IMG/VR virus record: IMGVR_UViG_3300045767_000001 | Coordinates: 1 to 60,016 of that record | DNA length: 60,016 nucleotides | Source of the DNA: a virus | Lineage: Duplodnaviria; Caudoviricetes | Direction: 5' to 3' (one strand) | Part shown: positions 1-60,016 of the stretch, in pieces | Position numbering within the stretch: position 1 is the stretch's first letter | Layout: every line of letters begins with the position of its first letter | Program-made: the position numbers and the translations under genes | Notes under the pieces: model-generated | What the model saw: the letters and a program-made list of their open reading frames with translations, nothing else | Told to the model about the DNA's origin: nothing | Database searches by the model: none

Positions 1-127
1 CCCACCCCTGTCAAGGGTCTGGCTGAAAGAATTTTGCATCTGCAGCTCGAACCGCGCCCGCCGCGCCGGCAGCTCCCAGGCTCTTCGAGGCCGCGTGGTT
101 TGTCAGCGCACACATCGCCTAAAAAAA
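1..127. repeat. Direct terminal overlap, left copy (identical to 59890..60016)
   Basis: First 127 nt match the last 127 nt exactly. 127 is a common assembler k-mer, so this indicates a circular or complete contig. Confidence 0.95.
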
Positions 128-164
128 CCCCGCCTTGCCACGCTCTAGACGTAGCAGGGCGGGG
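121..164 (-). terminator. Rho-independent terminator ending the late minus-strand transcript
   Basis: Minus strand reads CCCCGCCCTGC-TACG-loop-CGTG-GCAAGGCGGGG followed by T7. Confidence 0.75.
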
Positions 165-286
165 AGCAATGAAACTTCAGAATAGTAGTCGGTGCCCCGG
201 ACGTCAACCTTGAGGGTCGCCCTCGCAAGGAGCCCCGGAGCCAAGAGGTCTGACGGCTGAGGCTCCGGGGCTCACCCCGTGATACC

Positions 287-321
287 GGAGGGGGGCGGGC
301 TCGTACCCCGCTTCCCCTCCA
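287..321 (+). ncRNA. tRNA-like minihelix (acceptor-like stem plus T-arm-like hairpin)
   Basis: GGAGGGG pairs with CCCCTCC and stacks on GCGGG-CTCGTAC-CCCGC (5-bp stem, 7-nt T-loop-like loop); ends CTCCA. Confidence 0.35.
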
Positions 322-325
322 ACTC

Positions 326-397
326 GGCGCGGTAGCTCAATGCAGAGCACCGGACTTTCAATCCGGGAGATATTCTACTCCCTCTCGGCCACGCAGC
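326..397 (+). pseudogene. Degenerate tRNA (anticodon TTC, Glu; Lys-like body) with decayed T-arm
   Basis: GGCGCGG-TA-GCTC-AATGCA-GAGC D-arm and CCGGA-CTTTCAA-TCCGG anticodon arm are intact. There is no GTTCGA T-loop and acceptor pairing is only partial. Confidence 0.6.
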
Positions 398-819
398 TAC
401 TCGGGGAGTCCTCCGACCGGCAGCTCGGCTAGTTCCGCGGGCGTGACCTCAAGGATCTCGAACGTCGCGTCCTGCATGTCTTCGTGGCCGCCACCCGGCG
501 AAAGCGCCTTTACAGCGCCCTCGGCTTCATCGCGTGTCGTGAAGCCCGCACCGTCGCTGGCGCCGAAGTACTGCACCGTGTTCGGTTTGCCTTCATAGGT
601 GCCGGTCTCCTTGACGACGAAGCTGTTGGCGCCCGACACGTAGGTCTCCAGCGGGAGCACCATCGCCGTGATCCCCGCGTGCGCCACGATCTCCTCGGCG
701 AGCTTGGTGGCTTCCTCCCGGTCGAGCGGGGTGTCCGAGAACGCCCCTTCCGCCGGCCCGCTGTAGATGTGGGACGCCGGCGTTGCGCCCTGCTGGTAGG
801 TGTAGACAGCGTAGCCCAT
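397..819 (-). CDS. Hypothetical acidic protein
   Basis: ATG at 819 preceded by AGGAG; phage-like codon usage; 140 aa. Confidence 0.7.
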   Translation of the reverse strand: MGYAVYTYQQGATPASHIYSGPAEGAFSDTPLDREEATKLAEEIVAHAGITAMVLPLETYVSGANSFVVKETGTYEGKPNTVQYFGASDGAGFTTRDEAEGAVKALSPGGGHEDMQDATFEILEVTPAELAELPVGGLPE

Positions 820-842
820 ACTCCTGTCCTTTCGTCGGCCGG

Positions 843-1268
843 TTAGGTGCAGTCGGGCGCCGTTTCCCACGCCTCCGGGTCCACGCGCCACAGCGCACGG
901 AAGGCCAGCGTCTCTTCTTTCAGGCTGCCTTCCCATGGGATCTTGCGTTCCCTTACGCCCGCCATTCGGGCAGCCTCGTTGTAGGTAGCTGGCAAGAACT
1001 GATACCAGCCGTAATCGTTCCCGTTCGACGCCCAGCGATCGTCGCCGGACTCGTGCCAGACGATGCAGCGTTCAAGCGTCCCGAGCGAGAAGCGCCTCCG
1101 GTGTCTGCGGCGGCCCGTGTCCCCGCTTGTGGGCGTCCGTGTCCCACAGAATCCCTTGTAGCAGAGCGGGATTCCGGGATTGCGAGGCGGCTGCTGTCCG
1201 TCGGCGTGTCCCAGGGTGTGTCCCGGGGCCGGGACATTTACGGGCGCGATCAGCAGCCCGATTGTCAA
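843..1268 (-). CDS. Secreted transglycosylase-like (Rpf/lysozyme-fold) protein
   Basis: CIVWHESG...NG..YGWYQF..TY motif; hydrophobic N-terminus; start uncertain. Confidence 0.6.
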   Translation of the reverse strand: MTIGLLIAPVNVPAPGHTLGHADGQQPPRNPGIPLCYKGFCGTRTPTSGDTGRRRHRRRFSLGTLERCIVWHESGDDRWASNGNDYGWYQFLPATYNEAARMAGVRERKIPWEGSLKEETLAFRALWRVDPEAWETAPDCT

Positions 1269-1376
1269 CGTGAGTGCGAGTATCCATCGAACCTCCCGAC
1301 TCGTTCAGGCTCGCCCGCTGGGCGGCCAGGACTGCGCCCACCATCGACGCCTTCCGAGCATGTCGCTCGGGCGAGA

Positions 1377-1382
1377 TAGAAT
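1377..1382 (+). promoter_or_regulatory. -10 element for the tRNA-nucleotidyltransferase unit
   Basis: TAGAAT 7 nt upstream of the tRNA 5' end. Confidence 0.5.
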
Positions 1383-1389
1383 CCGGCAC

Positions 1390-1462
1390 AGCGGAGTGGA
1401 GCAGTTGGTAGCTCGTCGGGCCCATAACCCGAAGGTCGCTGGTTCGAGTCCAGCCTCCGCCA
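1390..1462 (+). tRNA. Initiator tRNA-fMet(CAT), CCA not encoded
   Basis: Full cloverleaf; A1:C72 mismatch; three G-C pairs closing the anticodon loop (GGG/CCC); GGTTCGAGTCC T-arm; loop CCCATAA. Confidence 0.92.
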
Positions 1463-1463
1463 T

Positions 1464-2249
1464 ATGGCAATCCCGAAGTACATCGTCGAACAGAACCCCG
1501 GGATCGGGGAGTGGTGTGTCCTGCACGGCTGGCGCGGGTCCGTTGCCCACGGCATGTACGAGCCGCCCGAGAACCCCGACAGCATCGATGACAAGGACAC
1601 GATGGCAATCTGCGTGCCCCAGCTCGACCACTACTACGGGCTGAGCGAGTTCGGCACCCACGGCACCCGGGAGATCAAGCAGGGCGAGTGGGACATTGTC
1701 GTCTACGAGGCACGCAAGGCCGTCCGGATGCTGAGCCAGGGCAACCCGAACATCCTTAGCCTGCTGTGGCTCCCTGAGAACGGGTACATCCAGCGCACCC
1801 CGGCCGGTGACCTTCTCGTTGAGAACCGGGACGCGTTCCTCGGCCGCCATGTCTACCAGTCCTTCGTCGGCTACGCCAAGGGCCAGTTCCACAAAATGAC
1901 CCATGGCGCGTATCGGGGCTACATGGGCGAGAAGCGCAAGGAAATCGTCGCCCGTTACGGCTACGACACCAAGAACGCCGCCCACCTAATCCGGCTGCTG
2001 CGGGTCGGTATCGAGCTCCTGCACGACGGCTATCTACGGGTAGACCGCGGCGGCCTCGACGCGACCGAGCTGCTGGACATCAAGCACGGCAAGTGGACAC
2101 TCGGCCAAGTACAGGATGAGGCCATGGTGCTATTCCGCCGCGCCGAAGAAGCCTACGACTGTTCCAGTCTCCCGGCCGCCTCGGACCGCGAGCGCATCAA
2201 CGACCTGTGTGTTGCTGTCGTTTCCGATGCGCTGAGCGCTTCTGTCTGA
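1464..2249 (+). CDS. Pol-beta superfamily nucleotidyltransferase (RlaP/YcgL/T4 NrdC.11-like, Nuc-transf)
   Basis: GSVAHG...DDKD motif, D-x-V-x-YE-x-x-K, GNPNIL and GYDTKNAAHLIRLL are family-typical. Confidence 0.85.
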   Translation: MAIPKYIVEQNPGIGEWCVLHGWRGSVAHGMYEPPENPDSIDDKDTMAICVPQLDHYYGLSEFGTHGTREIKQGEWDIVVYEARKAVRMLSQGNPNILSLLWLPENGYIQRTPAGDLLVENRDAFLGRHVYQSFVGYAKGQFHKMTHGAYRGYMGEKRKEIVARYGYDTKNAAHLIRLLRVGIELLHDGYLRVDRGGLDATELLDIKHGKWTLGQVQDEAMVLFRRAEEAYDCSSLPAASDRERINDLCVAVVSDALSASV

Positions 2250-2304
2250 GATCACCTCGGCATCCACGCGGGGCGGTGAAGGGCCGTCCGTGGCCCAGCG
2301 ACGC

Positions 2305-2628
2305 CTACTCTGCGGCTTCGGTTCCAGCCTTCAGCGCGTTTGTGACCGCTGAGACTTTTTCGGCCAGCGAGTCCACTTCGGCTTCCGAGATCGACCCGGC
2401 CTTCAGTTCCGTGACCTCCGTGGCGAGAGCGGCAAGCTCCGCGACGGCGGCTGTCTCTGCGCCTTCGAGTGCTGCGACATCGGCGGCGAGTGCTTCGATT
2501 GCTGCGGACATGGTTTCGATCCTTTCGATCAGGGTTTCGAGTTCGCTGCCACAGAAGACGGCACCGAGGTGCCCGCGCCGCGCAGGGCTTCGGTCTAGCT
2601 GCCGGTTGGTTGGTTTACGACGGAACAT
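2305..2628 (-). CDS. Small coiled-coil protein
   Basis: ATG overlaps the upstream stop; heptad Ala/Glu/Leu pattern. Confidence 0.55.
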   Translation of the reverse strand: MFRRKPTNRQLDRSPARRGHLGAVFCGSELETLIERIETMSAAIEALAADVAALEGAETAAVAELAALATEVTELKAGSISEAEVDSLAEKVSAVTNALKAGTEAAE

Positions 2629-3674
2629 CAGGTCACCGGCACCGTGAACGTGTCCACAGCCGGGGTCACATTGCCCTGCGCGTCCACGCCGATGTACTCG
2701 CCGGCGATCGACGAGGTCGTGACAGTGAGCCGGAGATACCCCCACTGGGTGGCGTCGAACGCGCGCAGCACAATCCCCGGCGCGACCTGCATCCCGGGCG
2801 TCGCGTCCGAGGCCATCGCGTGAAGGTTCCGGTATCCCGATGCGCCGCAGACGATGTGCGGGAGGATCTTGCCGTCAAACGCGGTCATCGTCCGCTCGAA
2901 GTACTGGAAATCGTGCACATGGCCTGAGAGCACGAGATCCGGGCACCGGCCCGCGGCGGTGTACGCTTCGTCGAGCATCGTGCCCATCTGCTGCGAGCCG
3001 CCGTGCCGCGCGTCGCAGCTCAGCGGCGGATGGTGCAGGGCGACGATGAGCGCGACGCCATGAGGCGCGGCCTTCAGCTCGCCGACGAGCCACTCACGCT
3101 GGTCGGGCTCCACGACGCCGCCGGAGGGCACGTTTGTCGCCAGGCCGATCACCGTCAGCAGCGGATCGGTCAGCGTCCAGAAGGCGTTGGGCTGGGTCAT
3201 TGTGTCCCTGTGGAACTCGGCCATCTCGGGCAGCAGTTCGGGCTTCGTCGCGCCGAGGTAGCGCATGAAGTTCGCGTAGCTGAACGCGTCGTGGTTGCCG
3301 CTGATCCCCATCAGCGCGCGGTTGTATTCGGCGTACGCCTCGAAGACCTGGGTGACCCACGCCTGCTCTTCTGATTCGTAGTAGGCCCAGTCACCGACGT
3401 GGTAGGCGAACTCGACGCCGTTGGAGAGGTCGGCGATCATCGCCTTGATCACGTCGATCTGCGGGTTCGGATCAGTGATCCCTCCTGAATCTCCAAGCAC
3501 GTGGAGTATGCGGACCGATGGGTTGAGATCCTCGACGACGTCGGCGAGCGCCAGGCGGTACGGCGCGGGCCCGGTGGGTGCAGGCAGTGCGTGAAAGCCT
3601 TCGTCGGTGGCGAGCGTCTGGTCCTTCTGGACCTGCTCGCGCGCTGTGGACGGGGCGATGCCAAGGCGTCTCAT
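2628..3674 (-). CDS. Calcineurin-like metallophosphoesterase (purple acid phosphatase-like)
   Basis: GDSG, GDWAY, GNHD, HH and GHVH metal-binding motifs. Confidence 0.88.
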   Translation of the reverse strand: MRRLGIAPSTAREQVQKDQTLATDEGFHALPAPTGPAPYRLALADVVEDLNPSVRILHVLGDSGGITDPNPQIDVIKAMIADLSNGVEFAYHVGDWAYYESEEQAWVTQVFEAYAEYNRALMGISGNHDAFSYANFMRYLGATKPELLPEMAEFHRDTMTQPNAFWTLTDPLLTVIGLATNVPSGGVVEPDQREWLVGELKAAPHGVALIVALHHPPLSCDARHGGSQQMGTMLDEAYTAAGRCPDLVLSGHVHDFQYFERTMTAFDGKILPHIVCGASGYRNLHAMASDATPGMQVAPGIVLRAFDATQWGYLRLTVTTSSIAGEYIGVDAQGNVTPAVDTFTVPVT

Positions 3675-3676
3675 CG

Positions 3677-4408
3677 CTAGACCTTCGCCAAGTCGACTTT
3701 GAGGGCTTCGAGGTCGATCCCGAGCGCGTCACCCTTCGCCTGCACCATCTCCTCGGACAGGATCACCCAAGCCTCGTCGAGGAAGTGCGCAAGGAACGAC
3801 GCCTCAAGCACCGCGATACCGCCCCACGTCGCACAGTGCAGGCCGCCGTTTGGGCCGTAGCCCAAGGCGGCGACACAGTGGCCGCCCTCGATCGGACTGC
3901 CGTCGACATACGTCCACGGTTCGCCGTTGGAGAACTGCATTTGCGCCGATTCGGGGCATTCGATGCCGAGGTAGCAGCCGCCGTAGAACGCGACCGCCTG
4001 GTGCAGCTCGAGCAGATCCTTCGGGTTCACCGGAGCGTAGGCGGCGATCTTGTTGCCGAACAGTCCCGTCGTCTGCCAGGTCTTCAGCACGCCGGACTCT
4101 TCCAACCCCGTGTCTTCTCCGCCGGTGAGGCTGAAGTAGGTCTGAACGATGTCCGTTTCGTCGGGGATCGCGTCTTTCTGCCCCGTCTCTAGGTTCCACG
4201 CTTCGAGTAGGTGCGACACGCCGGCGATCGTGCAGTCGCCGTAGGTGGCGTTCCCGTCGATCGGGTAGAGACCACCGAGGTTGTGCTGTCCCGGGACTTC
4301 GCGTGTGGCGGGCGGGTTCGGCAACGGTCCGGCCGCGTAGACCGACAGGTCCTTGAGGGCGGCTGGTCGTGTCGCCGGGAGCCGCCCGAGCTTGAAGCGT
4401 GAAGCCAT
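3677..4408 (-). CDS. Papain-like cysteine peptidase
   Basis: N..YGDCTIAG catalytic Cys region, GGHCV..LGY His motif, TWG; ATG 4408 with GGAGG RBS. Confidence 0.7.
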   Translation of the reverse strand: MASRFKLGRLPATRPAALKDLSVYAAGPLPNPPATREVPGQHNLGGLYPIDGNATYGDCTIAGVSHLLEAWNLETGQKDAIPDETDIVQTYFSLTGGEDTGLEESGVLKTWQTTGLFGNKIAAYAPVNPKDLLELHQAVAFYGGCYLGIECPESAQMQFSNGEPWTYVDGSPIEGGHCVAALGYGPNGGLHCATWGGIAVLEASFLAHFLDEAWVILSEEMVQAKGDALGIDLEALKVDLAKV

Positions 4409-4441
4409 TTTGGCCTCCTTCTCGTTGAGTACAATCGATGA

Positions 4442-4864
4442 ATGGAATGGCCGAAGGGCAAGAAGCGCTCGCCCGAGGAACGCGATCGAATCAGCGCCGG
4501 GCTGAAAGGCAGCCCGGCGCGCGTAGCCTACCACAAGCGTCGTAAGGGAGACGGCGACCGACTACGCACAAGCCCGCGAGCCATCGCGCAGCGAGCTCAT
4601 ATCAACGCCCCCGAGAGAAAGGCTGGCCCGAACAACCCCGCCTGGAAGGGCGACGATGCCGGGTACCTCGCAATGCACGAACGGGTTTACCGAGCGCGTG
4701 GCAGCGCGAGCGTCTATCCCTGCGAGCACTGTGGCGACGCCGAGCGAAAGCATCACTGGGCATCGGTGTCGGGGAACTACGCCGATGTCAACGACTTCAT
4801 TCCCCTATGCGTGCCGTGCCACTCGACCTTCGACTGTGCGAATCGGCGCCAGCGAGCTACTTGA
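4442..4864 (+). CDS. HNH-type homing endonuclease (NUMOD3-like plus His-Me finger)
   Basis: NPAWKGD..GY.AMH, CEHCG, HHWA, LCVPCH; TACAAT -10 lies 6 nt before the ATG; inserted antisense in the lysis region. Confidence 0.75.
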   Translation: MEWPKGKKRSPEERDRISAGLKGSPARVAYHKRRKGDGDRLRTSPRAIAQRAHINAPERKAGPNNPAWKGDDAGYLAMHERVYRARGSASVYPCEHCGDAERKHHWASVSGNYADVNDFIPLCVPCHSTFDCANRRQRAT

Positions 4865-4997
4865 GCCGGGCTGACTTGCCCGCCTTGACGAGCGCCGGTC
4901 GGATGTCCGTGGCGTAGTGGACCCCGGAGAACGGGTTGGCGGGGAGCTTGCCGAGATGCAGCTCGGCGTTGAGGCGCTCGCTGTGAAGGGTCAGCAT

Positions 4998-5204
4998 CTA
5001 CTTGATCTCCCCGCCGCGACCGGCCGCTGCGAGCGAGTGTCCTTTGATCTCGTTGGCGATCACGAACACCGCGGCAAGGATCGTCGGGACGGCCGCCACG
5101 ATCACCTGTGCGGTGGTGCCGCTGAATGCTCCGAGGCCGACTGCGACGCTGATAGCCGAGACGACGAGGCCGCCGATGGCTGCTTCGAGGGTGGTGAACA
5201 TCAC
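4998..5204 (-). CDS. Putative holin
   Basis: 68 aa, two hydrophobic helices, located in the lysis cluster. Confidence 0.55.
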   Translation of the reverse strand: MMFTTLEAAIGGLVVSAISVAVGLGAFSGTTAQVIVAAVPTILAAVFVIANEIKGHSLAAAGRGGEIK

Positions 5205-5533
5205 TGCTCCTTTTTGGTGGGATGGTCGAGGGTTGCGTTGTGGCCGTGCTTCGCCGCACGGGCGATGCTCTCGGCCGTCACAGGTCCTTGGCGGTGAGGA
5301 TGATGGGCCTTACACGCGACGTGCGAAGTTCCCTCGACGCGCTTACCGAGGCGTTTGCACCCATCGACATGGCAGTTCACGTGATGCCAGTACAGACCGA
5401 ACCCGGCGATCACCGAGCCGAGGATCGCGGTGTCGCCGCCGATCGAGCTGTTCGCCGCATACCAGCGTCCGCTCTCGGGCCAGTAGAGCCCTTCGAACCA
5501 GCCGAGGAAATGCGGCAGAGCGGTGAGGATCAC
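5201..5533 (-). CDS. Membrane protein with Cys/His-rich tail
   Basis: TM segment then CHVDGC...ACKAHH; GTG with GGAG RBS. Confidence 0.6.
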   Translation of the reverse strand: MILTALPHFLGWFEGLYWPESGRWYAANSSIGGDTAILGSVIAGFGLYWHHVNCHVDGCKRLGKRVEGTSHVACKAHHPHRQGPVTAESIARAAKHGHNATLDHPTKKEQ

Positions 5534-5739
5534 GTCTCCTCCTCGATGCCGAGATGCCGGTGTGTCTTGTGCTGTGCCGCCATCACCTCGGCGTGCCGGC
5601 GCCTTGCGGGCTTGACGAGATGGTGATGCCCGAGCCACGACAGCACGACGGTCACTCCGACGCCGCACGCGAACCCGATCAGGACTTCACGGGGCCCTTC
5701 GTGGCTGAAGCTGTAGATCAGGGTGGCGATGGATGTCAC
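5530..5739 (-). CDS. Small membrane protein
   Basis: One TM helix; GTGA overlap coupling. Confidence 0.55.
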   Translation of the reverse strand: MTSIATLIYSFSHEGPREVLIGFACGVGVTVVLSWLGHHHLVKPARRRHAEVMAAQHKTHRHLGIEEET

Positions 5740-6704
5740 CGCAGTTTTCGTTCGAGCTGGCTGATCTGCTTGTCCACCTGCCTGCCTTGAGGGACCCAAA
5801 CGCCATAACAGGCGTGCCGGTACGCGGCCGTGTTCGGCGTCGGGTGCGGCTCGGGTGGGTTCCGACACCCGTGCTTGGCCTCCAACGCCCGGAGCGTGAA
5901 CCGCAGCTTTCGGTCGGCGTGGAGCTCTTTCTCGAGCTGCCCACGTGTCGGCGCGGGTTTCTTGGCGCGCTGGATGATCCCCTCGTTCACGTCGAGGTCG
6001 GTCCGCACTCCGAACCGGAAGCACGTGCCACAGGATTGCCAGAGGACGACCGCGCTCGATGGGTAGCCCGCGAACGCATACGGCCTCGGGATCTCCCACT
6101 CCGATGGCCACAGCAGGCCCTCACAGTGCCTTCCGGTGTACATGCCGGGGGCGCTGAATAGCCCGTAGATGTAGCTGCCGCTCGCTCTCGCCTGGGCGGT
6201 GTAGGAGCAGGAGTGTTCGTAGGCGCCGGGGACCTCGGCGTCGAACCACAAGCCGAGCGTGCGGCCACGGTCCTCGGTCAGATCGTTCGCATACTGGGCC
6301 TCGGAGGCGCCGGACACGCCGGGCTCCCCAAACGTGTACGCCCCCCACGGCACACCGTGACGCTCAGCATCGTGGATCTGGCTGTAGAGCGACGGCTCGC
6401 GGTTCAGCCCGAAGTTGGCCTGGATGATCACACAGTGCAGACCGGCTGTTGCGGGTTCGCTGCCCTGGTAGATCGACCAGTCAGCGCACGCCTCACCAGT
6501 CGGGGAGACGAGCGTCGGCGCTATGCTCGGGGCCGTTGTGGGCTGTGGCACCCCGAAGTGGCAGGCCACCAGTTCGCCCATCTCTGGCATCGCACGTGGA
6601 TGGCAGGTGCTCGCCGGCCGGGAGACCACTGGAGGAGAGGGAGAGTGGCCTCCGCAGCCGGCGATTAGCGCGGCGCACAGCGCCGCCAAGACGAGGCGTT
6701 TCAT
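5736..6704 (-). CDS. Endolysin, GH25 muramidase-like, with lipoprotein signal
   Basis: DWSIYQG, WGAYTF, WFDAE, LWQ and DLD motifs; MKR-hydrophobic-LIAGC lipobox. Confidence 0.72.
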   Translation of the reverse strand: MKRLVLAALCAALIAGCGGHSPSPPVVSRPASTCHPRAMPEMGELVACHFGVPQPTTAPSIAPTLVSPTGEACADWSIYQGSEPATAGLHCVIIQANFGLNREPSLYSQIHDAERHGVPWGAYTFGEPGVSGASEAQYANDLTEDRGRTLGLWFDAEVPGAYEHSCSYTAQARASGSYIYGLFSAPGMYTGRHCEGLLWPSEWEIPRPYAFAGYPSSAVVLWQSCGTCFRFGVRTDLDVNEGIIQRAKKPAPTRGQLEKELHADRKLRFTLRALEAKHGCRNPPEPHPTPNTAAYRHACYGVWVPQGRQVDKQISQLERKLR

Positions 6705-6836
6705 GCGACCCCCAAATGGTTGGGCGGATCTGGAGCTATTTGGATTTCGGCGGGGAGCATCAGCGGTCAGGACACGGACGGGCGACGGGAGGAGGGAGTG
6801 ACCCAGCCCGTGCCCGCAGTTGGTTTCAGCCGCGGG

Positions 6837-7343
6837 TCAGCCGTGAACAAGCAGAACGATGAGAACCCCGAACGCGCCGATCGCGGCAAGCGTCGTCAAC
6901 GCCTTGGCGTAAAAGTCGGCTGAGCCCTCGCCTTGGGATTCGTGGCGCTCCACGATCTGTAGCCGGCGGTCAACTTCACGCTGGCGCAGTTCGGCCTCCG
7001 CACGCGGATAGAACGTTTCGGCCTGGTCGCGGAGCTGGCCACGAAACTCGTTGCCCTTCGCGTTCACATCCTTCTGCGCCTCCTCGGCCTTCACGATCGC
7101 CTGCTGAGAAGCATCGGTGATCAACTGCATCTCCCGGCGGAGTCCTTCGCGGGCCTCGCGCTCAGAGCCGACGCGCTGCACGTTGAGCTTCTCCGAAGAC
7201 TCCAACGCCGCCTGTACCGCGTCGGCGGTGACCTGGGCGGCTTTCTCACGCTCACGGTCCGCTTTCTCCTGGGCGCGGTCCTGCTCCTCCATCCTCGCTT
7301 CGATACGCCCCAGCCGCTCCGTGTCACCGTGCTCGGCCACCAC
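6837..7343 (-). CDS. Coiled-coil protein with C-terminal TM (lysis-region accessory)
   Basis: Long coiled coil and a C-terminal hydrophobic helix. Confidence 0.65.
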   Translation of the reverse strand: MVAEHGDTERLGRIEARMEEQDRAQEKADREREKAAQVTADAVQAALESSEKLNVQRVGSEREAREGLRREMQLITDASQQAIVKAEEAQKDVNAKGNEFRGQLRDQAETFYPRAEAELRQREVDRRLQIVERHESQGEGSADFYAKALTTLAAIGAFGVLIVLLVHG

Positions 7344-7350
7344 GCCTCCT

Positions 7351-7728
7351 TCAGTGCGGGATCACATGCGACACGTAGAGGGCCGCCAAGCCAGCAGTCG
7401 TCAGCAGGGCGCTCACCGCAACGAACACAAGCCCCTGCCGCCAGCTCAACGCACTGGCCTTCTTTTTCGCCACCTGGTCTTCCCGGTCAGCGATCAACGC
7501 AAGCTGGCTCGTATGCTCATCGGCCGTCGAGGCGACCTCCGCGACCTTCTCCGAGATCTCGCCCAGCACCTCCGTGTTCGCACGGTGGCGTTCGTCGCTG
7601 CGCCGGTCCTGCTGGTCGAAACGCTCGATCAGCTCCGGCATCCCCGCGATTCGAGCGATCAAGCCCGCAGCCATAGCCACCCTAGATCCGCTTGAACAGG
7701 TAGACACCCGCAAGGACCAGCACAACAA
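7351..7728 (-). CDS. Membrane-anchored coiled-coil protein (start possibly 7674)
   Basis: C-terminal TM helix; sits before the lysis genes. Confidence 0.55.
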   Translation of the reverse strand: MLCWSLRVSTCSSGSRVAMAAGLIARIAGMPELIERFDQQDRRSDERHRANTEVLGEISEKVAEVASTADEHTSQLALIADREDQVAKKKASALSWRQGLVFVAVSALLTTAGLAALYVSHVIPH

Positions 7729-7805
7729 CGATCAGGACGTAGACGAGCATGCGGTCTCCTTGCGGTGGATTCCAGGGGCTGGACTGGTCTGGTACTCTGC
7801 GCGCC

Positions 7806-8132
7806 ATGCACCTCGGAGGTAGCATCGAGAGCAAGCACGGGATAGACGAGCCCAGATATGAGTACAGCGAGGCTGATCGCCCAGGGCGGCGCCCGAAGGA
7901 GTGGAGTCACAGCCTGAGCTTCGTTGAGGTCGCGGCAGCCTTCCTGCTGCCGATATCAAGTCTCGGCTTCGCAATCTGGCGGTTCGGGCGCGGAGATATC
8001 GGCCCAGCGTTTGCCAATCTGCTTCTGGGAGCCGTTGGCTTTGTGGTGGGTATCGTGGTACTCACGGCCGTGTTCTCTAGTCATTCGCCTGCCGGTTCCC
8101 CACCGTCACACATATGTTCACTAGGTATGTAG
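7806..8132 (+). CDS. Small 2-TM membrane protein, paralogue A (moron)
   Basis: GSIE..HG.D.P.Y and LLPI...AIWRFGRGD.GP shared with 12542..12814; TACTCT lies 7 nt before the ATG. Confidence 0.7.
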   Translation: MHLGGSIESKHGIDEPRYEYSEADRPGRRPKEWSHSLSFVEVAAAFLLPISSLGFAIWRFGRGDIGPAFANLLLGAVGFVVGIVVLTAVFSSHSPAGSPPSHICSLGM

Positions 8133-8263
8133 ATACGATAGCATTGGCTGTCCGTGACAGGGCAGCGCGTGGAGCTTTCGGCTCCGTTTCGGTCTGCATG
8201 CCCGTGGGATGTGTGGAGGTGCTGCCAGGGATGCGCTAGGAGCGCGTGTTGCCCCGCTTCCCC

Positions 8264-9160
8264 TCACATGGGGTATTCGAGTGCGTCGCCCATGATTTCC
8301 CTCATGGTGCCCAGCCAGTCGCTGATGCCGAAATAGGGACCGAAGCGTTCGTGGAAGACTTCGATGCGCACGGCATTCAGGATGAGATCAAAGACCTCGC
8401 CTACGTAGCGGCCCGCCACAAGGGGCGTTCCCTCGGCGAACGCCTCGCCGATGGCGAACTTGGGCTTCAGGTGGCAATACGCATCGGCCGCAGGGTCGAT
8501 GGCGGTGACCTTGGCTCGACCAATTTCGGTGCGGCGCCCGAGACGGAGCGGCCCTCCAATGGGCGTGAAGTGGTCGATTCTCATGTTGACCAGCTCCACG
8601 ACTTCGAGGTCCGAGTCCACCATCGCGGACCGCACTACGTGGAGGGTCTTGTGCTTGTCCTCGTTCGAGAGGATGTGCAGAAGCCAAAGCCCGTGATTCT
8701 CCGCCCGGTTCCCGTCCTTGTAGGGCTGAACTTCGATGACGAGACGGCGGGCGTCGCCCGCGAAGCGCCGGAGCGCTGCCGCTCCGCTTTGAGCGCTCCA
8801 GCCTGTGCCCTTCCGGTCCCGCTTCCAAAAACGTCCGCGGTTCTTGAAGATTGGGAACGTCGCTCGGGTACCGGGCGGAAGGTCGTGCCCGTAGTTTCGT
8901 TCCACGGCGAGCTGCCACGCCACGTGGTCGAGCGCCGAGTGGAGGTTGTGCAGAAGGTCGCCGATGACCGGCGCCCAGGTGTTGGGTGCATCCCGCTTGA
9001 TCTCTGCGTACCAAACCCGTTCGTCGGTCTGCGGATCATCCTCGCTGGTCAGCTCGTAAGTGCCCGGTTCTCTGAACCGCTCGATCGCCGCATTGAGCAT
9101 TTCCACGTGAAATGCTGCACGCCACATCTTAAGCGAGGCGCCTATCAACGGGTGCGTCAC
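8264..9160 (-). CDS. Conserved-looking helical protein, possibly HEPN-like
   Basis: GDLLHNLHSALDH, FPIF and LSNEDKH motifs; 298 aa. Confidence 0.6.
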   Translation of the reverse strand: MTHPLIGASLKMWRAAFHVEMLNAAIERFREPGTYELTSEDDPQTDERVWYAEIKRDAPNTWAPVIGDLLHNLHSALDHVAWQLAVERNYGHDLPPGTRATFPIFKNRGRFWKRDRKGTGWSAQSGAAALRRFAGDARRLVIEVQPYKDGNRAENHGLWLLHILSNEDKHKTLHVVRSAMVDSDLEVVELVNMRIDHFTPIGGPLRLGRRTEIGRAKVTAIDPAADAYCHLKPKFAIGEAFAEGTPLVAGRYVGEVFDLILNAVRIEVFHERFGPYFGISDWLGTMREIMGDALEYPM

Positions 9161-9219
9161 GCGCTACCCAAGCCACTGGTCGAAGAAGGCTGACCGAAAA
9201 CCAAGGAAGGCGGCTCCGG

Positions 9220-9474
9220 ATGAAACCCCTCCTGCTCACCCTCGGTGCCATACTGGCGCTTGTGCTACCTGTGCAGGCTGAGGCACAGCCTTACTTGACG
9301 GTCAAGCACGCCGAAGCCATCGTGATTCGAGCGGTGGGACCGGGCACGACGATAACGAGCTGCGGTCGGCTCTCGCGGACTCGCGTGGATTGCGGCTACT
9401 CAACGCCATCAGCAACCATCGGCCTTGAAACGGAAAACCCCGCCGCCCGCTTCTACAGTTCAATGGTTGTCTAA
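9220..9474 (+). CDS. Small secreted protein
   Basis: MKPLLL...AEA signal peptide; two Cys. Confidence 0.55.
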   Translation: MKPLLLTLGAILALVLPVQAEAQPYLTVKHAEAIVIRAVGPGTTITSCGRLSRTRVDCGYSTPSATIGLETENPAARFYSSMVV

Positions 9475-9491
9475 TGGCGCGATGACCAGAC

Positions 9492-9920
9492 TTACAGTGG
9501 AAGATAACTTGACCACAGCGTGACGGTGCCGCTGCCACCTGTGCTTTTTAGCTCCCACTTTGTACCGGCCGGAATAACGAGAGACACTGAACTTCGAAAA
9601 ATACCGGGTTTTTCCGTGGTTATCGTACCTACTTTGATGCCCCCAACTTTTATTTCGTAGCTCTGCGCGCCGCTGGTTTCTTGGAACACTTCAAGGAGAA
9701 CCTGAGTTGCGCGAGTAGATGAGGGTTCATATTCGGTCGCAAAAGCCCTTTCTACCTGCGCCCCGTAGACCCGTCCGGCAGCCACTTTATTGCCTTCATA
9801 GAGGGCTTTGTCTACATCTTCTGCGAGGTCTGCGAACCCCACGCCAATGTCATGGACGGGGTTTGCGCCCGTGAGTGCCCGGAGTTTGTAGTGGACGGTT
9901 TCGAAAAATGCGAGGGGCAT
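9492..9920 (-). CDS. Small tail/baseplate-associated protein (low GC)
   Basis: AGGAGG RBS; follows the baseplate genes; AT-rich codons. Confidence 0.65.
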   Translation of the reverse strand: MPLAFFETVHYKLRALTGANPVHDIGVGFADLAEDVDKALYEGNKVAAGRVYGAQVERAFATEYEPSSTRATQVLLEVFQETSGAQSYEIKVGGIKVGTITTEKPGIFRSSVSLVIPAGTKWELKSTGGSGTVTLWSSYLPL

Positions 9921-9932
9921 TGGCGCCTCCTA

Positions 9933-10706
9933 CTAAGTGATCTGGGCGAGTGTGCAACTTTCGATCAAAGCGGCTTCCGCGACGCTTTCGATCAGCAGCG
10001 TGCCCTCGTCGATGTACGGGTCGGTGGCGAGCGGTTCTTCGGTCACGACGTATTCGGGCACCAGCCCTGCAGGCTTGGCGGCGTTGACGCGGGCTTCCAT
10101 CTGCGCGAGGTTGTCTTCCGGCGTGAGCTGGTAGCCATGGCAGAGCACCGTGAAATAGTAGGCGTTCGATTCCCCGTCGGCACGCTCGCGTTCTAGGAGT
10201 TCATACTGTGTGGCGATGTTCACGACCGTCAGATGGGTGGTGGCAAAGCTCGATCCGGACGTGAAGTTGGCGGTCACTTCGTAGCAAGTCGTGGCCACGC
10301 CTTCGGTGTGCCTGACGAGCTGCCCTTTCAGGTAGGCCGTGTCGGCTGTCCAGAAGGGCGCGATAGCACCTTCGATCGCCGCGACCACGCTCGCCCGTGT
10401 CCCGCGTTCGGTGCCGGCTTTCGCCTTCACCAACGCGCGCGCTTCAGCTTCGGGCGTGCCCTTCGGGATTTCCACGCCGACGAAGCACCCGAGGTATGGG
10501 AGCGCGGCGGCCGGGCAGAGGTCGGGGTCGAAGACCTTGCCCCATGCGGCCACCCAGTCGGGTTCGCCTTCCGAGCCTTCTTCTTCGATCAGCTCGAGCA
10601 GGGCGTCATAGCCCATCGCCCCGATCGCTTCGCAGACGATCGACAGACTCGGAGTCATCCATGGCTGGAGGGCCTCTTCGAGACGCTCGGTGAACAGGCC
10701 GCTCAT
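9933..10706 (-). CDS. Baseplate wedge protein (P2 gpI-like)
   Basis: DPDLCPAAALPYLG.FVGV, RGT and KPAGL motifs; ATGA overlap with the J-like gene. Confidence 0.75.
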   Translation of the reverse strand: MSGLFTERLEEALQPWMTPSLSIVCEAIGAMGYDALLELIEEEGSEGEPDWVAAWGKVFDPDLCPAAALPYLGCFVGVEIPKGTPEAEARALVKAKAGTERGTRASVVAAIEGAIAPFWTADTAYLKGQLVRHTEGVATTCYEVTANFTSGSSFATTHLTVVNIATQYELLERERADGESNAYYFTVLCHGYQLTPEDNLAQMEARVNAAKPAGLVPEYVVTEEPLATDPYIDEGTLLIESVAEAALIESCTLAQIT

Positions 10707-11902
10707 TCGTAGGAGCCTTCGATGGTCGCGCCCGTCGCGTAGGGCAAGACGACTGGGCCGCCGCTGAGGGTGATGTCGAGCGTTTCCGTCGGCGACGCGC
10801 TGGTGCCGATCGCAAGCCCGGTCGCCCCATCGAACACGTAGGCCACGCCCAAGGACGGCTGGGCGATGGCGCCGAGCACCGTGTTGTAACGCAGGAGCGT
10901 TTCGAGTACCCACTGCTGCGAGCCGGTCGTGGCGCCCTGCTGGCGACCCCAGTTCTTCTTGCTGATGAGGCTTTCGATCGCCGTGTTGACGGAGGCCACG
11001 ACCGCCGCGCCGCTGTAGTCCTCCAGTGGATGGATCTTGTACTTCACGTGGATGGCCTCGTAGACCGGCGACTTCACGGGAGCGATGAAGTTCGCCGCCA
11101 GATAGCTTTTGAGCCATTCTTCGATCTTGGTGAGCTGTTCGCTGGTGAGCGCTTCGCCTTCCGGCCCCGTCACCCACGATGAGGTGCAGAACGCCACTCC
11201 GCTTTCGGAGGTGCTCGCGTCATAGAGGTCTTTCGAGACGGCCCGTCCGACCTTGATCCCGGCGACCGTCTCGGGGACGCCGAGCAGGAACGGCGCGAAG
11301 TCCCCGGCATTCACCGGCCGCGGTGCCTGGAGCGCGAGCTCGGCTGCGAGGCGTTCCTGGTATTCGGTGTCGGTTTCCTGGTCTGAGCCGCCGCCCGTTT
11401 CGCCTTCGAGCGTGATTTCTTTCAGCCAGTCGATAGCTTCGACCGCTTCCGCGACACCCGAGAGGTCGTTGTATTCGCTGCCGAAGCTCTCGGCTACCAG
11501 CCTGACTTTCGCGGTCGTTTTCCCCGCTTCGACTTCGACTTCTTTTTCGACGTAGAAACCGGTGTTGGCGATCGTGACCTGCAGGCCCTGCGGGATCGTG
11601 TGCGGCCCCACGGTGCTGGTCGTGAACAGCGCGCTCACCGACGCGCGGGCGCCTTCGTTGTACGGCACGTTCTCCAGCTTCGTCCCGAACCTGCGGAACA
11701 CCGCTTCGGCAACGGTCGCCGCGATGCTGCCGGTGTCCGCCCACAACGGGCCGAGGGCTTCAATCGCGATCGTCAGGATGTCGTTCGTCGAGGGCTGCCA
11801 GCCCGGATAGATCGTTTGCATCCTCGCGGTCAGCCGTTCGAGGGCCTGCGCGACCGCTTCGCTCGAGCTGGTGGACACCTGGAGATTGACGAACCCACCC
11901 AC
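10703..11902 (-). CDS. Baseplate J-like protein
   Basis: IPQG, GSEYN and GGSDQETDTEYQER hallmark motifs. Confidence 0.88.
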   Translation of the reverse strand: MGGFVNLQVSTSSSEAVAQALERLTARMQTIYPGWQPSTNDILTIAIEALGPLWADTGSIAATVAEAVFRRFGTKLENVPYNEGARASVSALFTTSTVGPHTIPQGLQVTIANTGFYVEKEVEVEAGKTTAKVRLVAESFGSEYNDLSGVAEAVEAIDWLKEITLEGETGGGSDQETDTEYQERLAAELALQAPRPVNAGDFAPFLLGVPETVAGIKVGRAVSKDLYDASTSESGVAFCTSSWVTGPEGEALTSEQLTKIEEWLKSYLAANFIAPVKSPVYEAIHVKYKIHPLEDYSGAAVVASVNTAIESLISKKNWGRQQGATTGSQQWVLETLLRYNTVLGAIAQPSLGVAYVFDGATGLAIGTSASPTETLDITLSGGPVVLPYATGATIEGSYE

Positions 11903-11912
11903 GGGCGGCCTC

Positions 11913-12209
11913 CTATTCGACGGCTATCGTGATCTGCGCTTCACCGACGGCCGCGAGGTGCTGGGAGAGTTCGAGGTTCGCCCGCGGTTCCCAACGGTGC
12001 AGCGCTTCCTCCAGCGCCGTCAGGTCGAGCGGCAGCGTCTGCCAGAGCAGCGACGGGATGCCGTATTCCGGCAGATCGTCACGGAAGCCCTGGGGGCAGA
12101 CCGCGACATTGTAGATGTGCGCTGCGTCCGCCTCGACGGAGCCCTGTTCGACCGTCTCCGTACCGTTCTTGCCGATCGTGAACGGCACCCCGCACTGAGG
12201 GAGTTCCAT
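11913..12209 (-). CDS. Baseplate wedge gp25/gpW-like protein
   Basis: GFRDDLPEYGI...WEPR motif. Confidence 0.8.
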   Translation of the reverse strand: MELPQCGVPFTIGKNGTETVEQGSVEADAAHIYNVAVCPQGFRDDLPEYGIPSLLWQTLPLDLTALEEALHRWEPRANLELSQHLAAVGEAQITIAVE

Positions 12210-12210
12210 G

Positions 12211-12492
12211 TCAGCTCCATTCCCCGTCCCACCAGACGACGGTCGGCACTTCGTTGGCGCTCATCACGACAGTGCATTCGGCGCCCTGCGCCGGCAGCGT
12301 GCCCCCGTGGATTGCCCCCCAGCGTTCGCACTTGTAGGGCGCCTCAGCGGAGTAGGAGGGGACGATCACCCACAGCGGGTCGGCGAACGAGCTGGGCGCC
12401 GGCCGGTTCCATGAGAGTTTGCCGTCAACGACCGGCGGGTGGGGGTTCGGGCCCGAGTTGTTCGTGAGGCCGCGGCCGGCTTGGTTCGCCAT
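12211..12492 (-). CDS. Putative baseplate spike/gpV-like small protein
   Basis: LPAQGAECTVV OB-like segment; position between hub and gp25. Confidence 0.5.
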   Translation of the reverse strand: MANQAGRGLTNNSGPNPHPPVVDGKLSWNRPAPSSFADPLWVIVPSYSAEAPYKCERWGAIHGGTLPAQGAECTVVMSANEVPTVVWWDGEWS

Positions 12493-12541
12493 CGGGCTCC
12501 CTAATAGCTAACAGGCTAGCTGTTAATGTATGCTGGCAGCG

Positions 12542-12814
12542 ATGAGGTGGGGCAGCATAGAGCGGCGGCATGGGGTAGATGACCCGGGCTATGCGCCTCC
12601 TGCGGCAGAGCCGGAAATGGAGGCGCCCGCGCCCGCTCGCCATACCCTCGAACCATGGGAGGGTGCGCTCGCGCTTTTGCTGCCTATCGCTGCGCCCGTG
12701 CTCGCTATCTGGCGCTTCGGTCGTGGCGATGTAGGGCCGGGGATCGCAGACCTGATGCTTGGCTCAGTAGGGTTCCTCGCGGCGATCGTGTTGACCACCC
12801 TACTGGCCCATTGA
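12542..12814 (+). CDS. Small 2-TM membrane protein, paralogue B (moron)
   Basis: Paralogue of 7806..8132; TATGCT lies 7 nt before the ATG; TAACAG-N5-CTGTTA inverted repeat at 12509..12525. Confidence 0.7.
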   Translation: MRWGSIERRHGVDDPGYAPPAAEPEMEAPAPARHTLEPWEGALALLLPIAAPVLAIWRFGRGDVGPGIADLMLGSVGFLAAIVLTTLLAH

Positions 12815-12831
12815 AACTGATCGCCCTCACG

Positions 12832-15033
12832 TCAGGGCTTGGCGTGGACTTCAGTCGAGTATTCGCCACGTAGCCGCCAGGCGACGCCTTCTCCGCCGAT
12901 CGCCGGGCCAGCGCCTATGCCGAGGTTCCCTTCGCCCCACGCCGGCCCCTCGGCGAGTCCTACGGCTGGGTCCTCCATGCCGATCGCCTGACCGTTGCCG
13001 ATGTAGATAACGACATGCTCAGGGCTCGCTTCGTTCGAGCCGTAGAAGATCAGGTCGCCGGGGACCGGGTTCGACGTCTTGATCATGTGCGCGATCATCG
13101 AGGTAGTGTTCCCGATCGGCGAGTAGTCCTGGTCGGACGGGTCGGGCATCCCCGCTTCCTTGTAGGCAAGAGTCGCGAAGCTTGAGCAATCCATCCGCCG
13201 CGGCGCGGTGCCGAACAGCGTCCCGTTGTTTTCACGCGCGGGGATCTGCTGGGTGTATTCGTACTTCTCGCGTTCGCTATATGCCTTCTCGGCCTGTTCG
13301 ACGACAGCCTGCACGCCGGTGATCTGCGTGCCGACGGTCCCGGTCGCCGAGGCCGCGGGCTCCGGGTAGGGCAGCAGCGGCGGCGCGAGCGTCAGCGTGG
13401 TGTACGGGCCTTCGATGTAGTTGCGCAGCGCGTCGATGACGACCCAACGGCCGTTGAACGTCCCCGAGTCGCGGATGATGAAGATGTCGCCGCCCTGGTA
13501 CTCCAGCGGTTCGCAGATCAGCGGTATCCGCAGCTCCGTCGGCGTCGCCGGTTCGGCGAGCTTCGAGGACACGGCGACCTGGCCTTTGACGCGGTGCGTG
13601 GCCTGCCACTGGTAGGTCGTGTCATCCCAGGTACCGAGCAGGCCCTGGACGATCACGCCCGTCGTCACCTTCCCGGTGTGCGCGTTGCGGACCGTGTTGG
13701 TGGGGATTTGGAGGTACGCAGCCGGTTTCTGGCGGACCTCATCGAAATAGTCCAGATAGTAGAAGAAGCGGCCCCGCTGGTAGGTCGTGAGATTCAAGCC
13801 GGACGTGAATGCCGACCATCTGACCTGCTGCGCGAGCCGCTCAATCGCGTCCCAGTAGTCTTCATATGGGTCCTGGGGGGTGCCGACCGTGAGCTGGCCA
13901 ACATCGCTCTCGCCGGTCGTGTCACCCGAGCCCTGAAAGAGCCTCGCGCCCCTGACGCCGCCGCCTTCGATGATGAGCGCCTGCGCCTCCGGCAGGAACT
14001 TGTCATATTCAGCCTCGGCCGCATAGGCGTTTTCAGGCCACATCGACGGTTTCCCGACGTTCACCGCGATTTCGACCGGGTTGTTCGACGTGCGCGAGAG
14101 CATGATCGCGCCGCCGTCCTGAAAGCCCTTGCCGCCGAACAGGAACGCTTCGGCCATCTGCGCCGTTTCGCTCGCGTAGTTCGGCCAGGTGCCCACGGCC
14201 CCAGAGAGCACGCCCGCATAGCTGCCGTTGCTGGCGCTCGCGTCCAGTTTCGACTCGGCGATTGCCGCGAACAGCAGCGCTTCGACCGCGACGAGCGGCG
14301 CCTTGGCCTTCTGCGCGGTCGCGAGCAGGACGTTGGCGACTTCGCGCTGTTCTTCGGTCATTGGCTGACCGCCGACCTGGAGTTCTGAGTTCTTGCCGAG
14401 AGCCGGGCTCTTGTTCGCCCGCGCCTTTTCGTCCGCCTTGTCCCTGCCGGTCAGGGTTTCCTGGCCGAGTTCGTTCTTGCCGGTGAGCGTTTCCTTCTTT
14501 TCGGCGACCGTTTCTTCGACTTCCTGAAGCACCTCGAGCGACGGAATCACGGCCCGGATCGCTTCGTGGCCATAGCCTTCGTGGCTGAGACGCAGGTTCG
14601 TCTTGTCGATCAGCGCCTTGATGAACTGAGCGCGAGTCTGAGTGCCTGCCGGCACCACCGTGTAGCGGACTTCTTCTCGGAGCCATGCAACGATCCGGTC
14701 CTGGAAGACGAGCGTCAGGTTCGGCTGGGTCAGGTCATTGGAGACTTCGACCGAGCAAAAGCGCCACCACCAGTTAGAGCCTTCGGGAAATTCAACGTCG
14801 ACCTTGTCGAGCTTTTCTTCGGCGACCGCCACGAATTCGCTCGTCAGCAGCCGGTAGTAGGGGTCGATCAGTTTGACCTTGATGAACGGCGGCCCGCCCG
14901 TCTCGGTCTCTATTTCGACCTCGCTGATCGCTTCGGCGAGTTCTAGTTCATCGACCTTGCCTTTCGCCGTCGTGGCGATGCGTTTGGCGAGGAAGTGGGC
15001 GACCGCAGTGCGGTCCGGGGTTGCTTCGCCCAT
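12832..15033 (-). CDS. Baseplate hub / tail-associated hydrolase with C-terminal NlpC/P60 domain
   Basis: DCSSF...PGDLIFYG...HVVIYIGNG NlpC/P60 motif; central lysozyme-like AIAES segment. Confidence 0.8.
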   Translation of the reverse strand: MGEATPDRTAVAHFLAKRIATTAKGKVDELELAEAISEVEIETETGGPPFIKVKLIDPYYRLLTSEFVAVAEEKLDKVDVEFPEGSNWWWRFCSVEVSNDLTQPNLTLVFQDRIVAWLREEVRYTVVPAGTQTRAQFIKALIDKTNLRLSHEGYGHEAIRAVIPSLEVLQEVEETVAEKKETLTGKNELGQETLTGRDKADEKARANKSPALGKNSELQVGGQPMTEEQREVANVLLATAQKAKAPLVAVEALLFAAIAESKLDASASNGSYAGVLSGAVGTWPNYASETAQMAEAFLFGGKGFQDGGAIMLSRTSNNPVEIAVNVGKPSMWPENAYAAEAEYDKFLPEAQALIIEGGGVRGARLFQGSGDTTGESDVGQLTVGTPQDPYEDYWDAIERLAQQVRWSAFTSGLNLTTYQRGRFFYYLDYFDEVRQKPAAYLQIPTNTVRNAHTGKVTTGVIVQGLLGTWDDTTYQWQATHRVKGQVAVSSKLAEPATPTELRIPLICEPLEYQGGDIFIIRDSGTFNGRWVVIDALRNYIEGPYTTLTLAPPLLPYPEPAASATGTVGTQITGVQAVVEQAEKAYSEREKYEYTQQIPARENNGTLFGTAPRRMDCSSFATLAYKEAGMPDPSDQDYSPIGNTTSMIAHMIKTSNPVPGDLIFYGSNEASPEHVVIYIGNGQAIGMEDPAVGLAEGPAWGEGNLGIGAGPAIGGEGVAWRLRGEYSTEVHAKP

Positions 15034-15872
15034 CAGAAGCGTTTGCTCGTCGCTGATTCAGGCACACGGATTTTCGCGCCGCGCGGCAGGTTCTTCTTCA
15101 CTGACGCCCCGTACTTGGTGTTCGCCTGCTGGATTTCCTTCGCCGCCTGGGGTATCTGTGCGGGGTCGGCGCGGTTGAAGTGCCCGGCGATCTTTGAGAA
15201 CGTGTTGATGTTGTCGCCGACGGTGAACGTCTGGAAGGTTTCTTCCTGCTTGCGCAGAATGTTCACACGGTTAGCGACCGAGTCTGAGGTGTCCGCCGAG
15301 GTGCCCTCGTACTGGAGGAGCGTGAGGTTCGCGGCCTGGCGCAGCCGCTTGCCAGCGCCGGACCCAGCCGAGCCCTTGCGGATCGGCGTGAGCCATTCCC
15401 GCCCGAGCATGTTGTAGTCGATCGGGTTCTGGAGAACATAGTAGAGGGTGCCTTCGCGTCCTTTCGCCGACTGCATCCAGGCGGGGATGAGGCCCGAGTC
15501 GCTCGCGAGTTCGATGAGCGGCGGTTCGCCGACGCCCGGGGCCCCCGGCTTGTTCTGGAACAGCGGGCCGCGGCCACCGAACCATTCGAGGATCGCGACG
15601 AGCCCCTCGACGTCTTCGAGTCCCAGCGAGCCGGCGTCCATCAGCAGCGGCAGCGTGATCGTGTACGGCGGGTAGCCTTCGAGGTTCGTGATCGAGGTTC
15701 GCTGGCGGCGCTGCACCTCGGCCCACTTCGCCCAGCCTTCCGTCGGGGTCGCGCCTTCTCCGCCGACGATCGCGGTTAGGGTGTGTTCTTCGAGCTCGTA
15801 GCCGTTCCCACGGCCGGGTGTGAGGCCGCCGAGCTTGCCGGTCAAGGTTGCGAGATGCGCGGGCGTCGTCAT
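15033..15872 (-). CDS. Tail tube initiator / LysM-like tail protein
   Basis: C-terminal TVGD...FSKIA...IQQAN...LPRGAKIRVP LysM-like pattern; follows the tape measure. Confidence 0.65.
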   Translation of the reverse strand: MTTPAHLATLTGKLGGLTPGRGNGYELEEHTLTAIVGGEGATPTEGWAKWAEVQRRQRTSITNLEGYPPYTITLPLLMDAGSLGLEDVEGLVAILEWFGGRGPLFQNKPGAPGVGEPPLIELASDSGLIPAWMQSAKGREGTLYYVLQNPIDYNMLGREWLTPIRKGSAGSGAGKRLRQAANLTLLQYEGTSADTSDSVANRVNILRKQEETFQTFTVGDNINTFSKIAGHFNRADPAQIPQAAKEIQQANTKYGASVKKNLPRGAKIRVPESATSKRF

Positions 15873-17422
15873 CCGTGGCCCACGCTGCGTTTCAGGCCCT
15901 GGCGTTCGACGCCCTCGGTCAGGAAGCGCATCGCCTTCGGGTTCAGCGCCAGTATCTCACCGACCTTCGCACCGTCGAGGTGCATCTCGCCAGCGATCTG
16001 GTTGCCGGACTGGCCGCTCTCATGCAGGCGAAGGATCGCGTTGCGTATCCCGATCAGCTCACGTAGCAGCTCGCCCTCTTTCGTCTCCGGGGCAGCCCTT
16101 CCACCGGCGAACGTGTGCAACGGCACGCTCGAGAACGCCCTGGTGACGCCGGTTGTGAGCGCCCGTTCGAGTTCCGCGGTGGATGGCGCCAGCGGCTTGC
16201 CGGTGAGGGCTTCGCCTCCCTTGCGGAACCCGAGTCCGGTTGCGAACGGCAACGCTGCCCCGGCAGCGAAGACCGCTGCTGCTGGCGCGGCGTAGGGGTG
16301 TTCCTTCACGTACTTGAAGCCGCCTTTGGCGAGCTTCCCGGCGGTGCTCGCGGCTTTGCCTGGGTGTTTCAGCGTGTGGATTCCGGCGAATGCCGCCAGG
16401 GCCGCTCCGAGGCCGCCGGCCCCGATGGGGATGTCGAACGCCTTGCCCATCTCTTCGAGGAACTTGACGGTGTCCTTGCCGGCGACGGCGATCCCCTTCA
16501 GATCGTTCTCGAGGCCACCCCACGCGCCCTTGCCGGCTTTGATTTCCTTGATCACCCCGGCGAACGCGTGCTCGGCCTTGATCAGCGCCGGCTCGACTGC
16601 GGTTCCGATCGTGAACTCCAGTCCTTCCCACGCGAGCTTCGATTCGCCTTGTGCGGCGAGCATTTCGTTCATCACGTTCTTGCCGCCCTTGAGGGTAGGA
16701 AAGAACTCTTCCGCCTCCCGGCGGTAGTGGTTGAGGCTGAGCGCACCGCCTTCGAGGACGGGCAGCAGCGCCGTTCCCCCGCGCCCGAATATCTCGCCTG
16801 CGATCGTGGTCTTCGCGAGGCCAGACTTCATGCCTTCGAGCTTTTCGGTGATCGTCTGAAACTGCTTTTCCGGGCTCTCGCCGCGGAGCTTGACGAGACT
16901 GACGCCGAGCTTGTCGAAGGCTTCGGCCTGGACGCTCAGCAGTCCCGTGTAAACCTTGCCCTGTGCCCGCGCCTTCTCCTGGCTGGTCGCGAAGGTGTAC
17001 TCGCCGCGTTCGGCGGTCTGGACGGCTTTGCCGAGCGCCTTGTAGCCTTTGACGACCGCTTCGGTGCCAACGCCCCTCGCCTTCAACGCGGCCACATAGT
17101 CGAGCGACGCCTTGGCGCCCATGCCCGTCGTCGCGCGGAAGCTCTCCGTTTCTTTGACGAGCGTGCTGGTGTTGGAGATCAGGCTCTCCACACCGAAGCC
17201 GACCCCGATGGTGCCGAGCGCGCCGACCGCGAGCCCGATCATGTTTTTCAGGCCGCCGAACGCACCGCCGAGATTCTGGAGCGAGCCCTTGAGGCCATCA
17301 CTGGATTTTTTCGTTTTGTCCAGCGACTTGTCGGTCTTTTCGCCCTCCTTGCCGACCTCTTCTATCTTCTTGATCGCGCCCTCGTCATCGACGACGAGAC
17401 GCCACTCGATCTCCTTAGCCAT
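15869..17422 (-). CDS. Tape measure protein (short, 517 aa)
   Basis: Ala/Gly/Lys-rich helical; IFGRGGTALLP and LDGAKVG motifs; position. Confidence 0.8.
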   Translation of the reverse strand: MAKEIEWRLVVDDEGAIKKIEEVGKEGEKTDKSLDKTKKSSDGLKGSLQNLGGAFGGLKNMIGLAVGALGTIGVGFGVESLISNTSTLVKETESFRATTGMGAKASLDYVAALKARGVGTEAVVKGYKALGKAVQTAERGEYTFATSQEKARAQGKVYTGLLSVQAEAFDKLGVSLVKLRGESPEKQFQTITEKLEGMKSGLAKTTIAGEIFGRGGTALLPVLEGGALSLNHYRREAEEFFPTLKGGKNVMNEMLAAQGESKLAWEGLEFTIGTAVEPALIKAEHAFAGVIKEIKAGKGAWGGLENDLKGIAVAGKDTVKFLEEMGKAFDIPIGAGGLGAALAAFAGIHTLKHPGKAASTAGKLAKGGFKYVKEHPYAAPAAAVFAAGAALPFATGLGFRKGGEALTGKPLAPSTAELERALTTGVTRAFSSVPLHTFAGGRAAPETKEGELLRELIGIRNAILRLHESGQSGNQIAGEMHLDGAKVGEILALNPKAMRFLTEGVERQGLKRSVGHG

Positions 17423-17850
17423 CAGAGTTTCACCGTGTCGATCGACCGCGCCACGGCGGCTTCGACCCGTTTCTTCACGTCGCCCTCACGGTGCGCGACA
17501 GCGGGCGCCACGTAGGGGTGCATCGGCTGGTCCTGCCAGTTGCCTCTATCGCCGAAGACGGGATGGCGAAACTTCCCCTTGCTCCGGCCGCCCTTGTTGC
17601 CCAGCTCGAGCAGTCCGGCGATCGGCACATCGGGCGAGCCGGCAAGCACTTTGACTTCGACCTGGCGCGATGTGATGCCAGTGCGTACTTTGATCGTCTT
17701 GCCCGCAGTCTTGGAGACAGCGTCGGCGCGCTGGCGGGCGTCTGAGGCGATCATCTCGCCAGCGCCTTTCAGTTCGCTGCGCAGCTCCTTGCGCACCTCT
17801 CGATCCCACTTCTTGATCGCGCGGATGGTCGGCTTGAATCCCTCCTCCAT
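17422..17850 (-). CDS. HK97 gp10-like tail completion protein
   Basis: LELG...QPMHPYVAPAV basic motif. Confidence 0.65.
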   Translation of the reverse strand: MEEGFKPTIRAIKKWDREVRKELRSELKGAGEMIASDARQRADAVSKTAGKTIKVRTGITSRQVEVKVLAGSPDVPIAGLLELGNKGGRSKGKFRHPVFGDRGNWQDQPMHPYVAPAVAHREGDVKKRVEAAVARSIDTVKL

Positions 17851-17995
17851 CACCGCCTCCGTTCATGCTCGATGATGGCTTCGGCCTGCCGCAGTTCGGC
17901 TTCCAGGTAGGGAACGTAGCCGGGGTCGGAGTCGAGGTCGTGACTGTAGAGGTCGTGCTTCAGACCGTAGAGCGAGCAGCGTGCGCCGAGCCACG

Positions 17996-18460
17996 CTAGC
18001 TCGCTTGGGATTCCCCCTCGGCCGCCTGCCTCGCCTTCTTGGACGCGGCCTCCGACTCAGACAGCAGCGTGTCGTGATGCTTGATGAGCTTGATCGAGTT
18101 CGGGCACATGAGGAACAGCGCATGCCGGTCCGTCATGGCTTGCGCCTGCCCGGTCGCTGGCGTCACATCGAAGTCGAGATACTCGGCGAGCGCCAGGCCT
18201 AGCTTGTGCGGCAGCTTCGTGACCTCGCCGTCGATATGTGCCTCGCAGCCTTCGCAGGAGGCCAGCAGCGTGTCCGCTGCCGCGTTCAGCTCCTCTGCGG
18301 GGTCCTCCGTGCTCGCGTATGCCTTCACGACCGCCCAGTCCCTCACGGGCCTGTATCGCACCACCAGCGAGCCATCCGTCGATGACGGGAAGGGCAGCCG
18401 GATCGGCTCCGACGAGCTGGCTTCCATTGCGGCCTTGAGCCGCTCCTGTACTGACGCCAT
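17996..18460 (-). CDS. Tail assembly chaperone (with -1 frameshift extension to 17850)
   Basis: Position after the tube; G GGG GAA slippery site at 18011..18017; open -1 frame ends at a TGA overlapping the next ATG. Confidence 0.7.
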   Translation of the reverse strand: MASVQERLKAAMEASSSEPIRLPFPSSTDGSLVVRYRPVRDWAVVKAYASTEDPAEELNAAADTLLASCEGCEAHIDGEVTKLPHKLGLALAEYLDFDVTPATGQAQAMTDRHALFLMCPNSIKLIKHHDTLLSESEAASKKARQAAEGESQAS

Positions 18461-18477
18461 GCGGGTTCCTCCAGTCG

Positions 18478-18894
18478 TTAGGCGAGGGCTACGTTCGGTC
18501 CCATCGTCACCATCAGCATCAGCTCCTCGGACGGCCCGGACTTATACATGACCTGGCCGACTTCGAGGACCCGGCCCGAGAGCGTGATCGGGGCGCCGAC
18601 AGGCTGCTTCGCTGCGTTGAGGGTCGTGCGGGAGGCTTCCATTTCGCCGAAGCCACAGATCGCGTCGAGCGACTTGTAGGCGGCGATCAGCATGTCGTCC
18701 CACTTGCGGCCCAGCTTGAGCGGTTCTCTTGTGGGGGTGCTGCCGAGCTCCTCGCCATCGACCATGCCGCCGGGCCAGACTTTCAGGCCCTCGGCTTTCT
18801 TCTCGCCGTCTTCCCAGAGCTCCCACGGTTTGTTGTCGATCGTGAGGCCGACAAAGGAAACTGCGATGAGCGCTTGGCTGCTGGTATAGATCAT
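18478..18894 (-). CDS. Tail tube protein
   Basis: 138 aa directly after the sheath; PGGM...LG motif. Confidence 0.7.
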   Translation of the reverse strand: MIYTSSQALIAVSFVGLTIDNKPWELWEDGEKKAEGLKVWPGGMVDGEELGSTPTREPLKLGRKWDDMLIAAYKSLDAICGFGEMEASRTTLNAAKQPVGAPITLSGRVLEVGQVMYKSGPSEELMLMVTMGPNVALA

Positions 18895-18909
18895 GGGACC
18901 GCGTCTCTC

Positions 18910-20400
18910 CTATTCGCTGACGTTGGCGGTGATCGGGCGGCTGACGATCGTCAACGTGGTCGCCTGCGCGTACTCGGAGATCCGCACCTGTAGCTCGGCG
19001 TTGAGTTCGCCTTTCTGGATGCTGGCGGGCGTGTTGATCGGTTCACCCATTTCGACCGAGCCGGCCGCAGTCGGGCCGCCGGTGGCCTGTTCGCCGTAGA
19101 GCGCCCCCGATTCAAAATGGCGTTTGATGAGTCCTTGCAGGCGTCCTTCGACGATCGCGATCAGGTGATGCTGCCCGTCGATCGTCTGGTTGTTCGCGGC
19201 TTCGGCGAGGATGATCCCGCCTTCGTAGTCGAGCGCCATCCGCTCCGCGCCGGCAGCAGCAGACCAGAAGATTTCGTCTACTTCCCGGTTGACGGCGGAG
19301 ACATAGCCGATCAGGCAGAGCTGGCCGAGTTCTTCGCCCCACACGTTGATGCCCCCTTCGACGAGCTGTTCCTGCTGAGTGTGGGTGAACGTGTTGGTGA
19401 AACCGATCACGTTCGGGGAGACCGGCCAGCGGAAGCCGGCGGTCGCCTGGTTGAGATTCCCGGTCGCTGCGGCCTCGGCATGCAGGGCGCAGAACAGCGA
19501 TGAGCCCTGGACTTTCACCGTCGAGCCGGGCGTCGGACCGGGGACGATCGCGGTCGAGGATGTGAACGCGATGCAGCCCTGGTAGGCGCTCGAGAGCGAG
19601 GAGACGCCCTTCGCGGCGATCAGCGTCGCCGGCGTGGCGCTGTCGGTGAAATCTCCGACGGCGTAGCGGTCTTCGTGGTTGGCGGCGTGTTCGGCGAGGC
19701 CCTTGTGCGTCGTTTCTTCGGTGTTCGCGGGGATCGCGACATACATCGGGCCGAGGTTCCGGGTGAAGGCTGCGAGCCCGGCGACGAGTTCGGCGGCGGT
19801 GAGTGCTGTCGGGTTCGTGCCGCCTGCGAGAGCTTTGGAGGCGAGCGCTTTGACGAGTTCGGCTTTGCCGGCCGTGTAGTTCGCGCCTGCGGTGATGAGG
19901 ATGTAGGTCTTGTGGGCTTCTTCTTCGCCCCATTTCAAGAGTTCTTCGGCTTTGGCGTATTCGCCGGATTCCTGTAGGACTTCGCCTTCGGGGCCGTAGA
20001 CGACGAGCTTGGTTTTCGTTTTCCCGGCGTTTTCGATGACGGCGATCTTGTAGCTGTTGCCGCCGGAGCCCTTGTACTTCGCGGTGATGACGAGCACTTT
20101 GGGTTCGCCGGCTGTCGCGAGTTCTTCTTTCGCTGCCGCCGCGCCGCCGTTGGAGGGACGCTGGAAGTACAGGCGTCGGCCGCCGCGGGCGAAGAACGAG
20201 TTGGCCCAGTTGTAGGACGTCGCCGACGTCGAGCTGTAGGCGCCGTAGGTTTCCACCCACTGCTGGATCGAGCGGATGAGCGTCGGGCCTTCTGGGCCAT
20301 AGTCGGCTTCGCCGACGACCCCGGCCGTGCCGAGGATCGCCGCCACCGACCCGAAGGAGGGGAGTGTCTTGTTGATGACTGTGGTGCCGAGACCGGTCAC
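18910..20400 (-). CDS. Contractile tail sheath protein
   Basis: GEADYGP..PTLIRS...YG, FFARGG, GIN, GALYG and INTPASIQKGEL motifs. Confidence 0.88.
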   Translation of the reverse strand: MTGLGTTVINKTLPSFGSVAAILGTAGVVGEADYGPEGPTLIRSIQQWVETYGAYSSTSATSYNWANSFFARGGRRLYFQRPSNGGAAAAKEELATAGEPKVLVITAKYKGSGGNSYKIAVIENAGKTKTKLVVYGPEGEVLQESGEYAKAEELLKWGEEEAHKTYILITAGANYTAGKAELVKALASKALAGGTNPTALTAAELVAGLAAFTRNLGPMYVAIPANTEETTHKGLAEHAANHEDRYAVGDFTDSATPATLIAAKGVSSLSSAYQGCIAFTSSTAIVPGPTPGSTVKVQGSSLFCALHAEAAATGNLNQATAGFRWPVSPNVIGFTNTFTHTQQEQLVEGGINVWGEELGQLCLIGYVSAVNREVDEIFWSAAAGAERMALDYEGGIILAEAANNQTIDGQHHLIAIVEGRLQGLIKRHFESGALYGEQATGGPTAAGSVEMGEPINTPASIQKGELNAELQVRISEYAQATTLTIVSRPITANVSE

Positions 20401-20422
20401 GTGTGGTCCTCCTGGTGGGGGG

Positions 20423-21061
20423 TTAGATTGGCTCGCCGACGACAGTCAGGTCCGTTGAGGTGACGGTCGGTGCTGGCTGCGGTTCGCCTTCGGGGTCGTT
20501 GATTTCGGGTGAGTCTGCGATCGTTTCCGCGGCTGGGCCGGCGTCGCGCACCAGTTCGGGGATGCGGACCGAGAAGCTCACGGCCGAGCGCTGCAGACGC
20601 CGGTTGGCCATTTCGGGGTCCACGAACTCGACATCGGGTGAGCCGATCAGGGTGGTCTCCTCGGCTAGGCCCCTGAGTCCGCCGAGCTGGGCAAACAGCA
20701 TCAGGGCGGCGCCGGCGAGGCTCGCGTCACGGCGTGCTTCTTCCTCCGCGGTGTTCTCGCCCGTGCCCTGGCAGATGTAGGCGATGGCGAGGGAGTAGAC
20801 CTGGCTGTAGTAGTTGGATGCCTTCGCGGCGTCACCGTCGGGTTTGACGACGACGATCACGACCGGTAGGGCGCCGGGGACTTCGCTCTGGAAGTCGAGG
20901 CCGCCGTAGTAGAACTCGTCGCCGGGTGGCCGCTTGATGGTGCCGCGCGGGAGTTCTTCTTCGCGCTCCACTTCCGCGAGGAACAACGGGAACCATTCCC
21001 GCAGGACCGACAGGGCGGCCTGCTCGATCCGCCAGGTCGAGATGAACGGGCCGAAGCTCAC
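20423..21061 (-). CDS. Tail terminator/completion protein
   Basis: Position between adaptor and sheath; GTGA overlap. Confidence 0.55.
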   Translation of the reverse strand: MSFGPFISTWRIEQAALSVLREWFPLFLAEVEREEELPRGTIKRPPGDEFYYGGLDFQSEVPGALPVVIVVVKPDGDAAKASNYYSQVYSLAIAYICQGTGENTAEEEARRDASLAGAALMLFAQLGGLRGLAEETTLIGSPDVEFVDPEMANRRLQRSAVSFSVRIPELVRDAGPAAETIADSPEINDPEGEPQPAPTVTSTDLTVVGEPI

Positions 21062-21699
21062 CCGATCCCCGGAATGCGATACATCTCGAACACGTCCCCG
21101 ATCCGGTTAGGGATCCCGGGGTAGATGCCGGTGTCGTTCGCTGTCTGGTCGAAGTCGCTGCCCGGCAGCGCGAATGTGCGTGTCGGCTGCTGGGTGTTGC
21201 GCCACTTCCACATGATGAGCTCGCAGGTGGCCTCCCATACGTCGTCGGGCACCGGGTTGAAGCCGGCGGTGTAGGTGATCTCGATGTTGCGGTGGCCGGG
21301 GAAGAACGGTCGTGGCCAGGAGTAGCCGGAGAACGTGCGGGTGAGCTGGCTGGTGGCATAGTCGATCTGGACGCCTTCGATCGGTTCCTCGGGCGTGGAC
21401 TCGGGGAGCGTCACGAAGCCGCCGGAGGACTGCCACTCGCGGCATTCGATCAGTGTGAGGAACGGGCTATAGTAGAGCTGGAGCGTGTCGCCGGACCAGC
21501 CGTCCTGGCGCTCTTTGAATTCGGTCGGGGCGAATGGCCGGTTGGCGACGTTCTGTGCGGTCGTGCATGCTGAGTCGATGTAGCGGCGTAGCCGGGTCGC
21601 CTCGCGGCCTTCCGGTTCCTCCTCGATCTGGAGGTATTCCCACGCCTCTTGGAAGTCGATGTACGTCGCCCAGCGACGGGTGCTGATCGGGTTCGTCAT
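21058..21699 (-). CDS. Head-tail adaptor (gp6-like)
   Basis: NIEITYTAGF..VPDDV..A...L motif. Confidence 0.75.
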   Translation of the reverse strand: MTNPISTRRWATYIDFQEAWEYLQIEEEPEGREATRLRRYIDSACTTAQNVANRPFAPTEFKERQDGWSGDTLQLYYSPFLTLIECREWQSSGGFVTLPESTPEEPIEGVQIDYATSQLTRTFSGYSWPRPFFPGHRNIEITYTAGFNPVPDDVWEATCELIMWKWRNTQQPTRTFALPGSDFDQTANDTGIYPGIPNRIGDVFEMYRIPGIG

Positions 21700-21727
21700 G
21701 GCACCCCCTACTCACGCATTGCGACAG

Positions 21728-23104
21728 TCACGACGAGAACGGTTCAAGGAGTTCCAGCTCCTTCCAGGGCTGCGCCATCACGAAGCTGGCGGTGCCCGAG
21801 TACGGCTCCTCCAACGTGGCCAGTTTCGCGTCCGTCCACGACGACGGGATGAACTGGCTGATCGCCGTGTAGCCGTGCCCCCAGAACCCTGCGAGGTTCC
21901 CGTACTTGCCGTAGGTGTAGCCGGCGAATGGGTTGACCTTTGCCGAACAAAGCCCCGAGCTGGACCCTAGCGACCCCGCCGACTCCATCGCCAGTGCACA
22001 GCCGCTACCCGTACGGTCATTTATGACCATGCCGTATTCGCGGAGCGCTTCAAAGATTGCGATTCCCATTACGCCCGTGATCCCATATTCGCTCGGGCGG
22101 CTGGCTGGCGGGAACATCACCCATGTCCCCTCCGGGACACCATCGACGAAGCCCAGCGGCAACGCTTCGCCGTAGGCGCCATTGGGAATTTTGTTGACGT
22201 AGGTGAACGGTTTGGCGTTGATGTTGTCGGGCAGATACGGGTGCGTGTTGGCGAAGACCGTGTCGTCGTTCTTGGTAGCTGGCGCGACGTGGACCGACGA
22301 GCCCGCCACGTTGTTGGTCGTGCCTACGATCATCGCCAGCGCGTGTTTGATCTTGCCGCCGCGGAGCACTTCCACGATGTCCTGTAGCGAGATCATGCCG
22401 CCGATGTCCACGAGCCCTGAGGCGCGCGTGCCGAACGTTATACCGCCGACGCCCACGTGATAGATACCGTTCCATTCACTTGTGAGCCCATTGAAGCCGA
22501 CCTGCGAGCCCGGTCCGATATAGGCGCCGTACTGACACGTCCACCCGCCGATGGCTTCGCTGTAGATCAGTCGCCAAATGTCCCACATCTTCCCCGCCGA
22601 GGGCTGATAGATGCAGCACGGAGCATCGGTCGATTCACCGCTGAGCCGACCCGATGGTACCTCGCCGAGTTCAGGCACCGGCACGGCTTCAAACGCTTTT
22701 TGGAAGAGTTTTTCCCATTCGTTCGTCAACGGCGCGGGTTTCAGTTCGTTGGGCGGCGTCGATCCCGTCCCTGTGACGAACGTGACCTTGACGGTCGGCT
22801 GCCCGGCCGGTGCAATAAACAGTGCCTCATCGAAGGGCGCGGCCGCTGTCGCAAAGCCCGGTTCGAGCCCGTTGAAGCCGTAGCGTTCATAGCCATAGAA
22901 CGACGGGGCGGTTGCTCCGTTGTAGGAGTAGTTGACGTTGGAGTAGTTAATCTGGTTGGCCAGCAGCAGCGCCGGCACCTGACTGGCCGCACGCGGGCTG
23001 GCTTCGTTGTTGCGCGTCCAGATGTTCACAGCGCTTGACGGCGCCAACGGTTGGAACGGTACGTTCCAGCGGCCTCCCTGGTAGCAGCGGGCGACCCTAC
23101 TCAT
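21728..23104 (-). CDS. Putative carbohydrate-active / receptor-binding protein
   Basis: Aromatic/Gly-rich; RASG...GG...I.HAL and ALREYGM..DR motifs; lower GC. Confidence 0.55.
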   Translation of the reverse strand: MSRVARCYQGGRWNVPFQPLAPSSAVNIWTRNNEASPRAASQVPALLLANQINYSNVNYSYNGATAPSFYGYERYGFNGLEPGFATAAAPFDEALFIAPAGQPTVKVTFVTGTGSTPPNELKPAPLTNEWEKLFQKAFEAVPVPELGEVPSGRLSGESTDAPCCIYQPSAGKMWDIWRLIYSEAIGGWTCQYGAYIGPGSQVGFNGLTSEWNGIYHVGVGGITFGTRASGLVDIGGMISLQDIVEVLRGGKIKHALAMIVGTTNNVAGSSVHVAPATKNDDTVFANTHPYLPDNINAKPFTYVNKIPNGAYGEALPLGFVDGVPEGTWVMFPPASRPSEYGITGVMGIAIFEALREYGMVINDRTGSGCALAMESAGSLGSSSGLCSAKVNPFAGYTYGKYGNLAGFWGHGYTAISQFIPSSWTDAKLATLEEPYSGTASFVMAQPWKELELLEPFSS

Positions 23105-24495
23105 GTCAGGCTCCAGGTCAGCCCATCGAGGCGGATGATTTTTCCAGCCGCCAATGCCGAGCCGTAGCTCAGTACCCCCGCATGTGAGATCGAGAGCAGG
23201 CCGGCTACCCCCGTGAACCAAGTGGCGAGTTCTATCGGGTCGGCGGGCCGGCAGGCTTCCGGCAGTGTGGCGATCGTGGCACCCGCGCTGAGTTCTTCTC
23301 CTGATTTGACTTCGAGCTGGCCCCTGAGGCGTGCCGTGGCGGCGCCTTGCTCGGTACGAACTTCCGCAGCGAGATAGCCCGCGCGCTGAGCAACCTTGGT
23401 GCTCAGCGTGAGCGCTTTCCACGCGCCCGCTGTTCCTTCGGGTCCCGTTGCACCCGTTGGACCCGTTGGACCCGTTGGCCCTTTGGCCTCGATCCCTTCA
23501 ACGGTTTCGCCGCCATTGAAGGACACGAAGTAGAGGATGTTGACCGCGTTGGCTGTCGTCTTGAGTTCGGGTGCTTCGCCCTCTGGTTGCCAGACGGTGC
23601 CTGCCGGGAGATTGACCGTGTGCCCTCCCACAGCGTCTTGCTGCCAGCGGAGCGACGGTTCAGAGAGCCCTGGTTTCCAGTTCTCCCATTCTAGTGTCAC
23701 TGTGCCGACGGCCGTGAAGGTGAACGCCAGATGCGAGGCCATGTTGAGTTTGACCACGCCGGAGACTTCTCCAAGGGCCTGCACAGGACCCTGGCCGCCG
23801 ACGGGGCCTTCCGCGCCTGTCGCGCCTGTCGCGCCTGTCGCGCCCGGGTTGCCGGTCGGCCCTTCTTTGCCTTGCACGCCTTCTTTGCCTTCGGTGAGGC
23901 TGAGCGCTTCCCAGCTTGTCCCCCCGTTTTCTGTGACGAGCAGCACGCGCGTCACACTGTTGGGTTCAGAGTTGATCGAGACGCCGAGCGGCGTGATCCC
24001 CGTGCCGAATGTGAGCGCGTGGCCACCTTCTGCGTTCTGGCGCACTACCATCAATGCTTCCTGGTAGGACGCCGACGAGGGATTGCTCGGTTTGTCTAGG
24101 GTGCCTGCACCCTTCAGCGTCAGGGCGATGATACTGCCTTCGACGAGGTTTGGCGTGATAGTACCCTCGACTTCCCCGAGATCCTTGAGTGTGTTGGTCG
24201 CCACGGCGGCCAGCAATGCGGTGAGCGAGCCCTTTGTCTGCACGCACGTCACGGGAGCGCCTGCCGAGTGAGCCACGGGCGTCGTGTTCTCGGCGCCCCG
24301 TTCGACGGTCCATTTTACGCCCGTGACGGCCGCGACGAGCCCGAGCTCGCCGCCGCCGAGGTTCAGCCGGAAGACGGGTTCGTCAGGAAACCCAACAGCA
24401 TCAGCGACCGTGACCGTTTCGACCGTCCCTGCTGCCACTGCTGGAAGGGAGTCGGCGAGAGTCGTTGAGGCGAAGTTGGCGAGCTGCTCGGTCAT
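23101..24495 (-). CDS. Fibre protein with collagen-like repeats
   Basis: Two Gly-X-Y tracts; VERGAENT...HSAGA N-terminal motif; duplicated QDA.GGH..PN domains; LPEACRP C-terminal motif. Confidence 0.75.
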   Translation of the reverse strand: MTEQLANFASTTLADSLPAVAAGTVETVTVADAVGFPDEPVFRLNLGGGELGLVAAVTGVKWTVERGAENTTPVAHSAGAPVTCVQTKGSLTALLAAVATNTLKDLGEVEGTITPNLVEGSIIALTLKGAGTLDKPSNPSSASYQEALMVVRQNAEGGHALTFGTGITPLGVSINSEPNSVTRVLLVTENGGTSWEALSLTEGKEGVQGKEGPTGNPGATGATGATGAEGPVGGQGPVQALGEVSGVVKLNMASHLAFTFTAVGTVTLEWENWKPGLSEPSLRWQQDAVGGHTVNLPAGTVWQPEGEAPELKTTANAVNILYFVSFNGGETVEGIEAKGPTGPTGPTGATGPEGTAGAWKALTLSTKVAQRAGYLAAEVRTEQGAATARLRGQLEVKSGEELSAGATIATLPEACRPADPIELATWFTGVAGLLSISHAGVLSYGSALAAGKIIRLDGLTWSLT

Positions 24496-26393
24496 GGCTC
24501 CTTCACGGTCACGTTCACGAACATCTCTTCAGGAGTCTCGACCCGGGCGTAGAGTGCCGGGACTTCGAGCGTCACGGGCGCCTCGCCGAGGACCAGCTCG
24601 CCGAGGACCGCGAGCCCCAGCTCCGCCGCGTCGACGCCTTCGACCACCGGCTGGGCCGGAATGGTGATCTGCACCTCGAAGGATTCGGGGGTACGGACGA
24701 GCGCATACGGGAAGACGACTTCGGGGGCGAGCGTGATCGTCAGCGATGCGCTCGACGTCGCCGTCGAAGATGACGGCGAGAACACCACGGTGCGGGTGAG
24801 CGCCAGCGCGGCGGAGCTGGTAGCGGCCACCGGTACGAGCGCCAACGAGACGCTCGCCTGCAGCGACAGACTGCTTGCCGATGATGCGCTTGCTGCTGCG
24901 AGCGCGAGCTGCGTGGTCGCAGCCAAGCTGAGCGCTGTCGTGCTCGCGCTTGATGCGCCGGCGAACGGCAGCGTCACGGCACCGGATACGTGTAGTTCGA
25001 GGCTGCTCGAACTCGCTGCCGAGCCGCCGGCAAGCGGAAGGATCGCCGTCGCCGTGAGCGCGAAGCTCGCCGCTGAGGAGGCAGACGCACTGGCGAGGAG
25101 GATCTGGCGCTGTGCCGCGAGCGCCAAGGTCGCTGACGAGGATGAGACGGCTGTGCTCAGGGCGATGGTCGTCTGCGCCGCTATCGCAAGCGATCCACCG
25201 GAGCTCGCGGTCGCCGACGTGGGCGTGAGCAGCTTGGTCGCCTGGAGAGCGAGCGTGGCTGTCGTCGAGCCGGACGCTGTCGCCGGCATGAGCAACGCGG
25301 TTGCAGCGAGCGCGAGCGATCCCGAGCTCGCTGCGTTCGCGGCAGCGAACGGCAGGTTCGCGGTGGCTGCTAGCGCGAGCGTCGCCGTGCTCGCCGCGGT
25401 CGCGCCGGCGAGCGGCAGCGTCACCTCTTCGATGACTTCCGGTGGTTCTTCGTTTTCGGGCGGTTCGCCGTAGATCGTCAGCGTCGCGCTGGTGGTCGCT
25501 GTCGCAGACGAGGCGGTGAGCAGCCTTGTAGCCTGGAGAGCGAGGCTCGACGCCGATGAGGCAGACGCGCTGCTTAGGACGATAGTGCTCGCTGCTGCTA
25601 GCGCGATCGTCGCTTGAGACACGGCATTCGCGCTCTGGAGCCCAAGCACGCTGGTGGCCACGGCAGTGAGGCTTGAGCTTGACGCTGCAGACGCCGTAGC
25701 CGTGATCTGCCCGGTCGCAGCAACCGCCATGCTCGCAGTGCTCGCTGCTTTCGCACTCGCAAGCGGGAGTTCGACACCGCTCGTCTCTTTGAACGCCACG
25801 GCCAGCAACCCCGAGAGCTGCGCCGTTTTCCAGTTCGCGGTGAGTTCAACAGCGGACAGTGCGCTGGACGTGATGAGATAGCCGCCGACCGCCCGGGTCG
25901 TCGCGGTGCCGATGCGCGTCAGGTTGTGGCCCGATGGCGTCGAAGTCCACGCTTCGACTTCGCCCGTCGCTACCGGCGTGCCGGCGCAGCCCATCACGAT
26001 CTCTTCGGCTTCGGCCGTGCTCAGCGGCGGCGACGTGATCGTTTTGACCGACCCGCTGTTGTCGGTGTGCACCACCGTGTCAACCGAGATCGTGCCGGTC
26101 ACGGAGAACTCGCCGTAGCTGATGCCCTGCACTTCGCCGCCGCTGCCGGCTGTCGGTTTGATTTCTTTCTCGGTGCCCGCCGCGATCTTCCACATCACGT
26201 ACACCGAGTTGACGCTCGAGGCGTAGACGGAGTGGGTGGAGACGACGGTCCAGCCGGTGAGGGCGGGTGCTTCGACCGTTTTTTTCTGGTCGATGAACGC
26301 GACGAGCAGATGGCCTGCCGTGGGTTCGGTGATCGACAGGGATTCCGTCAACGCGCCCGCCGTCTCCGCACCGCGGATGAACGAGAAGGCCAC
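24492..26393 (-). CDS. Ala/Ser/Thr-rich repetitive fibre-like protein
   Basis: About 20-aa imperfect repeats (LPLA.A.A.S.A.L.L.AT) after a globular N-domain. Confidence 0.7.
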   Translation of the reverse strand: MAFSFIRGAETAGALTESLSITEPTAGHLLVAFIDQKKTVEAPALTGWTVVSTHSVYASSVNSVYVMWKIAAGTEKEIKPTAGSGGEVQGISYGEFSVTGTISVDTVVHTDNSGSVKTITSPPLSTAEAEEIVMGCAGTPVATGEVEAWTSTPSGHNLTRIGTATTRAVGGYLITSSALSAVELTANWKTAQLSGLLAVAFKETSGVELPLASAKAASTASMAVAATGQITATASAASSSSLTAVATSVLGLQSANAVSQATIALAAASTIVLSSASASSASSLALQATRLLTASSATATTSATLTIYGEPPENEEPPEVIEEVTLPLAGATAASTATLALAATANLPFAAANAASSGSLALAATALLMPATASGSTTATLALQATKLLTPTSATASSGGSLAIAAQTTIALSTAVSSSSATLALAAQRQILLASASASSAASFALTATAILPLAGGSAASSSSLELHVSGAVTLPFAGASSASTTALSLAATTQLALAAASASSASSLSLQASVSLALVPVAATSSAALALTRTVVFSPSSSTATSSASLTITLAPEVVFPYALVRTPESFEVQITIPAQPVVEGVDAAELGLAVLGELVLGEAPVTLEVPALYARVETPEEMFVNVTVKEP

Positions 26394-26455
26394 GGCTTAC
26401 CCGCGCAGGAGCATGCCCCGTGCGTCCCAGACACTGCCGCAGCACGCGAGCCTGG

Positions 26456-26971
26456 TCATCCGAGTTTGACTTTCAGTTTTTCGAGGGCGACCTTGACGGG
26501 GGTCCCGGTGCCGCCTATCGATGTGCCGGTGCATGAGCCCCAGGCGATGACCTTCCCGGATTCCCCTGAGGATTCCTGAACGAGTGCCCAGAACGTGACT
26601 TCCTGGTTGGTGCCTGACAGGCCCGTCTCGACTTCCCATTCTTCTTTGTTGGTTAGATAGCCTTCGGTCGTGGATTCGTTTCCGAATTTCAGTTCTTTGC
26701 CCACGGTTTTTTCGATTTTGAACCGGGAGTAGCCGGTGACGGTGACCTCGGCTTCTTTGACTTTTTTCATCGTCACGCCTTCGTTGCCGGATGTGGCGGG
26801 CGTGGCTTTCAGCAGCGCGAGATAGCAGTGTTCTTTGAACGCCCATTCTTCTTTCCAGCCCGAGATGTGTTCCAGGATCTTCTGGGCCGATTCGTACCCT
26901 GTGAACACCGCGAGCTGCGTGACGAGCCAAGCGGCGAGCGTGAGTTGCAGCAGGAGCAGTCGTCGTAGCAT
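26456..26971 (-). CDS. Conserved phage structural protein (fibre-associated)
   Basis: YLALL..TP...E...GYSR...VTFWAL pattern. Confidence 0.6.
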   Translation of the reverse strand: MLRRLLLLQLTLAAWLVTQLAVFTGYESAQKILEHISGWKEEWAFKEHCYLALLKATPATSGNEGVTMKKVKEAEVTVTGYSRFKIEKTVGKELKFGNESTTEGYLTNKEEWEVETGLSGTNQEVTFWALVQESSGESGKVIAWGSCTGTSIGGTGTPVKVALEKLKVKLG

Positions 26972-26974
26972 CGC

Positions 26975-27295
26975 TCAGCCCTCCGCCCCGGTCAGCGCGA
27001 CACTGGGCTGGAGGTCCAGCAGAACCTCGCCGATGCTTCGCCGTGTGCTCTCGGCGACCGTCTCAAGCGCCGTCTGTCCGGCTGCGGTCAGCTCCCAGCG
27101 CTCGGGCTCGCCGCCGAGGCTTTGCGCCAGGCCGGCGTTTGTGAGCCTAGCGAGCGCCTGCGCGCACTCCTCTTCGCTGCCATCCACGTCTGGACGCATG
27201 CCGATGCTTTCGGTGTAGCCGGCGAGGTCTGTGCCGCCCCAGCCGGGCTGGGGCATCGCGCACAGCAGCAACCGGACGCCTCTCGTTATCTCCAT
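26975..27295 (-). CDS. Small winged-helix-like protein
   Basis: LARL..AGL...WELTAAG motif; GGAG RBS. Confidence 0.5.
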   Translation of the reverse strand: MEITRGVRLLLCAMPQPGWGGTDLAGYTESIGMRPDVDGSEEECAQALARLTNAGLAQSLGGEPERWELTAAGQTALETVAESTRRSIGEVLLDLQPSVALTGAEG

Positions 27296-27309
27296 TAGCG
27301 CTCCTTCGG

Positions 27310-27651
27310 TTAGGCGTTTTCGACTTCGAGCGGCCCGACCACGGGGGTGAGCTTCGTTTCTTCGCGTTCGAGCCAGAGCCGGTAGTGGTAGACACCAGCC
27401 GGGTAGCTCAGGGTGCGTGCCGCAGAGAGCGTGATGACGACGACGTTCTCGCTCGGGATGAGCAGGCCGTCGCCGACGGTCAGCGGCGTCAGGTGCGCGG
27501 GGTTCAGATGCACTGTCCAGCCGGCGAGGTCGAACGGTTCGGTGAGCGCCTTGTCCTTGAACAGCGCGACTTCGGCCATGAACGTCCGGCCGCGTTCGAC
27601 CTGTAGCGGCGCCACCAGATGCCGGGCAGCGTCCTCCAGCGAGACGGTCAT
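27310..27651 (-). CDS. BppU-like/Ig-fold structural protein
   Basis: RGRTF...PFDLAGW...YHYRL...GPL.V pattern. Confidence 0.55.
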   Translation of the reverse strand: MTVSLEDAARHLVAPLQVERGRTFMAEVALFKDKALTEPFDLAGWTVHLNPAHLTPLTVGDGLLIPSENVVVITLSAARTLSYPAGVYHYRLWLEREETKLTPVVGPLEVENA

Positions 27652-29630
27652 CAGTAGGCGCCGATGTTCCAGGCGCCGGATGCGGAGCGCGCTTCGCCGG
27701 CGATGTTCGCTTTACATGCCGTCTCCGCCGCGCTGGTCATCAGTTCGCATGTGGTTTTCAGGTTCGCGCCGTTGCCGATCGCTTCGCTACCGGATTCCGG
27801 TTTGCCCTGTTCGCCCGCGCTTTCGGATTCGATGACTTTCGCGTTGCTGACGAGTTTGCTGTTGGCTTCGCCTTTGATGCAGGTGCCGTAGGCGGCGGTG
27901 GTGAAGAATTCTTCCTTGGTTTTGCTGGCGTTCCAGCACACGAACGGGTCGGAGGCATAGTATTTGCCGTAGAGCTGATAGTTCGGTTCCGTTTCGTGGG
28001 CTTCGTAGTGCGATTCGATCAGCACCGGACAGTTCGAGATGAGGTTGTTCTTCTCAAGCGCCAGGGACGTGAAGCCGCTGTTGTTGTCTTTCAGGCAGCC
28101 CGTGCCACCGGGTTCGCTACCGGGGCCGAGGAACGTGTTGTTGAAGATGTAGGGCTTGCCGGAGTTGACGCTGACGATCCCGTTGCCCAACGTGGTTTCT
28201 TTGCCGACCTGGAAGACGTTGTTGAAAATGTAGATCGGCGATGTATACGCTGCGCACGGCGTGTCGCCGCCGATGCCTTTGCCGCCCTCGATGAACATGT
28301 CCGCGTCAAAGGACCCGTCTTCACCGGAGGCTTCGGGGCTGCGCTGCGTACCGCCGATCGTGTTGTCGTAGATGTACAGCCCTTCGTATTTCGCGCCTTC
28401 GTCGTGGTTGTTGCCGGTGTAGCAGTGAATGGCGGCCAAATGGAAGTTGTGTTCCGGCGTGTCCCATTTCCCCTCGTTGAGGATGTGGTTGTTGTGGAAG
28501 TAGATCCTCCCGAGGCTGCATTCGCAGTTCGGCCCTGGTATCCAGCCGTGGGCGACGCTTTCGATCGTGTTGCTGTAGAAGTTGTCTTCCGTGTTGGTGC
28601 CTTCAAACGGGGTGAGGAACGCCCAGCCGGCTTCTTTCATCGTCACGTTGTCTACCGTGTCGTTGCTGCCGGACAGGACGATCGCGTTCTCGCCCTGCGG
28701 GTTGTTTTTGTTGAACGCGTAGGTCGCCTTGATGAACATGTTGAGGATCGACAGGTGTTCGATCGTCAGGTGGTTCGTCGTTTTGGCGTTGATCCCGTCC
28801 GTTTCCCATTCTTTGTTGTATTCCGTGTAGGCCGAGCCGGATTCGGTCGCTTCGATCACACCGTTGGTGCCGCCGTCGATCGTGAGGTATTCCTCACCGT
28901 TGGTGTTCAGACAGCCACCTTCGCCCTGTGTCGGACAGTGCGGTTTGCTGATCTTCGCGCCCGCAGCGAAATAGACCCCGATCGGGCTGCCGGACGTGCC
29001 TGCGCTGTGCACGGTGACCTGTTCGGTGATCGTGCCGCACAGCTCGGCGCCCTTGCCCGCGACGAGTTTGCCGGCGCCCCAGTTACCGCCGCCGGTTTCG
29101 CTGAGGTATGACACCGGCTTCGCGGTCGCGCATTCTGAGCCCGTTTCCGCGCCTTTGCCGGTCTGGGCAACATGTAGGCATTCGGCGCATGGATCGCCGG
29201 GTGCCGCTGGCACTTCCCCCGTTTCCGCACTGTGCGCCGTGGCGGACCCGAAGCCGTTGGTCGCGGTGACCGTCACCCGCAGCTTGTGGCCTTCATCGGC
29301 GGTGGCGACCGTGTAGCTCGACGTGGTCGCGCCGGAGATCCCCGAGCATGTGCCGGACGTGCAGCGTTCCCACTGGTAGGCGTAGCTCGACGGGTTGTTC
29401 CGCCATTTGCCGCTGGTGGCGTGGAAGACCTCGCCGACGAACGGGCTCGCCACTGAGCCGAAGCCGCGGACATGAGGGTGGCAGATGCGCAATATGCAGG
29501 AGTGCGGCAGGAGCCCGGCGTCCTGGCTGAACCCCGCGAAGCTCACCACTGGCTGGCCTTCGCCCGCTGGTACCGCGCCACCACAGCCCGCGAGCAGCAC
29601 GACGAGGGGCAGCAGCAGGGCGCGTCTCAT
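27651..29630 (-). CDS. Lipoprotein with Ig-like domain and right-handed beta-helix (pectin-lyase-like)
   Basis: LLAGC lipobox; SYAYQWERC...GATTSSYT...LRVTVTATN Ig motif; YIFNN/NNTF/KNN repeats; IGAY end. Confidence 0.75.
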   Translation of the reverse strand: MRRALLLPLVVLLAGCGGAVPAGEGQPVVSFAGFSQDAGLLPHSCILRICHPHVRGFGSVASPFVGEVFHATSGKWRNNPSSYAYQWERCTSGTCSGISGATTSSYTVATADEGHKLRVTVTATNGFGSATAHSAETGEVPAAPGDPCAECLHVAQTGKGAETGSECATAKPVSYLSETGGGNWGAGKLVAGKGAELCGTITEQVTVHSAGTSGSPIGVYFAAGAKISKPHCPTQGEGGCLNTNGEEYLTIDGGTNGVIEATESGSAYTEYNKEWETDGINAKTTNHLTIEHLSILNMFIKATYAFNKNNPQGENAIVLSGSNDTVDNVTMKEAGWAFLTPFEGTNTEDNFYSNTIESVAHGWIPGPNCECSLGRIYFHNNHILNEGKWDTPEHNFHLAAIHCYTGNNHDEGAKYEGLYIYDNTIGGTQRSPEASGEDGSFDADMFIEGGKGIGGDTPCAAYTSPIYIFNNVFQVGKETTLGNGIVSVNSGKPYIFNNTFLGPGSEPGGTGCLKDNNSGFTSLALEKNNLISNCPVLIESHYEAHETEPNYQLYGKYYASDPFVCWNASKTKEEFFTTAAYGTCIKGEANSKLVSNAKVIESESAGEQGKPESGSEAIGNGANLKTTCELMTSAAETACKANIAGEARSASGAWNIGAY

Positions 29631-29962
29631 AGCCAGCCGGGTGCCCCGGGACGCAGGTTGGCGATGTCCACCGGGCTCGTGAGGTGCGAGACCTGGACGA
29701 AGTAGTCTTCGGGCTGGGCTTCTTCGATCTGCTCGGTGACGCCGTACTGGACGCCCGTCGGGACGGTTTCAGTGTCGTCGTTCGCGTACAGCTCGACCGC
29801 GAACGCGCCATCCTCGTTGAGCGTAGTGATTGTGGGCGCGGGGTCCACCTGGACGCCGCTGTTGCTCATCGGCTGGGTGAGCGTGAACGTCAACGAGCCC
29901 GTGGCGGGTTCACCCGTCGGGGTGAGGTAGCGGCCGGTGACTTCGACGGTGGTGAAGGCCAT
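29627..29962 (-). CDS. Small structural protein (tail-fibre N-terminal-like)
   Basis: G.YLTPTG.P.TG...G.F.V.L.AND...Y.V.E pattern. Confidence 0.55.
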   Translation of the reverse strand: MAFTTVEVTGRYLTPTGEPATGSLTFTLTQPMSNSGVQVDPAPTITTLNEDGAFAVELYANDDTETVPTGVQYGVTEQIEEAQPEDYFVQVSHLTSPVDIANLRPGAPGWL

Positions 29963-30153
29963 CAGCCCTCCAGTTCTGCGGCGAGATGCCGAAGCGCCTT
30001 CGCGGCCTCGCACTTGCAGTGCGGCTTACGCCGGGCGAGCGCGATCATCCCGGCGAGCTGGCGCTCGAGCTCTGCCTCGCGCTTGAGATGGTGTACGACT
30101 GACTGGCGGAGAAGGGCGCGCTCAGCGTCGAGACGCGCCCTCTCCGCGTGCAT
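29962..30153 (-). CDS. Hypothetical protein
   Basis: TGATG coupling on both sides. Confidence 0.5.
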   Translation of the reverse strand: MHAERARLDAERALLRQSVVHHLKREAELERQLAGMIALARRKPHCKCEAAKALRHLAAELEG

Positions 30154-31028
30154 CAGAGTGTCGGGCCGAGCGTGAAGACGGTGCCGGCTTCTCCGGCTGC
30201 CGCTTCTTTCGTCGCGCCGGTGCCTTTGCCTGCGGCGCCGCCCGCGACGTTGGTCGTGACCGACGTGTTGACGCTTTCAGCGCAGGCGAGGATGATCGCG
30301 CCACCGCCACCGCCGCCGCCACCACCGGCTTCTCCGCCGGTTTCGCCGATGCCTCCCGCGCCGCCCACCGCTTCGATTTTCAGGGTGCCGTAGATCTTCG
30401 GCGTCGAGATGAAGACGATACCGCCGCCGCTTCCTCCGCCGCCGCCTTTGCGGGTGCCGTCGCCGGTGCCGCCGCCGCCGCCAGCCCCACCGACGGGCTT
30501 CTGGATACCGGCTGCGCTGGAGAGATAGCCGAACAGCCCGAGGCCGATTTCGTGGACCGATCCCAGCTTGGCTTCGAGGGCGGTTGCGGTGCCGGCTGCG
30601 CCGCCCGTGTTGCCGGATTTGCCTTCGCCGCCTTTGCCGCCCGCGCCGCCGAGGGTCTTCGTGGCGTTGCTGCCCGCTTTCGCGGTCGTGACTTCGCCGG
30701 CGCCCCCGGCCGTGCTAGTGCGTGCGAGCGTGCCCGCTTCTGAAAGCGCGGCACCTGCGACCGCTTCCGCGCCGGCTTTCCCGTTGTCCGCGATCGTCCC
30801 TTCGCCGGAGACCGACACCGACGCCCGGATTCGGAACCCGGCGGTTTTGATCGTGACGCCTTTGTTCACGACGATGGTCGTGGCGAACACGTCGCGCGTC
30901 AGCGTGTATTCGTTGGCCGATGGCGTCAGTTCGATGACTTTGGTGACGCCATCGAAGACGAGGGCGCCATCCGAGCCGTCCCCGTTGTCGAAGTCGGCCG
31001 TTGTGGCGCTAGACGTTAGGTTGCCCAT
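30153..31028 (-). CDS. Glycine-rich structural protein
   Basis: GDGSDG start; poly-Gly GGGGSGGG repeats. Confidence 0.75.
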   Translation of the reverse strand: MGNLTSSATTADFDNGDGSDGALVFDGVTKVIELTPSANEYTLTRDVFATTIVVNKGVTIKTAGFRIRASVSVSGEGTIADNGKAGAEAVAGAALSEAGTLARTSTAGGAGEVTTAKAGSNATKTLGGAGGKGGEGKSGNTGGAAGTATALEAKLGSVHEIGLGLFGYLSSAAGIQKPVGGAGGGGGTGDGTRKGGGGGSGGGIVFISTPKIYGTLKIEAVGGAGGIGETGGEAGGGGGGGGGAIILACAESVNTSVTTNVAGGAAGKGTGATKEAAAGEAGTVFTLGPTL

Positions 31029-31068
31029 GCTTCACTCCTTCTCTGCGCCATGCGCAGGCGTCTGTTTG

Positions 31069-31341
31069 CTATTGCGGGTAGAGGAACGCGACGGTCGTTT
31101 CGCCGCTTTCCGTGATGGCAAAGAGTTCGTTGAGATGGCCGCCGACCGATGGGACGACGATGCTCGTTTTCGCCGCCAGCGGGTAGCCCGTCGATGCCGT
31201 GACTTCAGGGCCGCCGAGTAGCACGGCGACCGAGCCCGTGTTCTGGACGAGTATGCCGTCGTTGCCGGTGTTGAGCTGGCACACAAGGGTCGCTTTCGCC
31301 TTGACGGTTACGACCCCCGCGATAAAAGACGGCCCAGCCAT
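31069..31341 (-). CDS. Small beta-rich structural protein
   Basis: ILVQN.GS..V.LGG..VT...GYPL motif. Confidence 0.6.
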   Translation of the reverse strand: MAGPSFIAGVVTVKAKATLVCQLNTGNDGILVQNTGSVAVLLGGPEVTASTGYPLAAKTSIVVPSVGGHLNELFAITESGETTVAFLYPQ

Positions 31342-31541
31342 CAGTCGTCAACGGTCCCATTGAAATATTCGGACATTCAGCTACTCCTTCTCCGCGCCCT
31401 CGCCGGGCGTGGTCTCGGCCGGTGGGGCCTGGTGTGGTACTGGTGCGTTGCGGGCCTGCTGGACGGTGCCGGCGAGTCCACTGCGGAACTGCTTGCGCCG
31501 CTCGATCTCCTCGTCCGTCAGCGTCTCGTCGTCCATCGGTC

Positions 31542-32204
31542 CTACTCGGCCGGTGTGTACTGGACGACGACGGTCGTGGCCGGAGGGGCACCAGCGACGC
31601 TGACGCAGGCATCCTGCGGCTTGCCCTCGACGGACGTGACAGTCACGGTCCCCTCACAGGGCGTGGTGTCGCCGGTGGCGAGCACCAGCTCGCCGAGGAG
31701 CGTCGGCTCGAGCATGCCCTCCGGCGGCACGGCGAGCTGTGTCGTGCCGTTGCCCTCGGCGTCGGTGTCGATCTGCAGCTGCGGCAGATCGACGGTCGTG
31801 ACCGGCTTCTGCCCGATCGCCGCGATGACAGCTTCCTTGTTCGGGAGCTTGCCGGGGTTCTCGACGCCGGCCTCGGCGGCGAGCGCGTTGAGCTCGTTCC
31901 GCGACATGGCCTCCAGGTCGTCCTCTGCGGCAGGCTCGACACCGGGGAGTTCCGCGGCGACACGGTCGATCTCCACCTGGATCTCCACTTGGCGCTCGGT
32001 GGGCGCGTTCACGAGCTCCTGCCGGAGCGCGTCGTAGTAGACGCGGGTGGGCTGCGCGACAGTGCTCGAGCTTTCCGGCTTGACCGTCGGGCGCTTCTGT
32101 TCGTCGGCGTAGGCGATCTGTTCGTCGATCGACTTGAGCCGCTCGGGGTCTGTGATTTCCTTGCGCTCCCTGCGAAGGGCGGCGATCACGTCGTCGGGGT
32201 GCAT
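31542..32204 (-). CDS. Capsid-adjacent protein with Rho-N/HeH-like motif
   Basis: LEAMSRNELNALA...G...NKEAVIAAI; AAGGAAG RBS. Confidence 0.65.
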   Translation of the reverse strand: MHPDDVIAALRRERKEITDPERLKSIDEQIAYADEQKRPTVKPESSSTVAQPTRVYYDALRQELVNAPTERQVEIQVEIDRVAAELPGVEPAAEDDLEAMSRNELNALAAEAGVENPGKLPNKEAVIAAIGQKPVTTVDLPQLQIDTDAEGNGTTQLAVPPEGMLEPTLLGELVLATGDTTPCEGTVTVTSVEGKPQDACVSVAGAPPATTVVVQYTPAE

Positions 32205-32229
32205 GGCTTCCTTTCGTCAGGGGTTGAGA

Positions 32230-32315
32230 GCGCGCGGCCCGGAGTCGAACCGGGAGCGGCGCCGGAGCGCCGCGGCCCGATGCCGCGCTGTTCGCAACGG
32301 CCCGAAGGCCGCGCA
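32230..32315 (-). ncRNA. tRNA-like cloverleaf element downstream of the capsid gene
   Basis: Acceptor TGCGCGG/CCGCGCG; D-like TTCG/CGAA; CGCGG-CATCGGG-CCGCG arm; variable arm; canonical T-arm CCCGG-TTCGACT-CCGGG. Confidence 0.6.
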
Positions 32316-32342
32316 TCTACGCCGCCGAGGCGGCTGTAGGGG

Positions 32343-34085
32343 TCAGGAGTTGAACGTCCGGTGTTCTGAGGACATCCCGGTGCCGGTGATGACTGACGTG
32401 GCGGTCGGGTAGCGCGCCGCCGTGAACGCGCCATAGTTGTATGCCTGCAGGAGCACGGAGAGCTGCAGCCCGTAGGTCTGCGGCAGCGCCCGGGTTATCA
32501 CCGGCGACTCGTACAGGAGGTTCTCCTGGCCGCGGGTGATGATCCCGACATCCTGGTTTTTGTTGGAGCCGAGGTTCTTGACGATGTTCGCGTCCTCGAA
32601 CGTGTGCAGCAGCCCGAGCTGACGGCCCACGGCGCCTTCGGCGACCGCGTCGTCCGGGGCGACCTGCAGCGCGTTGAACGGCCCGTTGTAGTCGGGTACG
32701 ACGAGTGGCCGTTCGGTGGTGTCGAACGTCTGGGCGATCCACTCCCAGAGTTCCGGGCGGATGAACTGGTGTGTCGCGGGACGGAAGATCGTTTCGGCGA
32801 CTTCCTTCTTCGCGACACCCATCCGTCCGTAGTAGCCCTTCACCGTCGGCGAGGACTGGGTCCAGGTGATCGTGTTGATCCCGGCGGTGTTGAGCAGCCC
32901 GGTCGGTTCGCCGTTTTCTCCGGAGCCGTTGATGACGAACAGGTCCATGCACTGGGCCTGCGCTGCGGCGAGGTCGCCCCAGATCACCGTGTCGAAGTGG
33001 ATCGGGGAGCGTTCCATGAGCTGCAGCGAGATGATCTGGCCGCCCGCCGCGGTGAACACCGGGATCGAGATGTACTTCGTTTCGATGTCGGTGAGCGAGA
33101 TGTTCGTGTTCTGAATCCCTTGGGCGGTGTAGGTCGTGCCCTTCGCCACCTTCGGGATGTACATCTGCATCGTGCCGTCCGGCAGGTCTTCGTGGCCCAT
33201 GCAGTTCGCCACGACCCGCCCGGCGCGCAGAAACGCGACCCACTTGGCGATCATGTAGTCGGGCGGCACGAACTCGCCACCGGCGGTGAGCGTGGTGGAG
33301 AGCGCGCGGTAGGACATCTGACGGTCGGCGAGCGAGCCGCGGTTCTGCTCGCGCGTGTTGCGCACCTCGATCATCTGTTTCAGGAAGTAGCCGTCATGGG
33401 AACGCTGTGCCTTCTCGCGCTCCTCATGGGCCATCCGGCCGATGCGCTCCTCGACCTCGAGCGCCCGGTGGTGGTTCTGCTGGCCGTTGCGCTGCATCCG
33501 CTCGACCGCCTCGAAGTGCGAGGAGCCCATCGCGGCGACCGGGAACGCGAGCGTGCAGATGTCCTTGAGGAACGAGACGCCGTTGCCCCGCTCGTACACG
33601 GGCACGTCGCGGATCGATTCGACGTTGCCGCCGACGGAGCCCGCAGGGAGATCCCCGAGCCCGAGTTCGCGACGGGTCTGTGCGAGCGCCTGGGTCGCCC
33701 GCTCGCTGCGCTGCTCCTTCTTCAGCTTGCGCAGCTCGTCCTCGCGCAGCTCGATCTGCTCGCCGGCGCTCGCGATCCGCGCCTTCAGTTCGCCGCGCTT
33801 CTCGGCCTCCTCGGGCGTGAACGCCCGCGCCGCGCCCTGGCCATCGACCGCGCCGTCGTCGATCTTCTCGAGCTCGTCCTCGAAGCCTTTGCGGTCCTGC
33901 GCGAGGGTGGCGAGCTTCTTGCGTAGCGCCTTCTTCGGCTTCTCGGCGTCGCCGGATCCCGCCTGGCCGGAGCCTCGCTGGCTGCCGCCCACGATCTCGG
34001 CGAGCGCCTTGCGGACCTCCAGGGCGACCGCCGCGCCGCTGTCGTCCGGCTTGTCGTACAGAAACAGCCATCCCCGTCTGCGCAT
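32343..34085 (-). CDS. Major capsid protein, HK97 fold, with N-terminal scaffold domain
   Basis: RALST..GGEFVPP, ISLQLMERS and NGSG.NGEPTGLLN motifs; N-terminal coiled coil. Confidence 0.9.
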   Translation of the reverse strand: MRRRGWLFLYDKPDDSGAAVALEVRKALAEIVGGSQRGSGQAGSGDAEKPKKALRKKLATLAQDRKGFEDELEKIDDGAVDGQGAARAFTPEEAEKRGELKARIASAGEQIELREDELRKLKKEQRSERATQALAQTRRELGLGDLPAGSVGGNVESIRDVPVYERGNGVSFLKDICTLAFPVAAMGSSHFEAVERMQRNGQQNHHRALEVEERIGRMAHEEREKAQRSHDGYFLKQMIEVRNTREQNRGSLADRQMSYRALSTTLTAGGEFVPPDYMIAKWVAFLRAGRVVANCMGHEDLPDGTMQMYIPKVAKGTTYTAQGIQNTNISLTDIETKYISIPVFTAAGGQIISLQLMERSPIHFDTVIWGDLAAAQAQCMDLFVINGSGENGEPTGLLNTAGINTITWTQSSPTVKGYYGRMGVAKKEVAETIFRPATHQFIRPELWEWIAQTFDTTERPLVVPDYNGPFNALQVAPDDAVAEGAVGRQLGLLHTFEDANIVKNLGSNKNQDVGIITRGQENLLYESPVITRALPQTYGLQLSVLLQAYNYGAFTAARYPTATSVITGTGMSSEHRTFNS

Positions 34086-34191
34086 CGTGTGCTCCTTTGA
34101 GTCGGATTTGGGTTGTGCGCGAGTGGTCCGCGCAGCTCCGGCTCGCTCGATGCGAGTGGTGGCGTGCGACTGCCGGCTTGCGGTGATTCAG

Positions 34192-34548
34192 TCAGCTCTT
34201 GATCCGCGCGTTCCAGAGCAACAGGCACATGGCCTTCCCCTGGGCGGCGCGACAGTTTGCCTTCGAGTTGTCCAGCAGCACTTCTACGTCGTTGTCTTCG
34301 ATTGCCTTCAGCTTGTTCTGCGGGTGCGGCTGAGGGCAGACGATCAGGGAGCGGTACAGGTCGCTGGAGATCCCGAGCCCCGTCAGGTATTCGCGCTTCG
34401 CGGCGACGTCGGCCTTCGTGACTGCGGTCGCCTCGACTCCGGTGATGACGAAGACGCCGAAGCCCGCGGCCGTGAACGCGCTCATCATCGACTGAAACTC
34501 GCGCGGGAAGCTGTCGACCGTCCCATCGATATCGATGGCTATATTGAT
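34192..34548 (-). CDS. HAD-superfamily phosphatase (probable ATC start)
   Basis: In-frame extension upstream of ATG 34488 gives INIAIDIDGT (motif I), then VITG, K and LLDN. Confidence 0.65.
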   Translation of the reverse strand: MNIAIDIDGTVDSFPREFQSMMSAFTAAGFGVFVITGVEATAVTKADVAAKREYLTGLGISSDLYRSLIVCPQPHPQNKLKAIEDNDVEVLLDNSKANCRAAQGKAMCLLLWNARIKS

Positions 34549-36170
34549 CGCCGCCCCCGTAGCTGGTTGCGTTCTCGTTCGCGAGCGCGGGCGAGCGCGT
34601 AGGGGTTCTGCGAGCGGGACCCGGCGCCGTCCTTCGGACTGATCGGGTTTTCCTGGACACCCGGGGGCACCTGGCTGTTCTGCCCGTCATCGCTCGCGCC
34701 TGCGTTGGAGTTGGCGAGCACGTTCGAGACTTTCTCGACCGCTTCGGCATGGCTGTTCGCCATTTTCGAGTGCGCTTTGTCCGCGGCGCCGAGCGCGTCG
34801 AGCGCCTGTTTCAAGAGCCCTTCGTTCTTCGAGGAAAGCGTCTTGCCGGCGCGCAGCTCCAGCATCGTCTGCGCGACGAGGAACGTCCGTGCGCGTCCGT
34901 GCGGGCCGCTTGTTCGGCTGACGACTTCGTCGGCGTGCGCGAGCGCACGGAGCGCCTTCTCGATCAGGTCGTCGCTGTCGTCGGGGAGTGCCTGGCGATC
35001 GACGATCACCGGCAGCGCGGAGCGGACCGACAGCTCGCTGTCGGAGAGCCACAAGCTGCGGCCCTCGCGCCCGAGCGCGGAGCGCATCGCGTCGACGAGG
35101 CCGCCCGACGCTGTTGGGTTCACGGGGTAGGTCACGATCGAGGTGTCGTAGAGCATCGCCTCGATGACGTCGCGTTTGTCGTAGGTGTTGTTCCAGGCTT
35201 CCTTGATCGCCCGGAATGAGACGCTCATGTCTTTCAGCACGCCGCGTTCGCATTGCACGCAGATCGAGTTGGAGAACTGGTCGCGGCGGTCGAACTCGGC
35301 GGCGTTGCGCAGCCCCTTCGCGACCTCCGAGAGCTCCGATGTCCCGCTCGCCGTCGAGGCCAGCGGCGGGTGCGAGTCGTCGTGGTTGTAGAGCATCGGC
35401 ACGTTTCCGCGCTCTGTGATCGTCTTGGCCCACGCGCCGGGCTGCATCCGCTCGTCATATTCGCCAAGCCAGTCGGAGACTGCGTAGGCGACGCCCGTGG
35501 GCGACGGGAAGCCGACGAAGTGGGCGATGTGCCCGTCTGCCTCGGCACCCATCCGCACCTGGATCTCCGCGGTGTGCGCCGGCGGCTGCTCAACCAGCGA
35601 CATGAACCCGGCGCGCTTCGCGGTCGCCCAGTTCACGGACCGTTCGGGGGTGTCTTCGTGGCCGTCCTTGGACTGCGCGACGATCGCCTTGTCGAGCTCC
35701 TTCTCGGCTCCTTCGATGTGCTTCATCACCGCCGTGTCGTCCGGGTCTGTCTTGTAGTCGGGGTCGGCGAGCTGCTTGGCCTTGACGCCCGCGAGCAGCA
35801 TCTTCGATTCCCGCAGCCCGTGGGCGATCCCGTAGTCCTCGGGGGTCGGTGCGTCGCGGGTCTCGCCCTCGGGCTCCCCCGACTTGGCGGCGGTCAACGA
35901 GCCGTCCGCCTTCCAGGTCTCGGGGATCTTGTCCGCTTTGCCCATCGCCTTCGCGCGGGCCGCAACGTACTTGCGGATCGCGTCATGCTCAGCACCGCCG
36001 CGGCCGACTGCTTGGACCGCTTTGTCGAGGTCGTCGTCATCGTCGATCGAGTAGGACGTGCCTCCGGGGAACGTGTGCCCCTTGGCCTGTAGCGCCTTGA
36101 GCTGGTCGGCGCTGTACTTCGCGCGCACCTGCTCCAGGTAGGCAGCGTGCCTCTGCTCATGCTCGGTCAC
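34539..36170 (-). CDS. HK97-type prohead protease with N- and C-terminal extensions
   Basis: PGAWAKTI, MLYNHD, MSVSF and SIVTYP motifs. Confidence 0.88.
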   Translation of the reverse strand: MTEHEQRHAAYLEQVRAKYSADQLKALQAKGHTFPGGTSYSIDDDDDLDKAVQAVGRGGAEHDAIRKYVAARAKAMGKADKIPETWKADGSLTAAKSGEPEGETRDAPTPEDYGIAHGLRESKMLLAGVKAKQLADPDYKTDPDDTAVMKHIEGAEKELDKAIVAQSKDGHEDTPERSVNWATAKRAGFMSLVEQPPAHTAEIQVRMGAEADGHIAHFVGFPSPTGVAYAVSDWLGEYDERMQPGAWAKTITERGNVPMLYNHDDSHPPLASTASGTSELSEVAKGLRNAAEFDRRDQFSNSICVQCERGVLKDMSVSFRAIKEAWNNTYDKRDVIEAMLYDTSIVTYPVNPTASGGLVDAMRSALGREGRSLWLSDSELSVRSALPVIVDRQALPDDSDDLIEKALRALAHADEVVSRTSGPHGRARTFLVAQTMLELRAGKTLSSKNEGLLKQALDALGAADKAHSKMANSHAEAVEKVSNVLANSNAGASDDGQNSQVPPGVQENPISPKDGAGSRSQNPYALARARERERNQLRGRRSI

Positions 36171-36256
36171 TGCTGCCCTCCTTCGGGTTCTGTGGCGGGT
36201 TCGCCGCCCTTGGCGCTGTTCGGGGATCTTGGGCGTCCAGATCGCTCGCGCGCCGC

Positions 36257-36712
36257 TTACTGGGCGGCGGCGAAGCGGGCGAGATAGGCGTCGGCGCGCT
36301 CCAGGAATCCTGGCTGCTCATATCGCCCGAGCCATGAGTTACACCGTGCGCACAACAAGCCGCGCACTCCGCCATCCCGATGGCAGTGATCGACGTAGAG
36401 CCTGCTGTTGCCGTTGAGTTTGCCGCAGATCGCGCACACGCCGCCCTGTGCCGCCAGCATCGCCTCATACTGCTCAACCGTGATGCCATAGCGTTCGCGA
36501 TAGCTCTTGCTGCGCGCCTTGCGTCTCGCTATGGGCGTCCGCGACGTGTGAAGCTTGCAGCATGCCGTTGAGCAAAAGGCATGATTGCGCCTCACCCGCG
36601 CGAAGTCTTCTCCGCACACAGGGCACGAGGCAACAGTCACTGGCGCTGGCGGGATCGGGACACCGTGCTCGCGGCGCGCCTTCGCAGCCCGGTGAGCATG
36701 CTTATCGCACAT
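36257..36712 (-). CDS. Endonuclease VII-family homing endonuclease
   Basis: YGIT..Y..ML..Q.G.CAICG...VDHCH...VRGLLC..CN..LG. Confidence 0.85.
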   Translation of the reverse strand: MCDKHAHRAAKARREHGVPIPPAPVTVASCPVCGEDFARVRRNHAFCSTACCKLHTSRTPIARRKARSKSYRERYGITVEQYEAMLAAQGGVCAICGKLNGNSRLYVDHCHRDGGVRGLLCARCNSWLGRYEQPGFLERADAYLARFAAAQ

Positions 36713-36793
36713 TCCATACCGCCGCGAGGGTTTCTCGCACCCGTCGATGTAGCAGGTAGGGGGAATGCCCTTGAATGGTGCGATCCGGCTATC

Positions 36794-38125
36794 TTATGAG
36801 GTCGGCCCCCCATCTGCGTTCGGCTTGCCTGTCGGGGTACCTGGAGCATTGATTGAGCCCGGCAACGCGCTCTCCGCTCCGCCTTCTGGGCTCGCGAGGA
36901 AGTCCGCGTGCGCCGAGGCGACCGGAGCGAAGATGCTGTCCGCGCCCTCCTCGTCGCTCTTGGGTAGCCCGAGAAGCTCGAGGCCCGCGTTCGGAGAGAG
37001 CACCGATGCCTGGCGGAGCATCGAGACGAACTGGCCGCGCATCTGGTCGTTCGTCTCGAACAGTTCCTTGACGCGGCGCACAACGTAGTAGCCAGCCGGC
37101 AGAAGGTGGGTATCCGCGCGGTCAAGGCGCCCGGTGTAGCCTTTTAGTGCGAAGACCGCGAAGCCCATGATGATTTCCTGAAGGCCCTTGCCCCACACGC
37201 CACCCTGGTCTGGTGTGTCACCGACGAGGAACCCCGGCACGCCGTAGAAGCCGGTGATCTCGCCGCGGCTGAACGACCGGGACTGTAGGAGCTGCGCGGT
37301 CTCCGGGTTGATGCTGATCTGCTGCCATTTGGCTGCGGCGTCCAGCACGATCGGCGTGTGGGCCTGGGCGAGGCCGCCGTGCTTGGTGAACAGCTCGTCC
37401 TGCACCCGTTTGGAGTCCTCGGGCCGCAGCGGCTTTTCGATCGAGAGGATCCCCGAGGGGTGCATCGCCTGGGGGTAGAAGCGGTCGGAGTACTCAGCGG
37501 CGGCCAGGGCGTTGCCGAAGCCGTGGACGCCGATCTCGATCGGGTTCAGGCCGACGAGGCCGCCGCCGAGCGCGATCCACGGCGTGTGGATGATGTCGGA
37601 CGCCGGGATTTCCCGGCCTACCGCACCGACTTTGTAGACCTTGCGCCCTTCGCTTTCTTCGACCTTCATGATCGCCGGGTTCACCACCTCGACGACGTCG
37701 GGGTTCCCTAGGCCCTTTCCGCCCGCGCGATCGACGACATGGGTAATCATGTTGCCGTTCAAGCCGAGTGACGCGACCCGGCGGAAGTCGCCGTCCTCAC
37801 GGTCCATGTCCGCGTACGGATCGACGATGACGTCCGGGGGATCGACCTCCTTGTCTTCCGGGGAGCGGCGGTTGCCGACCATCCGGTAGACGTGGGGCTC
37901 AAGGCCCGCAGACGTGTCTCCCAGGATGCGGATGCAGGACGAGACGACCATCAGCGAGAGCACCGTGCGCTCGCTGACCGTGACGCCGGCCGTCGAACTG
38001 TTGTAGGCGCTTGGTGGCGGTATGGCCGCCGGGTCGCCGATCCAGCCGCCCCAGCCGCCTTGACCGATCGGCCAGCCGCGCTGCTGCTGCATCTGGCGCT
38101 GCGCGCGGCGCGCAAGGACGGTCAC
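36794..38125 (-). CDS. Portal protein (HK97 family)
   Basis: V.SC.RIL, L.GN, GLNPI, PSGIL and FYGVP motifs; GTG start 38125. Confidence 0.9.
   Translation of the reverse strand: MTVLARRAQRQMQQQRGWPIGQGGWGGWIGDPAAIPPPSAYNSSTAGVTVSERTVLSLMVVSSCIRILGDTSAGLEPHVYRMVGNRRSPEDKEVDPPDVIVDPYADMDREDGDFRRVASLGLNGNMITHVVDRAGGKGLGNPDVVEVVNPAIMKVEESEGRKVYKVGAVGREIPASDIIHTPWIALGGGLVGLNPIEIGVHGFGNALAAAEYSDRFYPQAMHPSGILSIEKPLRPEDSKRVQDELFTKHGGLAQAHTPIVLDAAAKWQQISINPETAQLLQSRSFSRGEITGFYGVPGFLVGDTPDQGGVWGKGLQEIIMGFAVFALKGYTGRLDRADTHLLPAGYYVVRRVKELFETNDQMRGQFVSMLRQASVLSPNAGLELLGLPKSDEEGADSIFAPVASAHADFLASPEGGAESALPGSINAPGTPTGKPNADGGPTS
38073..38125 (-). repeat. 53-bp direct repeat, copy 1 (portal 5' end)
   Basis: Identical to 38677..38729. 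Confidence 0.95.
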
Positions 38126-38613
38126 GGCAGCGGTGCACCGGCCGCCGCAGTCCAGCCGACCGGCTCTACGTCGTCGATGTCCTCCGTGCGGTCGTTGACG
38201 CCGAACAGCAGCTCGCGCGCGGTTCGGTGCCGCCGTCGCTCGGCGGCGACCCGCTTGGCTTTCGCGCGCGAGTCGTCGTCCCACTCGCCATAGATGACGC
38301 CCTCGGGGTCATCGCGGCAGTCCCGGACACCGGATATGAAGCAGTCGCCGGGGTTGTACTCGCGCGCTCCGTCGAGCGCGTTGAGGATCTTCTCGCGCAG
38401 ATCCCGCTCGACAGGCTCGCCGGCGAGGAGTGCTCGGAGCGCCGCGACGCCGGACGCCGGAATGCCGATCCAAGCGTAGGGGAACTCGTACTCGTCGTGG
38501 TCCGTGAAGGTCGTCATCTTCAGCGCTAGCCCGTGCGGGTGGAAGAACTGACGGTTGGCCTCTTGGAGGAAGCCGATCTCTTTCAGCTCACGCGGCTCGA
38601 TGTACTTCGCCAT
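38122..38613 (-). CDS. Hypothetical phage protein inserted between the portal-start repeats
   Basis: GFLQEANRQFFHPHGLAL...DCRDDPEG; GGAGG RBS. Confidence 0.7.
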   Translation of the reverse strand: MAKYIEPRELKEIGFLQEANRQFFHPHGLALKMTTFTDHDEYEFPYAWIGIPASGVAALRALLAGEPVERDLREKILNALDGAREYNPGDCFISGVRDCRDDPEGVIYGEWDDDSRAKAKRVAAERRRHRTARELLFGVNDRTEDIDDVEPVGWTAAAGAPLP

Positions 38614-38676
38614 CTGTGCCTCCCTCTGCATCGGTCGCCCATGTAGCCGCCCCGGCCTCCCTGGCTGATGCAGATG

Positions 38677-38729
38677 CAGCCGCGCTGCTGCTGCATCTGG
38701 CGCTGCGCGCGGCGCGCAAGGACGGTCAC
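38677..38729 (-). repeat. 53-bp direct repeat, copy 2 (starts a 48-aa portal-N mini-ORF ending 38583)
   Basis: Identical to 38073..38125. Confidence 0.95.
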
Positions 38730-38751
38730 TTCTTGCGCTTCTTCTATCGGC

Positions 38752-39069
38752 TCATCGCCCCTCCTCGCCGACCATCGGGCTGGCGCGCTCGGGCCTCACC
38801 GCCCCGCGCGCCGCTCGCCGCCGGACGAGCCGCATCTGGATCGCCTGCCGGCGTTCCTCACGCCAGGTCGGCAGGTCGGGCTTGCGCGGCAACGGCACCC
38901 GCCAGACATGCCCGTCGTAGATCAGCTCGGCGGCGAGGATCAGCAGCACCGCGGCGAGGATCAACGCCCACTTGAAGCCTACGAGCTGATCGACTCCGTA
39001 CACTCCGCAGGCGCCGCCGAGCAGCTCCAGCAGGTTGCCGACGTTGAGCACCACACGGGTCCGTTGCAT
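38752..39069 (-). CDS. Small membrane protein between terminase and portal
   Basis: Two TM helices and a basic tail. Confidence 0.65.
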   Translation of the reverse strand: MQRTRVVLNVGNLLELLGGACGVYGVDQLVGFKWALILAAVLLILAAELIYDGHVWRVPLPRKPDLPTWREERRQAIQMRLVRRRAARGAVRPERASPMVGEEGR

Positions 39070-39073
39070 GCGG

Positions 39074-40747
39074 TCACGCCTCCGGTTTGTGGGTCGGGCA
39101 GCTCCCCTGCGAACACGCGAAACAGGCGGTGTACTGCTCCTGCTCAATCACCTGCGGCACCTGTTGTTCGATCGACTCCCCTGGGGCTGGCTGGCTGTCG
39201 GACGCGAACAGCACGGTCGCGTACTCGCTCTCAGCGTTCTGTGCGGCCCAGAGCGCGAGGGACATCGAGACGAGCGGCGAGATGTCAGGACTCGTACTGG
39301 ACTTGCGCGACCACTTCCACCGCTCACCCATGATCTGCGGACGGGCACCGGCCAGAGCATCGTCGAGGTCGGGCTGGGGTGCCGGGTATCGGAAGTTGCC
39401 CTCGAGTACGGTCGCGAGGAAGTCGGCGCACGCGTCTCCGTACTCGCGGGTGGACACTTCGATGGGGTCGATCCCAGCCTCGCGGAGATCACCGATCAGG
39501 TTCGACGCGGGCCCGCGAGGGTCGACGACGAACCGGGCATCGGGATCATCTCCCCGAACTTCGACGCAACGGCCCACGATCCACGCCTTCGTGCGTGCGT
39601 GCTGGACCACCGATCCCTGCCACAGCCCGTCGGGTCGTTCTCCGGCAACGCTGAGCGACCCCCACGTCTGATCGGTGTTCGTGTCCACCGCATACGCGCG
39701 GCAGGCGACAATCCCAACCTCGCGGTCATGCTCGGCTAGCCCCTGCCAGAGCTCGAGCGGGACGACCCTCCCGGCGCCGTCGGTGATGTCGGGCCAGTCG
39801 CCGATCCCCATGCGCTCGGTCAGGAACTCCGCGTAGGGCATCGCGCCACGGCGCTCCGTCCGCACATGGTCGACCGCGATCCGCAAGCCGAGCCCCGGGT
39901 TCGCCTGACCCCACGCAACGGGGTCGTCGATCATCTCCGGACGCTCGGCGAACTCCTCCTCGTCAACCGACCACTCCGCGTAGAACAGCGCGGGCTCAGT
40001 GCCGCTGATCCCAAGCGCCCGGATGCGGGCAAGCTGCTCCCCGTAGGGCATCGTCTGCTGGTTGACCGCCGACCCCGTGTACCAGACCTGCGGGCCCGGC
40101 AGGAACATATGCCCCGTGCGGGCGGATACGACCGGCATCACGTCACCGACGATGGGGTCGGGGAGGTTCATCGCCTCGTCCCACGCAAGCAGATCACCCG
40201 TGAACCCGCGCCCCTGGCCGCCACTCTTGGTCCGCGCCGCGAAGATGATGCGGGAGCCGTCCTCGAACTCGATGCTCTCTTCGCCGTGCGAGTTGTGGAA
40301 GCCCGCCGGTTCTCCCAAACGCGTGGGGCCCTTTACGGCGGCGAGCATCTCCGGGCACGCCTTGATCCGCGCCTTCAGGCGACGAAAATGCTCCAGCGAT
40401 GTTTTGAACTGGTGCGCCGAATGAACAACTACGCGAGGGCCGATGTGTGGCGCGATCAAGAACACCTCAGCCAGCTCGCGGGCCTCGAGGATCGCGTTCT
40501 TGCCGTTCTGGCGTCCCACGACAAGCCCGACCTGGAACGCGGCCCACTTCCCATCGCTGCGTTCCCCGAGCGAATGCCGGAGCACCCACTGCTGCCACGG
40601 GTCGAGGTCAAGCCCCGCGATCGCCGCAAGGTCGACTGCCTCATCGCCGACCGACGACTCGTACGCCGGGACCGTGCTGATTCTAGGAGTCTGCGCCCCT
40701 GGCCACGGCCAGCTTGAGCTTCTTCGCACGGCGGTCGCTGAGGTCAT
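39074..40747 (-). CDS. terL: Terminase large subunit
   Basis: LDPWQ, GRQNGKN Walker A, GRG..GD...DEA Walker B, ANPGLG and DISPL motifs. Confidence 0.93.
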   Translation of the reverse strand: MTSATAVRRSSSWPWPGAQTPRISTVPAYESSVGDEAVDLAAIAGLDLDPWQQWVLRHSLGERSDGKWAAFQVGLVVGRQNGKNAILEARELAEVFLIAPHIGPRVVVHSAHQFKTSLEHFRRLKARIKACPEMLAAVKGPTRLGEPAGFHNSHGEESIEFEDGSRIIFAARTKSGGQGRGFTGDLLAWDEAMNLPDPIVGDVMPVVSARTGHMFLPGPQVWYTGSAVNQQTMPYGEQLARIRALGISGTEPALFYAEWSVDEEEFAERPEMIDDPVAWGQANPGLGLRIAVDHVRTERRGAMPYAEFLTERMGIGDWPDITDGAGRVVPLELWQGLAEHDREVGIVACRAYAVDTNTDQTWGSLSVAGERPDGLWQGSVVQHARTKAWIVGRCVEVRGDDPDARFVVDPRGPASNLIGDLREAGIDPIEVSTREYGDACADFLATVLEGNFRYPAPQPDLDDALAGARPQIMGERWKWSRKSSTSPDISPLVSMSLALWAAQNAESEYATVLFASDSQPAPGESIEQQVPQVIEQEQYTACFACSQGSCPTHKPEA

Positions 40748-41030
40748 CCAGCCTGGTCCTCTCTCGCTTCGCCGGCGCCATTTCCCGCAGTCGCGCCCGG
40801 GCATCCAGAAGCGCTTTCGCGCACTCGCTCGGCGAACCGCCGCCCTCATCGAGTCGGAGCGCCATCGCTAGAGCGGTTGCGGCCTCGGTCGACTGCGCGA
40901 CATCGGCCGGCATCCTCGCCAGATCGCGCTCGACCGCCGCGACCGCGCTCATATCTACGTCGGCCGTCGGCTCGCTCGCCGGTTTCGGTTTCGGCTTGCA
41001 TTTCGGCGCTCTGGCCTTCGGGGCGGCCAT
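40683..41030 (-). CDS. terS: Terminase small subunit
   Basis: A.AMA.RLD...L...L...LDDL..RR pattern typical of actinophage TerS; directly upstream of TerL. Confidence 0.7.
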   Translation of the reverse strand: MAAPKARAPKCKPKPKPASEPTADVDMSAVAAVERDLARMPADVAQSTEAATALAMALRLDEGGGSPSECAKALLDARARLREMAPAKRERTRLDDLSDRRAKKLKLAVARGADS

Positions 41031-41032
41031 GC

Positions 41033-41788
41033 TCAACCTCGGATCTTGCGTCGAGCCCGTGCCCGCCGATGGTTCGGCCTGCCCGCCGTCGCACAGTTGC
41101 ATTTCTCATGCTCGGGGCCTGCGTACCGCGAACGGTCCTGGTCCACATGCCCCAGGTGCCACGGTTCTCCCGACAGGATCAGCCGGCCACAACCGACGCG
41201 AGCGCAGACCACTCCGCCGGCCGCGACCTTCCGCGCCCACTTCTCGCGCAGCTTCTGGTGATTCGTCCCATAGCCGCGAGCCGTCGACGTGCCCTGCGAC
41301 CTCGAGCGCCCACGAACCTTCCGCTGCTGCGCCGCGACGATCGACTTACACGTCGGGCAGTACCAGTGGCGCGGCGTGATCGTCGGCGCCGAGTTACATC
41401 GTCGACATACGCGAGGCTGCCCCTGACCGTGCTTGCGCCGCGACGCCTCAAGCTTCGCATCGCGGTTCACCGCGTAGTACTGGCGACTGCGCTTCGCGTC
41501 GCACTCGAGGCACCGGCTCGCGTAGCCAGATGCCTTGCTCGCGTCCCGCACAAACGCGGCCGCTGGCTTGACCACGCGACAGATCGGACAGCGCCTCGAA
41601 GGGGCGTTTTTGGTGCCGGAGAGAGAAAAATTGGTGCTGCGCGGGTCATCGTCGTTGATATTGGGAGTACGACCTACCCCCCCTCCCCTTCTCATCGTGT
41701 GTGTGCTGGTCATAGGCACTCCTTGTTCGGGGAGTGATGGGACGGTTGGATGGTTGGATGGTGGAGACCCCATGCACCCTGCTACCAT
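41033..41788 (-). CDS. HNH endonuclease associated with packaging (start uncertain)
   Basis: ARGYG..H.KLR, CAR..CG, WHLGH and GPEH..CN motifs; N-terminal zinc fingers. Confidence 0.72.
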   Translation of the reverse strand: MVAGCMGSPPSNHPTVPSLPEQGVPMTSTHTMRRGGGVGRTPNINDDDPRSTNFSLSGTKNAPSRRCPICRVVKPAAAFVRDASKASGYASRCLECDAKRSRQYYAVNRDAKLEASRRKHGQGQPRVCRRCNSAPTITPRHWYCPTCKSIVAAQQRKVRGRSRSQGTSTARGYGTNHQKLREKWARKVAAGGVVCARVGCGRLILSGEPWHLGHVDQDRSRYAGPEHEKCNCATAGRPNHRRARARRKIRG

Positions 41789-41797
41789 CCGTTACCA

Positions 41798-42181
41798 ATG
41801 GCTATCAAGCAGATCAACCTACGGCTCGACGAGTCACTGCTGACCGCGATCGATGACATGCGAGGTCTTGTGCCCCGCAATGCCTGGATCAAAGACGCCT
41901 TGGAGCAACGCATCGGCGGCGACATGACTGTGTCTTACGAGTACACACAGGCCGCTGGACTGCCGCGCCTTCTCAGCGGAGTGTCTAGACCTGTGACCGT
42001 CGCTGACCTGAAGGGCGATTTCCTCGCCGGTCTGTCGGTCCACGCAGCAAGCCACTCTTCAGCCCACTCACACTCGGTCGAAGCCATCGGATCGGCGTCA
42101 AGCAGTCCAGTCACGCCGGGTCGTGTCTCGCCGAAGCTGCGTTCCGGCATCAAACCGCGACCGAAGGGAACGACGAAATGA
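41798..42181 (+). CDS. Ribbon-helix-helix DNA-binding protein with mosaic C-terminal tail
   Basis: KQINLRLDESLL..ID..RG...RNAWIKDAL; extended -10 TGcTACCAT upstream. Confidence 0.7.
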   Translation: MAIKQINLRLDESLLTAIDDMRGLVPRNAWIKDALEQRIGGDMTVSYEYTQAAGLPRLLSGVSRPVTVADLKGDFLAGLSVHAASHSSAHSHSVEAIGSASSSPVTPGRVSPKLRSGIKPRPKGTTK

Positions 42182-42543
42182 TCGAGATTCCGGGAGCGAT
42201 AACCACGATCAGGGTTCCGCTCGCCGCCGAGTCACATCCAGCGCAAGGCGACGCGTTCGGGACATATCACTACGCCTTCTCAGCGGAGTGTCTAGATCGC
42301 TTCGCCGAGCAGGCCGCTGGACTGCCGGTGACCGTCAACTTCAGTGGCGATCCCATCGGCAGAGTGGCCCAAGCCGAGCGTACCGGGGATGGCGTCTCCC
42401 TCGTCGTCGAGATCAAAGACGACATCGCCCAGCGCATCGCGAGCCCTGCGTTCCAAGCCATCGACGATCAGTGGAACGACGACTACACCGAGCGGCTGAT
42501 CCGCGTCGCTGACCTGAAGGGCATCGAGATGACCGATGACTAA
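42178..42543 (+). CDS. Hypothetical protein (weak prohead-protease-like pattern)
   Basis: ATGA coupling; LPV.VNF...PIGRV. Confidence 0.6.
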   Translation: MIEIPGAITTIRVPLAAESHPAQGDAFGTYHYAFSAECLDRFAEQAAGLPVTVNFSGDPIGRVAQAERTGDGVSLVVEIKDDIAQRIASPAFQAIDDQWNDDYTERLIRVADLKGIEMTDD

Positions 42544-42913
42544 GCTCGACGAACTCCGCGAGCGCTACGCATGGTTCGAGGACGAGCTACAAGCCGCACG
42601 CAAGGCCGGGAAGATCGACTCCCAACACGTCCGGTTCTTCGTCTCCGAGGTGTGGCCTATCTTGCTCGACGAGAACGATGAGCCGATCCTCAGCGAGGAC
42701 GGTGAGGTTCAGTATGACCGGGATGCGAACCCGTTCTACTTCGGCACCGCCCAGGCGTACAACTTCGTCGAAGGAACGGCGGGAATCCCCGCTGGGATGA
42801 CGCGATTCCAGCTTGAGCTACTCGACGAGACCTCGCATGACCATTTCCTGGAGTGCGTCTGTGAGGATCTGTCTCGGGAGCTAGCGAACGCGGTCTCATC
42901 CCGCGTTGGGTAG
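42536..42913 (+). CDS. Hypothetical acidic protein
   Basis: Coupled ORF, 125 aa. Confidence 0.6.
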   Translation: MTKLDELRERYAWFEDELQAARKAGKIDSQHVRFFVSEVWPILLDENDEPILSEDGEVQYDRDANPFYFGTAQAYNFVEGTAGIPAGMTRFQLELLDETSHDHFLECVCEDLSRELANAVSSRVG

Positions 42914-43010
42914 CGTGCGTCAAGCGGCCGGCGTGTAGCGCTCTCCGGCGTCGGCTTGTGGACCCGCCAGAATACGCGAAGACCAGCGCGTCGATTGGCG
43001 AATGGATCCA

Positions 43011-43280
43011 TCACCACTCCTCATCGCACAGCCACGGCGCGATCCACGTGGCAACGCGCTCGCGGAGTCGGATCGTCCGCACGCGCAGCCAGAACCGCGC
43101 ACGACGCATGCGCGGCGCAAGCGGAGGGTCAACAGCAAAGCGGTCAGACAGAAGCTGGTTCGAGATGCGAACCTCGCCAGCGGTCGTCCTCGCGATCGGG
43201 ATCTTGACCGCCATCCTCCCCTCCGGGAGGTTGTACTGCCGGAACCCGGACTCGCCGATCGGCATCATTCCGTCGTCCAT
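43011..43280 (-). CDS. Hypothetical protein
   Basis: Operon-coupled ORF. Confidence 0.5.
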   Translation of the reverse strand: MDDGMMPIGESGFRQYNLPEGRMAVKIPIARTTAGEVRISNQLLSDRFAVDPPLAPRMRRARFWLRVRTIRLRERVATWIAPWLCDEEW

Positions 43281-43283
43281 CTA

Positions 43284-43556
43284 CTACCTGCCAGGTGCGC
43301 GCGGGTCCAACGCCAGGTCCCACAGCCAGTCTCCGAACACGGACTGGACGGCCGGGTCTTCGCTGATGTGATGTGCCTCTTCAACGCGATCCTCGCCCGC
43401 CTTCTGCGAGTAGGACGTGACTGTGCCGTCACGATCCACGGAGAAGCCGGAAACGGAAGTGCAGACGGCCTGCCACTCCTCGCCGGTCTGTCGGTCCACG
43501 AACTTCCAGCCGAAGTTCATGTGTGGCTCGTCCTCGTCCTCGGTCGGCTCGCTCAT
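43284..43556 (-). CDS. Hypothetical protein
   Basis: ATGA coupling; 90 aa. Confidence 0.6.
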   Translation of the reverse strand: MSEPTEDEDEPHMNFGWKFVDRQTGEEWQAVCTSVSGFSVDRDGTVTSYSQKAGEDRVEEAHHISEDPAVQSVFGDWLWDLALDPRAPGR

Positions 43557-44332
43557 GCTGGCTCCAGAGACACGGACTCGGCGAGGGGTGCGTCCGAGGC
43601 AAGTCCCGTGGACTGGCCTGCCCCGTTAGCCTCGGGTGGCGCTTGGTCATGGGACCGTCTCGACGTGTCGAAGATACCACCACTGTCAACGGAAAGCGAT
43701 GCGGCTAGGGATTCGAGGGCTCTGCCGGTGCGTTCCAGCCTACGGCGCGACTCGACTCGCATGAGGTGGCGACGCTCCATCAGACGTTTGTGGGCCCTCT
43801 GCATAGCTATGAGCTCATTGCGCACAGGGGTCTCTCGCTGCTCTCGGGCCTTCTCGCGTGCCTGCTCGATGGCTGCGCGAGTGGGACCCATTATCGGGGC
43901 GGCCGGGTCGATGCTCATGGCTCCCGAGCTAGTGTAGTCCCGGTTGCGGCCGAGAAAAACGTCTCCGTCGTCTGCAGTGTGGTTGCCGAGCATGAACGCC
44001 ACCAGCCACTCGCCGTCCGCTTCCGCAACCGCCGTGACCGTGATCATGACCGGCTTGTACGGCTCATCGTCCTGGATCGGCTCGACCAAGCGCAGGAGGT
44101 TCAGGATCTCTTGGCGTCTCGTCGATGCTGTCATTTCGCTGCGTGCCTGGAGGTAGCGGTCTGACAGTTCGCTTTCGCTGCGCGGCTTACACGCCAGCCT
44201 GTACGCGTGACGGGGTTTGACCGGGCACGGCTTGGACTCACCGAAGATGCCTGTGCGTTTCGGCAACGTCAACGCACGATGGTTCGGAGGCCGGCGGATC
44301 TGCTCGAATACCGCGAACGGCACAGAGATCAT
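43553..44332 (-). CDS. Hypothetical protein
   Basis: 259-aa ORF in the operon. Confidence 0.6.
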   Translation of the reverse strand: MISVPFAVFEQIRRPPNHRALTLPKRTGIFGESKPCPVKPRHAYRLACKPRSESELSDRYLQARSEMTASTRRQEILNLLRLVEPIQDDEPYKPVMITVTAVAEADGEWLVAFMLGNHTADDGDVFLGRNRDYTSSGAMSIDPAAPIMGPTRAAIEQAREKAREQRETPVRNELIAMQRAHKRLMERRHLMRVESRRRLERTGRALESLAASLSVDSGGIFDTSRRSHDQAPPEANGAGQSTGLASDAPLAESVSLEPA

Positions 44333-44458
44333 CGGAGGGGCCCGCTCGCCTTCTCCGCCTTGCGTTTCTTACGCGCCTTGGCGATCCCGCGTTTCCTCGC
44401 CTGCTTAGCCTGGCGCTTGCTTAGCTTCCATTTGCTCATGTCGTCTCCCGTTGTTCGA

Positions 44459-44683
44459 TCACGCGTAGCCGGACCCATTTGCTGTGGATCGCGTCCACCG
44501 TAGATTAGGTATCCACTCCAACGCCGCTTTCATCCCCGCGTGCTCCTCGTACACCTTCCGCATGTCGTCCGGCATCTCCGCCTCGGCGTCGCCGCTCAAT
44601 AGCTGCTCAAGGTCCCTGGCGATGCCCTCCAGGGCGCCGGCGCACACCGCCGCGATCTCACGCAGATCCACCGTTGTGCTCAT
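44459..44683 (-). CDS. Hypothetical protein
   Basis: ATGA coupling to the MTase stop. Confidence 0.5.
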   Translation of the reverse strand: MSTTVDLREIAAVCAGALEGIARDLEQLLSGDAEAEMPDDMRKVYEEHAGMKAALEWIPNLRWTRSTANGSGYA

Positions 44684-46155
44684 GCCGCCATCTCCATCAG
44701 GTATTCCCCTGCAAGGCGCCCGAGTTGGACTTGAACTCCATCGCCGAGAGCGGACAGTCTGGATCGCTCCACCCGGCGGGCGCGCCGATCATCCACTCGA
44801 CGAACGAGGGGCTCAGGCGCAGGTCCGTGAACCTGCTCCCACCGTCGGATTGCGGGTCGGTACTCGCCCCACGGGAACGCGGGAGACGGTCGAGCTGGGG
44901 ACGCACTGCCGCCCCCGGCGTCGGGCTCTGATTGTGGCCGCCCTGCGAGGTTGCCGGCGTCGGTAGGAGCGACATCACCTCCGCGCGCAGCTCCCCCCAG
45001 TTCCCTTCGCGCGGGAGGCCCTGCTTGGCGATGTTCGCTCGCGGGGTCGGCAGCAGGCGTTTGATCTGCGCCTCCTGCTCCCCGCCGGCGCCCCCCTGAT
45101 TCCACAGGGCCGATGTCGGCGTGCGCAGCATCCTCACCGTCTCGTTCAGCGACCGGCCAGTGGATCCCTGGCGCGCCCGCCGGCCACGAGTCGAGTTGGG
45201 TCCCTGCTCCCCAGCCGCCCTGGTCGGTGTCGGCAGCAAGGGCGATGACCCGATCACGGAGGTGCGGGGCGCCAAAGGCTGCCGCCGGTATGCAGTCCCA
45301 CTGACAGTCGTACCCGAGCGCGGCCAGGTCTCCGAGAACAGTCCCCCAGACGGCTCCGTCATGGAGGGCAAGGATGTTCGCCACATTCTCGACGAGGACC
45401 CATCGGGGTCGTAGCTCGCCAGAGCCGCGTCTCGGGGTGGCCGAAGCCCTCGCGCTTGCCCGCAGTGCTCGCGCCCTTGCACGCTCTCTCGGGAAGCCTC
45501 CTGCGATGAGATCCACGCGCGGCACATCGAAGAGACTTCCTTGGGCATCACCCCCATCCGGCTCATCGCGCATGGGCGAGTTGTGCTTGTGCCACTCGTG
45601 GTGGCAGCGTTGACAGAGCCACCGAACCCCGAGTGGCTCGTTGTAGTCGTCGTGGTGGGCTTGGATCGGCGAACGACCGTCGCTATACGGCTCGCCCGCG
45701 CCGCCGCACTCCTCGCAGAGCGATGGGCGAACGAGACGGCCCGACGCGAGGGCCTTCTCGACCTTGTTGTGCGCCCAATCCTCGCCGACGGGACCACCGC
45801 GATAGAAGTGGCTGTCATCGCCGAAACGCTGCTGAGGGCGCATCTCCACGCCCGCGTTCTTCATGCGTTCCCATAGCGCTTGGCGCGTGATCGGAAACCG
45901 CTCGGCGATCGCCTCGGCACTCATCCCCTGGGCGTAGAGACCCAGCGCCTCGGCAAACTGCTCATCGCTCAATCGTGGCAACGCGCCTCCGATCCGTCGA
46001 ACATCGTCGTAGATGGGCACTCTGGGCCACCGGAGACCGAGGAGTTCTCGTCGCCACGGGTCGATCTCGCAGAGCCAGGAGTGCTCCCAGCCAGCGAGGG
46101 TGAGCCCGTAGGCGAGCAGGCCACATCCGTCGAAGAGTCCGCCGACGGTCGGCAT
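44680..46155 (-). CDS. C5-cytosine DNA methyltransferase alpha chain with HTH-HNH insertion; catalytic Cys absent from this frame
   Basis: LFDGCG (I), CEID, DLIAGGFP (IV, lacking C), ENV (VI), GAPH.R.R (VIII), LGDGV (X). Confidence 0.8.
   Translation of the reverse strand: MPTVGGLFDGCGLLAYGLTLAGWEHSWLCEIDPWRRELLGLRWPRVPIYDDVRRIGGALPRLSDEQFAEALGLYAQGMSAEAIAERFPITRQALWERMKNAGVEMRPQQRFGDDSHFYRGGPVGEDWAHNKVEKALASGRLVRPSLCEECGGAGEPYSDGRSPIQAHHDDYNEPLGVRWLCQRCHHEWHKHNSPMRDEPDGGDAQGSLFDVPRVDLIAGGFPRERARARALRASARASATPRRGSGELRPRWVLVENVANILALHDGAVWGTVLGDLAALGYDCQWDCIPAAAFGAPHLRDRVIALAADTDQGGWGAGTQLDSWPAGAPGIHWPVAERDGEDAAHADIGPVESGGRRRGAGGADQTPAADPASEHRQAGPPARRELGGAARGGDVAPTDAGNLAGRPQSEPDAGGGSASPARPSPAFPWGEYRPAIRRWEQVHGPAPEPLVRRVDDRRARRVERSRLSALGDGVQVQLGRLAGEYLMEMAA
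44697..45386 (-). CDS. Overlapping alternate-frame beta chain of the split C5-MTase
   Basis: SETWPRSG, repeated LLPTP and LSPSFVEWMIG.P.GW (motif IX), as in M.EcoHK31I-type enzymes. Confidence 0.7.
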   Translation of the reverse strand: MWRTSLPSMTEPSGGLFSETWPRSGTTVSGTAYRRQPLAPRTSVIGSSPLLPTPTRAAGEQGPNSTRGRRARQGSTGRSLNETVRMLRTPTSALWNQGGAGGEQEAQIKRLLPTPRANIAKQGLPREGNWGELRAEVMSLLPTPATSQGGHNQSPTPGAAVRPQLDRLPRSRGASTDPQSDGGSRFTDLRLSPSFVEWMIGAPAGWSDPDCPLSAMEFKSNSGALQGNT

Positions 46156-46223
46156 CTCACGACTCGTTCCAGTCGGGGCCGTGGATGAGCTTGCTCACGC
46201 CACGGCCTCTCGCGCCTCGTCGG

Positions 46224-46850
46224 TCATCGCACCGCCTTCGACATGTCGGGCGGCACGGCTTTCTGTTTGCGATAAGGACGCCTGCCTGACTTCCTCCGGA
46301 GGCGCCTCGAAACTGTCTCGGCATGAAGCGGTTCGCCCCACCACACACCAGCGACGATCCCGATCGCTTCGAGCGGCAAGCCGGCGTCATGCAGCTCGCG
46401 CATTCGGGCCAGCTTCCACTCCGCCGAGACCCGCGTCAGCGGCTTGCGACCTACACGCCGGTCATGGCTGCGGCGAGAGTTGCGCTGGTTCTTCTTTGCG
46501 AACGAGACCGCATACGCCGGGTCGGTCCAGGTCCTCACCGTCGTCAGGGACGGCCTCACCCCGAACTCTTGCTCCAGTAGTTTGCAGGCCCGATAGGCGG
46601 TCCAGCCGGCCTGCACATGCTCGAGGGCACGCCTCACAACCGCCGTCGAGTAGCGGCGACCATGGCCCACCCCGGAGAACGTGTTCATCGCCATCCGCGG
46701 GGGCCGAGGCTTGATCGACGGATCATCAACGCCCACCGGAATGCGGCCAGCCGCCCATCGCCACGTTGTCGTGCCCTGTGGTAGGCGTTGCGGAGTCGGC
46801 GAACGAATCGTGGAGCGCTCACGACGCCTCCTCATAGACGGGGTATCCAC
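46224..46850 (-). CDS. HTH DNA-binding protein (start uncertain)
   Basis: YS..VVRRA.E....GW.....PSLTTVRTW; second HTH-like segment. Confidence 0.55.
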   Translation of the reverse strand: MDTPSMRRRRERSTIRSPTPQRLPQGTTTWRWAAGRIPVGVDDPSIKPRPPRMAMNTFSGVGHGRRYSTAVVRRALEHVQAGWTAYRACKLLEQEFGVRPSLTTVRTWTDPAYAVSFAKKNQRNSRRSHDRRVGRKPLTRVSAEWKLARMRELHDAGLPLEAIGIVAGVWWGEPLHAETVSRRLRRKSGRRPYRKQKAVPPDMSKAVR

Positions 46851-46861
46851 TTAGATGGCCC
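46840..46861. promoter_or_regulatory. 22-bp dyad motif, copy 1 (inverted)
   Basis: GGGGTATCCACTTAGATGGCCC is the reverse complement of 48282..48303. Confidence 0.6.
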
Positions 46862-46862
46862 A

Positions 46863-47621
46863 TCATGAGCGGAGCGGCGGGTCGGGGTTGTCGGCGTCGA
46901 GCGCGGCCTCCAACTCGTCGTCGGGACGGCCTCGCTCCATCACTGCTGCGTCAAGCACACGGACAACGGGCTGATCGAGTTCAAACGCCTCGGGAGTTCG
47001 CCCGAACCAAAGCGTGAAGCCGATCCGGCTCCCGCGATCCGTGACCTTGCAGCATTCGCCGTCGAGCAAGAGCACATCTCCGACCTGAACCCCACCTGCC
47101 GTGACTATCTCCACTAGAAGGCGGGGAGGCCCATCCGTGGGCCTTATCCGTGACGCATCATCCTTGCGCGTACCCGCACCTATAGAAGCCCGAATGGCAT
47201 GCGCGACCACATAGGAGGACCCCGCGTCGGGATCGCATGAGAGGCACCGCTCCGCGCGTTCAAGCAGCCGCGTCCAGCCCTCGACATGCTCGCGTTCCCA
47301 CTCCGGGTCGGTCACACCCTCAAGGCAGCGCGCCTCCTCGGCGACAAGCCAGCGCGAGGCCCACGAAAGCGACTCGTAGTCGGCCTCAGCCTGGGCGCGC
47401 TTCTCGTCGCTGAGTTCCGCGTCAGCCATCCGATCCTCCGCGCGGTAGCTGGCCCGCTTACAGGCATCCGCGAGATTCTCGGCGGCGACCTCGCCCATCC
47501 GAATCCGAACCAGCACGGCGTCCTTCCGCCTTTCCGCCATCCTGTCGGCTACGCGGTTCTCGTGGTCCAGCTCGGCTGCTTCAAGCTCGCTGCGTGTCTC
47601 GATGCGATCTCCGAAGCTCAT
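46863..47621 (-). CDS. Hypothetical protein
   Basis: GAGG RBS; its C-terminal module resembles the N-terminus of 50004..50531. Confidence 0.6.
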   Translation of the reverse strand: MSFGDRIETRSELEAAELDHENRVADRMAERRKDAVLVRIRMGEVAAENLADACKRASYRAEDRMADAELSDEKRAQAEADYESLSWASRWLVAEEARCLEGVTDPEWEREHVEGWTRLLERAERCLSCDPDAGSSYVVAHAIRASIGAGTRKDDASRIRPTDGPPRLLVEIVTAGGVQVGDVLLLDGECCKVTDRGSRIGFTLWFGRTPEAFELDQPVVRVLDAAVMERGRPDDELEAALDADNPDPPLRS

Positions 47622-47697
47622 GACTCTTTTCCTCTCGAAGTCGGCCTTGATCTGTTCTAGGCTGCGAGTGATGATCGTTGAAGTCAGTCATCGTCTA

Positions 47698-48288
47698 TCA
47701 GATCGCCAAAGCCATCTGTGTATCCCAGACCGTCCAGGCCGCGCCAACGCCGCCGGAGCCAGGAAAGAGGTCGTCGAGCCGGTCGCCACGCTGCGCGCCG
47801 AGGCAGGCGAAAAGCCAACGAGAAAACTGCGGCGGCTTGGCGCCCGTGACGTTATGCTGCCGATGGAGCGTGTGCGGCGGGTGGACGAGCGAGTCACGAA
47901 CGTCCTTCGGTGTGTCTTCGTCGCGTGGTCGCCCGCGCCAGAGGATGACCGGCTCCCAGGTGTATTGCACTCGGACGCTGAACGGCGGCGCACCGCCAGT
48001 CTTGACCCACGCGAGTACCCGCACATCGCTCGGACAGAGTGCGAGGAGTTCCTGTAGCCACTTGGAGCCAGTTGAGAGGGCCCAGCCGTCGGGATACTCG
48101 CCAACGAGGCGCTCCACCAGCTCCCGGTGATCGACCTCACCCGCGTAGTCCGGGTGATCGCCATACAGGCGCTTGGACTGCCCCGGATACGGCGGGTCAG
48201 CATAGGCGAAGACCATCTCGCCGTGAAGCGGGCAGCAGTCGTTGACGCCATCGGGTTCGGGTAGGCAGGTGCAGTTACCGCGGGCCAT
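47698..48288 (-). CDS. Amino (N6-A/N4-C) DNA methyltransferase
   Basis: YADPPY catalytic motif; GAKP...DDLFPGSG SAM motif. Confidence 0.8.
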   Translation of the reverse strand: MARGNCTCLPEPDGVNDCCPLHGEMVFAYADPPYPGQSKRLYGDHPDYAGEVDHRELVERLVGEYPDGWALSTGSKWLQELLALCPSDVRVLAWVKTGGAPPFSVRVQYTWEPVILWRGRPRDEDTPKDVRDSLVHPPHTLHRQHNVTGAKPPQFSRWLFACLGAQRGDRLDDLFPGSGGVGAAWTVWDTQMALAI

Positions 48289-48303
48289 CTAAGTGGATAC
48301 CCC
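48282..48303. promoter_or_regulatory. 22-bp dyad motif, copy 2
   Basis: GGGCCATCTAAGTGGATACCCC overlaps the MTase start codon. Confidence 0.6.
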
Positions 48304-48519
48304 ATCCTCATAGAGCTCGGGATGACTGGCTTCCAAATGCGCCCGCATCTCAGCCACGGTTGTCGGACCACGCGTCGTCCGCGCTGACGCCACAAACGGC
48401 GCCTCCCGCTCCGAAAAGCCAGCACACCGAGCACGCTCCATCTCAGCCTGAAACCGATGGCGAGAAACCCACTCAGCGGCTTCACGCTCGATCTGGGCCA
48501 GGTGGCCGTCGCGGCTCAC
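48289..48519 (-). CDS. Hypothetical protein
   Basis: GTGA coupling; 76 aa. Confidence 0.5.
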   Translation of the reverse strand: MSRDGHLAQIEREAAEWVSRHRFQAEMERARCAGFSEREAPFVASARTTRGPTTVAEMRAHLEASHPELYEDGVST

Positions 48520-49376
48520 GCTGACTCCAGCAGCTCGACCAGCTTGTCTGAGGTTGCGAGGACCCACGCATCCCACGCATCCCGCGCAGCCCGCGCAGCC
48601 CGCGCAGCCCGCGCAGCCCACGCATCCCACGCAGCCCGCGCATCCCACGCATCCCACGCAGCCCGCGCATCCCACGCATCCCACGCAGCCCACGCATCCC
48701 GCGCATCCCACGCAGCCCGCGCATCCCACGCATCCCGCGCAGCCCGCGCAGCCCGCGCATCCCACGCAGCCCGCGCAGCCCACGCAGCCCGCGCATCCCA
48801 CGCAGCCCGCGCAGCCCACGCAGCCCGCGCATCCCGCGCATCCCGCGCATCCCGCGCATCCCGCGCATCCCACGCATCCCGCGCAGCCCGAGCGATGTCG
48901 TCCTCCTCGTCGCTCGTCATCGGCTCGCCGGCAGCACGTCGCTCATACCCCTCGGCGACGCGCCCGCACACGACTTTCACATCCTCCGCATCCGTGGCGT
49001 TGGCGAGCCCCCACCTCTCGTCCACGATCAGCCAGGCAGCGAACCTTGGCCACACCGGCGACAGGTCCGCCCCGGGCCGAATGGCACCCATGAACCGCTC
49101 CGGCCAAAGCCTACACAGCTCATCGGGCAGCGACTCGAAGATGCCATCCTCGATATGTGCAAGCTGAGCCGGGATCCCGAACTCACTCTCATAGCGCATG
49201 TGGCCACCCTCGGGATCCTTCAACAGGCAGCCAACGGCGCAGTAAGCGACCTTGCCGTTCCGGCGGACGTACGCGCCCTTCGCCAGCTCATCAGCCAGAC
49301 GATGCGCTGCGATCATCGCCATCGTCTCATCCTTCAACTCCGGCTTGCCGTGGTAGGCAACCAGTGCGCTCATCAT
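48516..49376 (-). CDS. Phage protein with low-complexity (W/R)(D/A)A repeat tail
   Basis: AYHG.PELK, CAVGC, GIP..LA...D.IFE and F..AI..GADLS motifs; GGAGG RBS. Confidence 0.75.
48563..48890. repeat. 9-bp tandem repeat CCC[A/G]CGCA[T/G], about 36 units
   Basis: Directly visible; only two positions vary. Confidence 0.95.
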
Positions 49377-49563
49377 GATCCTCCCTTGCTCGATGATTGA
49401 AAATGGCCCCTGCGCCTCGCTGGCCCCAAACACCGAAGGGCCGCGCGAGGTTCGCTCCACCGCTGGTGGCAGTACCTACGCAGGGGGACCCACAGAAGGG
49501 TTGGTAGTTCGGTAGGTGAGCTAGAGCTTGGAGCTTGAGTTGGAGTGTTTCGCATGAGTTGGT

Positions 49564-50007
49564 CTAACCCCTCGCCAACGGTTTCGGGAATAGCTTCGGC
49601 AACTGTTCATCGAGCCATTGCGCAAACTCCGGCGCAAGGGTTCCCGCCTGCTCTCCGAACCGGCTCAGCAAGGGAGTCGCCGGCAGGCACCTCAACTTCT
49701 TCAAAGCGCTCTTGCGTTGGTTCGGGTTCGCCGGCTGCTGCCATTTCAAGGCGTTGACGATAAACAACACCTGGGCGTCGTCGTCGTACTCCACGAACCC
49801 GTCCGCCAGGAGCTTGTCGAACGCCCGCACAAAGCGCTTCAACGGCCAGCGCTTGTCCGTCGCGCCATACTGAAGCGGCAGGTGGTAGATGCCCTCTGTC
49901 GTTCGGTGCTTGCATGTCAGCAGGTAGAGAGCGGTCAGCATGGTGTCGTCGTCCCACCGCTCGAGCCAGATGCGAGAACCCACCCGACTGTAGGTCTCAT
50001 CGCTCAC
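49564..50007 (-). CDS. Replication initiator N-terminal (wHTH) domain, possibly frameshift-truncated
   Basis: YSRV..RIW, LYLLTC.H...GIY.LP, L...GFVEYD and W.QP.NPN motifs. Confidence 0.6.
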   Translation of the reverse strand: MSDETYSRVGSRIWLERWDDDTMLTALYLLTCKHRTTEGIYHLPLQYGATDKRWPLKRFVRAFDKLLADGFVEYDDDAQVLFIVNALKWQQPANPNQRKSALKKLRCLPATPLLSRFGEQAGTLAPEFAQWLDEQLPKLFPKPLARG

Positions 50008-50531
50008 GTCCCCATGTGCGAGTCTGCGGCGTCCTTGCCTCGATGAGAACCCGGCTCGTACGCACCGCAGTCGCCTTTGTGGAGCCCCTCGCAGTCGCAC
50101 ACCCGCTTGTAGCAGAGGCTCGGATCGTTCACTTGCTCGATCGTGGCTCCGCCCGGCTCGGCCTGCTGTGGTGAACCAGCGAGAGCAGCTTTGGCGATCT
50201 CGTGCGCAAGTGGTCCGACCGCGCCACTTCGATCGATCCGTTCGAGTGCCACGCGAAGACGATTCACCTCAGCTAGCGCCTGTTGCTCTGGTGACGGGTC
50301 AGACTCACTCATCCGTGCCACACGCAGGAGCGCGACACCCTCACGAACATGAATCCCAAGATGCCCGCCATTAAGTTCGATATAAGGCGTTCCTGGGTAC
50401 CCGGCGACCGTGTGCGACCGGATGATTGCGACCACTTGGCAAACCTCGGCCCTTCCTTTCCCGGCCATGATCCGGTCTCCGACCTTGACCTCGTCGGCTC
50501 TCACGACCTCAACCACTAGACGCTCAGTCAT
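50004..50531 (-). CDS. Hypothetical protein
   Basis: AGGAG RBS; coupled. Confidence 0.55.
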   Translation of the reverse strand: MTERLVVEVVRADEVKVGDRIMAGKGRAEVCQVVAIIRSHTVAGYPGTPYIELNGGHLGIHVREGVALLRVARMSESDPSPEQQALAEVNRLRVALERIDRSGAVGPLAHEIAKAALAGSPQQAEPGGATIEQVNDPSLCYKRVCDCEGLHKGDCGAYEPGSHRGKDAADSHMGT

Positions 50532-50840
50532 CGCTCGTCTCCTTAGGTAGCCTGCCGCAAGCTCGGAGAACGGCCTCCGCATCGACCATGATCTCGCCAA
50601 GACGGCGGACGTTGCTGCCGTCGAATCGCTCTCGACACTCTTCAAGTAGTCGCTCTACCAGGTCTAGTACCGGTTCCTCCTCGATGACACGGACGGGCAG
50701 CATCTTCTCAAAGGCAATCCCTGTGGGGCCGTCACCGCCCCGTTGGTGTTCACACAGGGCGAAGCCCGTCTGCTCATTGCCGCAGTCAGGACACACCGTG
50801 AGGGTCCACCGTCTCGGGCTAGCTGTCTCAGGCTCATCCA
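50524..50840 (-). CDS. Hypothetical zinc-finger protein
   Basis: CPDCG...C.H. Confidence 0.5.
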
Positions 50841-51274
50841 TCGTGGCTCTCCTCGGAGGCGTCGGGGGTGAGAGCCACACGGGCGATGCAAGCCGCGCAG
50901 GGATAAGAGACGCACCTCACGGCATCGTGGCCGTCTCGATTACGCTCAATCACTTTCAGCGCCCCTTGTAGCTCTCGGACACGCGCCTCGGCCCGGATAG
51001 TCCGCTCACATTGATCGGTGATCACGGCCTGCATCTGACGCTTTACGATCTCGTCGGATCGCGTTGCCTGCTCTAGCTCTAGGATGCGCTGCTCGAAATG
51101 CTTGGCGTAGAAGTCACGGGCAGCGAGAAACATGTGCTGGCCCGCATCGTGTTGCCGCCGTGGCGGATTATCGAACTCCGGCTTGCCGCTGACCCAACGC
51201 CACCACGCGGCCTCCATCGCCTCTCGCTCAGCAGGGGTGGGCCGTGCGTCTGGCTGTACTTGCTGCTCGCTCAT
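50834..51274 (-). CDS. Hypothetical coiled-coil protein
   Basis: ATGA coupling. Confidence 0.55.
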   Translation of the reverse strand: MSEQQVQPDARPTPAEREAMEAAWWRWVSGKPEFDNPPRRQHDAGQHMFLAARDFYAKHFEQRILELEQATRSDEIVKRQMQAVITDQCERTIRAEARVRELQGALKVIERNRDGHDAVRCVSYPCAACIARVALTPDASEESHDG

Positions 51275-51603
51275 TCCGCGTCGCCCCCAAAGACAGCGGC
51301 AAGAATGTGCGCGGCCTTCTCGTCACACCAGGCCCTGCGGGTGAACGCGTCTCCCTCGGGCGCGATGTCAGCGAGACGCATCGAGACCGCCTCGATGTCG
51401 GCCTTGGTGGGCCGGCCCCACTCCCGCAGGGCCTCCTCCATCCCCACTCTGAACCACTCATCACGGTCGTCCTGATAGAGGTCGCCGAACATGGCGAATG
51501 CGCCCTTGGCAACCACATTTGCGGGTGGGAGATAGGCAAGCTCCCAATCCGCCAGCTTCGTCGCCTCCGTCGCTTCGCGCTCTCGGTTATCGAGGGTAGT
51601 CAT
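51271..51603 (-). CDS. Hypothetical protein
   Basis: ATGA coupling. Confidence 0.55.
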   Translation of the reverse strand: MTTLDNREREATEATKLADWELAYLPPANVVAKGAFAMFGDLYQDDRDEWFRVGMEEALREWGRPTKADIEAVSMRLADIAPEGDAFTRRAWCDEKAAHILAAVFGGDAE

Positions 51604-52316
51604 GCTGCCGCTTTCGCTTTTTCGGCTTCAACTGCGGCCATAAGGAACTGGCCGATGTGCTCGGTGTAGGCAGGCGGGATAGCCTCGGCCAACTCGTCGT
51701 AGGTCATCCAGTCAATGCCCATCGCGTCGGGCCACTCGTGCTTGTCGGCGGCGTTCCCGTAGACCTGCACGACTGTTGAGAGTCTGTGTTCACCGTTGGG
51801 TCGCCAGCCGGTCCAGTACCGGCGCTCGGTGAAGTGGCGGTGCTCGCAGGCTGTTCCCTCGAGATAGACGTTTGACTCGAACAGGCGATGCCGCCGTAGC
51901 GGCAGCCCAAAGCTCGTTCCGCAGACGCGCACCGGGTCCAGGAGGGGCGCGCCGACGACGTTCTCGATGACATACGGCAAACCCGTTGCAATGAGCAGCG
52001 CCCGCGTGTCCTCGATCAGCTTCGCGTGGCGCTGCGCCCGGCCCAGCTTTGCGTTGACAGCAGCAAGCTGCGTGTAGCCCTGGCATGGCGGCGAGGCATG
52101 GATGGCGGCGACTCGCTTGAGCGGAAGGGTCAACGCGTCGGCCTGAATGAACTCATCGCCGCAGTAGTTCGGCTGCGGCTCGATGTCCACACCGACGACG
52201 TAGAACCCCGCACGCTGGTAGCCCTTCGCTGCACCGCCGGCGCCCGAAAACAGATCAAGCAGCCGTGGCCGCTCATCTAGAGGCGGGATGCCGGAGGACA
52301 CGCCACGGTCACTCAT
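51600..52316 (-). CDS. C5-cytosine DNA methyltransferase (short, intact)
   Basis: LLDLFSGAGG, ASPPCQ, ENV, RRHRLF and EAIPPAY motifs. Confidence 0.88.
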   Translation of the reverse strand: MSDRGVSSGIPPLDERPRLLDLFSGAGGAAKGYQRAGFYVVGVDIEPQPNYCGDEFIQADALTLPLKRVAAIHASPPCQGYTQLAAVNAKLGRAQRHAKLIEDTRALLIATGLPYVIENVVGAPLLDPVRVCGTSFGLPLRRHRLFESNVYLEGTACEHRHFTERRYWTGWRPNGEHRLSTVVQVYGNAADKHEWPDAMGIDWMTYDELAEAIPPAYTEHIGQFLMAAVEAEKAKAAA

Positions 52317-52516
52317 CCCAACTCCCACACTCGGATTGCGTCGCTAGCGATCGAACTCCAGTAGTCGCCGGCGATCTGCTTGGCCAACGTGTTCGCGAAG
52401 CGTCTAACCGCCATCGGATGCGCCGGCGGCTTGCCGAACTCGTCTTCGAGGCATAGTTTGATCTGCAGGACGATGGACTCGCGGACGGCTCTGTTCTGCT
52501 CGTCGAGAGATGTCAT
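52313..52516 (-). CDS. Hypothetical protein flanked by 22-bp direct repeats
   Basis: GGAGG RBS; repeats at 52280..52301 and 52529..52550. Confidence 0.55.
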   Translation of the reverse strand: MTSLDEQNRAVRESIVLQIKLCLEDEFGKPPAHPMAVRRFANTLAKQIAGDYWSSIASDAIRVWELG

Positions 52517-52746
52517 TCGTGTACCTCCGAGGCGGGATGCCGGAGGACACTCGCATCGAAGCGATCTGGTGGCGCGTCCTGCGCAGCATTCTGCCGGCTG
52601 GCCTCGCGCACCGCGAGCTCCTCGCTCTCGAACGGCCCAGCGACAGCGAGTCCCGTGCGCCCGTTGACCACATAGAAGCCCGGGCGTCGCAAACGCTGCG
52701 CGCGCTGCGCCTGCTGCGCAATGCTCTTCCGGCCCCTAGGCGTCAT
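52513..52746 (-). CDS. Hypothetical protein
   Basis: Coupled ORF. Confidence 0.5.
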   Translation of the reverse strand: MTPRGRKSIAQQAQRAQRLRRPGFYVVNGRTGLAVAGPFESEELAVREASRQNAAQDAPPDRFDASVLRHPASEVHE

Positions 52747-52981
52747 TGCGCGCCTCCGCTTGGTCAGCCTCTCGGATCAGAGCCTCGGCTGTCTCGCGCG
52801 CCTCCTGCGGGCTGAGCAGCGCGGTCGTCACCGTCACCAGTCCGAGCGCGTCGATTTGCAACGCGACGATCGGCCCGGTGCGCGGGTGAACCGTGGCGAA
52901 TGCCGAGGTCTGAACGCTCCAACTCTGCTCGGGCGTGTTCAATGGCCACCGCTCGCTGACGCTAAGACCCGAAGCCGTCAT
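52736..52981 (-). CDS. Hypothetical protein
   Basis: LSPQEARETAEALI motif; ATGA coupling. Confidence 0.5.
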   Translation of the reverse strand: MTASGLSVSERWPLNTPEQSWSVQTSAFATVHPRTGPIVALQIDALGLVTVTTALLSPQEARETAEALIREADQAEARNDA

Positions 52982-53228
52982 TGCAGTCCCGCCTCTGGCG
53001 CGCGGCAGCGAATGATGTCGGCTGTGCTGATGATCTCGCCACAGATCGCCGTCGGGGAGGGAGGCAGGGGCTCGGTATCCCCAGGGAATGTGCGCCCCGC
53101 GATCTCGATGCTGAGCTGGGTCGCTTTGCGGGAGAGGTCGAGAGACAGCGCTTTCAGCTCCTCGATAGCGGCGGAGCGCACGGCCTCGCGCAGGCTCTCG
53201 TTCGTGTGCGGCTCTCTCATCGGTACCA

Positions 53229-53609
53229 TTAGACGCCTCGCTCGCCGCTGATCGACCGCACGGCAGAAGCCAAACCCACAGCCCCAGCCGCCCATTCCTG
53301 TGAGTCACGCCACGCGGGCTCAAGGTAGGGCAGTAGGTCGATTCCGCCATCGTCGAACAGCCTGTGACAGCCGTTCGGCCCCGGGCAGAGAGGGACGACA
53401 GCCCGCACGTCGTTCGCCGCGTCCTCGCTTACCTTCGGGTGGCCGCGAGGCACGACGTGTGCGGGCTGGCACTCGTTGAAGTGGTAGCCGCAGACGATAC
53501 ACACCCGGTTCGCCACACGCTCACGCTGTTCGGGCGTGCATCGGCCCAGCGGCGTGCGTTTCAACGAACCACCCTGCTTGAGCGGTGTGCGTAGCCGGGT
53601 GCGGCGCAC
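53229..53609 (-). CDS. HNH-family nuclease
   Basis: RTPL repeats, CIVCG, AHVVPRG and VPLC...CH..FD motifs. Confidence 0.7.
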   Translation of the reverse strand: MRRTRLRTPLKQGGSLKRTPLGRCTPEQRERVANRVCIVCGYHFNECQPAHVVPRGHPKVSEDAANDVRAVVPLCPGPNGCHRLFDDGGIDLLPYLEPAWRDSQEWAAGAVGLASAVRSISGERGV

Positions 53610-53861
53610 TCACACATCTCCTTCCGCGACAGAGGGAGTAGAAGCCCTGACGAGCGGGATGCTCTTGCCGCAGTAGTTGCACACGTCCTCACCGTCGTTC
53701 CATGGTGTCTGACACACACACCATTGGCGGGTGGTGTCCAGGTCGAACTTTGGCTCCAGCCGACCAACCGTACGACCACGGGCCTTCTCTGCGGCGGCCT
53801 CACGGCCACGCCCAGCGCTCTCCGGCTTGAGGTTGAAATGGGTCATGCTGAAATGGGCCAT
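53610..53861 (-). CDS. Small zinc-finger protein
   Basis: CVC...CNYCGK. Confidence 0.5.
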   Translation of the reverse strand: MAHFSMTHFNLKPESAGRGREAAAEKARGRTVGRLEPKFDLDTTRQWCVCQTPWNDGEDVCNYCGKSIPLVRASTPSVAEGDV

Positions 53862-54244
53862 GGTGCGCTACTAAGCGATGCGCCGGAGCCTTCGGCCTCC
53901 ATCTTGTACGCCGACAGCAGAGAGCGCTGCGCCTCGATGCCGGTCTTGATCGCGCTGATTCGCTTCTCCATCCTGCGACGCTTGGACACCAGCGACAGGT
54001 AGTCAGACGCGATCTCTTTCGGCACCGACCGGCGCGCCATCGTTTCCCGGAGCTTCTCGGCCGGAGGCTTCTCGCCGGCCTCCTGGGCTTGCTCAACAAG
54101 ATGGATTTCGTAGTCCTCCAGCCACTCTGTGTACTGCGCCTCCACGGGCTCCAACCGACGCTCGGTGACGGCCAAGCCCTTGGATAGCTCGTCGAGCTCG
54201 ACGGCGAACGCGTCGAGGCGCTCCATGCAGACCGCGGCGCTCAT
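53843..54244 (-). CDS. Coiled-coil recombination-associated protein
   Basis: Helical; directly downstream of the exonuclease. Confidence 0.55.
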   Translation of the reverse strand: MSAAVCMERLDAFAVELDELSKGLAVTERRLEPVEAQYTEWLEDYEIHLVEQAQEAGEKPPAEKLRETMARRSVPKEIASDYLSLVSKRRRMEKRISAIKTGIEAQRSLLSAYKMEAEGSGASLSSAPWPISA

Positions 54245-55038
54245 CGCAACCCACCCCCCGGGCATGAATCCCAGAAGCCGCACATGCGATGGCTGCACCA
54301 CCAGGCACCCGGAACGGCCATGCTCCAGTTGTCCGTTTCAAGGCGCCACGCCATTTCGGCCGCCACCGCGTACAGTCGGTCTACGAACATGTCCAACTGC
54401 CTGTCAGTCCTCACGGTGGGGACGATCTCGGCGTAGGGCGTCTTGGTCTTGACGAGCGTGTGGAACTTGAACACCGGCGCTGGGTTGCCCTCTGCCCTAC
54501 GGGCGAGCAGGTAGGGAGCGACCGCGATTTCGGTGTCCGCGACCGCTTTGCTCATCCGGGTGCCACGGACCTTCCGGTCAACGACGGCCCCGTCGGCTTC
54601 CTCCAGGTCGATGTAGCCGAGGAAACCCCAGTCCACGTCTGCGAGCTCCAGCTTGAACTCGCGCTCCGCGCTCACGGGCTCCAGGTGCGGGGCGACGTCC
54701 CGGTCGTATGCCTCGATCGCCTTGACGCCCGTGTCCTTGACGTCGCCGGGCTTGTCTTGGCCCCACTCGATTTCCTCGCGCTCGGAGCGCTCGTCCCACT
54801 CGTCACTGAACACGTCCCGCACATCGCCCGGGCGCTCTCCGGACTCGATCTGCATACTGTCGGCCCACGCCTCTGCGGCATGAACGGCGGAGCCGAGGAC
54901 CATGCTGCCGCTCGGCGCTTCGTATTCACGATCGACATACCGGCGTCGCCAGCGCTCGGGGCAGCGAAGGAAGGTAGAAAGCGACGTGGCCGACAGGTGA
55001 TCGACCGGCAGCGAGCGGGGTATCTCTAGCGTGGTCAT
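54241..55038 (-). CDS. PD-(D/E)XK (RecB/Cas4-like) exonuclease
   Basis: HLSATS...CP, GSAVH, GYIDL, VVDRK and C..CGF..SC motifs. Confidence 0.85.
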   Translation of the reverse strand: MTTLEIPRSLPVDHLSATSLSTFLRCPERWRRRYVDREYEAPSGSMVLGSAVHAAEAWADSMQIESGERPGDVRDVFSDEWDERSEREEIEWGQDKPGDVKDTGVKAIEAYDRDVAPHLEPVSAEREFKLELADVDWGFLGYIDLEEADGAVVDRKVRGTRMSKAVADTEIAVAPYLLARRAEGNPAPVFKFHTLVKTKTPYAEIVPTVRTDRQLDMFVDRLYAVAAEMAWRLETDNWSMAVPGAWWCSHRMCGFWDSCPGGGLR

Positions 55039-55730
55039 ATCGCCAGGTCCGCCGGATCCGCACGGTCGATGCCGGCGAGGATCGCGTCGATGTACTTGGC
55101 TGGCAGCCGGTCCATCGCCCTTCTCAGCCACCCTTCGGCGTCGGACTGCGAGTTGAAGTCGCGCGGCTCGGATTCGGTGGCAGCAAGAACGATGTTGGCG
55201 AGGTCGATCGGCGGGAGTCCCTTCTCGCCAGCCTTGCCGTTGATCAACCCCCGCTGTTTCGCCGTGGCGGTAAGCTCTGTCTGCTGGGCCGGACCGGAGC
55301 TGACACGCGCCTCGCCGTTTGACCGGCTGGCCCTCGCCCCCTCGTCGTCCTCATCAGCACACAGGCCGAGGACCGCGAGGATGGTGTACCGGCGCATGTA
55401 GGTGATCGCCGACCCCATCCCCTGCGAGTCCTGCTTCGTCAAGATCAGCGGGACGTCGCCCTCAATCTCCACCGACGTAGAGGCATGGATCAGCCGGTAG
55501 CGCAGCATCACGCCCTCCGGCCGGTAGACAGGCATCGTGACCCACAGCAGCCCATGCTTGTTCAACGCCGGCATGACCTGCTCCATCAGCGCGTCGAGGG
55601 ACAGGTACTTGGAGCGGAACGCTGGGTTGATCTTGTCCTTGGCGAGCGTGATGCTCTCGCACTGAACCGCCAGCAGGGCGTCCATGATCGTCGCGTGTTG
55701 GGGCGCCTCAACAGGCTCGACGGCGCTCAT
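55035..55730 (-). CDS. ERF-family single-strand annealing protein
   Basis: NPAFRSKY.SL and QGMGSAITYMRRY...GL..DEDD motifs. Confidence 0.88.
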   Translation of the reverse strand: MSAVEPVEAPQHATIMDALLAVQCESITLAKDKINPAFRSKYLSLDALMEQVMPALNKHGLLWVTMPVYRPEGVMLRYRLIHASTSVEIEGDVPLILTKQDSQGMGSAITYMRRYTILAVLGLCADEDDEGARASRSNGEARVSSGPAQQTELTATAKQRGLINGKAGEKGLPPIDLANIVLAATESEPRDFNSQSDAEGWLRRAMDRLPAKYIDAILAGIDRADPADLAI

Positions 55731-56068
55731 CGCCGTCCCTCGCCCAGAGCAGCGTCAAGCGTGTCCTCGCCCACGAGCCCGTGCACGACATGCCCGACCA
55801 ACGTGTCCGGGACCGTCCGGCCGCGCGTGAAATCCTCCGCGAGGTTCGCGTCCAGCTCCCGGTCAACGATCTCCACCCAGTCCCGTAGCTGAGCCTCGGT
55901 CGCAGCCGTCAACACAGCCTCCGCAACAGGCCGGTAGTAGCCGTCCGGGGCGATCTGCGCGCGCCGTGCCTCGCCAGCAAGCACCGCTTGATCGAAACGC
56001 CTCCGATCCTCAGCGGGAATCTCGTCCTCTGGCGCTCGGTAGATGTTGCCTTTAGCGTCCATCGTCAT
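55727..56068 (-). CDS. Hypothetical protein
   Basis: AAGGA RBS. Confidence 0.55.
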   Translation of the reverse strand: MTMDAKGNIYRAPEDEIPAEDRRRFDQAVLAGEARRAQIAPDGYYRPVAEAVLTAATEAQLRDWVEIVDRELDANLAEDFTRGRTVPDTLVGHVVHGLVGEDTLDAALGEGRR

Positions 56069-56080
56069 GTCCTTTCCTCC

Positions 56081-56102
56081 GGGCCATCAAAGTGGATACC
56101 CC
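56081..56102. promoter_or_regulatory. 22-bp dyad motif, copy 3 (1 mismatch)
   Basis: GGGCCATCAAAGTGGATACCCC. Confidence 0.6.
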
Positions 56103-56482
56103 GTCTTCGAGGAGGCGAAGATCAAGCGGACGGTGACCGGGTCCACTGCCTCGATCGTCGGCGTCTCCTGCCCAATGATCACCGCGTCGCAGACTTGGGC
56201 GCGGTCCGTGAATAGGTTGTAGAAGATGTCCCCACCGAAGTGCCGGTGAAGCTCGAAGTGCCCACCGGACTCCACCTTTTGCCACCGGCCGCCGAGAGCC
56301 TTCGCGCGCACCACCAGTTCCTCACGGCTGACGAGGTACTCAAGCGCGTAGAACGATCCAGTCGGCAGTTCCGCGTCGGGATGCCCCTCCAGGAAGTCGG
56401 CGAACGCCCGGAGTCCCGCGATCTTCGCGGCACGCTCCTCCTCGGCCTTCTGCTCCACTTCGTCATCTATGATGCTGCTCAT
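56087..56482 (-). CDS. Hypothetical protein
   Basis: IAGLRAFADFLE.HP actinophage-like motif. Confidence 0.6.
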   Translation of the reverse strand: MSSIIDDEVEQKAEEERAAKIAGLRAFADFLEGHPDAELPTGSFYALEYLVSREELVVRAKALGGRWQKVESGGHFELHRHFGGDIFYNLFTDRAQVCDAVIIGQETPTIEAVDPVTVRLIFASSKTGYPL

Positions 56483-56488
56483 CGGAAC

Positions 56489-57153
56489 TCACTTTCCGGT
56501 CATGCCCGTGGCTGGTTGCACAGCGTGCGGGCGCTTTACTGGCTGAACTGAAACGGCTACCGCCGAGGTCAACGGGCGCGAGTGCTCCGCCGCCCGACGC
56601 TCAGCGTCACGTGCGTCGAGGTCGGCTGCGTGTCTGCGGCGCAGCTTCAACGAGACGAGTTCCTGGCCGAGAGTCATCGCGGCAGCCGCCCCTGACCCTC
56701 GATGTTGAAGCGCTGGACGGCAACCACGAATGGTTCAAGCGCGCCGCCAGCGTTACGCGCGGCGGCCACCATGTCCGGTGCGATACCTGAAGCGCGTAGA
56801 CCGCGGTGCCCATGGACGATCAGCCAGAGCACCTGGCCCGAGTCTCCATAAGTCTGTGGCAGGAAACGCACAAGAAAGCCCGTGTCCTGATCGTCTGGGT
56901 CTAGCGCCATCCTTCAGCCCTCCCGTCCCGCAAGGGCACCCACTTCGGCAGCGAATGGTTCGCCGTACACCGCCGCCATGTGCAGGTCGAAGTCAGCCTT
57001 CCGGCCTTCCCATCCGCACCAGCAGCCGAAGCACATGACCGTCTGCCCCTCGTACCATGGGATAGCGTGGCTGAATGCGTGCCTTACGCCCCTCGAATCC
57101 ATCACCGGATCGCATAGGTTCTTGTCGCGAATCGAGGCCAATGCGTCGCTCAC
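56489..57153 (-). CDS. Three small hypothetical genes (56489..56677, 56674..56910, 56914..57153)
   Basis: Closely coupled ORFs with RBSs. Confidence 0.5.
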
Positions 57154-57154
57154 G

Positions 57155-57385
57155 GCTCAGCCCTCCTGTCCCGCGCGGCGTGTCACGACGCAGGGCCTCC
57201 GTAGACGCTGCCGTCCGGACTCCAACGCGACAGCGTTGCCGTCACACACTGGAGCCGGGTAACGATCAGTGACCAGGTGCTCAGGAGGGTCGCTTAGCGG
57301 TGCTCCTGATTGATGGTGGAGACTTGATGACTGTCCGCGTTGGTAGGCGGACAAGCGACCCTCCTCAACACCCGGGCCAGGTGTT
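57155..57385 (-). ncRNA. Highly structured intergenic RNA
   Basis: 20-bp stem 57276..57295/57353..57372 (2 mismatches) enclosing two hairpins, plus a further long hairpin. Confidence 0.5.
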
Positions 57386-57674
57386 ACTCGAACGTTTCCA
57401 CCACCTCGGTCTTGATCTTCCGGTTGTGCCAGCTCACCGCACTCGACGGCACCACCAGGAAACGGCCCTCCTTCGGCTCGCCGCCGTTCGCCGCCACGGC
57501 CTTCTTGATCGCATCCTTGCGAGACGCCGCCGTGATCCATTCCGTCACGCAGACGAGGCTCTTTTCGGCGTTCTCCACGAACACCGAAAACGACGCCGGC
57601 GCCTTCGTTCTCGCCGGCTTCGGGTCCGCTGCCGCCTTCAGCCGGGACTGAGCATCGTTCAACGCTGCCTCCAT
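57384..57674 (-). CDS. Hypothetical protein
   Basis: GAAGGA RBS; 96 aa. Confidence 0.55.
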   Translation of the reverse strand: MEAALNDAQSRLKAAADPKPARTKAPASFSVFVENAEKSLVCVTEWITAASRKDAIKKAVAANGGEPKEGRFLVVPSSAVSWHNRKIKTEVVETFE

Positions 57675-57932
57675 CACTGTCCTTCCTGTCGCTGGTTATG
57701 GTCTGCACGGACGGCAGGGCTGGGGGGAGCCCGGACACCGCACCGGTAGACGCTCGGGTTATGGGCCCTGCGTCGCCGTCAGCCAAGGTGATGAAGCTCG
57801 GCGAGGCTGCATTACCGGCTGATACAGCGGCGTCGCGCGCCGCCCGTGCAGAATCAAGATCCAGAACCGACTCGTCCCAGCCGTCAAGCTGAGAATCGGT
57901 CAGCGTGACCGGACGGTCGTCGTCGAAGGGGA

Positions 57933-58432
57933 TCACGCGACACATCGCAGCCACTCGTCCACGCGTAGTGCTTCCCCTACGGCGCAATCGATGTCCTCGC
58001 GGGTGTCGCCGACATAGATCGTGACTCGCCACCACAGCTCTTTCTCGCCGTTCACGGACCGGCCGAGCATGATCTTGCTGCGCTCGGCGAGCTGTTCACG
58101 GTCCGGCCGCGGCTGGTCCTGGAGGAGACTAGGCCCACGTTTGGCCATGCAACTCGGGCAGCCTTCGCCGAGGTAGGCGCCGTGGCGAGAGCACACCCGC
58201 TGCATGGCGTTCATCGCCGGCTCTCCTGTCCCCGAAGCCAGAACGCAGCTTCAGCAGCAAGCAGGTCCGCACGCCGTTCAGCGTCCGCTTCCTCCCGCTC
58301 ACGCAAACGTTCCAGCTGCCACCGTCGAAGATGCTCATCAGCACGACCCGCCACGACACAAAGCCCGACAATGAGCGCAACGCCGCTGAGGACGAACACC
58401 GCGAAGCCACACCAGAAAACCAAGGGGCTCAT
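57933..58432 (-). CDS. Two small genes (57933..58214 zinc finger; 58211..58432 membrane)
   Basis: CSRHG...CPSC; TM helix; ATGA coupling. Confidence 0.5.
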
Positions 58433-59025
58433 GCGGCCACCTGAAAGTCATGGACGGTTTTGCCGCGATGCCGTAGCCGAAAGTACACGTTCCTCTCGGT
58501 CCAGCCAAAGCAGTCCGCCCCCTCCTTCGCCGTGAAGCCCTCGCGCAGAAGCCTTTCGACCTCTGCCTGTGTCCCGGGGCGGCGGTCGCAGCGAAGTTCG
58601 AAGCCGGCCCGCAGGAGCAGGTCGTTCCAGTTGCCCTGTCCTGTGATGGTTGACGCTGCGGGGTGGTGGGCGCTCGCCGCGCGCCACTCGGTACAGGTCG
58701 GGGGCACGCCGCCATGACTGTCGGCCCATTCCTGCATTGCGAGGATGACAGCGTCGTCGGGCCATTCGCGGCAGTCCTGGCATACCTTCGGTGCGCAGCC
58801 GGGGCCCCTACTACCGTCGGTCGGTTTGCCGCATTCGCGACAACTGCCCGCGTAGCGGCGCTTGCGCTCGCGGTCCGCCGAACGCTCCGGGTCCAGGACC
58901 CAGCTCGCCGCAGTCTTGAGCGGCACGCCGAGTCGTTCACCGATCGCGCGATAGGCCAAGCCCTCGGCCCTCAATGCTCGTGCCTGAGCCCGCAGGCCGA
59001 TGGGATAGGTCGTTCCTTTAGGCAT
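58429..59025 (-). CDS. HTH/zinc-finger DNA-binding protein with HNH-associated repeat
   Basis: GLAYRAIGERLGV HTH; CRECG..C..C; W.DD.VI...HG..PT..EW repeat. Confidence 0.65.
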   Translation of the reverse strand: MPKGTTYPIGLRAQARALRAEGLAYRAIGERLGVPLKTAASWVLDPERSADRERKRRYAGSCRECGKPTDGSRGPGCAPKVCQDCREWPDDAVILAMQEWADSHGGVPPTCTEWRAASAHHPAASTITGQGNWNDLLLRAGFELRCDRRPGTQAEVERLLREGFTAKEGADCFGWTERNVYFRLRHRGKTVHDFQVAA

Positions 59026-59064
59026 GCGGCCCCTGGGCTTTCTCCTGCGGAACGGTCGGGGCGC

Positions 59065-59337
59065 TCATGCTGTCGCACCCATGTCGAACACGTGAAAGAC
59101 GAGGTCCGTCGCTTCGGGCCGGGTCACGAACGTGCCGACGTACTGCGCCCCATCGAGGACTGACAGGCCGGTTGGGTGGATGAGTATGCCGCGGGAGACA
59201 AACTCAGCGTGAGGGTCCACGAGCGCCCACACGTACGCCACGCCGTCCTGTACGCCGACGTGGAGGAGCTTTGCGCCACGCGGCATCCGGGTGCCGGACC
59301 CAGGGCTGAGCAGGTACTTGTGGACGACCTGGCTCAT
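59065..59337 (-). CDS. Conserved small phage protein
   Basis: VHKY.L...MP.GAK.LHVG.Q...VWALVD...YVGT...LVFHVF. Confidence 0.7.
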   Translation of the reverse strand: MSQVVHKYLLSPGSGTRMPRGAKLLHVGVQDGVAYVWALVDPHAEFVSRGILIHPTGLSVLDGAQYVGTFVTRPEATDLVFHVFDMGATA

Positions 59338-59594
59338 GCGGCCCCTCGATCGAGGGTCGCGGCGTACAGATCCATGCACACCACGCAATCATCCGGACGC
59401 GCCGGTCCCGGCGGGTGCGAGTCCCGGGTGCTGGTGTAGGGCTGGCCGCAGAGGGAGCGTTCGCCGGGCACCACTGGGCGTCCCTCAACATCGCCGGGGA
59501 AGATGTGGAACAAGGCGTCCTGAGCCGCGTCCGTGACGGCGTGAACCTCCGCCGGGAAAGCCGTGGCGCCTCGACGCGGCGTCGGGGCGCTCAT
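59334..59594 (-). CDS. Small zinc-binding protein
   Basis: H...SLCG...CVVC. Confidence 0.5.
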   Translation of the reverse strand: MSAPTPRRGATAFPAEVHAVTDAAQDALFHIFPGDVEGRPVVPGERSLCGQPYTSTRDSHPPGPARPDDCVVCMDLYAATLDRGAA

Positions 59595-59821
59595 GCGGCC
59601 ACGTCCTCGGCGTCGGGCCAGAGGAGGCTCGCCGCGACTTCGACCGCACGGGCGATTTCCTCACGCCGGCTGGCGACCGGCACATACTCGCCGGTAACCC
59701 AAGCACCCACCTGGCGGCGGTCGCAGTGGAGCACACGCGCGAGCCCGGCCTGGCTGAGGCCCTTGCGCACCAGGGCTTCCCGGAGCGGTGTGCGCGTTTC
59801 GCTTGCGAGTCGTGGGGGCAT
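59591..59821 (-). CDS. Cro-like XRE HTH regulator
   Basis: GLSQAGLARVL..DRRQV.AW..G...P; AAGGA RBS; first gene of the operon. Confidence 0.8.
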   Translation of the reverse strand: MPPRLASETRTPLREALVRKGLSQAGLARVLHCDRRQVGAWVTGEYVPVASRREEIARAVEVAASLLWPDAEDVAA

Positions 59822-59873
59822 CTCGTCCTTTCCGTGAGCACACGTTCACGCTGCTGTTACCGTGCGAGAACCC

Positions 59874-59903
59874 ACCGTACCGTAGCCCGCCCACCCCTGT
59901 CAA
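59874..59903 (-). promoter_or_regulatory. Sigma70/SigA-type early promoter
   Basis: TTGACA (59903..59898), 18-nt spacer, TACGGT (59879..59874), upstream of cro. Confidence 0.7.
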
Positions 59904-60016
59904 GGGTCTGGCTGAAAGAATTTTGCATCTGCAGCTCGAACCGCGCCCGCCGCGCCGGCAGCTCCCAGGCTCTTCGAGGCCGCGTGGTTTGTCAGCGCAC
60001 ACATCGCCTAAAAAAA
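59890..60016. repeat. Direct terminal overlap, right copy
   Basis: Identical to 1..127. Confidence 0.95.

Follow-up and report, generated by a model that had tools for sequence, protein, structure and literature searches.

The question raised by this locus is whether tRNA-like elements and putative RNA end-processing enzymes found in one phage genome constitute a single system. The window, that is, the whole stretch of 60,016 nucleotides that was analysed, is a complete myovirus contig of ~59.9 kb with 65% GC, derived from an uncultured soil phage whose relatives are prophages in Solirubrobacterales MAGs. A preliminary description proposed an eight-part decoy-and-repair system for it, composed of five tRNA-type elements (one real initiator tRNA and four tRNA mimics) and three repair enzymes (a nucleotidyltransferase and two phosphatases). 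The observation as described is real in part and its interpretation is partly supported: the eight parts are two small real modules, a tRNA-enzyme cassette and an element behind the capsid gene, together with unrelated parts, and they are not one system. To the explanation built on these two modules and an unrelated remainder we assign a probability of about 0.55.

In the 60016 bases, ARAGORN detected one tRNA gene, a tRNA-Met(CAT) at 1390..1462 on the plus strand, which is also called by Rfam (tRNA, 62.5 bits). The initiator type claimed for it is borne out by an A1xC72 mismatch, an A11:U24 pair and three G:C pairs adjoining the anticodon loop; C takes the place of U at position 33, and CCA is not encoded. 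In three Solirubrobacterales MAGs the single initiator tRNA has C1xU72 and U33; the phage gene shares 89-90% identity with it, and pairing is preserved between the two through compensatory changes. Seven nucleotides before tRNA position 1 lies a -10-like hexamer, TAGAAT (1377..1382, plus strand), at which a simple sigma-70 scan called no promoter; a similar hexamer is present 9 nt upstream of the nucleotidyltransferase ATG in the closest full relative, the G003 prophage. The hexamer may be a promoter from which transcription would start at the first base of the tRNA.

The gene that follows on the plus strand (1464..2249, 261 aa) encodes a Pol-beta nucleotidyltransferase of the RlaP family, as had been suggested: it matches Pfam PF10127 at E = 1.3e-19 (71.4 bits, cut-off 23) and phrog_388 at E = 4.7e-40, and has 2201 homologues; the enzyme of the G003 prophage is 75% identical to it. 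Since the N-terminus and the GS...DDKD motif are kept in 27 homologues, the N-terminal conservation sets the start codon, and with the tRNA ending at 1462 and the ATG at 1464, only one base separates the discriminator from the start codon, leaving no space for a ribosome-binding site. In the sequence, the initiator-type tRNA gene and the nucleotidyltransferase gene are a single tight unit, and this is the sole link of the proposed system that survives.

The recurrence of this pairing was surveyed in the best 80 of 126 IMG/VR candidate stretches encoding a relative of the enzyme. A tRNA is present within 3 kb of the enzyme in 10 of these best 80 of 126 loci and absent from that range in the other 70, and 33 of the 34 nearby tRNAs share its strand. 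In five loci, four of them distinct, a tRNA ends within 100 nt before the enzyme start; from the tRNA density (34 tRNAs in 513 kb), ~0.3 would be expected by chance, an estimate to be read with the reservation that clustered tRNAs are not independent. A tRNA thus stands just upstream of the enzyme in four other phage lineages; two of these have tRNA-Met(CAT), with gaps of 49 nt (L233) and 30 nt (L287 = L291); the others carry tRNA-Tyr (L261) and tRNA-Glu (L298). These two tRNA-Met genes may not be initiators, because not all three G:C pairs are present in them. No tRNA was found within 4 kb of the enzyme gene in any of four annotated INPHARED phages or in front of the enzyme in the G003 prophage, and since most enzyme loci have no nearby tRNA, the pairing is facultative.

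According to the available text of a preprint (doi 10.64898/2025.12.29.696909), RlaP enzymes extend the 3'-OH ends of RNA by 1-2 nucleotides, with a preference for damaged tRNA, the repair of cleaved tRNA requires a ligase, and the family name refers to an association with ligase. The window enzyme resembles the enzymes treated there, including NrdC.11 of phage T4, in Pfam membership, the Pol-beta GS...DxD motif and occurrence in phages; it differs in that the window phage has no RNA ligase and in that the gene is arranged head-to-tail with one initiator-type tRNA across a 1-nt spacer, an arrangement not described in the available text of that preprint.

In the explanation which we prefer, the phage bears a host-derived initiator-type tRNA-Met that would be co-transcribed with the RlaP-family nucleotidyltransferase. 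Transcription would begin at or beside tRNA base 1, and 3' processing of the CCA-less tRNA would free a nearly leaderless message for the enzyme. The phage would thus provide additional initiator tRNA, while the enzyme may extend RNA 3'-OH ends so that tRNAs, including the phage's own, stay usable during infection. The promoter and the leaderless message are both readings of the nucleotide sequence only.

The second module lies 27 nt past the stop codon of the HK97-type major capsid protein gene (32343..34085, minus strand, 580 aa), whose homologues carry PF05065 and whose tblastn matches include annotated mycobacteriophage major capsid proteins. The element at 32230..32315 had been described as a cloverleaf. 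It is tRNA-like and lies on the minus, that is, the coding strand, but a full cloverleaf is not formed: a 7-pair closing helix and a 54-nt insert accompany a canonical T arm that is stacked on the 3' strand. A strict T-arm scan of both window strands gave two T arms only, that of this element among them. The fold of the element has a z of -2.5 on the minus strand versus -1.05 on the plus strand, and its only match in Rfam is a local one to tRNA-Sec at E = 7.4. Of 133 distinct post-capsid windows taken from relatives, 5 have a strict T arm within 150 nt past the stop codon; elsewhere seven were found in 4,098,146 strand-bases outside ARAGORN tRNAs. The canonical T arm right behind the capsid stop in five related phages is a strong positional enrichment.

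The closing helices of these elements vary in sequence, and the closing helix alone is not significant: when the upstream sequence of each element was shuffled 2000 times, a helix of the observed length arose in 105 to 1540 of the trials (combined p = 0.07). The unconstrained minimum-energy fold has the closing-helix/T-arm architecture in four of the six elements; in the window element, the tRNA-like fold lies 4.8 kcal/mol above the minimum. Some of the six elements have a common ancestry, and the capsids that share the T-arm position are only 33-58% identical. In two host genomes the T-arm 17-mer is present in the prophage only, which indicates that it was not copied from a resident tRNA. The window element is matched without differences in a contig from an RNA library, in which DNA carry-over is possible. 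In other relatives, plain long hairpins stand behind the capsid gene.

Signals with tRNA-like structure that are read by RNase P or RNase Z include the tRNA punctuation of polycistronic transcripts, MALAT1 mascRNA, the CI RNA of phage P4 and the C4 RNA of P1. The post-capsid elements are similar to these in having an acceptor-like helix on a consensus-loop T arm at a gene boundary on the coding strand, and two of them are followed by A-CCA. They differ in having inserts of 15-54 nt where a tRNA has its D and anticodon arms, and their cleavage is putative. A limited literature search found no printed report of a tRNA-like element behind a phage capsid gene. We regard the element as a probable mimic of the tRNA top half (closing helix plus T arm), and its most likely role is in cis, as a boundary that tRNA-end enzymes would recognise and at which the late message would be processed or stabilised.

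The four presumed tRNA mimics are not one class; they comprise a plain hairpin, a decayed tRNA gene, this element, which probably acts in cis in the late operon, and a 15-mer possibly due to chance. No result of the analysis points to a decoy role for any of them. The T-armless pseudo-tRNA, at 326..391 on the plus strand with anticodon UUC, is indeed tRNA-derived (Rfam tRNA 30.1 bits, above the gathering score of 29; E = 0.028 for the whole window and all families). Its D and anticodon arms are intact, its acceptor stem has two mismatches and its T arm is absent. ARAGORN made no call there, no match was found in three host-like genomes or in the phage collection, and no exact 35-mer occurs in IMG/VR; it is a decayed tRNA gene outside any system. 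What was taken for a T-arm minihelix (287..321) is an ordinary hairpin, rich in GC, that occupies the 3' region of a minus-strand gene (397..936). Its folding energy is -26.3 kcal/mol (z -3.6), which 3 of 200 shuffled sequences also reach; its loop is no T-loop, it fails the strict T-arm scan, and the stretch has no counterpart in any relative.

Both genes described as phosphatases are present. The calcineurin-like metallophosphoesterase (2628..3674, minus strand, 348 aa; PF00149 E = 3.3e-9; phrog_1649) is convergent with the nucleotidyltransferase gene, and its closest solved relatives are, weakly (E = 0.018), the cyclic-nucleotide phosphodiesterases Rv0805 and Icc; it is an unlinked accessory gene. 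The predicted HAD phosphatase is a capless HAD-fold protein of 118 aa with a DxDGT motif (34192..34548, minus strand), which has no Pfam match at E <= 0.01 and an ATC at its start codon position. Its AF2 model (pLDDT 93.7) matches capless HAD phosphatases, with AphA, HisB-N and the phosphatase domain of T4 Pnkp found by Foldseek at TM 0.70. The gene is located between the prohead protease and capsid genes and is kept at the same position in 30 of 205 loci (12 distinct proteins); it belongs, as a constant component, to the head module of a wider clade.

Systems that heal and seal RNA comprise T4 Pnkp with Rnl1, bacterial Pnkp/Hen1 and RtcAB. The window phage is similar to the Pnkp and RtcAB systems in a capless HAD fold comparable to that of the 3'-phosphatase domain of Pnkp (TM 0.70) and in a nucleotidyltransferase of a repair-associated family, but no ligase and no kinase domain were found in it, and its genes are neither in an operon nor co-occurring in relatives. 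In agreement with the preliminary description, no RNA ligase gene was found: PF09414 and PF01139 have no matches in the six frames of the window. RtcB was not found in three host-like MAGs.

That all eight parts work as one counter-defence system, with a nuclease-resistant initiator tRNA, four decoys for host tRNA nucleases and ligase-independent repair by the nucleotidyltransferase and the two phosphatases, is very unlikely. Favourable to it are the change at position 33 of the anticodon loop relative to the initiator tRNA of the host clade, the finding that T4 Pnkp and Pnkp1 give the HAD-fold model, with their 3'-phosphatase domains, its best superposition (TM-score 0.70), the action of RlaP on damaged tRNA ends reported in the available text of the preprint (doi 10.64898/2025.12.29.696909), and phage tRNAs whose altered anticodon loops let them escape nucleases, described in the available text of an eLife 2023 paper (PMC10264068). 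The window tRNA is like the latter as a phage copy of a host tRNA altered in the anticodon loop (U33 to C33); that same text states that phages as a rule do without a tRNA-fMet gene where this tRNA is the target of a VapC, whereas the window phage encodes it, and its resistance is putative. The components are not co-inherited, however, and no examined relative has the nucleotidyltransferase, phosphatases and mimics together. Of the listed parts, the G003 prophage has the nucleotidyltransferase and the post-capsid element but neither the tRNA-Met, the metallophosphoesterase, the HAD gene nor any counterpart of window 1..1463; one HAD-bearing relative lacks the nucleotidyltransferase, the tRNA and the metallophosphoesterase; and neither phosphatase occurs within 3 kb of the nucleotidyltransferase in any of the 80 viral loci (best of 126). 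The genes are spread over 34 kb in differing strands and modules, and phages without the other parts have the HAD gene as a constant member of their head module. The HAD fold is about equally like nucleotide phosphatases (AphA, HisB-N), and atlas leads include NT5C and T5 dNMPase; the metallophosphoesterase is closest to cNMP phosphodiesterases, the hairpin has no T arm, the acceptor stem of the pseudo-tRNA is broken, and the phage has no ligase.

The opposite possibility, that all parts are incidental, is doubtful but deserves more weight: an ordinary tRNA would have landed between promoter and enzyme, and the post-capsid element would be an eroding tRNA remnant or one version of the strong hairpin found behind capsid genes, with no tRNA-related function. 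The G003 prophage, in which the same enzyme gene stands behind the similar hexamer with no tRNA, is consistent with this, as are the lack of a nearby tRNA at most homologous enzyme genes, the plain hairpins behind other capsid genes and an acceptor-like closure that is not statistically distinct. On the other side stand the same-strand tRNAs within 100 nt upstream (4 distinct of 80 loci, best of 126, against the ~0.3 by chance) and a 17-nt consensus-loop T arm retained at one position across capsids so divergent, which is hard to account for without selection. It is extremely unlikely that 326..391 and 32230..32315 are relics of integration sites, i.e., tRNA fragments displaced by integrase-mediated recombination. 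Fragments of tRNA 3' halves in viral contigs L311, L313 and L315, in which the T arm is identical and the 3' strand similar, do resemble attachment sites, and partial tRNA sequence outside a tRNA gene is common to both cases. Yet neither tyrosine integrase nor serine recombinase domains occur in the six frames of the window; the post-capsid element is internal, not terminal, in the integrated G002 and G003 prophages, has both strands of its closing helix and no matching host tRNA, and its T arm has no other matching site in those two genomes. The remnant at 326..391 corresponds to the 5' two-thirds of a tRNA, though attachment sites retain the 3' end, and matches nothing in host-like genomes.

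The copy of the fMet anticodon loop at 57754..57768 is exact and lies on the minus strand, covering tRNA positions 29-43 of the anticodon stem-loop over 15 nt and including the phage-specific C33, a point in favour of the single counter-defence system. It is located in a 255-nt stretch without clear coding signal and has a flanking 5-pair stem, and its surroundings fold in an ordinary manner (z -0.85). The likelihood of such a match at random is modest, a word of at least 15 nt in common with the tRNA being present in 6 of 300 first-order Markov genomes; the copy may have arisen by chance.

The preliminary description of this phage joined one tRNA-fMet, four tRNA mimics and three putative RNA end-processing enzymes in a single candidate decoy-and-repair system. 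The observations are largely right and the system-level interpretation is wrong: co-occurrence of the nucleotidyltransferase, phosphatases and mimics was checked on relatives, and the parts do not travel together. The cassette that remains, a tRNA and an RlaP-family enzyme, is a new arrangement of a known type of phage tRNA-maintenance gene set. In addition, a predicted tRNA-like RNA is positionally conserved behind the capsid gene.

The record is one contig of 60016 bases with 65% G+C. An exact direct repeat of 127 bases occupies both ends (1..127 and 59890..60016), which indicates a genome of about 59.9 kb that is either circular or terminally redundant; given this repeat, the span assigned to the proposed system (287..57775) is almost the entire phage. 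The minus strand holds nearly all genes, which encode structural proteins (portal, prohead protease, HK97-type capsid, tail sheath, baseplate J and NlpC/P60 tail protein), an endolysin-like protein, ERF and PD-(D/E)XK recombination proteins and a C5 methylase. Searches of the window in six frames found no domain of a tyrosine integrase or of a serine recombinase. No close relative of the window was found in the phage collection, megablast of positions 1-20000 against phage records matched only the tRNA, and when the capsid and the nucleotidyltransferase were each used as a single query protein, IMG/VR, the metagenomes and the genome collection yielded no close relative. Relatives were recovered through alignment-based searches. 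Identity between the capsid and its mycobacteriophage counterparts is about 30%, and the nearest relatives are prophages in three Solirubrobacterales MAGs (capsid identity 51-58%), so the host is probably a member of the same order.

The tRNA-Met(CAT) gene at 1390..1462 on the plus strand was called by both ARAGORN and Rfam (62.5 bits), and the CAU anticodon is present in this detector-passing tRNA. Hallmarks of initiator tRNAs are an unpaired 1:72 position, an A11:U24 pair and three G:C pairs by the anticodon loop. In the cloverleaf of the phage tRNA, position 1:72 is unpaired (A1 x C72; C1 x U72 in the initiator tRNAs of the host clade), the D stem has the A11:U24 pair, and the anticodon stem has three consecutive G:C pairs, 29-31 with 39-41. 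By these features the tRNA is initiator-type, in line with the tRNA-fMet of the preliminary description, but it carries C33; U33 is near-universal in tRNAs and is found in all three host-clade tRNAs. Each of three host-like genomes has one initiator tRNA, with which the phage gene shares 89-90% identity; the differences preserve acceptor- and T-stem pairing, and CCA is encoded neither in the phage tRNA nor in the host initiator tRNAs.

The adjacent gene (1464..2249, plus strand) encodes a protein of 261 aa that was rightly described as an RlaP-like nucleotidyltransferase: it scores 71.4 bits against PF10127, above the curated cut-off of 23, and the Pol-beta catalytic motif, GS and then DxD, is kept, with G25, S26, D42, D43 and D45 invariant in 27 homologues. 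A sequence search of the PDB gave no match for it. Its ATG at 1464 is one base downstream of the tRNA end, and this start is fixed because the N-terminus is conserved in the 27 homologues. A TAGAAT hexamer, not called by a simple promoter scan, lies 7 nt upstream of tRNA base 1, and in the prophage of one Solirubrobacterales MAG (G003) a 75%-identical enzyme gene has a similar hexamer 9 nt before its ATG and no tRNA. From the sequence, we infer that a single transcript may start at the tRNA, and that 3' processing would then yield a nearly leaderless enzyme message. According to a preprint (doi 10.64898/2025.12.29.696909), enzymes of the RlaP family, of which T4 NrdC.11 is a member, extend RNA 3'-OH ends by one or two nucleotides and prefer damaged tRNA.

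None of four annotated phages has a tRNA within 4 kb of the enzyme gene; one of the four encodes an RNA ligase two genes away from the enzyme. The IMG/VR survey covered the best 80 of 126 candidate stretches encoding an enzyme relative. In these 80 loci, tRNAs were found within 3 kb of the enzyme at 10, nearly all tRNAs near the enzyme (33/34) were on its strand, and a tRNA ended at most 100 nt before the enzyme start at four distinct loci. The chance expectation for the last arrangement is about 0.3 cases, as estimated from the tRNA density of the same loci, where clusters are not independent. Two of the four tRNA-adjacent loci have tRNA-Met(CAT), in AT-rich phages whose enzymes are 44-58% identical to that of the window. 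Since tRNAs are missing at most enzyme loci yet lie within 100 nt upstream in four, the pairing is facultative but recurrent. Beside the tRNA-Met-to-RlaP pair of a 182-kb AT-rich phage (L287, 944..6735) are a GroEL-like chaperonin, a 5'-3' exonuclease, a dCMP deaminase, a small AAA_33/KTI12-type P-loop kinase and a primase.

The statement that no RNA ligase gene was seen was borne out, as the families PF09414 and PF01139 both gave no match in the window; the RNA-ligase neighbourhood expected of the RlaP family was thus not found there. At least one ligase family occurs somewhere in three of five records with a tRNA-adjacent enzyme, and the complete 182-kb record with tRNA-Met has no RNA ligase family, like the window. 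The combination of an end-healing phosphatase or kinase with a ligase, which defines healing and sealing, was not seen in the window: there is no ligase, and the phosphatase genes are unlinked.

The metallophosphoesterase gene (2628..3674, minus strand), described as calcineurin-like, is real by profile match. Its nearest solved relatives are Rv0805/Icc-type cyclic-nucleotide phosphodiesterases, matched weakly (E = 0.018), and action against cyclic-nucleotide immune signals is conceivable. For the putative HAD phosphatase, a conserved protein of 118 aa (34192..34548, minus strand), the motif and the fold were recovered and a match to a curated HAD profile was not. Strand 1 ends in DIDGT (DxDGT), which fits HAD motif I, DxDx(T/V), with D6, G9 and D12 invariant and D8 nearly so in 12 sequences, and the predicted structure (pLDDT 93.7) has a capless HAD fold; no Pfam family matched at E <= 0.01, and a PDB sequence search gave no match. 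Foldseek E-values ranged from 3e-4 to 2e-3 for AphA, HisB-N and T4 Pnkp, with universal stress proteins about equal, the best TM-scores were with Pnkp-type 3'-phosphatase domains, with nucleotide phosphatases and universal stress proteins similar, and atlas clusters gave acid phosphatase, Pnkp-type and nucleotidase as leads. The HAD-fold gene has ATC at its start position (34539..34548, minus strand; ATG, GTG or ATT in relatives) and overlaps the protease stop codon. Gene callers start it 20 codons later at an ATG, dropping the catalytic DxD motif, and its protein atlas entry begins at residue 21.

Distribution of these genes speaks against one integrated system. At 30 of 205 loci the HAD-fold gene is flanked by those for protease and capsid, and neither phosphatase was found within 3 kb of the enzyme in the 80 surveyed loci (best 80 of 126). 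The G003 prophage has the enzyme and lacks both phosphatases, and a whole-record search of one of five metagenome loci gave a HAD-bearing relative without enzyme, tRNA or metallophosphoesterase. The useful outcome is thus a negative one for the large model: its eight parts do not form a single system, and scattered phosphatases should not be annotated as RNA repair.

The other proposed mimics fared unequally. The supposed T-arm minihelix at 287..321 is a plain stable hairpin with no T-loop and no relatives. The pseudo-tRNA described at 326..397 is tRNA-derived and has lost its T arm, and is read here as a decaying tRNA gene, not as a mimic: its stretch 326..391 scores 30.1 bits with the Rfam tRNA model (gathering threshold 29), two acceptor pairs are broken, ARAGORN is silent, and no match was found in host-like genomes or phage collections. 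The reported copy of the fMet anticodon loop (57754..57768, minus strand) is exact over 15 nt of the anticodon stem-loop, including the phage C33. It sits in a 255-nt stretch without clear coding signal, where the local fold is unremarkable, and its 13-nt core occurs once per host-like genome, within the tRNA. A word this long was shared with the tRNA in 6 of 300 simulated genomes; the copy is suggestive and may be a chance match.

The fourth proposed mimic, a cloverleaf at 32230..32315, reads on the coding (minus) strand, 27 nt after the stop of the capsid gene (32343..34085, minus strand). T-arm scan and folding support part of that description: they recovered a closing helix of 7 pairs with, stacked on the 3' strand, a T stem of 5 pairs capped by a consensus 7-nt T-loop, and a 54-nt insert takes the place of the D and anticodon region. 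Only this element and tRNA-Met have canonical T arms in the window. No Rfam family recognises the element, and lowered-threshold ARAGORN produced no meaningful call for either tRNA-like stretch. Five related loci (L006, L007, L176, L178 and L186) have an element of this kind behind the capsid stop codon, the T arm being present in 5 of 133 distinct 150-nt post-capsid windows of relatives; elsewhere, seven strict T arms were found in 4.1 million strand-bases outside ARAGORN tRNAs, several of them inside ORFs or resembling tRNA fragments. Closing-helix pair tables and shuffles were scripted for the six elements. The helices have 5-7 pairs of differing sequences (combined p = 0.07 in the shuffle control, not significant alone), one T-stem pair is flipped, the inserts range from 15 to 54 nt, and A-CCA follows two of the six. 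MAFFT did not bring the 5' strands into register. The closing-helix/T-arm architecture is the minimum-energy fold in four of the six, and the tRNA-like fold of the window lies 4.8 kcal/mol above the optimum. An exact-pattern IMG/VR scan for the T arm and 3' strand gave nine stretches. Four are genuine tRNAs; ARAGORN calls no tRNA in the other five, of which three (L311, L313 and L315) resemble tRNA 3' fragments, and none of the nine adjoins a capsid relative. One metatranscriptome run contains short contigs of the structural region, which indicate presence only; among them, 32145..32350 is covered without differences.

The element could be a copy of a resident tRNA or an attachment site. Its T-arm 17-mer is prophage-unique in two host genomes and the element lies within integrated prophages, not at their ends, so it is neither. 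The attachment-site reading was rejected also on the lack of integrase or recombinase domains, and 326..391 has no match in host-like genomes. Because plain long hairpins occupy the same post-capsid place in other relatives, the most economical reading of these sequences is that the element functions at the capsid message's 3' boundary. RNase P, RNase Z and CCA-adding enzyme, which act at tRNA ends, may act on the element. In IMG/VR relatives without the T-arm element (L041-L057), a hairpin of about 12 pairs lies about 30-130 nt past the capsid stop, with a variable stem sequence and a loop that keeps a GGCGGGCAAC-like motif; it is a second conserved RNA element at this position.

A joint reading, in which tRNA-Met and RlaP form a ligase-free counter-defence unit alongside a CCA-tailed mimic at the capsid boundary, is improbable in our estimate, at about 0.12. 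Under it, the compact cassette would make its leaderless enzyme message through tRNA processing and would keep the initiator tRNA available while host nucleases attack tRNA-fMet or tRNA 3' tails, with C33 as an escape change. Enzymes of tRNA ends would cut and CCA-tail the top-half mimic behind the capsid gene, and the processed mimic would punctuate and stabilise the late polycistronic message, much as tRNA punctuation and mascRNA do elsewhere. The copy of the anticodon arm at 57754 would fit the same theme, either as an operator bound by protein or as a decoy.

To our knowledge, phage tRNA strategies described so far mostly involve elongator tRNAs. If the cassette works as proposed, it would be a minimal phage safeguard of translation initiation and would provide a ligase-free role for RlaP enzymes, which were characterised only recently. 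If tRNA-end enzymes read the post-capsid element, it would show phages setting late-message boundaries by tRNA mimicry and would account for part of the many unexplained tRNA-like structures reported in viral metagenomes.

Several minor observations concern annotation and occurrence of the phage. A minus-strand hairpin at 121..164, with 7 G:C-rich pairs, a long loop and then seven T, is likely a terminator of the minus-strand genes, and it was missed by a simple terminator scan because of its loop length. A protein of 543 aa (34539..36170) includes the prohead protease domain (S78), and the capsid protein has about 90 additional N-terminal residues compared with mycobacteriophage capsids. A 94-nt 'tRNA-Trp' called by ARAGORN within a tail gene of a related prophage (G003:C1:422458-422551) is probably a false call. 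Phage variants about 98% identical over the capsid region (window 26000..42000), including one 5758-base contig, were found in soil/permafrost metagenomes of other studies (runs X2 and X3), and the phage lineage is therefore not restricted to one sample.

Follow-up and report, generated by a model that had tools for sequence, protein, structure and literature searches.

The window analysed here, the complete 60,016-nt record IMGVR_UViG_3300045767_000001, belongs to an uncultured soil phage with a genome of 65% GC. This genome is myovirus-like and otherwise minus-stranded, and it encloses a small plus-strand unit consisting of one tRNA gene and one enzyme gene. GC3-based gene calling over the whole record placed 68 of 82 ORFs on the minus strand; most of the 14 plus-strand ORFs have a low GC3 and may be spurious, and the ORF of the enzyme has a GC3 of 0.84. 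Nearly all other genes thus lie on the opposite strand; a preliminary description of the locus had called the unit antisense to all neighbouring genes. The neighbouring gene on the minus strand (2628-3674) encodes a metallophosphoesterase.

The order of the elements was read directly from the plus strand. A -10-like hexamer, TAGAAT (1377-1382), is the putative promoter of the unit and is followed by seven bases (1383-1389) and by an initiator-type tRNA(CAU) of 73 nt (1390-1462). A single base, T1463, which would be U74 of the precursor, separates the tRNA discriminator from the ATG (1464-1466) of a 261-aa nucleotidyltransferase (1464-2249) of the RlaP family (PF10127), which stands as a solo gene and has no Shine-Dalgarno (SD) sequence. 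The geometry given in the preliminary description is therefore confirmed in each of these points. A short GC hairpin (2281-2296), found on folding 2245-2330, lies 32 nt past the stop codon and is a possible but unsupported transcript end.

The tRNA and its host lineage

ARAGORN found one tRNA in the window, at 1390-1462 on the plus strand with the anticodon CAT, and the Rfam model RF00005 matches it over its full length (62.5 bits, E 3.5e-11). The 5' base is A1390 and the discriminator (A73) is A1462; the bases that follow are TAT, so that CCA is not encoded. Three consecutive G:C pairs closing the anticodon stem (29-31:39-41) are a hallmark of bacterial initiator tRNAs, and A11:U24 in the D stem is a rule for the same class. 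Both features are present: the anticodon arm TCGGG-CCCATAA-CCCGA contains G29-G31:C39-C41, and the D stem GAGC/GCTC provides the A11:U24 pair. Positions 1 and 72 are unpaired, by an A1xC72 mismatch that Rfam flags as a non-standard pair and whose bases differ from the usual initiator ones, position 1 being usually a pyrimidine. The CCA-less initiator-type tRNA of the preliminary description is borne out by these characters.

Over positions 2-71, it shares 90% identity with the initiator tRNA encoded in a Solirubrobacterales metagenome-assembled genome (MAG). The initiator of this lineage has C1 opposite U72 and U33, whereas the phage tRNA has A1xC72 and, in the anticodon loop CCCAUAA, C33. The stem pairs 6:67 and 51:63 are changed on both sides with respect to the host-lineage initiator, and are thus compensatory. 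By its score, its identity to the host-lineage molecule and these compensatory changes, the tRNA is a functional-looking initiator. A similar unannotated tRNA occurs in the Nocardia phage NTR1, separated by about 400 nt from the ORF that follows it. Solirubrobacterales is the probable host lineage, as judged solely from the closest relatives of the tRNA and of the enzyme.

The nucleotidyltransferase and its relatives

The enzyme matches PF10127 with 71.4 bits (E 1.3e-19), well above the cut-off of 23, and PHROG 388, annotated as "nucleotidyltransferase", with 4.7e-40. The Pfam match joins residues 25-189 to profile positions 27-168 of 249 only; two relatives from other loci, L028 and L080, match almost the whole profile. 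The motif residues are G25-S26, D43-x-D45 and D77, and an alignment with 36 homologues shows D42, D43, K44, D45 and D77 as invariant and G25 and S26 as nearly so. From this alignment, the G-S pair, the DxD motif and the third acidic residue can be read as the Pol-beta catalytic signature, and RlaP is described as having three strictly conserved aspartates (PMC12776372). The AlphaFold2 model (pLDDT 91) has an N-terminal nucleotidyltransferase domain and a C-terminal helical domain, and its best fold matches, within a set that lacked the PfRlaP structure, are Hailong HalB (Z 8.8) and aminoglycoside nucleotidyltransferases. PADLOC and NCBIfam had no match to the enzyme, and a PDB sequence search returned nothing meaningful. 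The family match and the intact catalytic residues uphold the RlaP-like identity proposed earlier.

Neither RtcB (PF01139) nor a PF09414 RNA ligase was found in the phage at E<=0.1, and RtcB was found in none of four Solirubrobacterales MAGs; the usual partner of RlaP is therefore missing.

The tRNA-enzyme layout is real and is known from one phage only. The preliminary description had proposed to look among PF10127 genes for a tRNA ending 0-3 nt upstream. No tRNA ends within 3 nt upstream of the enzyme's relatives in any of 240 loci, some of which duplicate a contig across two collections, and a search of IMG/VR viral contigs for the tRNA-enzyme junction pattern gave no match, with the window matching as control. 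The idea of a conserved two-part cassette thus falls, since a lack of the adjacency in relatives was among the outcomes that the preliminary description had named as refuting its proposal. The upstream regions of the 15 closest relatives also contain no tRNA, in a survey that excluded P0002-P0004 and P0006, homologues that are 76-78% identical. No tRNA at all occurs within 222 of the 240 loci, and one lies near the enzyme in 11 of 80 viral loci, a raw count taken without a background set. Searching the 240 loci by tblastn with the proteins that flank the enzyme in the phage detected no shared neighbour, the metallophosphoesterase being adjacent in 0 of 240, and 11 Solirubrobacterales loci have the enzyme alone in common. 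No sister phage was found in IMG/VR by the metallophosphoesterase or by the portal protein, and a single-protein scan with the nucleotidyltransferase detected none either.

A few distant phages (L028, L055, L067, L070/L071 and L156) do carry relatives of the enzyme tightly beside tRNAs of the same strand, an arrangement which implies co-transcription. In L028 and L055, the spacers from tRNA to enzyme are 17 and 34 nt long, and each contains a clear SD sequence. In phage tRNA clusters, genes and tRNAs are often only 0-5 nt apart. Over 2.4 Mb of loci, 6 of 380 distinct tRNAs are followed within 8 nt by the start of an ORF that has 100 codons or more, this start being an ATG in two of the six. 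Two candidates were set aside: in L309, a TTG directly 3' of an initiator tRNA looks like a case of a separate promoter and a downstream ATG, and the ORF that follows a tRNA in L359 appears to be the antisense reflection of the start of a gene. A third look-alike is L080, in which a tRNA-Leu is followed after 5 nt by an ATG ORF of 186 aa and then by the enzyme.

Expression of the unit

The hexamer TAGAAT occurs once on the plus strand and three times on the minus strand of the 60,016-nt record, which corresponds to about 0.03 per kb per strand, compared with 1.5 for the generic TANNNT; its position 7 nt before the tRNA is therefore unlikely to be due to chance. A scan of 900-2800 for the two-hexamer sigma-70 consensus called no promoter, hence no -35 element is recognisable. 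The spacing of the hexamer predicts a start of transcription at tRNA position 1 (A1390), or at most 1-2 nt from it. Downstream, the terminator scan called no terminator-like site 3' of the enzyme ORF on the plus strand; the hairpin at 2281-2296 has no T-run and was not called either, and the fold of 2245-2330 has a z-score of +0.38, with 123 of 200 shuffles folding equally well. Likewise, the folds of the trailer, of the mRNA 5' end and of the tRNA-mRNA precursor are not better than those of shuffles. DNA reads of a second metagenome yielded two identical 151-nt pieces and some diverged fragments, none of which crosses the tRNA-enzyme junction.

Judged from the reading frame and the alignment, ATG1464 is the only usable start of the enzyme. 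The frame is closed upstream by TAA1425, no other ATG, GTG or TTG occurs before codon 31, and this start alone preserves the G-S and DxD motifs; in addition, the N-terminus that it defines, M-x-[VIL]-P-[RK], is matched in the alignment by the majority of the 36 homologues. A downstream start with its own ribosome-binding site, which the preliminary description had held to be decisive against its proposal, was not found. No SD core (GGAG, GAGG, AGGA, AAGG or GGGA) is present in 1444-1461; a liberal search found such cores 5' of 41 of 67 other genes, so that the phage often uses SD-led starts. The first 33 nt of the enzyme ORF are less GC-rich (48%) than the genome (65%), and the centroid fold leaves most of them unpaired. 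The motif TANNNT is absent from 1383-1463. Since the enzyme has one usable start, no SD sequence and no -10 motif of its own, the simplest reading is that it is co-transcribed with the tRNA and that 3' processing of the tRNA leaves it a leader of 0-1 nt.

In CCA-less systems, the 3' end of the tRNA is processed by RNase Z. Transcription of the unit would begin at or beside tRNA position 1, an A, and the host nuclease, presumably RNase Z, would cut at or just past A73. Matches to RNase Z were found in 4 of 4 Solirubrobacterales MAGs, two of them above the curated cut-off. The one cut would set the 3' end of the tRNA, to be finished by the host CCA enzyme, and would also free an mRNA carrying a 5' phosphate and 0-1 nt of leader. 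Such an mRNA could be translated by the leaderless route of Actinomycetota, favoured by the additional initiator tRNA, and its product would act as a nucleotidyltransferase on RNA 3' ends. A tRNA-punctuated expression unit of this kind, joining a variant initiator tRNA to a solo RNA 3'-end extender on a near-leaderless mRNA, is our preferred reading, which we put a little short of an even chance. Counting against it are the lack of conservation, the SD-bearing spacers of L028 and L055, the blank promoter and terminator scans and the missing ligase partner; moreover, a cut directly after A73 would leave one extra base before the ATG.

What has been reported for Actinobacteria and for leaderless translation bears on several of these steps. 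In S. coelicolor, 53 of 65 tRNAs lack an encoded CCA and 264 mRNAs have leaders shorter than 10 nt (PMC4681348). Another report describes leaderless translation as strongly enhanced by extra fMet-tRNA, as requiring a 5' phosphate and as falling with distance from the 5' end (PMC9031893); for mycobacteria, "necessary and sufficient" is the term applied to an RTG located exactly at +1 (PMC4633059).

The same layout might instead reflect incidental compaction, in which the two genes came to adjoin in a tightly packed genome, perhaps within one transcript, nothing is regulated through the 1-nt spacing, and translation is SD-independent and perhaps weak. We consider this unlikely, albeit a serious contender. 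The restriction of the layout to one record (none of 240 loci, no junction-pattern match) fits it, as do the solitary and mobile character of an enzyme gene with no conserved neighbours, in the 240 loci and in the 11 Solirubrobacterales loci alike, and the frequency of 0-5 nt gaps in phage tRNA clusters. However, few tRNAs are so closely followed by an ORF (6 of 380, 2 with ATG), the SD sequence is missing in a phage where SD cores are common, and the position of the infrequent TAGAAT is exactly the one required for transcription from tRNA +1.

The preliminary description had also suggested that the enzyme adds or repairs the CCA end, which would here be that of its own co-transcribed CCA-less tRNA. 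The adjacency of the genes agrees with this, and RlaP enzymes do extend RNA 3'-OH ends: PfRlaP and PaRlaP are reported to add one or two NMPs, to discriminate little between NTPs and to prefer broken tRNA (PMC12776372). The limited and unspecific extension, however, opposes a CCA-adding role. Furthermore, CCA-less genes are the rule among the probable hosts, the Solirubrobacterales, where all seven sampled tRNA genes are of this type, 4 of 4 MAGs have matches to the PolyA_pol/CCA family, 222 of the 240 relatives' loci contain no tRNA, and the enzyme matches PF10127 alone in Pfam, the PolyA_pol head domain (PF01743) being absent from it and from the six frames of the phage. CCA addition by this enzyme is unlikely, and the explanation as a whole has a small probability.

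Two further explanations are highly improbable. The tRNA could be a non-working attachment-site remnant or decoy to which the enzyme gene is merely adjacent, since a Solirubrobacterales MAG contains three 38-nt copies of the initiator tRNA 3' half that resemble integration scars and the anticodon stem-loop has a second, exact 15-nt copy in the phage (57754-57768, minus strand); but the tRNA is a high-scoring, full-length cloverleaf with stems kept paired by compensatory changes and a -10-like element of its own, and the phage has no tyrosine integrase (PF00589), so that the idea of an attachment site was dropped. Equally, the enzyme gene could be effectively silent or decaying, its ribosome-binding site lost upon insertion of the tRNA, as the missing SD sequence, the SD sequences retained by relatives beside tRNAs and the unique layout would allow; but the reading frame is undamaged, the invariant catalytic residues are all there, GC3 reaches 0.84, and the third base is G or C in 26 of the first 30 codons.

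Known systems and significance

The preliminary description knew of no such cassette, yet its principle is known from mitochondria, where, according to the literature, excision of the mtDNA-encoded tRNAs releases most mature RNAs and mitoribosomes translate leaderless mRNAs. As in that system, the phage ORF starts essentially at the 3' boundary of a tRNA, with a 1-nt gap, no leader and no SD core, and it would fall to the tRNA 3' endonuclease to free its mRNA. Unlike it, the unit belongs to a bacterial virus and consists of one tRNA and one ORF with a putative promoter of their own, not of a genome-wide polycistron, and it is an initiator tRNA that does the punctuating. The open-access literature searched yielded no example of a tRNA-punctuated leaderless mRNA from bacteria or phages. 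Leaderless mRNAs are common in Actinomycetota (Mycobacterium, Streptomyces), and the lambda cI message is another example; they share with the predicted phage mRNA a start codon at or near the 5' end and the lack of an SD sequence. Their 5' end arises from transcription initiation, whereas that of the phage mRNA would come from RNA processing and carry a monophosphate.

RNA-repair nucleotidyltransferases of the RlaP family (PF10127) are described from the RtcB-RlaP-RtcA operons of Pseudomonas and as NrdC.11 of T4 (PMC12776372; PMC7824862). The phage enzyme shares their family, the GS and DxD...D motifs and the two-domain architecture, and differs from them in having no RtcB or PF09414 ligase in its genome and no conserved neighbours. 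With the RlaP genes of phage tRNA clusters it has in common the same-strand, tight juxtaposition. In those clusters, however, the tRNA follows the enzyme gene, 0-5 nt away, more often than it precedes it, the upstream tRNAs are set off by the SD-bearing spacers of 17-34 nt, and the loci are multi-tRNA clusters of which none has an initiator tRNA directly upstream of the enzyme.

VapC cleaves initiator tRNA, and we know of no nuclease in the presumed host that targets the initiator tRNA of this phage. Phage tRNAs with altered anticodon loops have been proposed to escape tRNA-targeting defences (eLife 2023, PMC10264068), and the C33 of the phage tRNA, compared with the U33 of the host lineage, is an alteration of this kind. 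The pairing of a C33 initiator tRNA with the enzyme suggests a counter-measure against host tRNA-targeting nucleases. A bolder extension, which we hold to be decidedly doubtful, sees the unit as a self-reinforcing viral counterpart of mitochondrial punctuation. Its promoter would fire exactly at tRNA position 1, a purine, so that RNase P would not be needed, and a single 3' cut would yield both the nuclease-evading C33 tRNA and a leaderless mRNA whose translation is boosted by that tRNA. The enzyme and the tRNA would then sustain initiation under host attack on initiator tRNA or on tRNA tails, and the copy of the anticodon stem-loop near the other end of the record might serve as a decoy.

The weight of the finding is modest, as it concerns a single uncultured genome known from its sequence alone. 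The unit is a further case for the growing view that phages supply tRNAs and repair tRNA ends as a form of counter-defence, with an RlaP-type enzyme that has no ligase partner. If the processing model is true, it would represent a compact, natural leaderless bacterial mRNA produced by tRNA excision and not by transcription initiation, in which the initiator tRNA and the message that prefers it derive from one precursor in a fixed ratio. It would then offer, for Actinomycetota, a model of the leader length that is tolerated, of the role of the 5' monophosphate and of the effect of initiator-tRNA dosage.

Genome setting and anatomy of the junction

The window, an IMG/VR virus record in full (60,016 nt, 65% GC), is bounded by a 127-nt direct terminal repeat, and its Pfam and PHROG matches outline a myovirus-like gene set that includes structural proteins (portal, prohead protease, capsid, tail-sheath domain, baseplate wedge), lysis-type proteins (endolysin, NlpC/P60 domain) and DNA-related proteins (ERF recombinase, PD-(D/E)XK nuclease, C5 methylase, HNH protein). 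Of 82 ORFs called with a GC3-based method, 68 are on the minus strand, and GC3 is low in most of the 14 called on the plus strand. The ORF of the RlaP-family nucleotidyltransferase (1464-2249, plus strand) is the clear exception, with a GC3 of 0.84 and a GC2 of 0.40; therefore, the tRNA-enzyme unit opposes its neighbors, as the preliminary description had claimed. A further plus-strand gene, HNH-endonuclease-like, occurs in the lysis region (4442-4864). The minus-strand ORF at 843-1268, divergent from the tRNA promoter region, has no Pfam or PHROG match, and its C-terminal stretch resembles, by eye, a transglycosylase/Rpf-type motif.

The junction itself, all on the plus strand, reads as first described: a -10-like TAGAAT (1377-1382), seven bases (1383-1389), tRNA position 1 (A1390), the discriminator (A1462), a single spacer base (T1463) and the enzyme start codon ATG (1464-1466). 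The whole record has a single plus-strand TAGAAT, this one, and three minus-strand copies, two of which (377 and 23693) are likewise intergenic; the probability that a copy falls in a five-position stretch ahead of the tRNA is about 2 in 10,000, and that of a loose TANNNT is below 1 in 100. A two-hexamer consensus promoter scan of 900-2800 returned nothing, and no convincing -35 was seen there. The junction anatomy is real and non-random.

Two related observations concern other sites. A weak tRNA-like match at 326-391 (plus strand; Rfam 30.1 bits, gathering score 29, E 0.028) has a shortened T arm and a fold z-score of -1.87 and was not called by ARAGORN; the minus-strand TAGAAT at 377, opposite to it, has a promoter-like placement for early genes across the ends of the record. 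Furthermore, on the IMG/VR contig L292 an A1-type initiator tRNA (1327-1401, minus strand) is preceded by a TATACT that ends 6 nt before position 1, making it the second candidate for transcription that begins on a tRNA's first base.

Assignment of the enzyme start to ATG1464 without a Shine-Dalgarno (SD) sequence is borne out. The upstream in-frame stop, TAA1425, lies within the anticodon loop, ATG1464 is the sole ATG, GTG or TTG before codon 31, and 1444-1461 holds no SD core. Downstream initiation from a ribosome-binding site of its own is not supported: a start moved to codon 31 or 47 would cost G25-S26, and at codon 47 also D43 and D45, all invariant or nearly so among 36 homologues, most of which share with the phage enzyme the N-terminus M-x-[VIL]-P-[RK]; in addition, G or C is the third base in 26 of the ORF's first 30 codons. 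Because a liberal search found SD cores before 41 of 67 other phage genes, often as a textbook GGAGG or AAGGAG, the missing SD is a real peculiarity of this gene. Among the 15 closest relatives, 10 (L082-L084, L163, L165, L166, L169, L170, L173 and L185) have a GACAA(A/G)A-like A-rich sequence directly before the start codon and no GGAGG-type SD; since some of these show a -10-like hexamer 8-11 nt upstream, expression from mRNAs with a very short leader, or none, may be frequent in this enzyme clade.

The initiator tRNA

Initiator tRNAs are defined by a CAU anticodon, three G:C pairs at the loop, A11:U24 and an unpaired 1:72. The single tRNA that ARAGORN called in the window (1390-1462, plus strand, anticodon CAT), which scores 62.5 bits over the full Rfam model, has every one of these hallmarks, and the bases after its discriminator are TAT, so that no CCA is encoded; its identification as a CCA-less initiator tRNA is thus upheld. 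Within a Solirubrobacterales MAG in which a near relative of the enzyme is encoded, the phage tRNA is most similar to the MAG's initiator tRNA (90% identity, positions 2-71), and the elongator tRNA-Met of the same MAG clearly differs from it. Relative to that initiator, the phage tRNA has A6:U67 for G6:C67 and U51:A63 for A51:U63 in its stems, A and C for C and U at 1:72, one different base in the D loop, and C for U at position 33. The stem changes are compensatory and therefore argue for a working tRNA rather than a remnant. The alternative, that the gene is the remnant of an attachment site, is further weakened because the phage has no tyrosine integrase. In a pattern search of 110 viral loci, C33 was found in 3 of 75 initiator-type tRNAs and A at position 1 in 10 of 68 distinct ones; no relative of the enzyme is encoded in any of these 110.

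The 15-nt anticodon stem-loop, C33 included, has a second exact copy at 57754-57768 (minus strand; 0.01 copies expected by chance), located between genes on the main coding strand and flanked by a GACGC/GCGTC stem; this copy may be a decoy or regulatory mimic. Separately, the Solirubrobacterales MAG G001 contains three 38-nt copies of the initiator tRNA 3' half (L243, L244 and L245; about 2.54-2.59 Mb), spanning the anticodon to the 3' end, spaced 19-26 kb, each followed by a terminator-like hairpin and all on the strand opposite to the full initiator gene at 2.525 Mb. They look like scars of elements integrating into tRNA-fMet.

Proposed expression route and conservation of the pairing

Because there is no SD and no internal -10 (1383-1463 contains no TANNNT), the enzyme would be made only from RNA initiated upstream of the tRNA. 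Transcription would start 6-8 nt after TAGAAT, at 1389-1391, i.e., at tRNA position 1, here a purine, and cleavage either at A73 or one base beyond it would complete the tRNA and release an mRNA carrying a 5' phosphate and a leader of 0-1 nt. All 7 tRNA genes sampled from the likely host lineage lack CCA, as do 53 of 65 in S. coelicolor according to PMC4681348, and RNase Z matches occur in 4 of 4 related MAGs, two of them above the curated cut-off. In Actinomycetota, leaderless mRNAs are described as common, requiring a 5' phosphate and strongly favored by extra initiator tRNA (PMC9031893). The single extra base before the ATG is the weak point of this processing model, since in mycobacteria an RTG exactly at +1 is reported as "necessary and sufficient" (PMC4633059) and a greater distance from the 5' end lowers leaderless translation (PMC9031893). 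A cut after U74 is conceivable, as 3' processing of CCA-less S. coelicolor tRNAs is placed "within a few nucleotides downstream" (PMC4681348). Judged from the sequence, release of a near-leaderless enzyme mRNA by the tRNA 3' cut is plausible.

The enzyme family is large: 2201 of 3703 candidate proteins pass E<=0.001, and the best non-self match has 78% identity; 494 records of named phages match, all below 60%. We retrieved 240 loci encoding relatives (80 each from viruses, metagenomes and genomes), including contigs present twice, e.g., L005 and L113; the closest are Solirubrobacterales MAGs (71-75% identity). A tRNA occurs anywhere in the locus in 18 of the 240, and when these relatives were searched for one ending 0-3 nt before the enzyme start, none was found. 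By the standard that the preliminary description set for itself, the idea of a conserved cassette fails. Looser neighbors are tRNA-Tyr 17 nt upstream of the enzyme gene in L028, tRNA-Glu 34 nt upstream in L055 (with another tRNA 5 nt downstream), and, downstream, tRNA-Pro at 0 nt in L067, tRNA-Met at 3 nt in L070/L071 and tRNA-Glu at 5 nt in L156; the spacers of L028 and L055 carry an obvious SD. A junction pattern (T-arm, 11-14 nt, ATG, then a W..LHG motif 42-48 nt later) recovered the window as control and nothing in IMG/VR viral contigs, and IMG/VR searches with the metallophosphoesterase and portal protein found no sister phage, nor did a scan with the enzyme itself. The enzyme's neighbor genes are not conserved, and at least 2 of 11 Solirubrobacterales loci likewise have it alone on its strand. 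This leaves a loose link between the enzyme and phage tRNA genes that recurs across loci, plus an exact fusion that is a singleton.

In 2.4 Mb of collected loci, 380 distinct tRNAs had 400 nt or more of downstream sequence, and six of them are followed within 8 nt by an ORF of at least 100 codons; two of these ORFs, in the window and in L080, start with ATG, and several of the others look spurious. In L080 (2272-2924), 5 nt separate a tRNA-Leu(CAA) gene that encodes its CCA from a 186-aa ORF that begins with ATG, lacks an SD, belongs to no known family and ends 1 nt before an RlaP gene.

Predicted role of the enzyme

The enzyme matches Pfam PF10127 (RlaP; 71.4 bits) and PHROG 388, and a sequence search gave no PDB relative. 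Its AlphaFold2 model (pLDDT 91) consists of a nucleotidyltransferase domain and a helical domain. The best solved fold matches are Hailong HalB (VIA Z 8.8, rmsd 4.9, 177 aligned) and aminoglycoside nucleotidyltransferases; because TM-scores normalized by query length are low (0.33-0.43), these model-based matches indicate the general fold only.

The suggestion that the enzyme adds or repairs CCA is improbable, given that CCA-less genes are the rule in the host-lineage sample and CCA-family enzymes occur in 4 of 4 related MAGs; the phage itself has no PF01743 enzyme. RlaP is reported to extend RNA 3'-OH ends by one or two NMPs with little NTP specificity, to prefer broken tRNA and to require the 3'-OH (PMC12776372). 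The more likely role is that the enzyme refills damaged RNA ends by one or two nucleotides. In jumbo phages RlaP is described as tracking RNA ligases (PMC7824862), whereas here this partner is missing, neither RtcB nor a PF09414 ligase being found in the phage; RtcB is also absent from 4 of 4 related MAGs.

Phage tRNAs have been proposed to evade nucleases via anticodon-loop changes (PMC10264068), and such a change is also seen here, with C33 against U33 of the host lineage; together with the second stem-loop copy it fits the nuclease-evasion theme, a fit that proves nothing. A 2026 paper describes a defense nuclease that cleaves tRNA tails (PMC12851939). Because the setting is ligase-free, the proposed refilling of damaged ends by this enzyme points to tRNA 3' tails as its target.

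Follow-up and report, generated by a model that had tools for sequence, protein, structure and literature searches.

What could build part of a phage gene from short, exact copies of its own neighbors, joined in shuffled order and without losing the reading frame? The question is raised by a small plus-strand RHH-like gene in which the initial annotation saw either a repeat-less array of guide-sized fragments or a series of template-switch insertions that had built a new gene tail. The window (the whole stretch of DNA that was analyzed) comprises 60,016 nt, has a GC content of 65%, and constitutes a complete virus record in IMG/VR. Its two ends share an exact 127-nt overlap (1-127 equals 59890-60016), and the assembly is circularly closed, in the IMG/VR class of direct terminal repeats. 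A crude ORF set contains 88 predicted ORFs, nearly all of them on the minus strand.

We scanned 64 of the 88 predicted ORFs against PHROGs. The structural matches comprise terminase, portal, protease, major head protein, tail sheath, tape measure, and baseplate, and further matches comprise an endolysin, two DNA methyltransferases, and a DnaD-like loader. The scan also identified an Erf-like annealase (55035-55730, minus strand) and three HNH/endonuclease VII genes. Among the 64 scanned ORFs, none matched a polymerase, reverse transcriptase, cas, or Argonaute gene. One minus-strand ORF (44680-46155) matches HNH endonuclease families over residues 73-196 and DNA methyltransferase families over residues 210-489, which identifies it, as far as family matches go, as a putative methyltransferase with an HNH module.

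Several repeats were noted elsewhere in the window. Exact 53-nt direct repeats (38073-38125 and 38677-38729) lie around a minus-strand ORF (38122-38631) between the portal and terminase genes, and this ORF may be an inserted or duplicated gene cassette. A long tandem array of 9-nt units (CCCGCGCAG, CCCACGCAT, and similar) occupies 48563-48890 within a minus-strand ORF (48516-49460), which consequently encodes a three-residue repeat protein. A 22-nt sequence recurs in inverted orientation at 46840-46861, 48282-48303, and 56090-56106, at or beside the ends of ORFs 46224-46850, 47698-48288, and 56087-56482, and is a candidate shared regulatory site. Finally, an exact 22-nt direct repeat (52280-52301 and 52529-52550, 249 nt apart) is located at the junctions of small minus-strand ORFs.

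The RHH-like gene, gene 2, and gene 3 form a small plus-strand operon, flanked by an HNH gene and by minus-strand ORFs to which no function could be assigned. The genes of the locus are as follows, the RHH-like gene being defined by its ORF, its frames, and the homologs P0002 and P0004:

41033-41788, minus strand: HNH gene, ending 10 nt from the start of the RHH-like gene
41798-42181, plus strand: RHH-like gene, 127 aa, made up of a domain, a linker, and a conserved C-terminal motif
42178-42543, plus strand: gene 2, 121 aa, source of patches 1-4 and of a possible sixth piece
42536-42913, plus strand: gene 3
43011-43280, minus strand: gene A, with homologs P0006, P0007, and P0008
43284-43556, minus strand: gene B, 90 aa, an orphan and the source of patch 5

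The TGA stop codon of the RHH-like gene overlaps the ATG start codon of gene 2 (ATGA). Gene 2 has no match in Pfam, PHROGs, NCBIfam, or PADLOC; no toxin family is matched, in contrast to the downstream gene of a type II toxin-antitoxin pair with an RHH antitoxin. For gene B, the examination of three candidates yielded no homolog besides gene B itself. A simple scan detected no sigma-70-like promoter within 41400-43700.

Within the RHH-like gene, we examined the five copies that had been reported from the sequence. All five coordinate pairs are exact and all lie on the plus strand; the copies adjoin one another with no spacer repeats, and the ORF (41798-42181) stays open across them, as first described. 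The pieces, together with the segment that contains them, are:

41948-41965, plus strand: patch 1, exact copy of 42310-42327 (18 nt), gene 2 codon phase kept (QAAGLP)
41966-41989, plus strand: patch 2, exact copy of 42273-42296 (24 nt), in another phase (RLLSGVSR here, AFSAECLD in gene 2)
41993-42001, plus strand: patch 3, exact copy of 42328-42336 (9 nt), gene 2 phase kept
41998-42016, plus strand: patch 4, exact copy of 42504-42522 (19 nt), in phase (VADLKG)
42021-42044, plus strand: patch 5, exact copy of 43477-43500 (24 nt), antisense to the coding sequence of the minus-strand ORF 43284-43556
42045-42080, plus strand: stretch of 36 nt within the lineage-specific segment, without a template in the window
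42081-42089, plus strand: possible exit piece (sixth), matching 42455-42463 (9 nt), in phase, at the right edge of the lineage-specific segment
41951-42084, plus strand: lineage-specific segment of 134 nt, delimited by the joint 41950 to 42085 in a relative's contig

Patches 1 and 2 abut directly, patches 2 and 3 are separated by three letters (CCT), patches 3 and 4 overlap by four nucleotides (CGTC), and four letters (GATT) stand between patches 4 and 5. The sources of patches 1 and 3 adjoin (together 42310-42336), and patch 2 plus CCT thus forms a 27-nt interruption of a single copy. Relative to their source genes, four pieces are in sense orientation and the fifth is the reverse complement of the gene B coding sequence, as the initial annotation had recognized. 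The gene 2 phase is kept by three of the four gene 2 pieces (patches 1, 3, and 4), or by four of five if the doubtful exit piece is counted; the latter is a lone 9-nt match, which is at chance level. Every source lies on the same strand and to one side, 307-1456 nt downstream (gene 2 at +307 to +506, gene B at +1456). Collectively, about 90 of the 134 nt in the segment are exact copies from nearby in the same genome. For 42045-42080, no template was found in the window, with best ungapped matches of 10-15 nt, which is the background level of exact matches there.

With the 127-nt terminal overlap and the tandem arrays left out, the window contains eight dispersed exact repeat pairs of at least 18 nt, and the patches account for four of these eight. 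In the 100-nt tile 41951-42050, 82 nt lie in dispersed exact repeats of at least 16 nt; when the window was simulated 20 times with a second-order Markov model, the densest tile of each simulation had 16-22 nt. As a further background, we used 4325 tiles from 11 other phage loci (109,082 nt, with three loci near-identical), for which we drew on terminase relatives (L005-L014) that are at most 57% identical. The highest tile in these loci reached 60, a value that resulted from local hairpins and not from a patchwork. The mosaic of exact copies is therefore far beyond chance.

The same DNA was recovered from other sequence data. The Logan contig of X1, which is possibly the source sample, is identical to the window over 41654-43900. 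X2 is an RNA library that comes from another sample and another study; its 202-nt contig corresponds to 41925-42126 without a single difference and spans every junction, and a contig of a further RNA library (X4) covers 41706-41930. The RNA-library contigs may represent transcripts or carried-over DNA, their strand and ends not being visible.

A 3001-nt contig from an unrelated soil metagenome study (X3) reveals a relative that lacks the segment. This contig matches the window over 41700-41950, continues with 17 other letters, and resumes at 42085-42541, where we counted 12 differences over 457 nt across gene 2 (approximately 97% identity). The net difference of 117 nt (134 - 17) corresponds to 39 codons and is in frame. 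The relative's protein (P0002), found independently, is 88 aa long from the shared start, 39 residues shorter than the protein encoded in the window, and its ...YEYTQ is joined to IGSAS... by six residues only. The 17 letters of the relative are absent from the window, even when three mismatches are allowed. Since both genomes carry private letters at this site, the change was a replacement.

Comparison with this relative also refines the junctions. The first three nucleotides of patch 1 (CAG) are common to the relative and constitute an entry microhomology, and the last five nucleotides of the exit piece (CATCG) are likewise common and would constitute a return microhomology. Microhomology at the switch points thus amounts to 3 nt on entry, 4 nt where patch 3 meets patch 4, and 5 nt on exit. 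Patches 1 and 2 are joined without any, and the two remaining junctions contain the untemplated letters CCT and GATT. At 42327, the relative has T in place of G, and against this T allele, CCT plus patch 3 (41990-42001) matches 42325-42336 exactly over 12 nt. It may follow that the copied template had T at this position, whether because T was ancestral or because the template belonged to a relative replicating alongside; the reading hangs on a single base.

Among close kin, the segment is absent from the X3 contig and from P0002, which together represent one relative, with no outgroup at the DNA level. We found no relatives in the phages collection (megablast), in IMG/VR (queried with gene 2, the RHH protein, and P0004), among JGI metagenome contigs (gene 2 and the RHH alignment), or in GTDB genomes (the alignment). 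Because IMG/VR, JGI, and GTDB yielded none, the sample of kin consists of one DNA contig and a few proteins. One IMG/VR match (L015) was rejected because it is an unrelated transposase-like ORF of low GC content, with nothing in common but the letters GIKPRPKG. Of the one-off scar, absent from relatives and untranscribed, that had been named as a refuting outcome, the absence is borne out in the one relative seen, whereas the sequence does occur in an RNA-library contig.

We modeled the RHH-like gene product using AlphaFold2. The following parts were distinguished by the model, its structural matches, and the homologs:

41798-41935, plus strand: predicted RHH-fold DNA-binding domain, residues 1-46
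42128-42169, plus strand: conserved C-terminal motif SPKLRSGIKPRPKG at residues 111-124, matched exactly in P0002 and retained in P0004

In the model built from 76 sequences, residues 1-40 have a pLDDT of 77-83 and form an extended N-terminus followed by helices at 12-22 and 27-38, a predicted strand-helix-helix fold of about 45 residues. The top structural matches are RHH proteins, namely NikR (Z 4.3, rmsd 2.5, 43 residues aligned) and the PutA RHH domain (Z 4.0), and further RHH neighbors include DinJ, CopA, TacA, AmrZ, omega, Arc, ParG, and MetJ. The best 50 structural matches are almost all RHH proteins, with Z values of at most 4.3; such low values are expected for so small a domain. Foldseek returned four matches with E values of 1.2-7.6, three to NikR (one of them at E 1.2) and one to a putative transcription factor.

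At the sequence level, the protein reaches no curated family, with no match in Pfam, NCBIfam, or PHROGs, and Pfam RHH_1 appears below its cutoff in 3 of 34 family members. A profile search nevertheless identified 315 small proteins with an RHH-like domain at E ≤ 1e-3. A search of PDB sequences with a four-sequence profile returned only ankyrin-repeat entries (E 0.4-0.6), which we dismissed. P0004 is only 33% identical overall, yet it keeps the last ~14 residues, and P-x-PKG endings are present in 4 of 18 distant family members that we read. The tail that carries the motif has a pLDDT of 71-77 without secondary structure in the 76-sequence model. Between domain and motif, the stretch varies in length and sequence in every member (proteins of 88-127 aa), and linker residues 41-100 have a pLDDT of 50-60 in both models; to judge from these models, the linker is probably disordered.

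The N-terminal strand-helix-helix, the flexible remainder, and the stop/start overlap are features that this protein shares with RHH regulators and antitoxins of the CopG/Arc/MetJ type with disordered C-terminal tails. It differs from them in remaining below all Pfam RHH thresholds, in that the downstream gene 2 matches neither a toxin nor any other family, and in the C-terminal P-x-PKG motif that is conserved in part of its family. Because this motif is conserved in frame and the stop codon overlaps the gene 2 ATG, the tail is translated. The patchwork is thus an in-frame expansion of a tolerant linker by 39 amino acids and not a new end of the tail.

These findings bear directly on how the segment arose. 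The scar, that is, the replacement of 17 letters by a mosaic of local copies, is directly observed; from its anatomy, we infer that it is probably a recent, lineage-specific templated insertion produced by serial template switching and that it is a mutational scar rather than a device. During synthesis of the plus strand, whether in replication or in break repair, the growing 3' end would have left its template at 41950 and then used at least four neighboring stretches of that template strand one after another as new priming sites, first in gene 2 and then in gene B. Between 9 and 24 nt would have been copied each time, with 3-4 untemplated letters added on two occasions. Another 36 nt would have been copied from a template that this genome has since lost or never contained. 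The polymerase would then have returned at 42085, leaving 134 nt in place of 17 nt. Either one complex event or several events close in time could have produced this outcome. Exactly 39 codons would have been added without a stop, so that the protein would have stayed intact and translationally coupled to gene 2 and the variant could survive. Selection would have kept the frame only, and the new peptide, which consists of in-phase gene 2 snippets, one out-of-phase snippet, and one antisense gene B snippet, would be a by-product.

The serial template-switch insertions proposed in the initial annotation are supported by the relative that lacks the segment, by the in-frame length, by the local same-strand sources, and by microhomology at three of the switch points. 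The accompanying proposal of a new gene tail did not hold, since an internal linker was lengthened and the last ~14 residues are conserved in the relative and in distant homologs. Since the source of patch 3 begins where that of patch 1 ends, the excursion to patch 2 came back to the position it had left. The absence of any difference in approximately 90 copied nucleotides, compared with 2.6% divergence across gene 2, suggests a young event; had it been as old as the split between the two phages, about two differences would be expected, which argues weakly that the event is probably younger. GC skew on the plus strand is negative from 36 to 60 kb, which fits the plus strand being the lagging nascent strand. 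If so, the exposed lagging template ahead of the polymerase would span roughly the distances observed between the segment and its sources.

Other observations fit serial template switching less well. The polarity of the change rests on one relative, and a deletion in that relative, though less parsimonious, could also explain the difference. Two junctions are without microhomology and two contain untemplated letters, 36 nt have no known template, and the 9-nt exit piece taken alone is at chance level. Moreover, template switching does not predict that three of four pieces keep the gene 2 phase, which may reflect only the survival of variants with an open frame.

Insertions of this type have been described in other systems. 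MMBIR-type templated insertions use nearby templates and microhomology and can involve several switches (PMC8421209), and templated insertion and serial template switching are also treated in PMC5453318 and PMC7954356. The scar described here resembles those of MMBIR, FoSTeS, and serial replication slippage in that several short nearby copies are gathered at one point, in that a sister lineage is without the insertion, in the 3-5 nt of microhomology at some junctions and untemplated letters at others, and in the return near the point of departure. The MMB-TI signature searched for in PMC8421209 consists of inverted copies with templates within 100 bp; here, in contrast, all copies are direct and the templates are 0.3-1.5 kb away. 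Unlike eukaryotic MMBIR scars, this one is in a phage and its product is in frame, inside a coding linker. Phage mosaicism by illegitimate or relaxed recombination, as with Rad52-like or Erf annealases (PMC3945230), offers a second comparison, given that an Erf-like annealase is encoded in the window and the locus is mosaic between relatives. However, that process swaps gene-sized modules between genomes, whereas the present site was assembled from 9-24-nt pieces that all derive from genes of the phage itself.

The junctions are also where another origin, repair by end joining, finds its evidence. Ku/LigD-type end joining by putative host machinery could have sealed a break in the linker with captured short fragments from the neighborhood and with untemplated letters. 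It would account for CCT and GATT and for the two junctions without microhomology, and any of the three HNH-type nuclease genes, one of which lies 10 nt from the start of the RHH-like gene, could supply the breaks. In bacteria, NHEJ is described as adding small numbers of untemplated nucleotides and as able to trap DNA fragments in the break (PMC6379672). We nevertheless regard this origin as improbable. All five pieces have one orientation and come from within 1.5 kb to one side in a 60-kb genome, and a 27-nt source appears to have been split and then resumed at the interruption, a pattern not expected if free fragments were ligated. In addition, the capture shown in PMC6379672 is of a whole cassette and not of 9-24-nt pieces.

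The retained gene 2 phase could also be explained if the gene 2 region was duplicated in tandem behind the RHH domain and internal deletions then left the pieces as islands. Patches 1, 3, and 4 and the doubtful exit piece keep this phase, and most follow one another in source order. The arrangement is not colinear, however: patch 2 lies inside the copy of 42310-42336, and the piece from 42455-42463 follows the piece from 43477-43500. At least six precise deletions and an inversion of order would be needed, all recent enough to leave zero differences, and no remnant of a duplicate is visible in the relative, all of which makes this history very unlikely.

Template switching could in principle have occurred on RNA instead of DNA. 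Reverse transcriptases switch templates readily and add untemplated letters. One of them could have jumped between phage transcripts, and repair could then have incorporated the resulting patchwork cDNA into the genome; break repair by microhomology-mediated end joining has been reported for a bacterial group II intron-like reverse transcriptase (bioRxiv 10.1101/2022.03.14.484287). Nothing at the locus requires an RNA intermediate, however, and no reverse transcriptase was found in the 64 of 88 ORFs scanned against PHROGs. Because patch 5 has plus polarity and gene B is encoded on the minus strand, a read-through or antisense transcript would also be needed. We consider this route highly improbable. 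The exactness of the copies, along with the lack of a reverse transcriptase in the PHROGs scan, likewise distinguishes the segment from a diversity-generating retroelement.

A different kind of explanation is that the sequence functions as RNA, with the fragments acting as guides or decoys, or with patch 5 pairing the RHH mRNA with the gene B mRNA. A plus-strand transcript would indeed have 24 nt of perfect complementarity to the gene B mRNA, the region is represented in both RNA-library contigs, and phages with CRISPR-like RNAs have been reported (bioRxiv 10.1101/2024.10.29.618823 and 10.64898/2026.06.01.729453). As in CRISPR mini-arrays and phage crRNA-like RNAs, short matches to phage genes stand side by side. 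Here, however, there are no repeats, leader, or scaffold, and the pieces lie inside an ORF: no repeated unit was found in 41900-42100, and the pieces, uneven in length (9-24 nt), abut or overlap. Four of the five are sense, and the relative that is 97% identical keeps gene 2 without the segment. No cas match was found in the 64 ORFs scanned against PHROGs or in six ORFs scanned against PADLOC, and no Argonaute was found in the former; as for the transcripts, the RNA-library contigs may be carried-over DNA. The sole Rfam match (43028-43088, E 0.7) is below threshold, and the predicted RNA fold of 41925-42126 is not unusual (z = -0.83). We accordingly give the repeat-less guide array suggested in the initial annotation, and a functional RNA in general, very little credence.

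An assembly or amplification artefact, including the chimera that the initial annotation had considered, is extremely improbable: the window is a metagenome assembly with a 127-nt terminal overlap and X1, its best DNA counterpart, may be the same sample, but X2, from another sample and study, is identical across all junctions, the frame is kept, and 9-24-nt pieces joined without shared k-mers would be unlike de Bruijn mis-joins.

Serial template switching, as the preferred origin of the segment, leads to the possibility that such events have recurred at this locus. The X3 contig lacks gene 3, with five letters replacing 42542-42878. The same contig contains exact pieces of 34 nt (43235-43268) and 40 nt (43318-43357) that abut out of order and are displaced to between the equivalents of 42944 and 43015, just outside the stop codon of gene A; they may be a second patchwork or the remnant of a rearrangement. 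The gene A homologs P0006, P0007, and P0008 have their C-terminal 55-60 residues in common and unrelated N-termini, an alignment pattern that points to a mosaic breakpoint inside gene A. Within the RHH-like gene itself, 41887-41915 (helix 2 of the RHH domain) matches 42411-42439 in gene 2 at 23 of 29 nt and in phase (IKDALEQRI and IKDDIAQRI). This match exceeds all 300 codon shuffles (maximum 22) and may be an older, decayed patch or chance. Collectively, the absence of gene 3 from the X3 contig, the displaced X3 pieces, the gene A N-termini, and the 23/29 match hint that the locus is prone to such events.

A broader reading is that short-patch template switching on the same strand has happened repeatedly in this phage lineage and generates new coding sequence. 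It draws on the 34- and 40-nt pieces of X3, the 23/29 in-phase match, and the presence of an Erf-like annealase and three HNH nucleases, and we regard it as doubtful. If it is true, this small operon would repeatedly swap peptide-sized pieces with its neighbors, and new linkers and peptides, some of them out-of-frame or antisense, would naturally arise in this way.

Template-switch scars are already known from eukaryotes and bacteria, and the patchwork is a neat but ordinary mutational scar of this known kind. It illustrates that a dense cluster of guide-sized self-matches need not indicate an RNA-guided system. It also provides a clean natural example from a phage of how a complex copying error can add 39 residues of new protein in one step, with a peptide that is part donor-frame, part out-of-frame, and part antisense, while the conserved domain and motif on either side remain intact.
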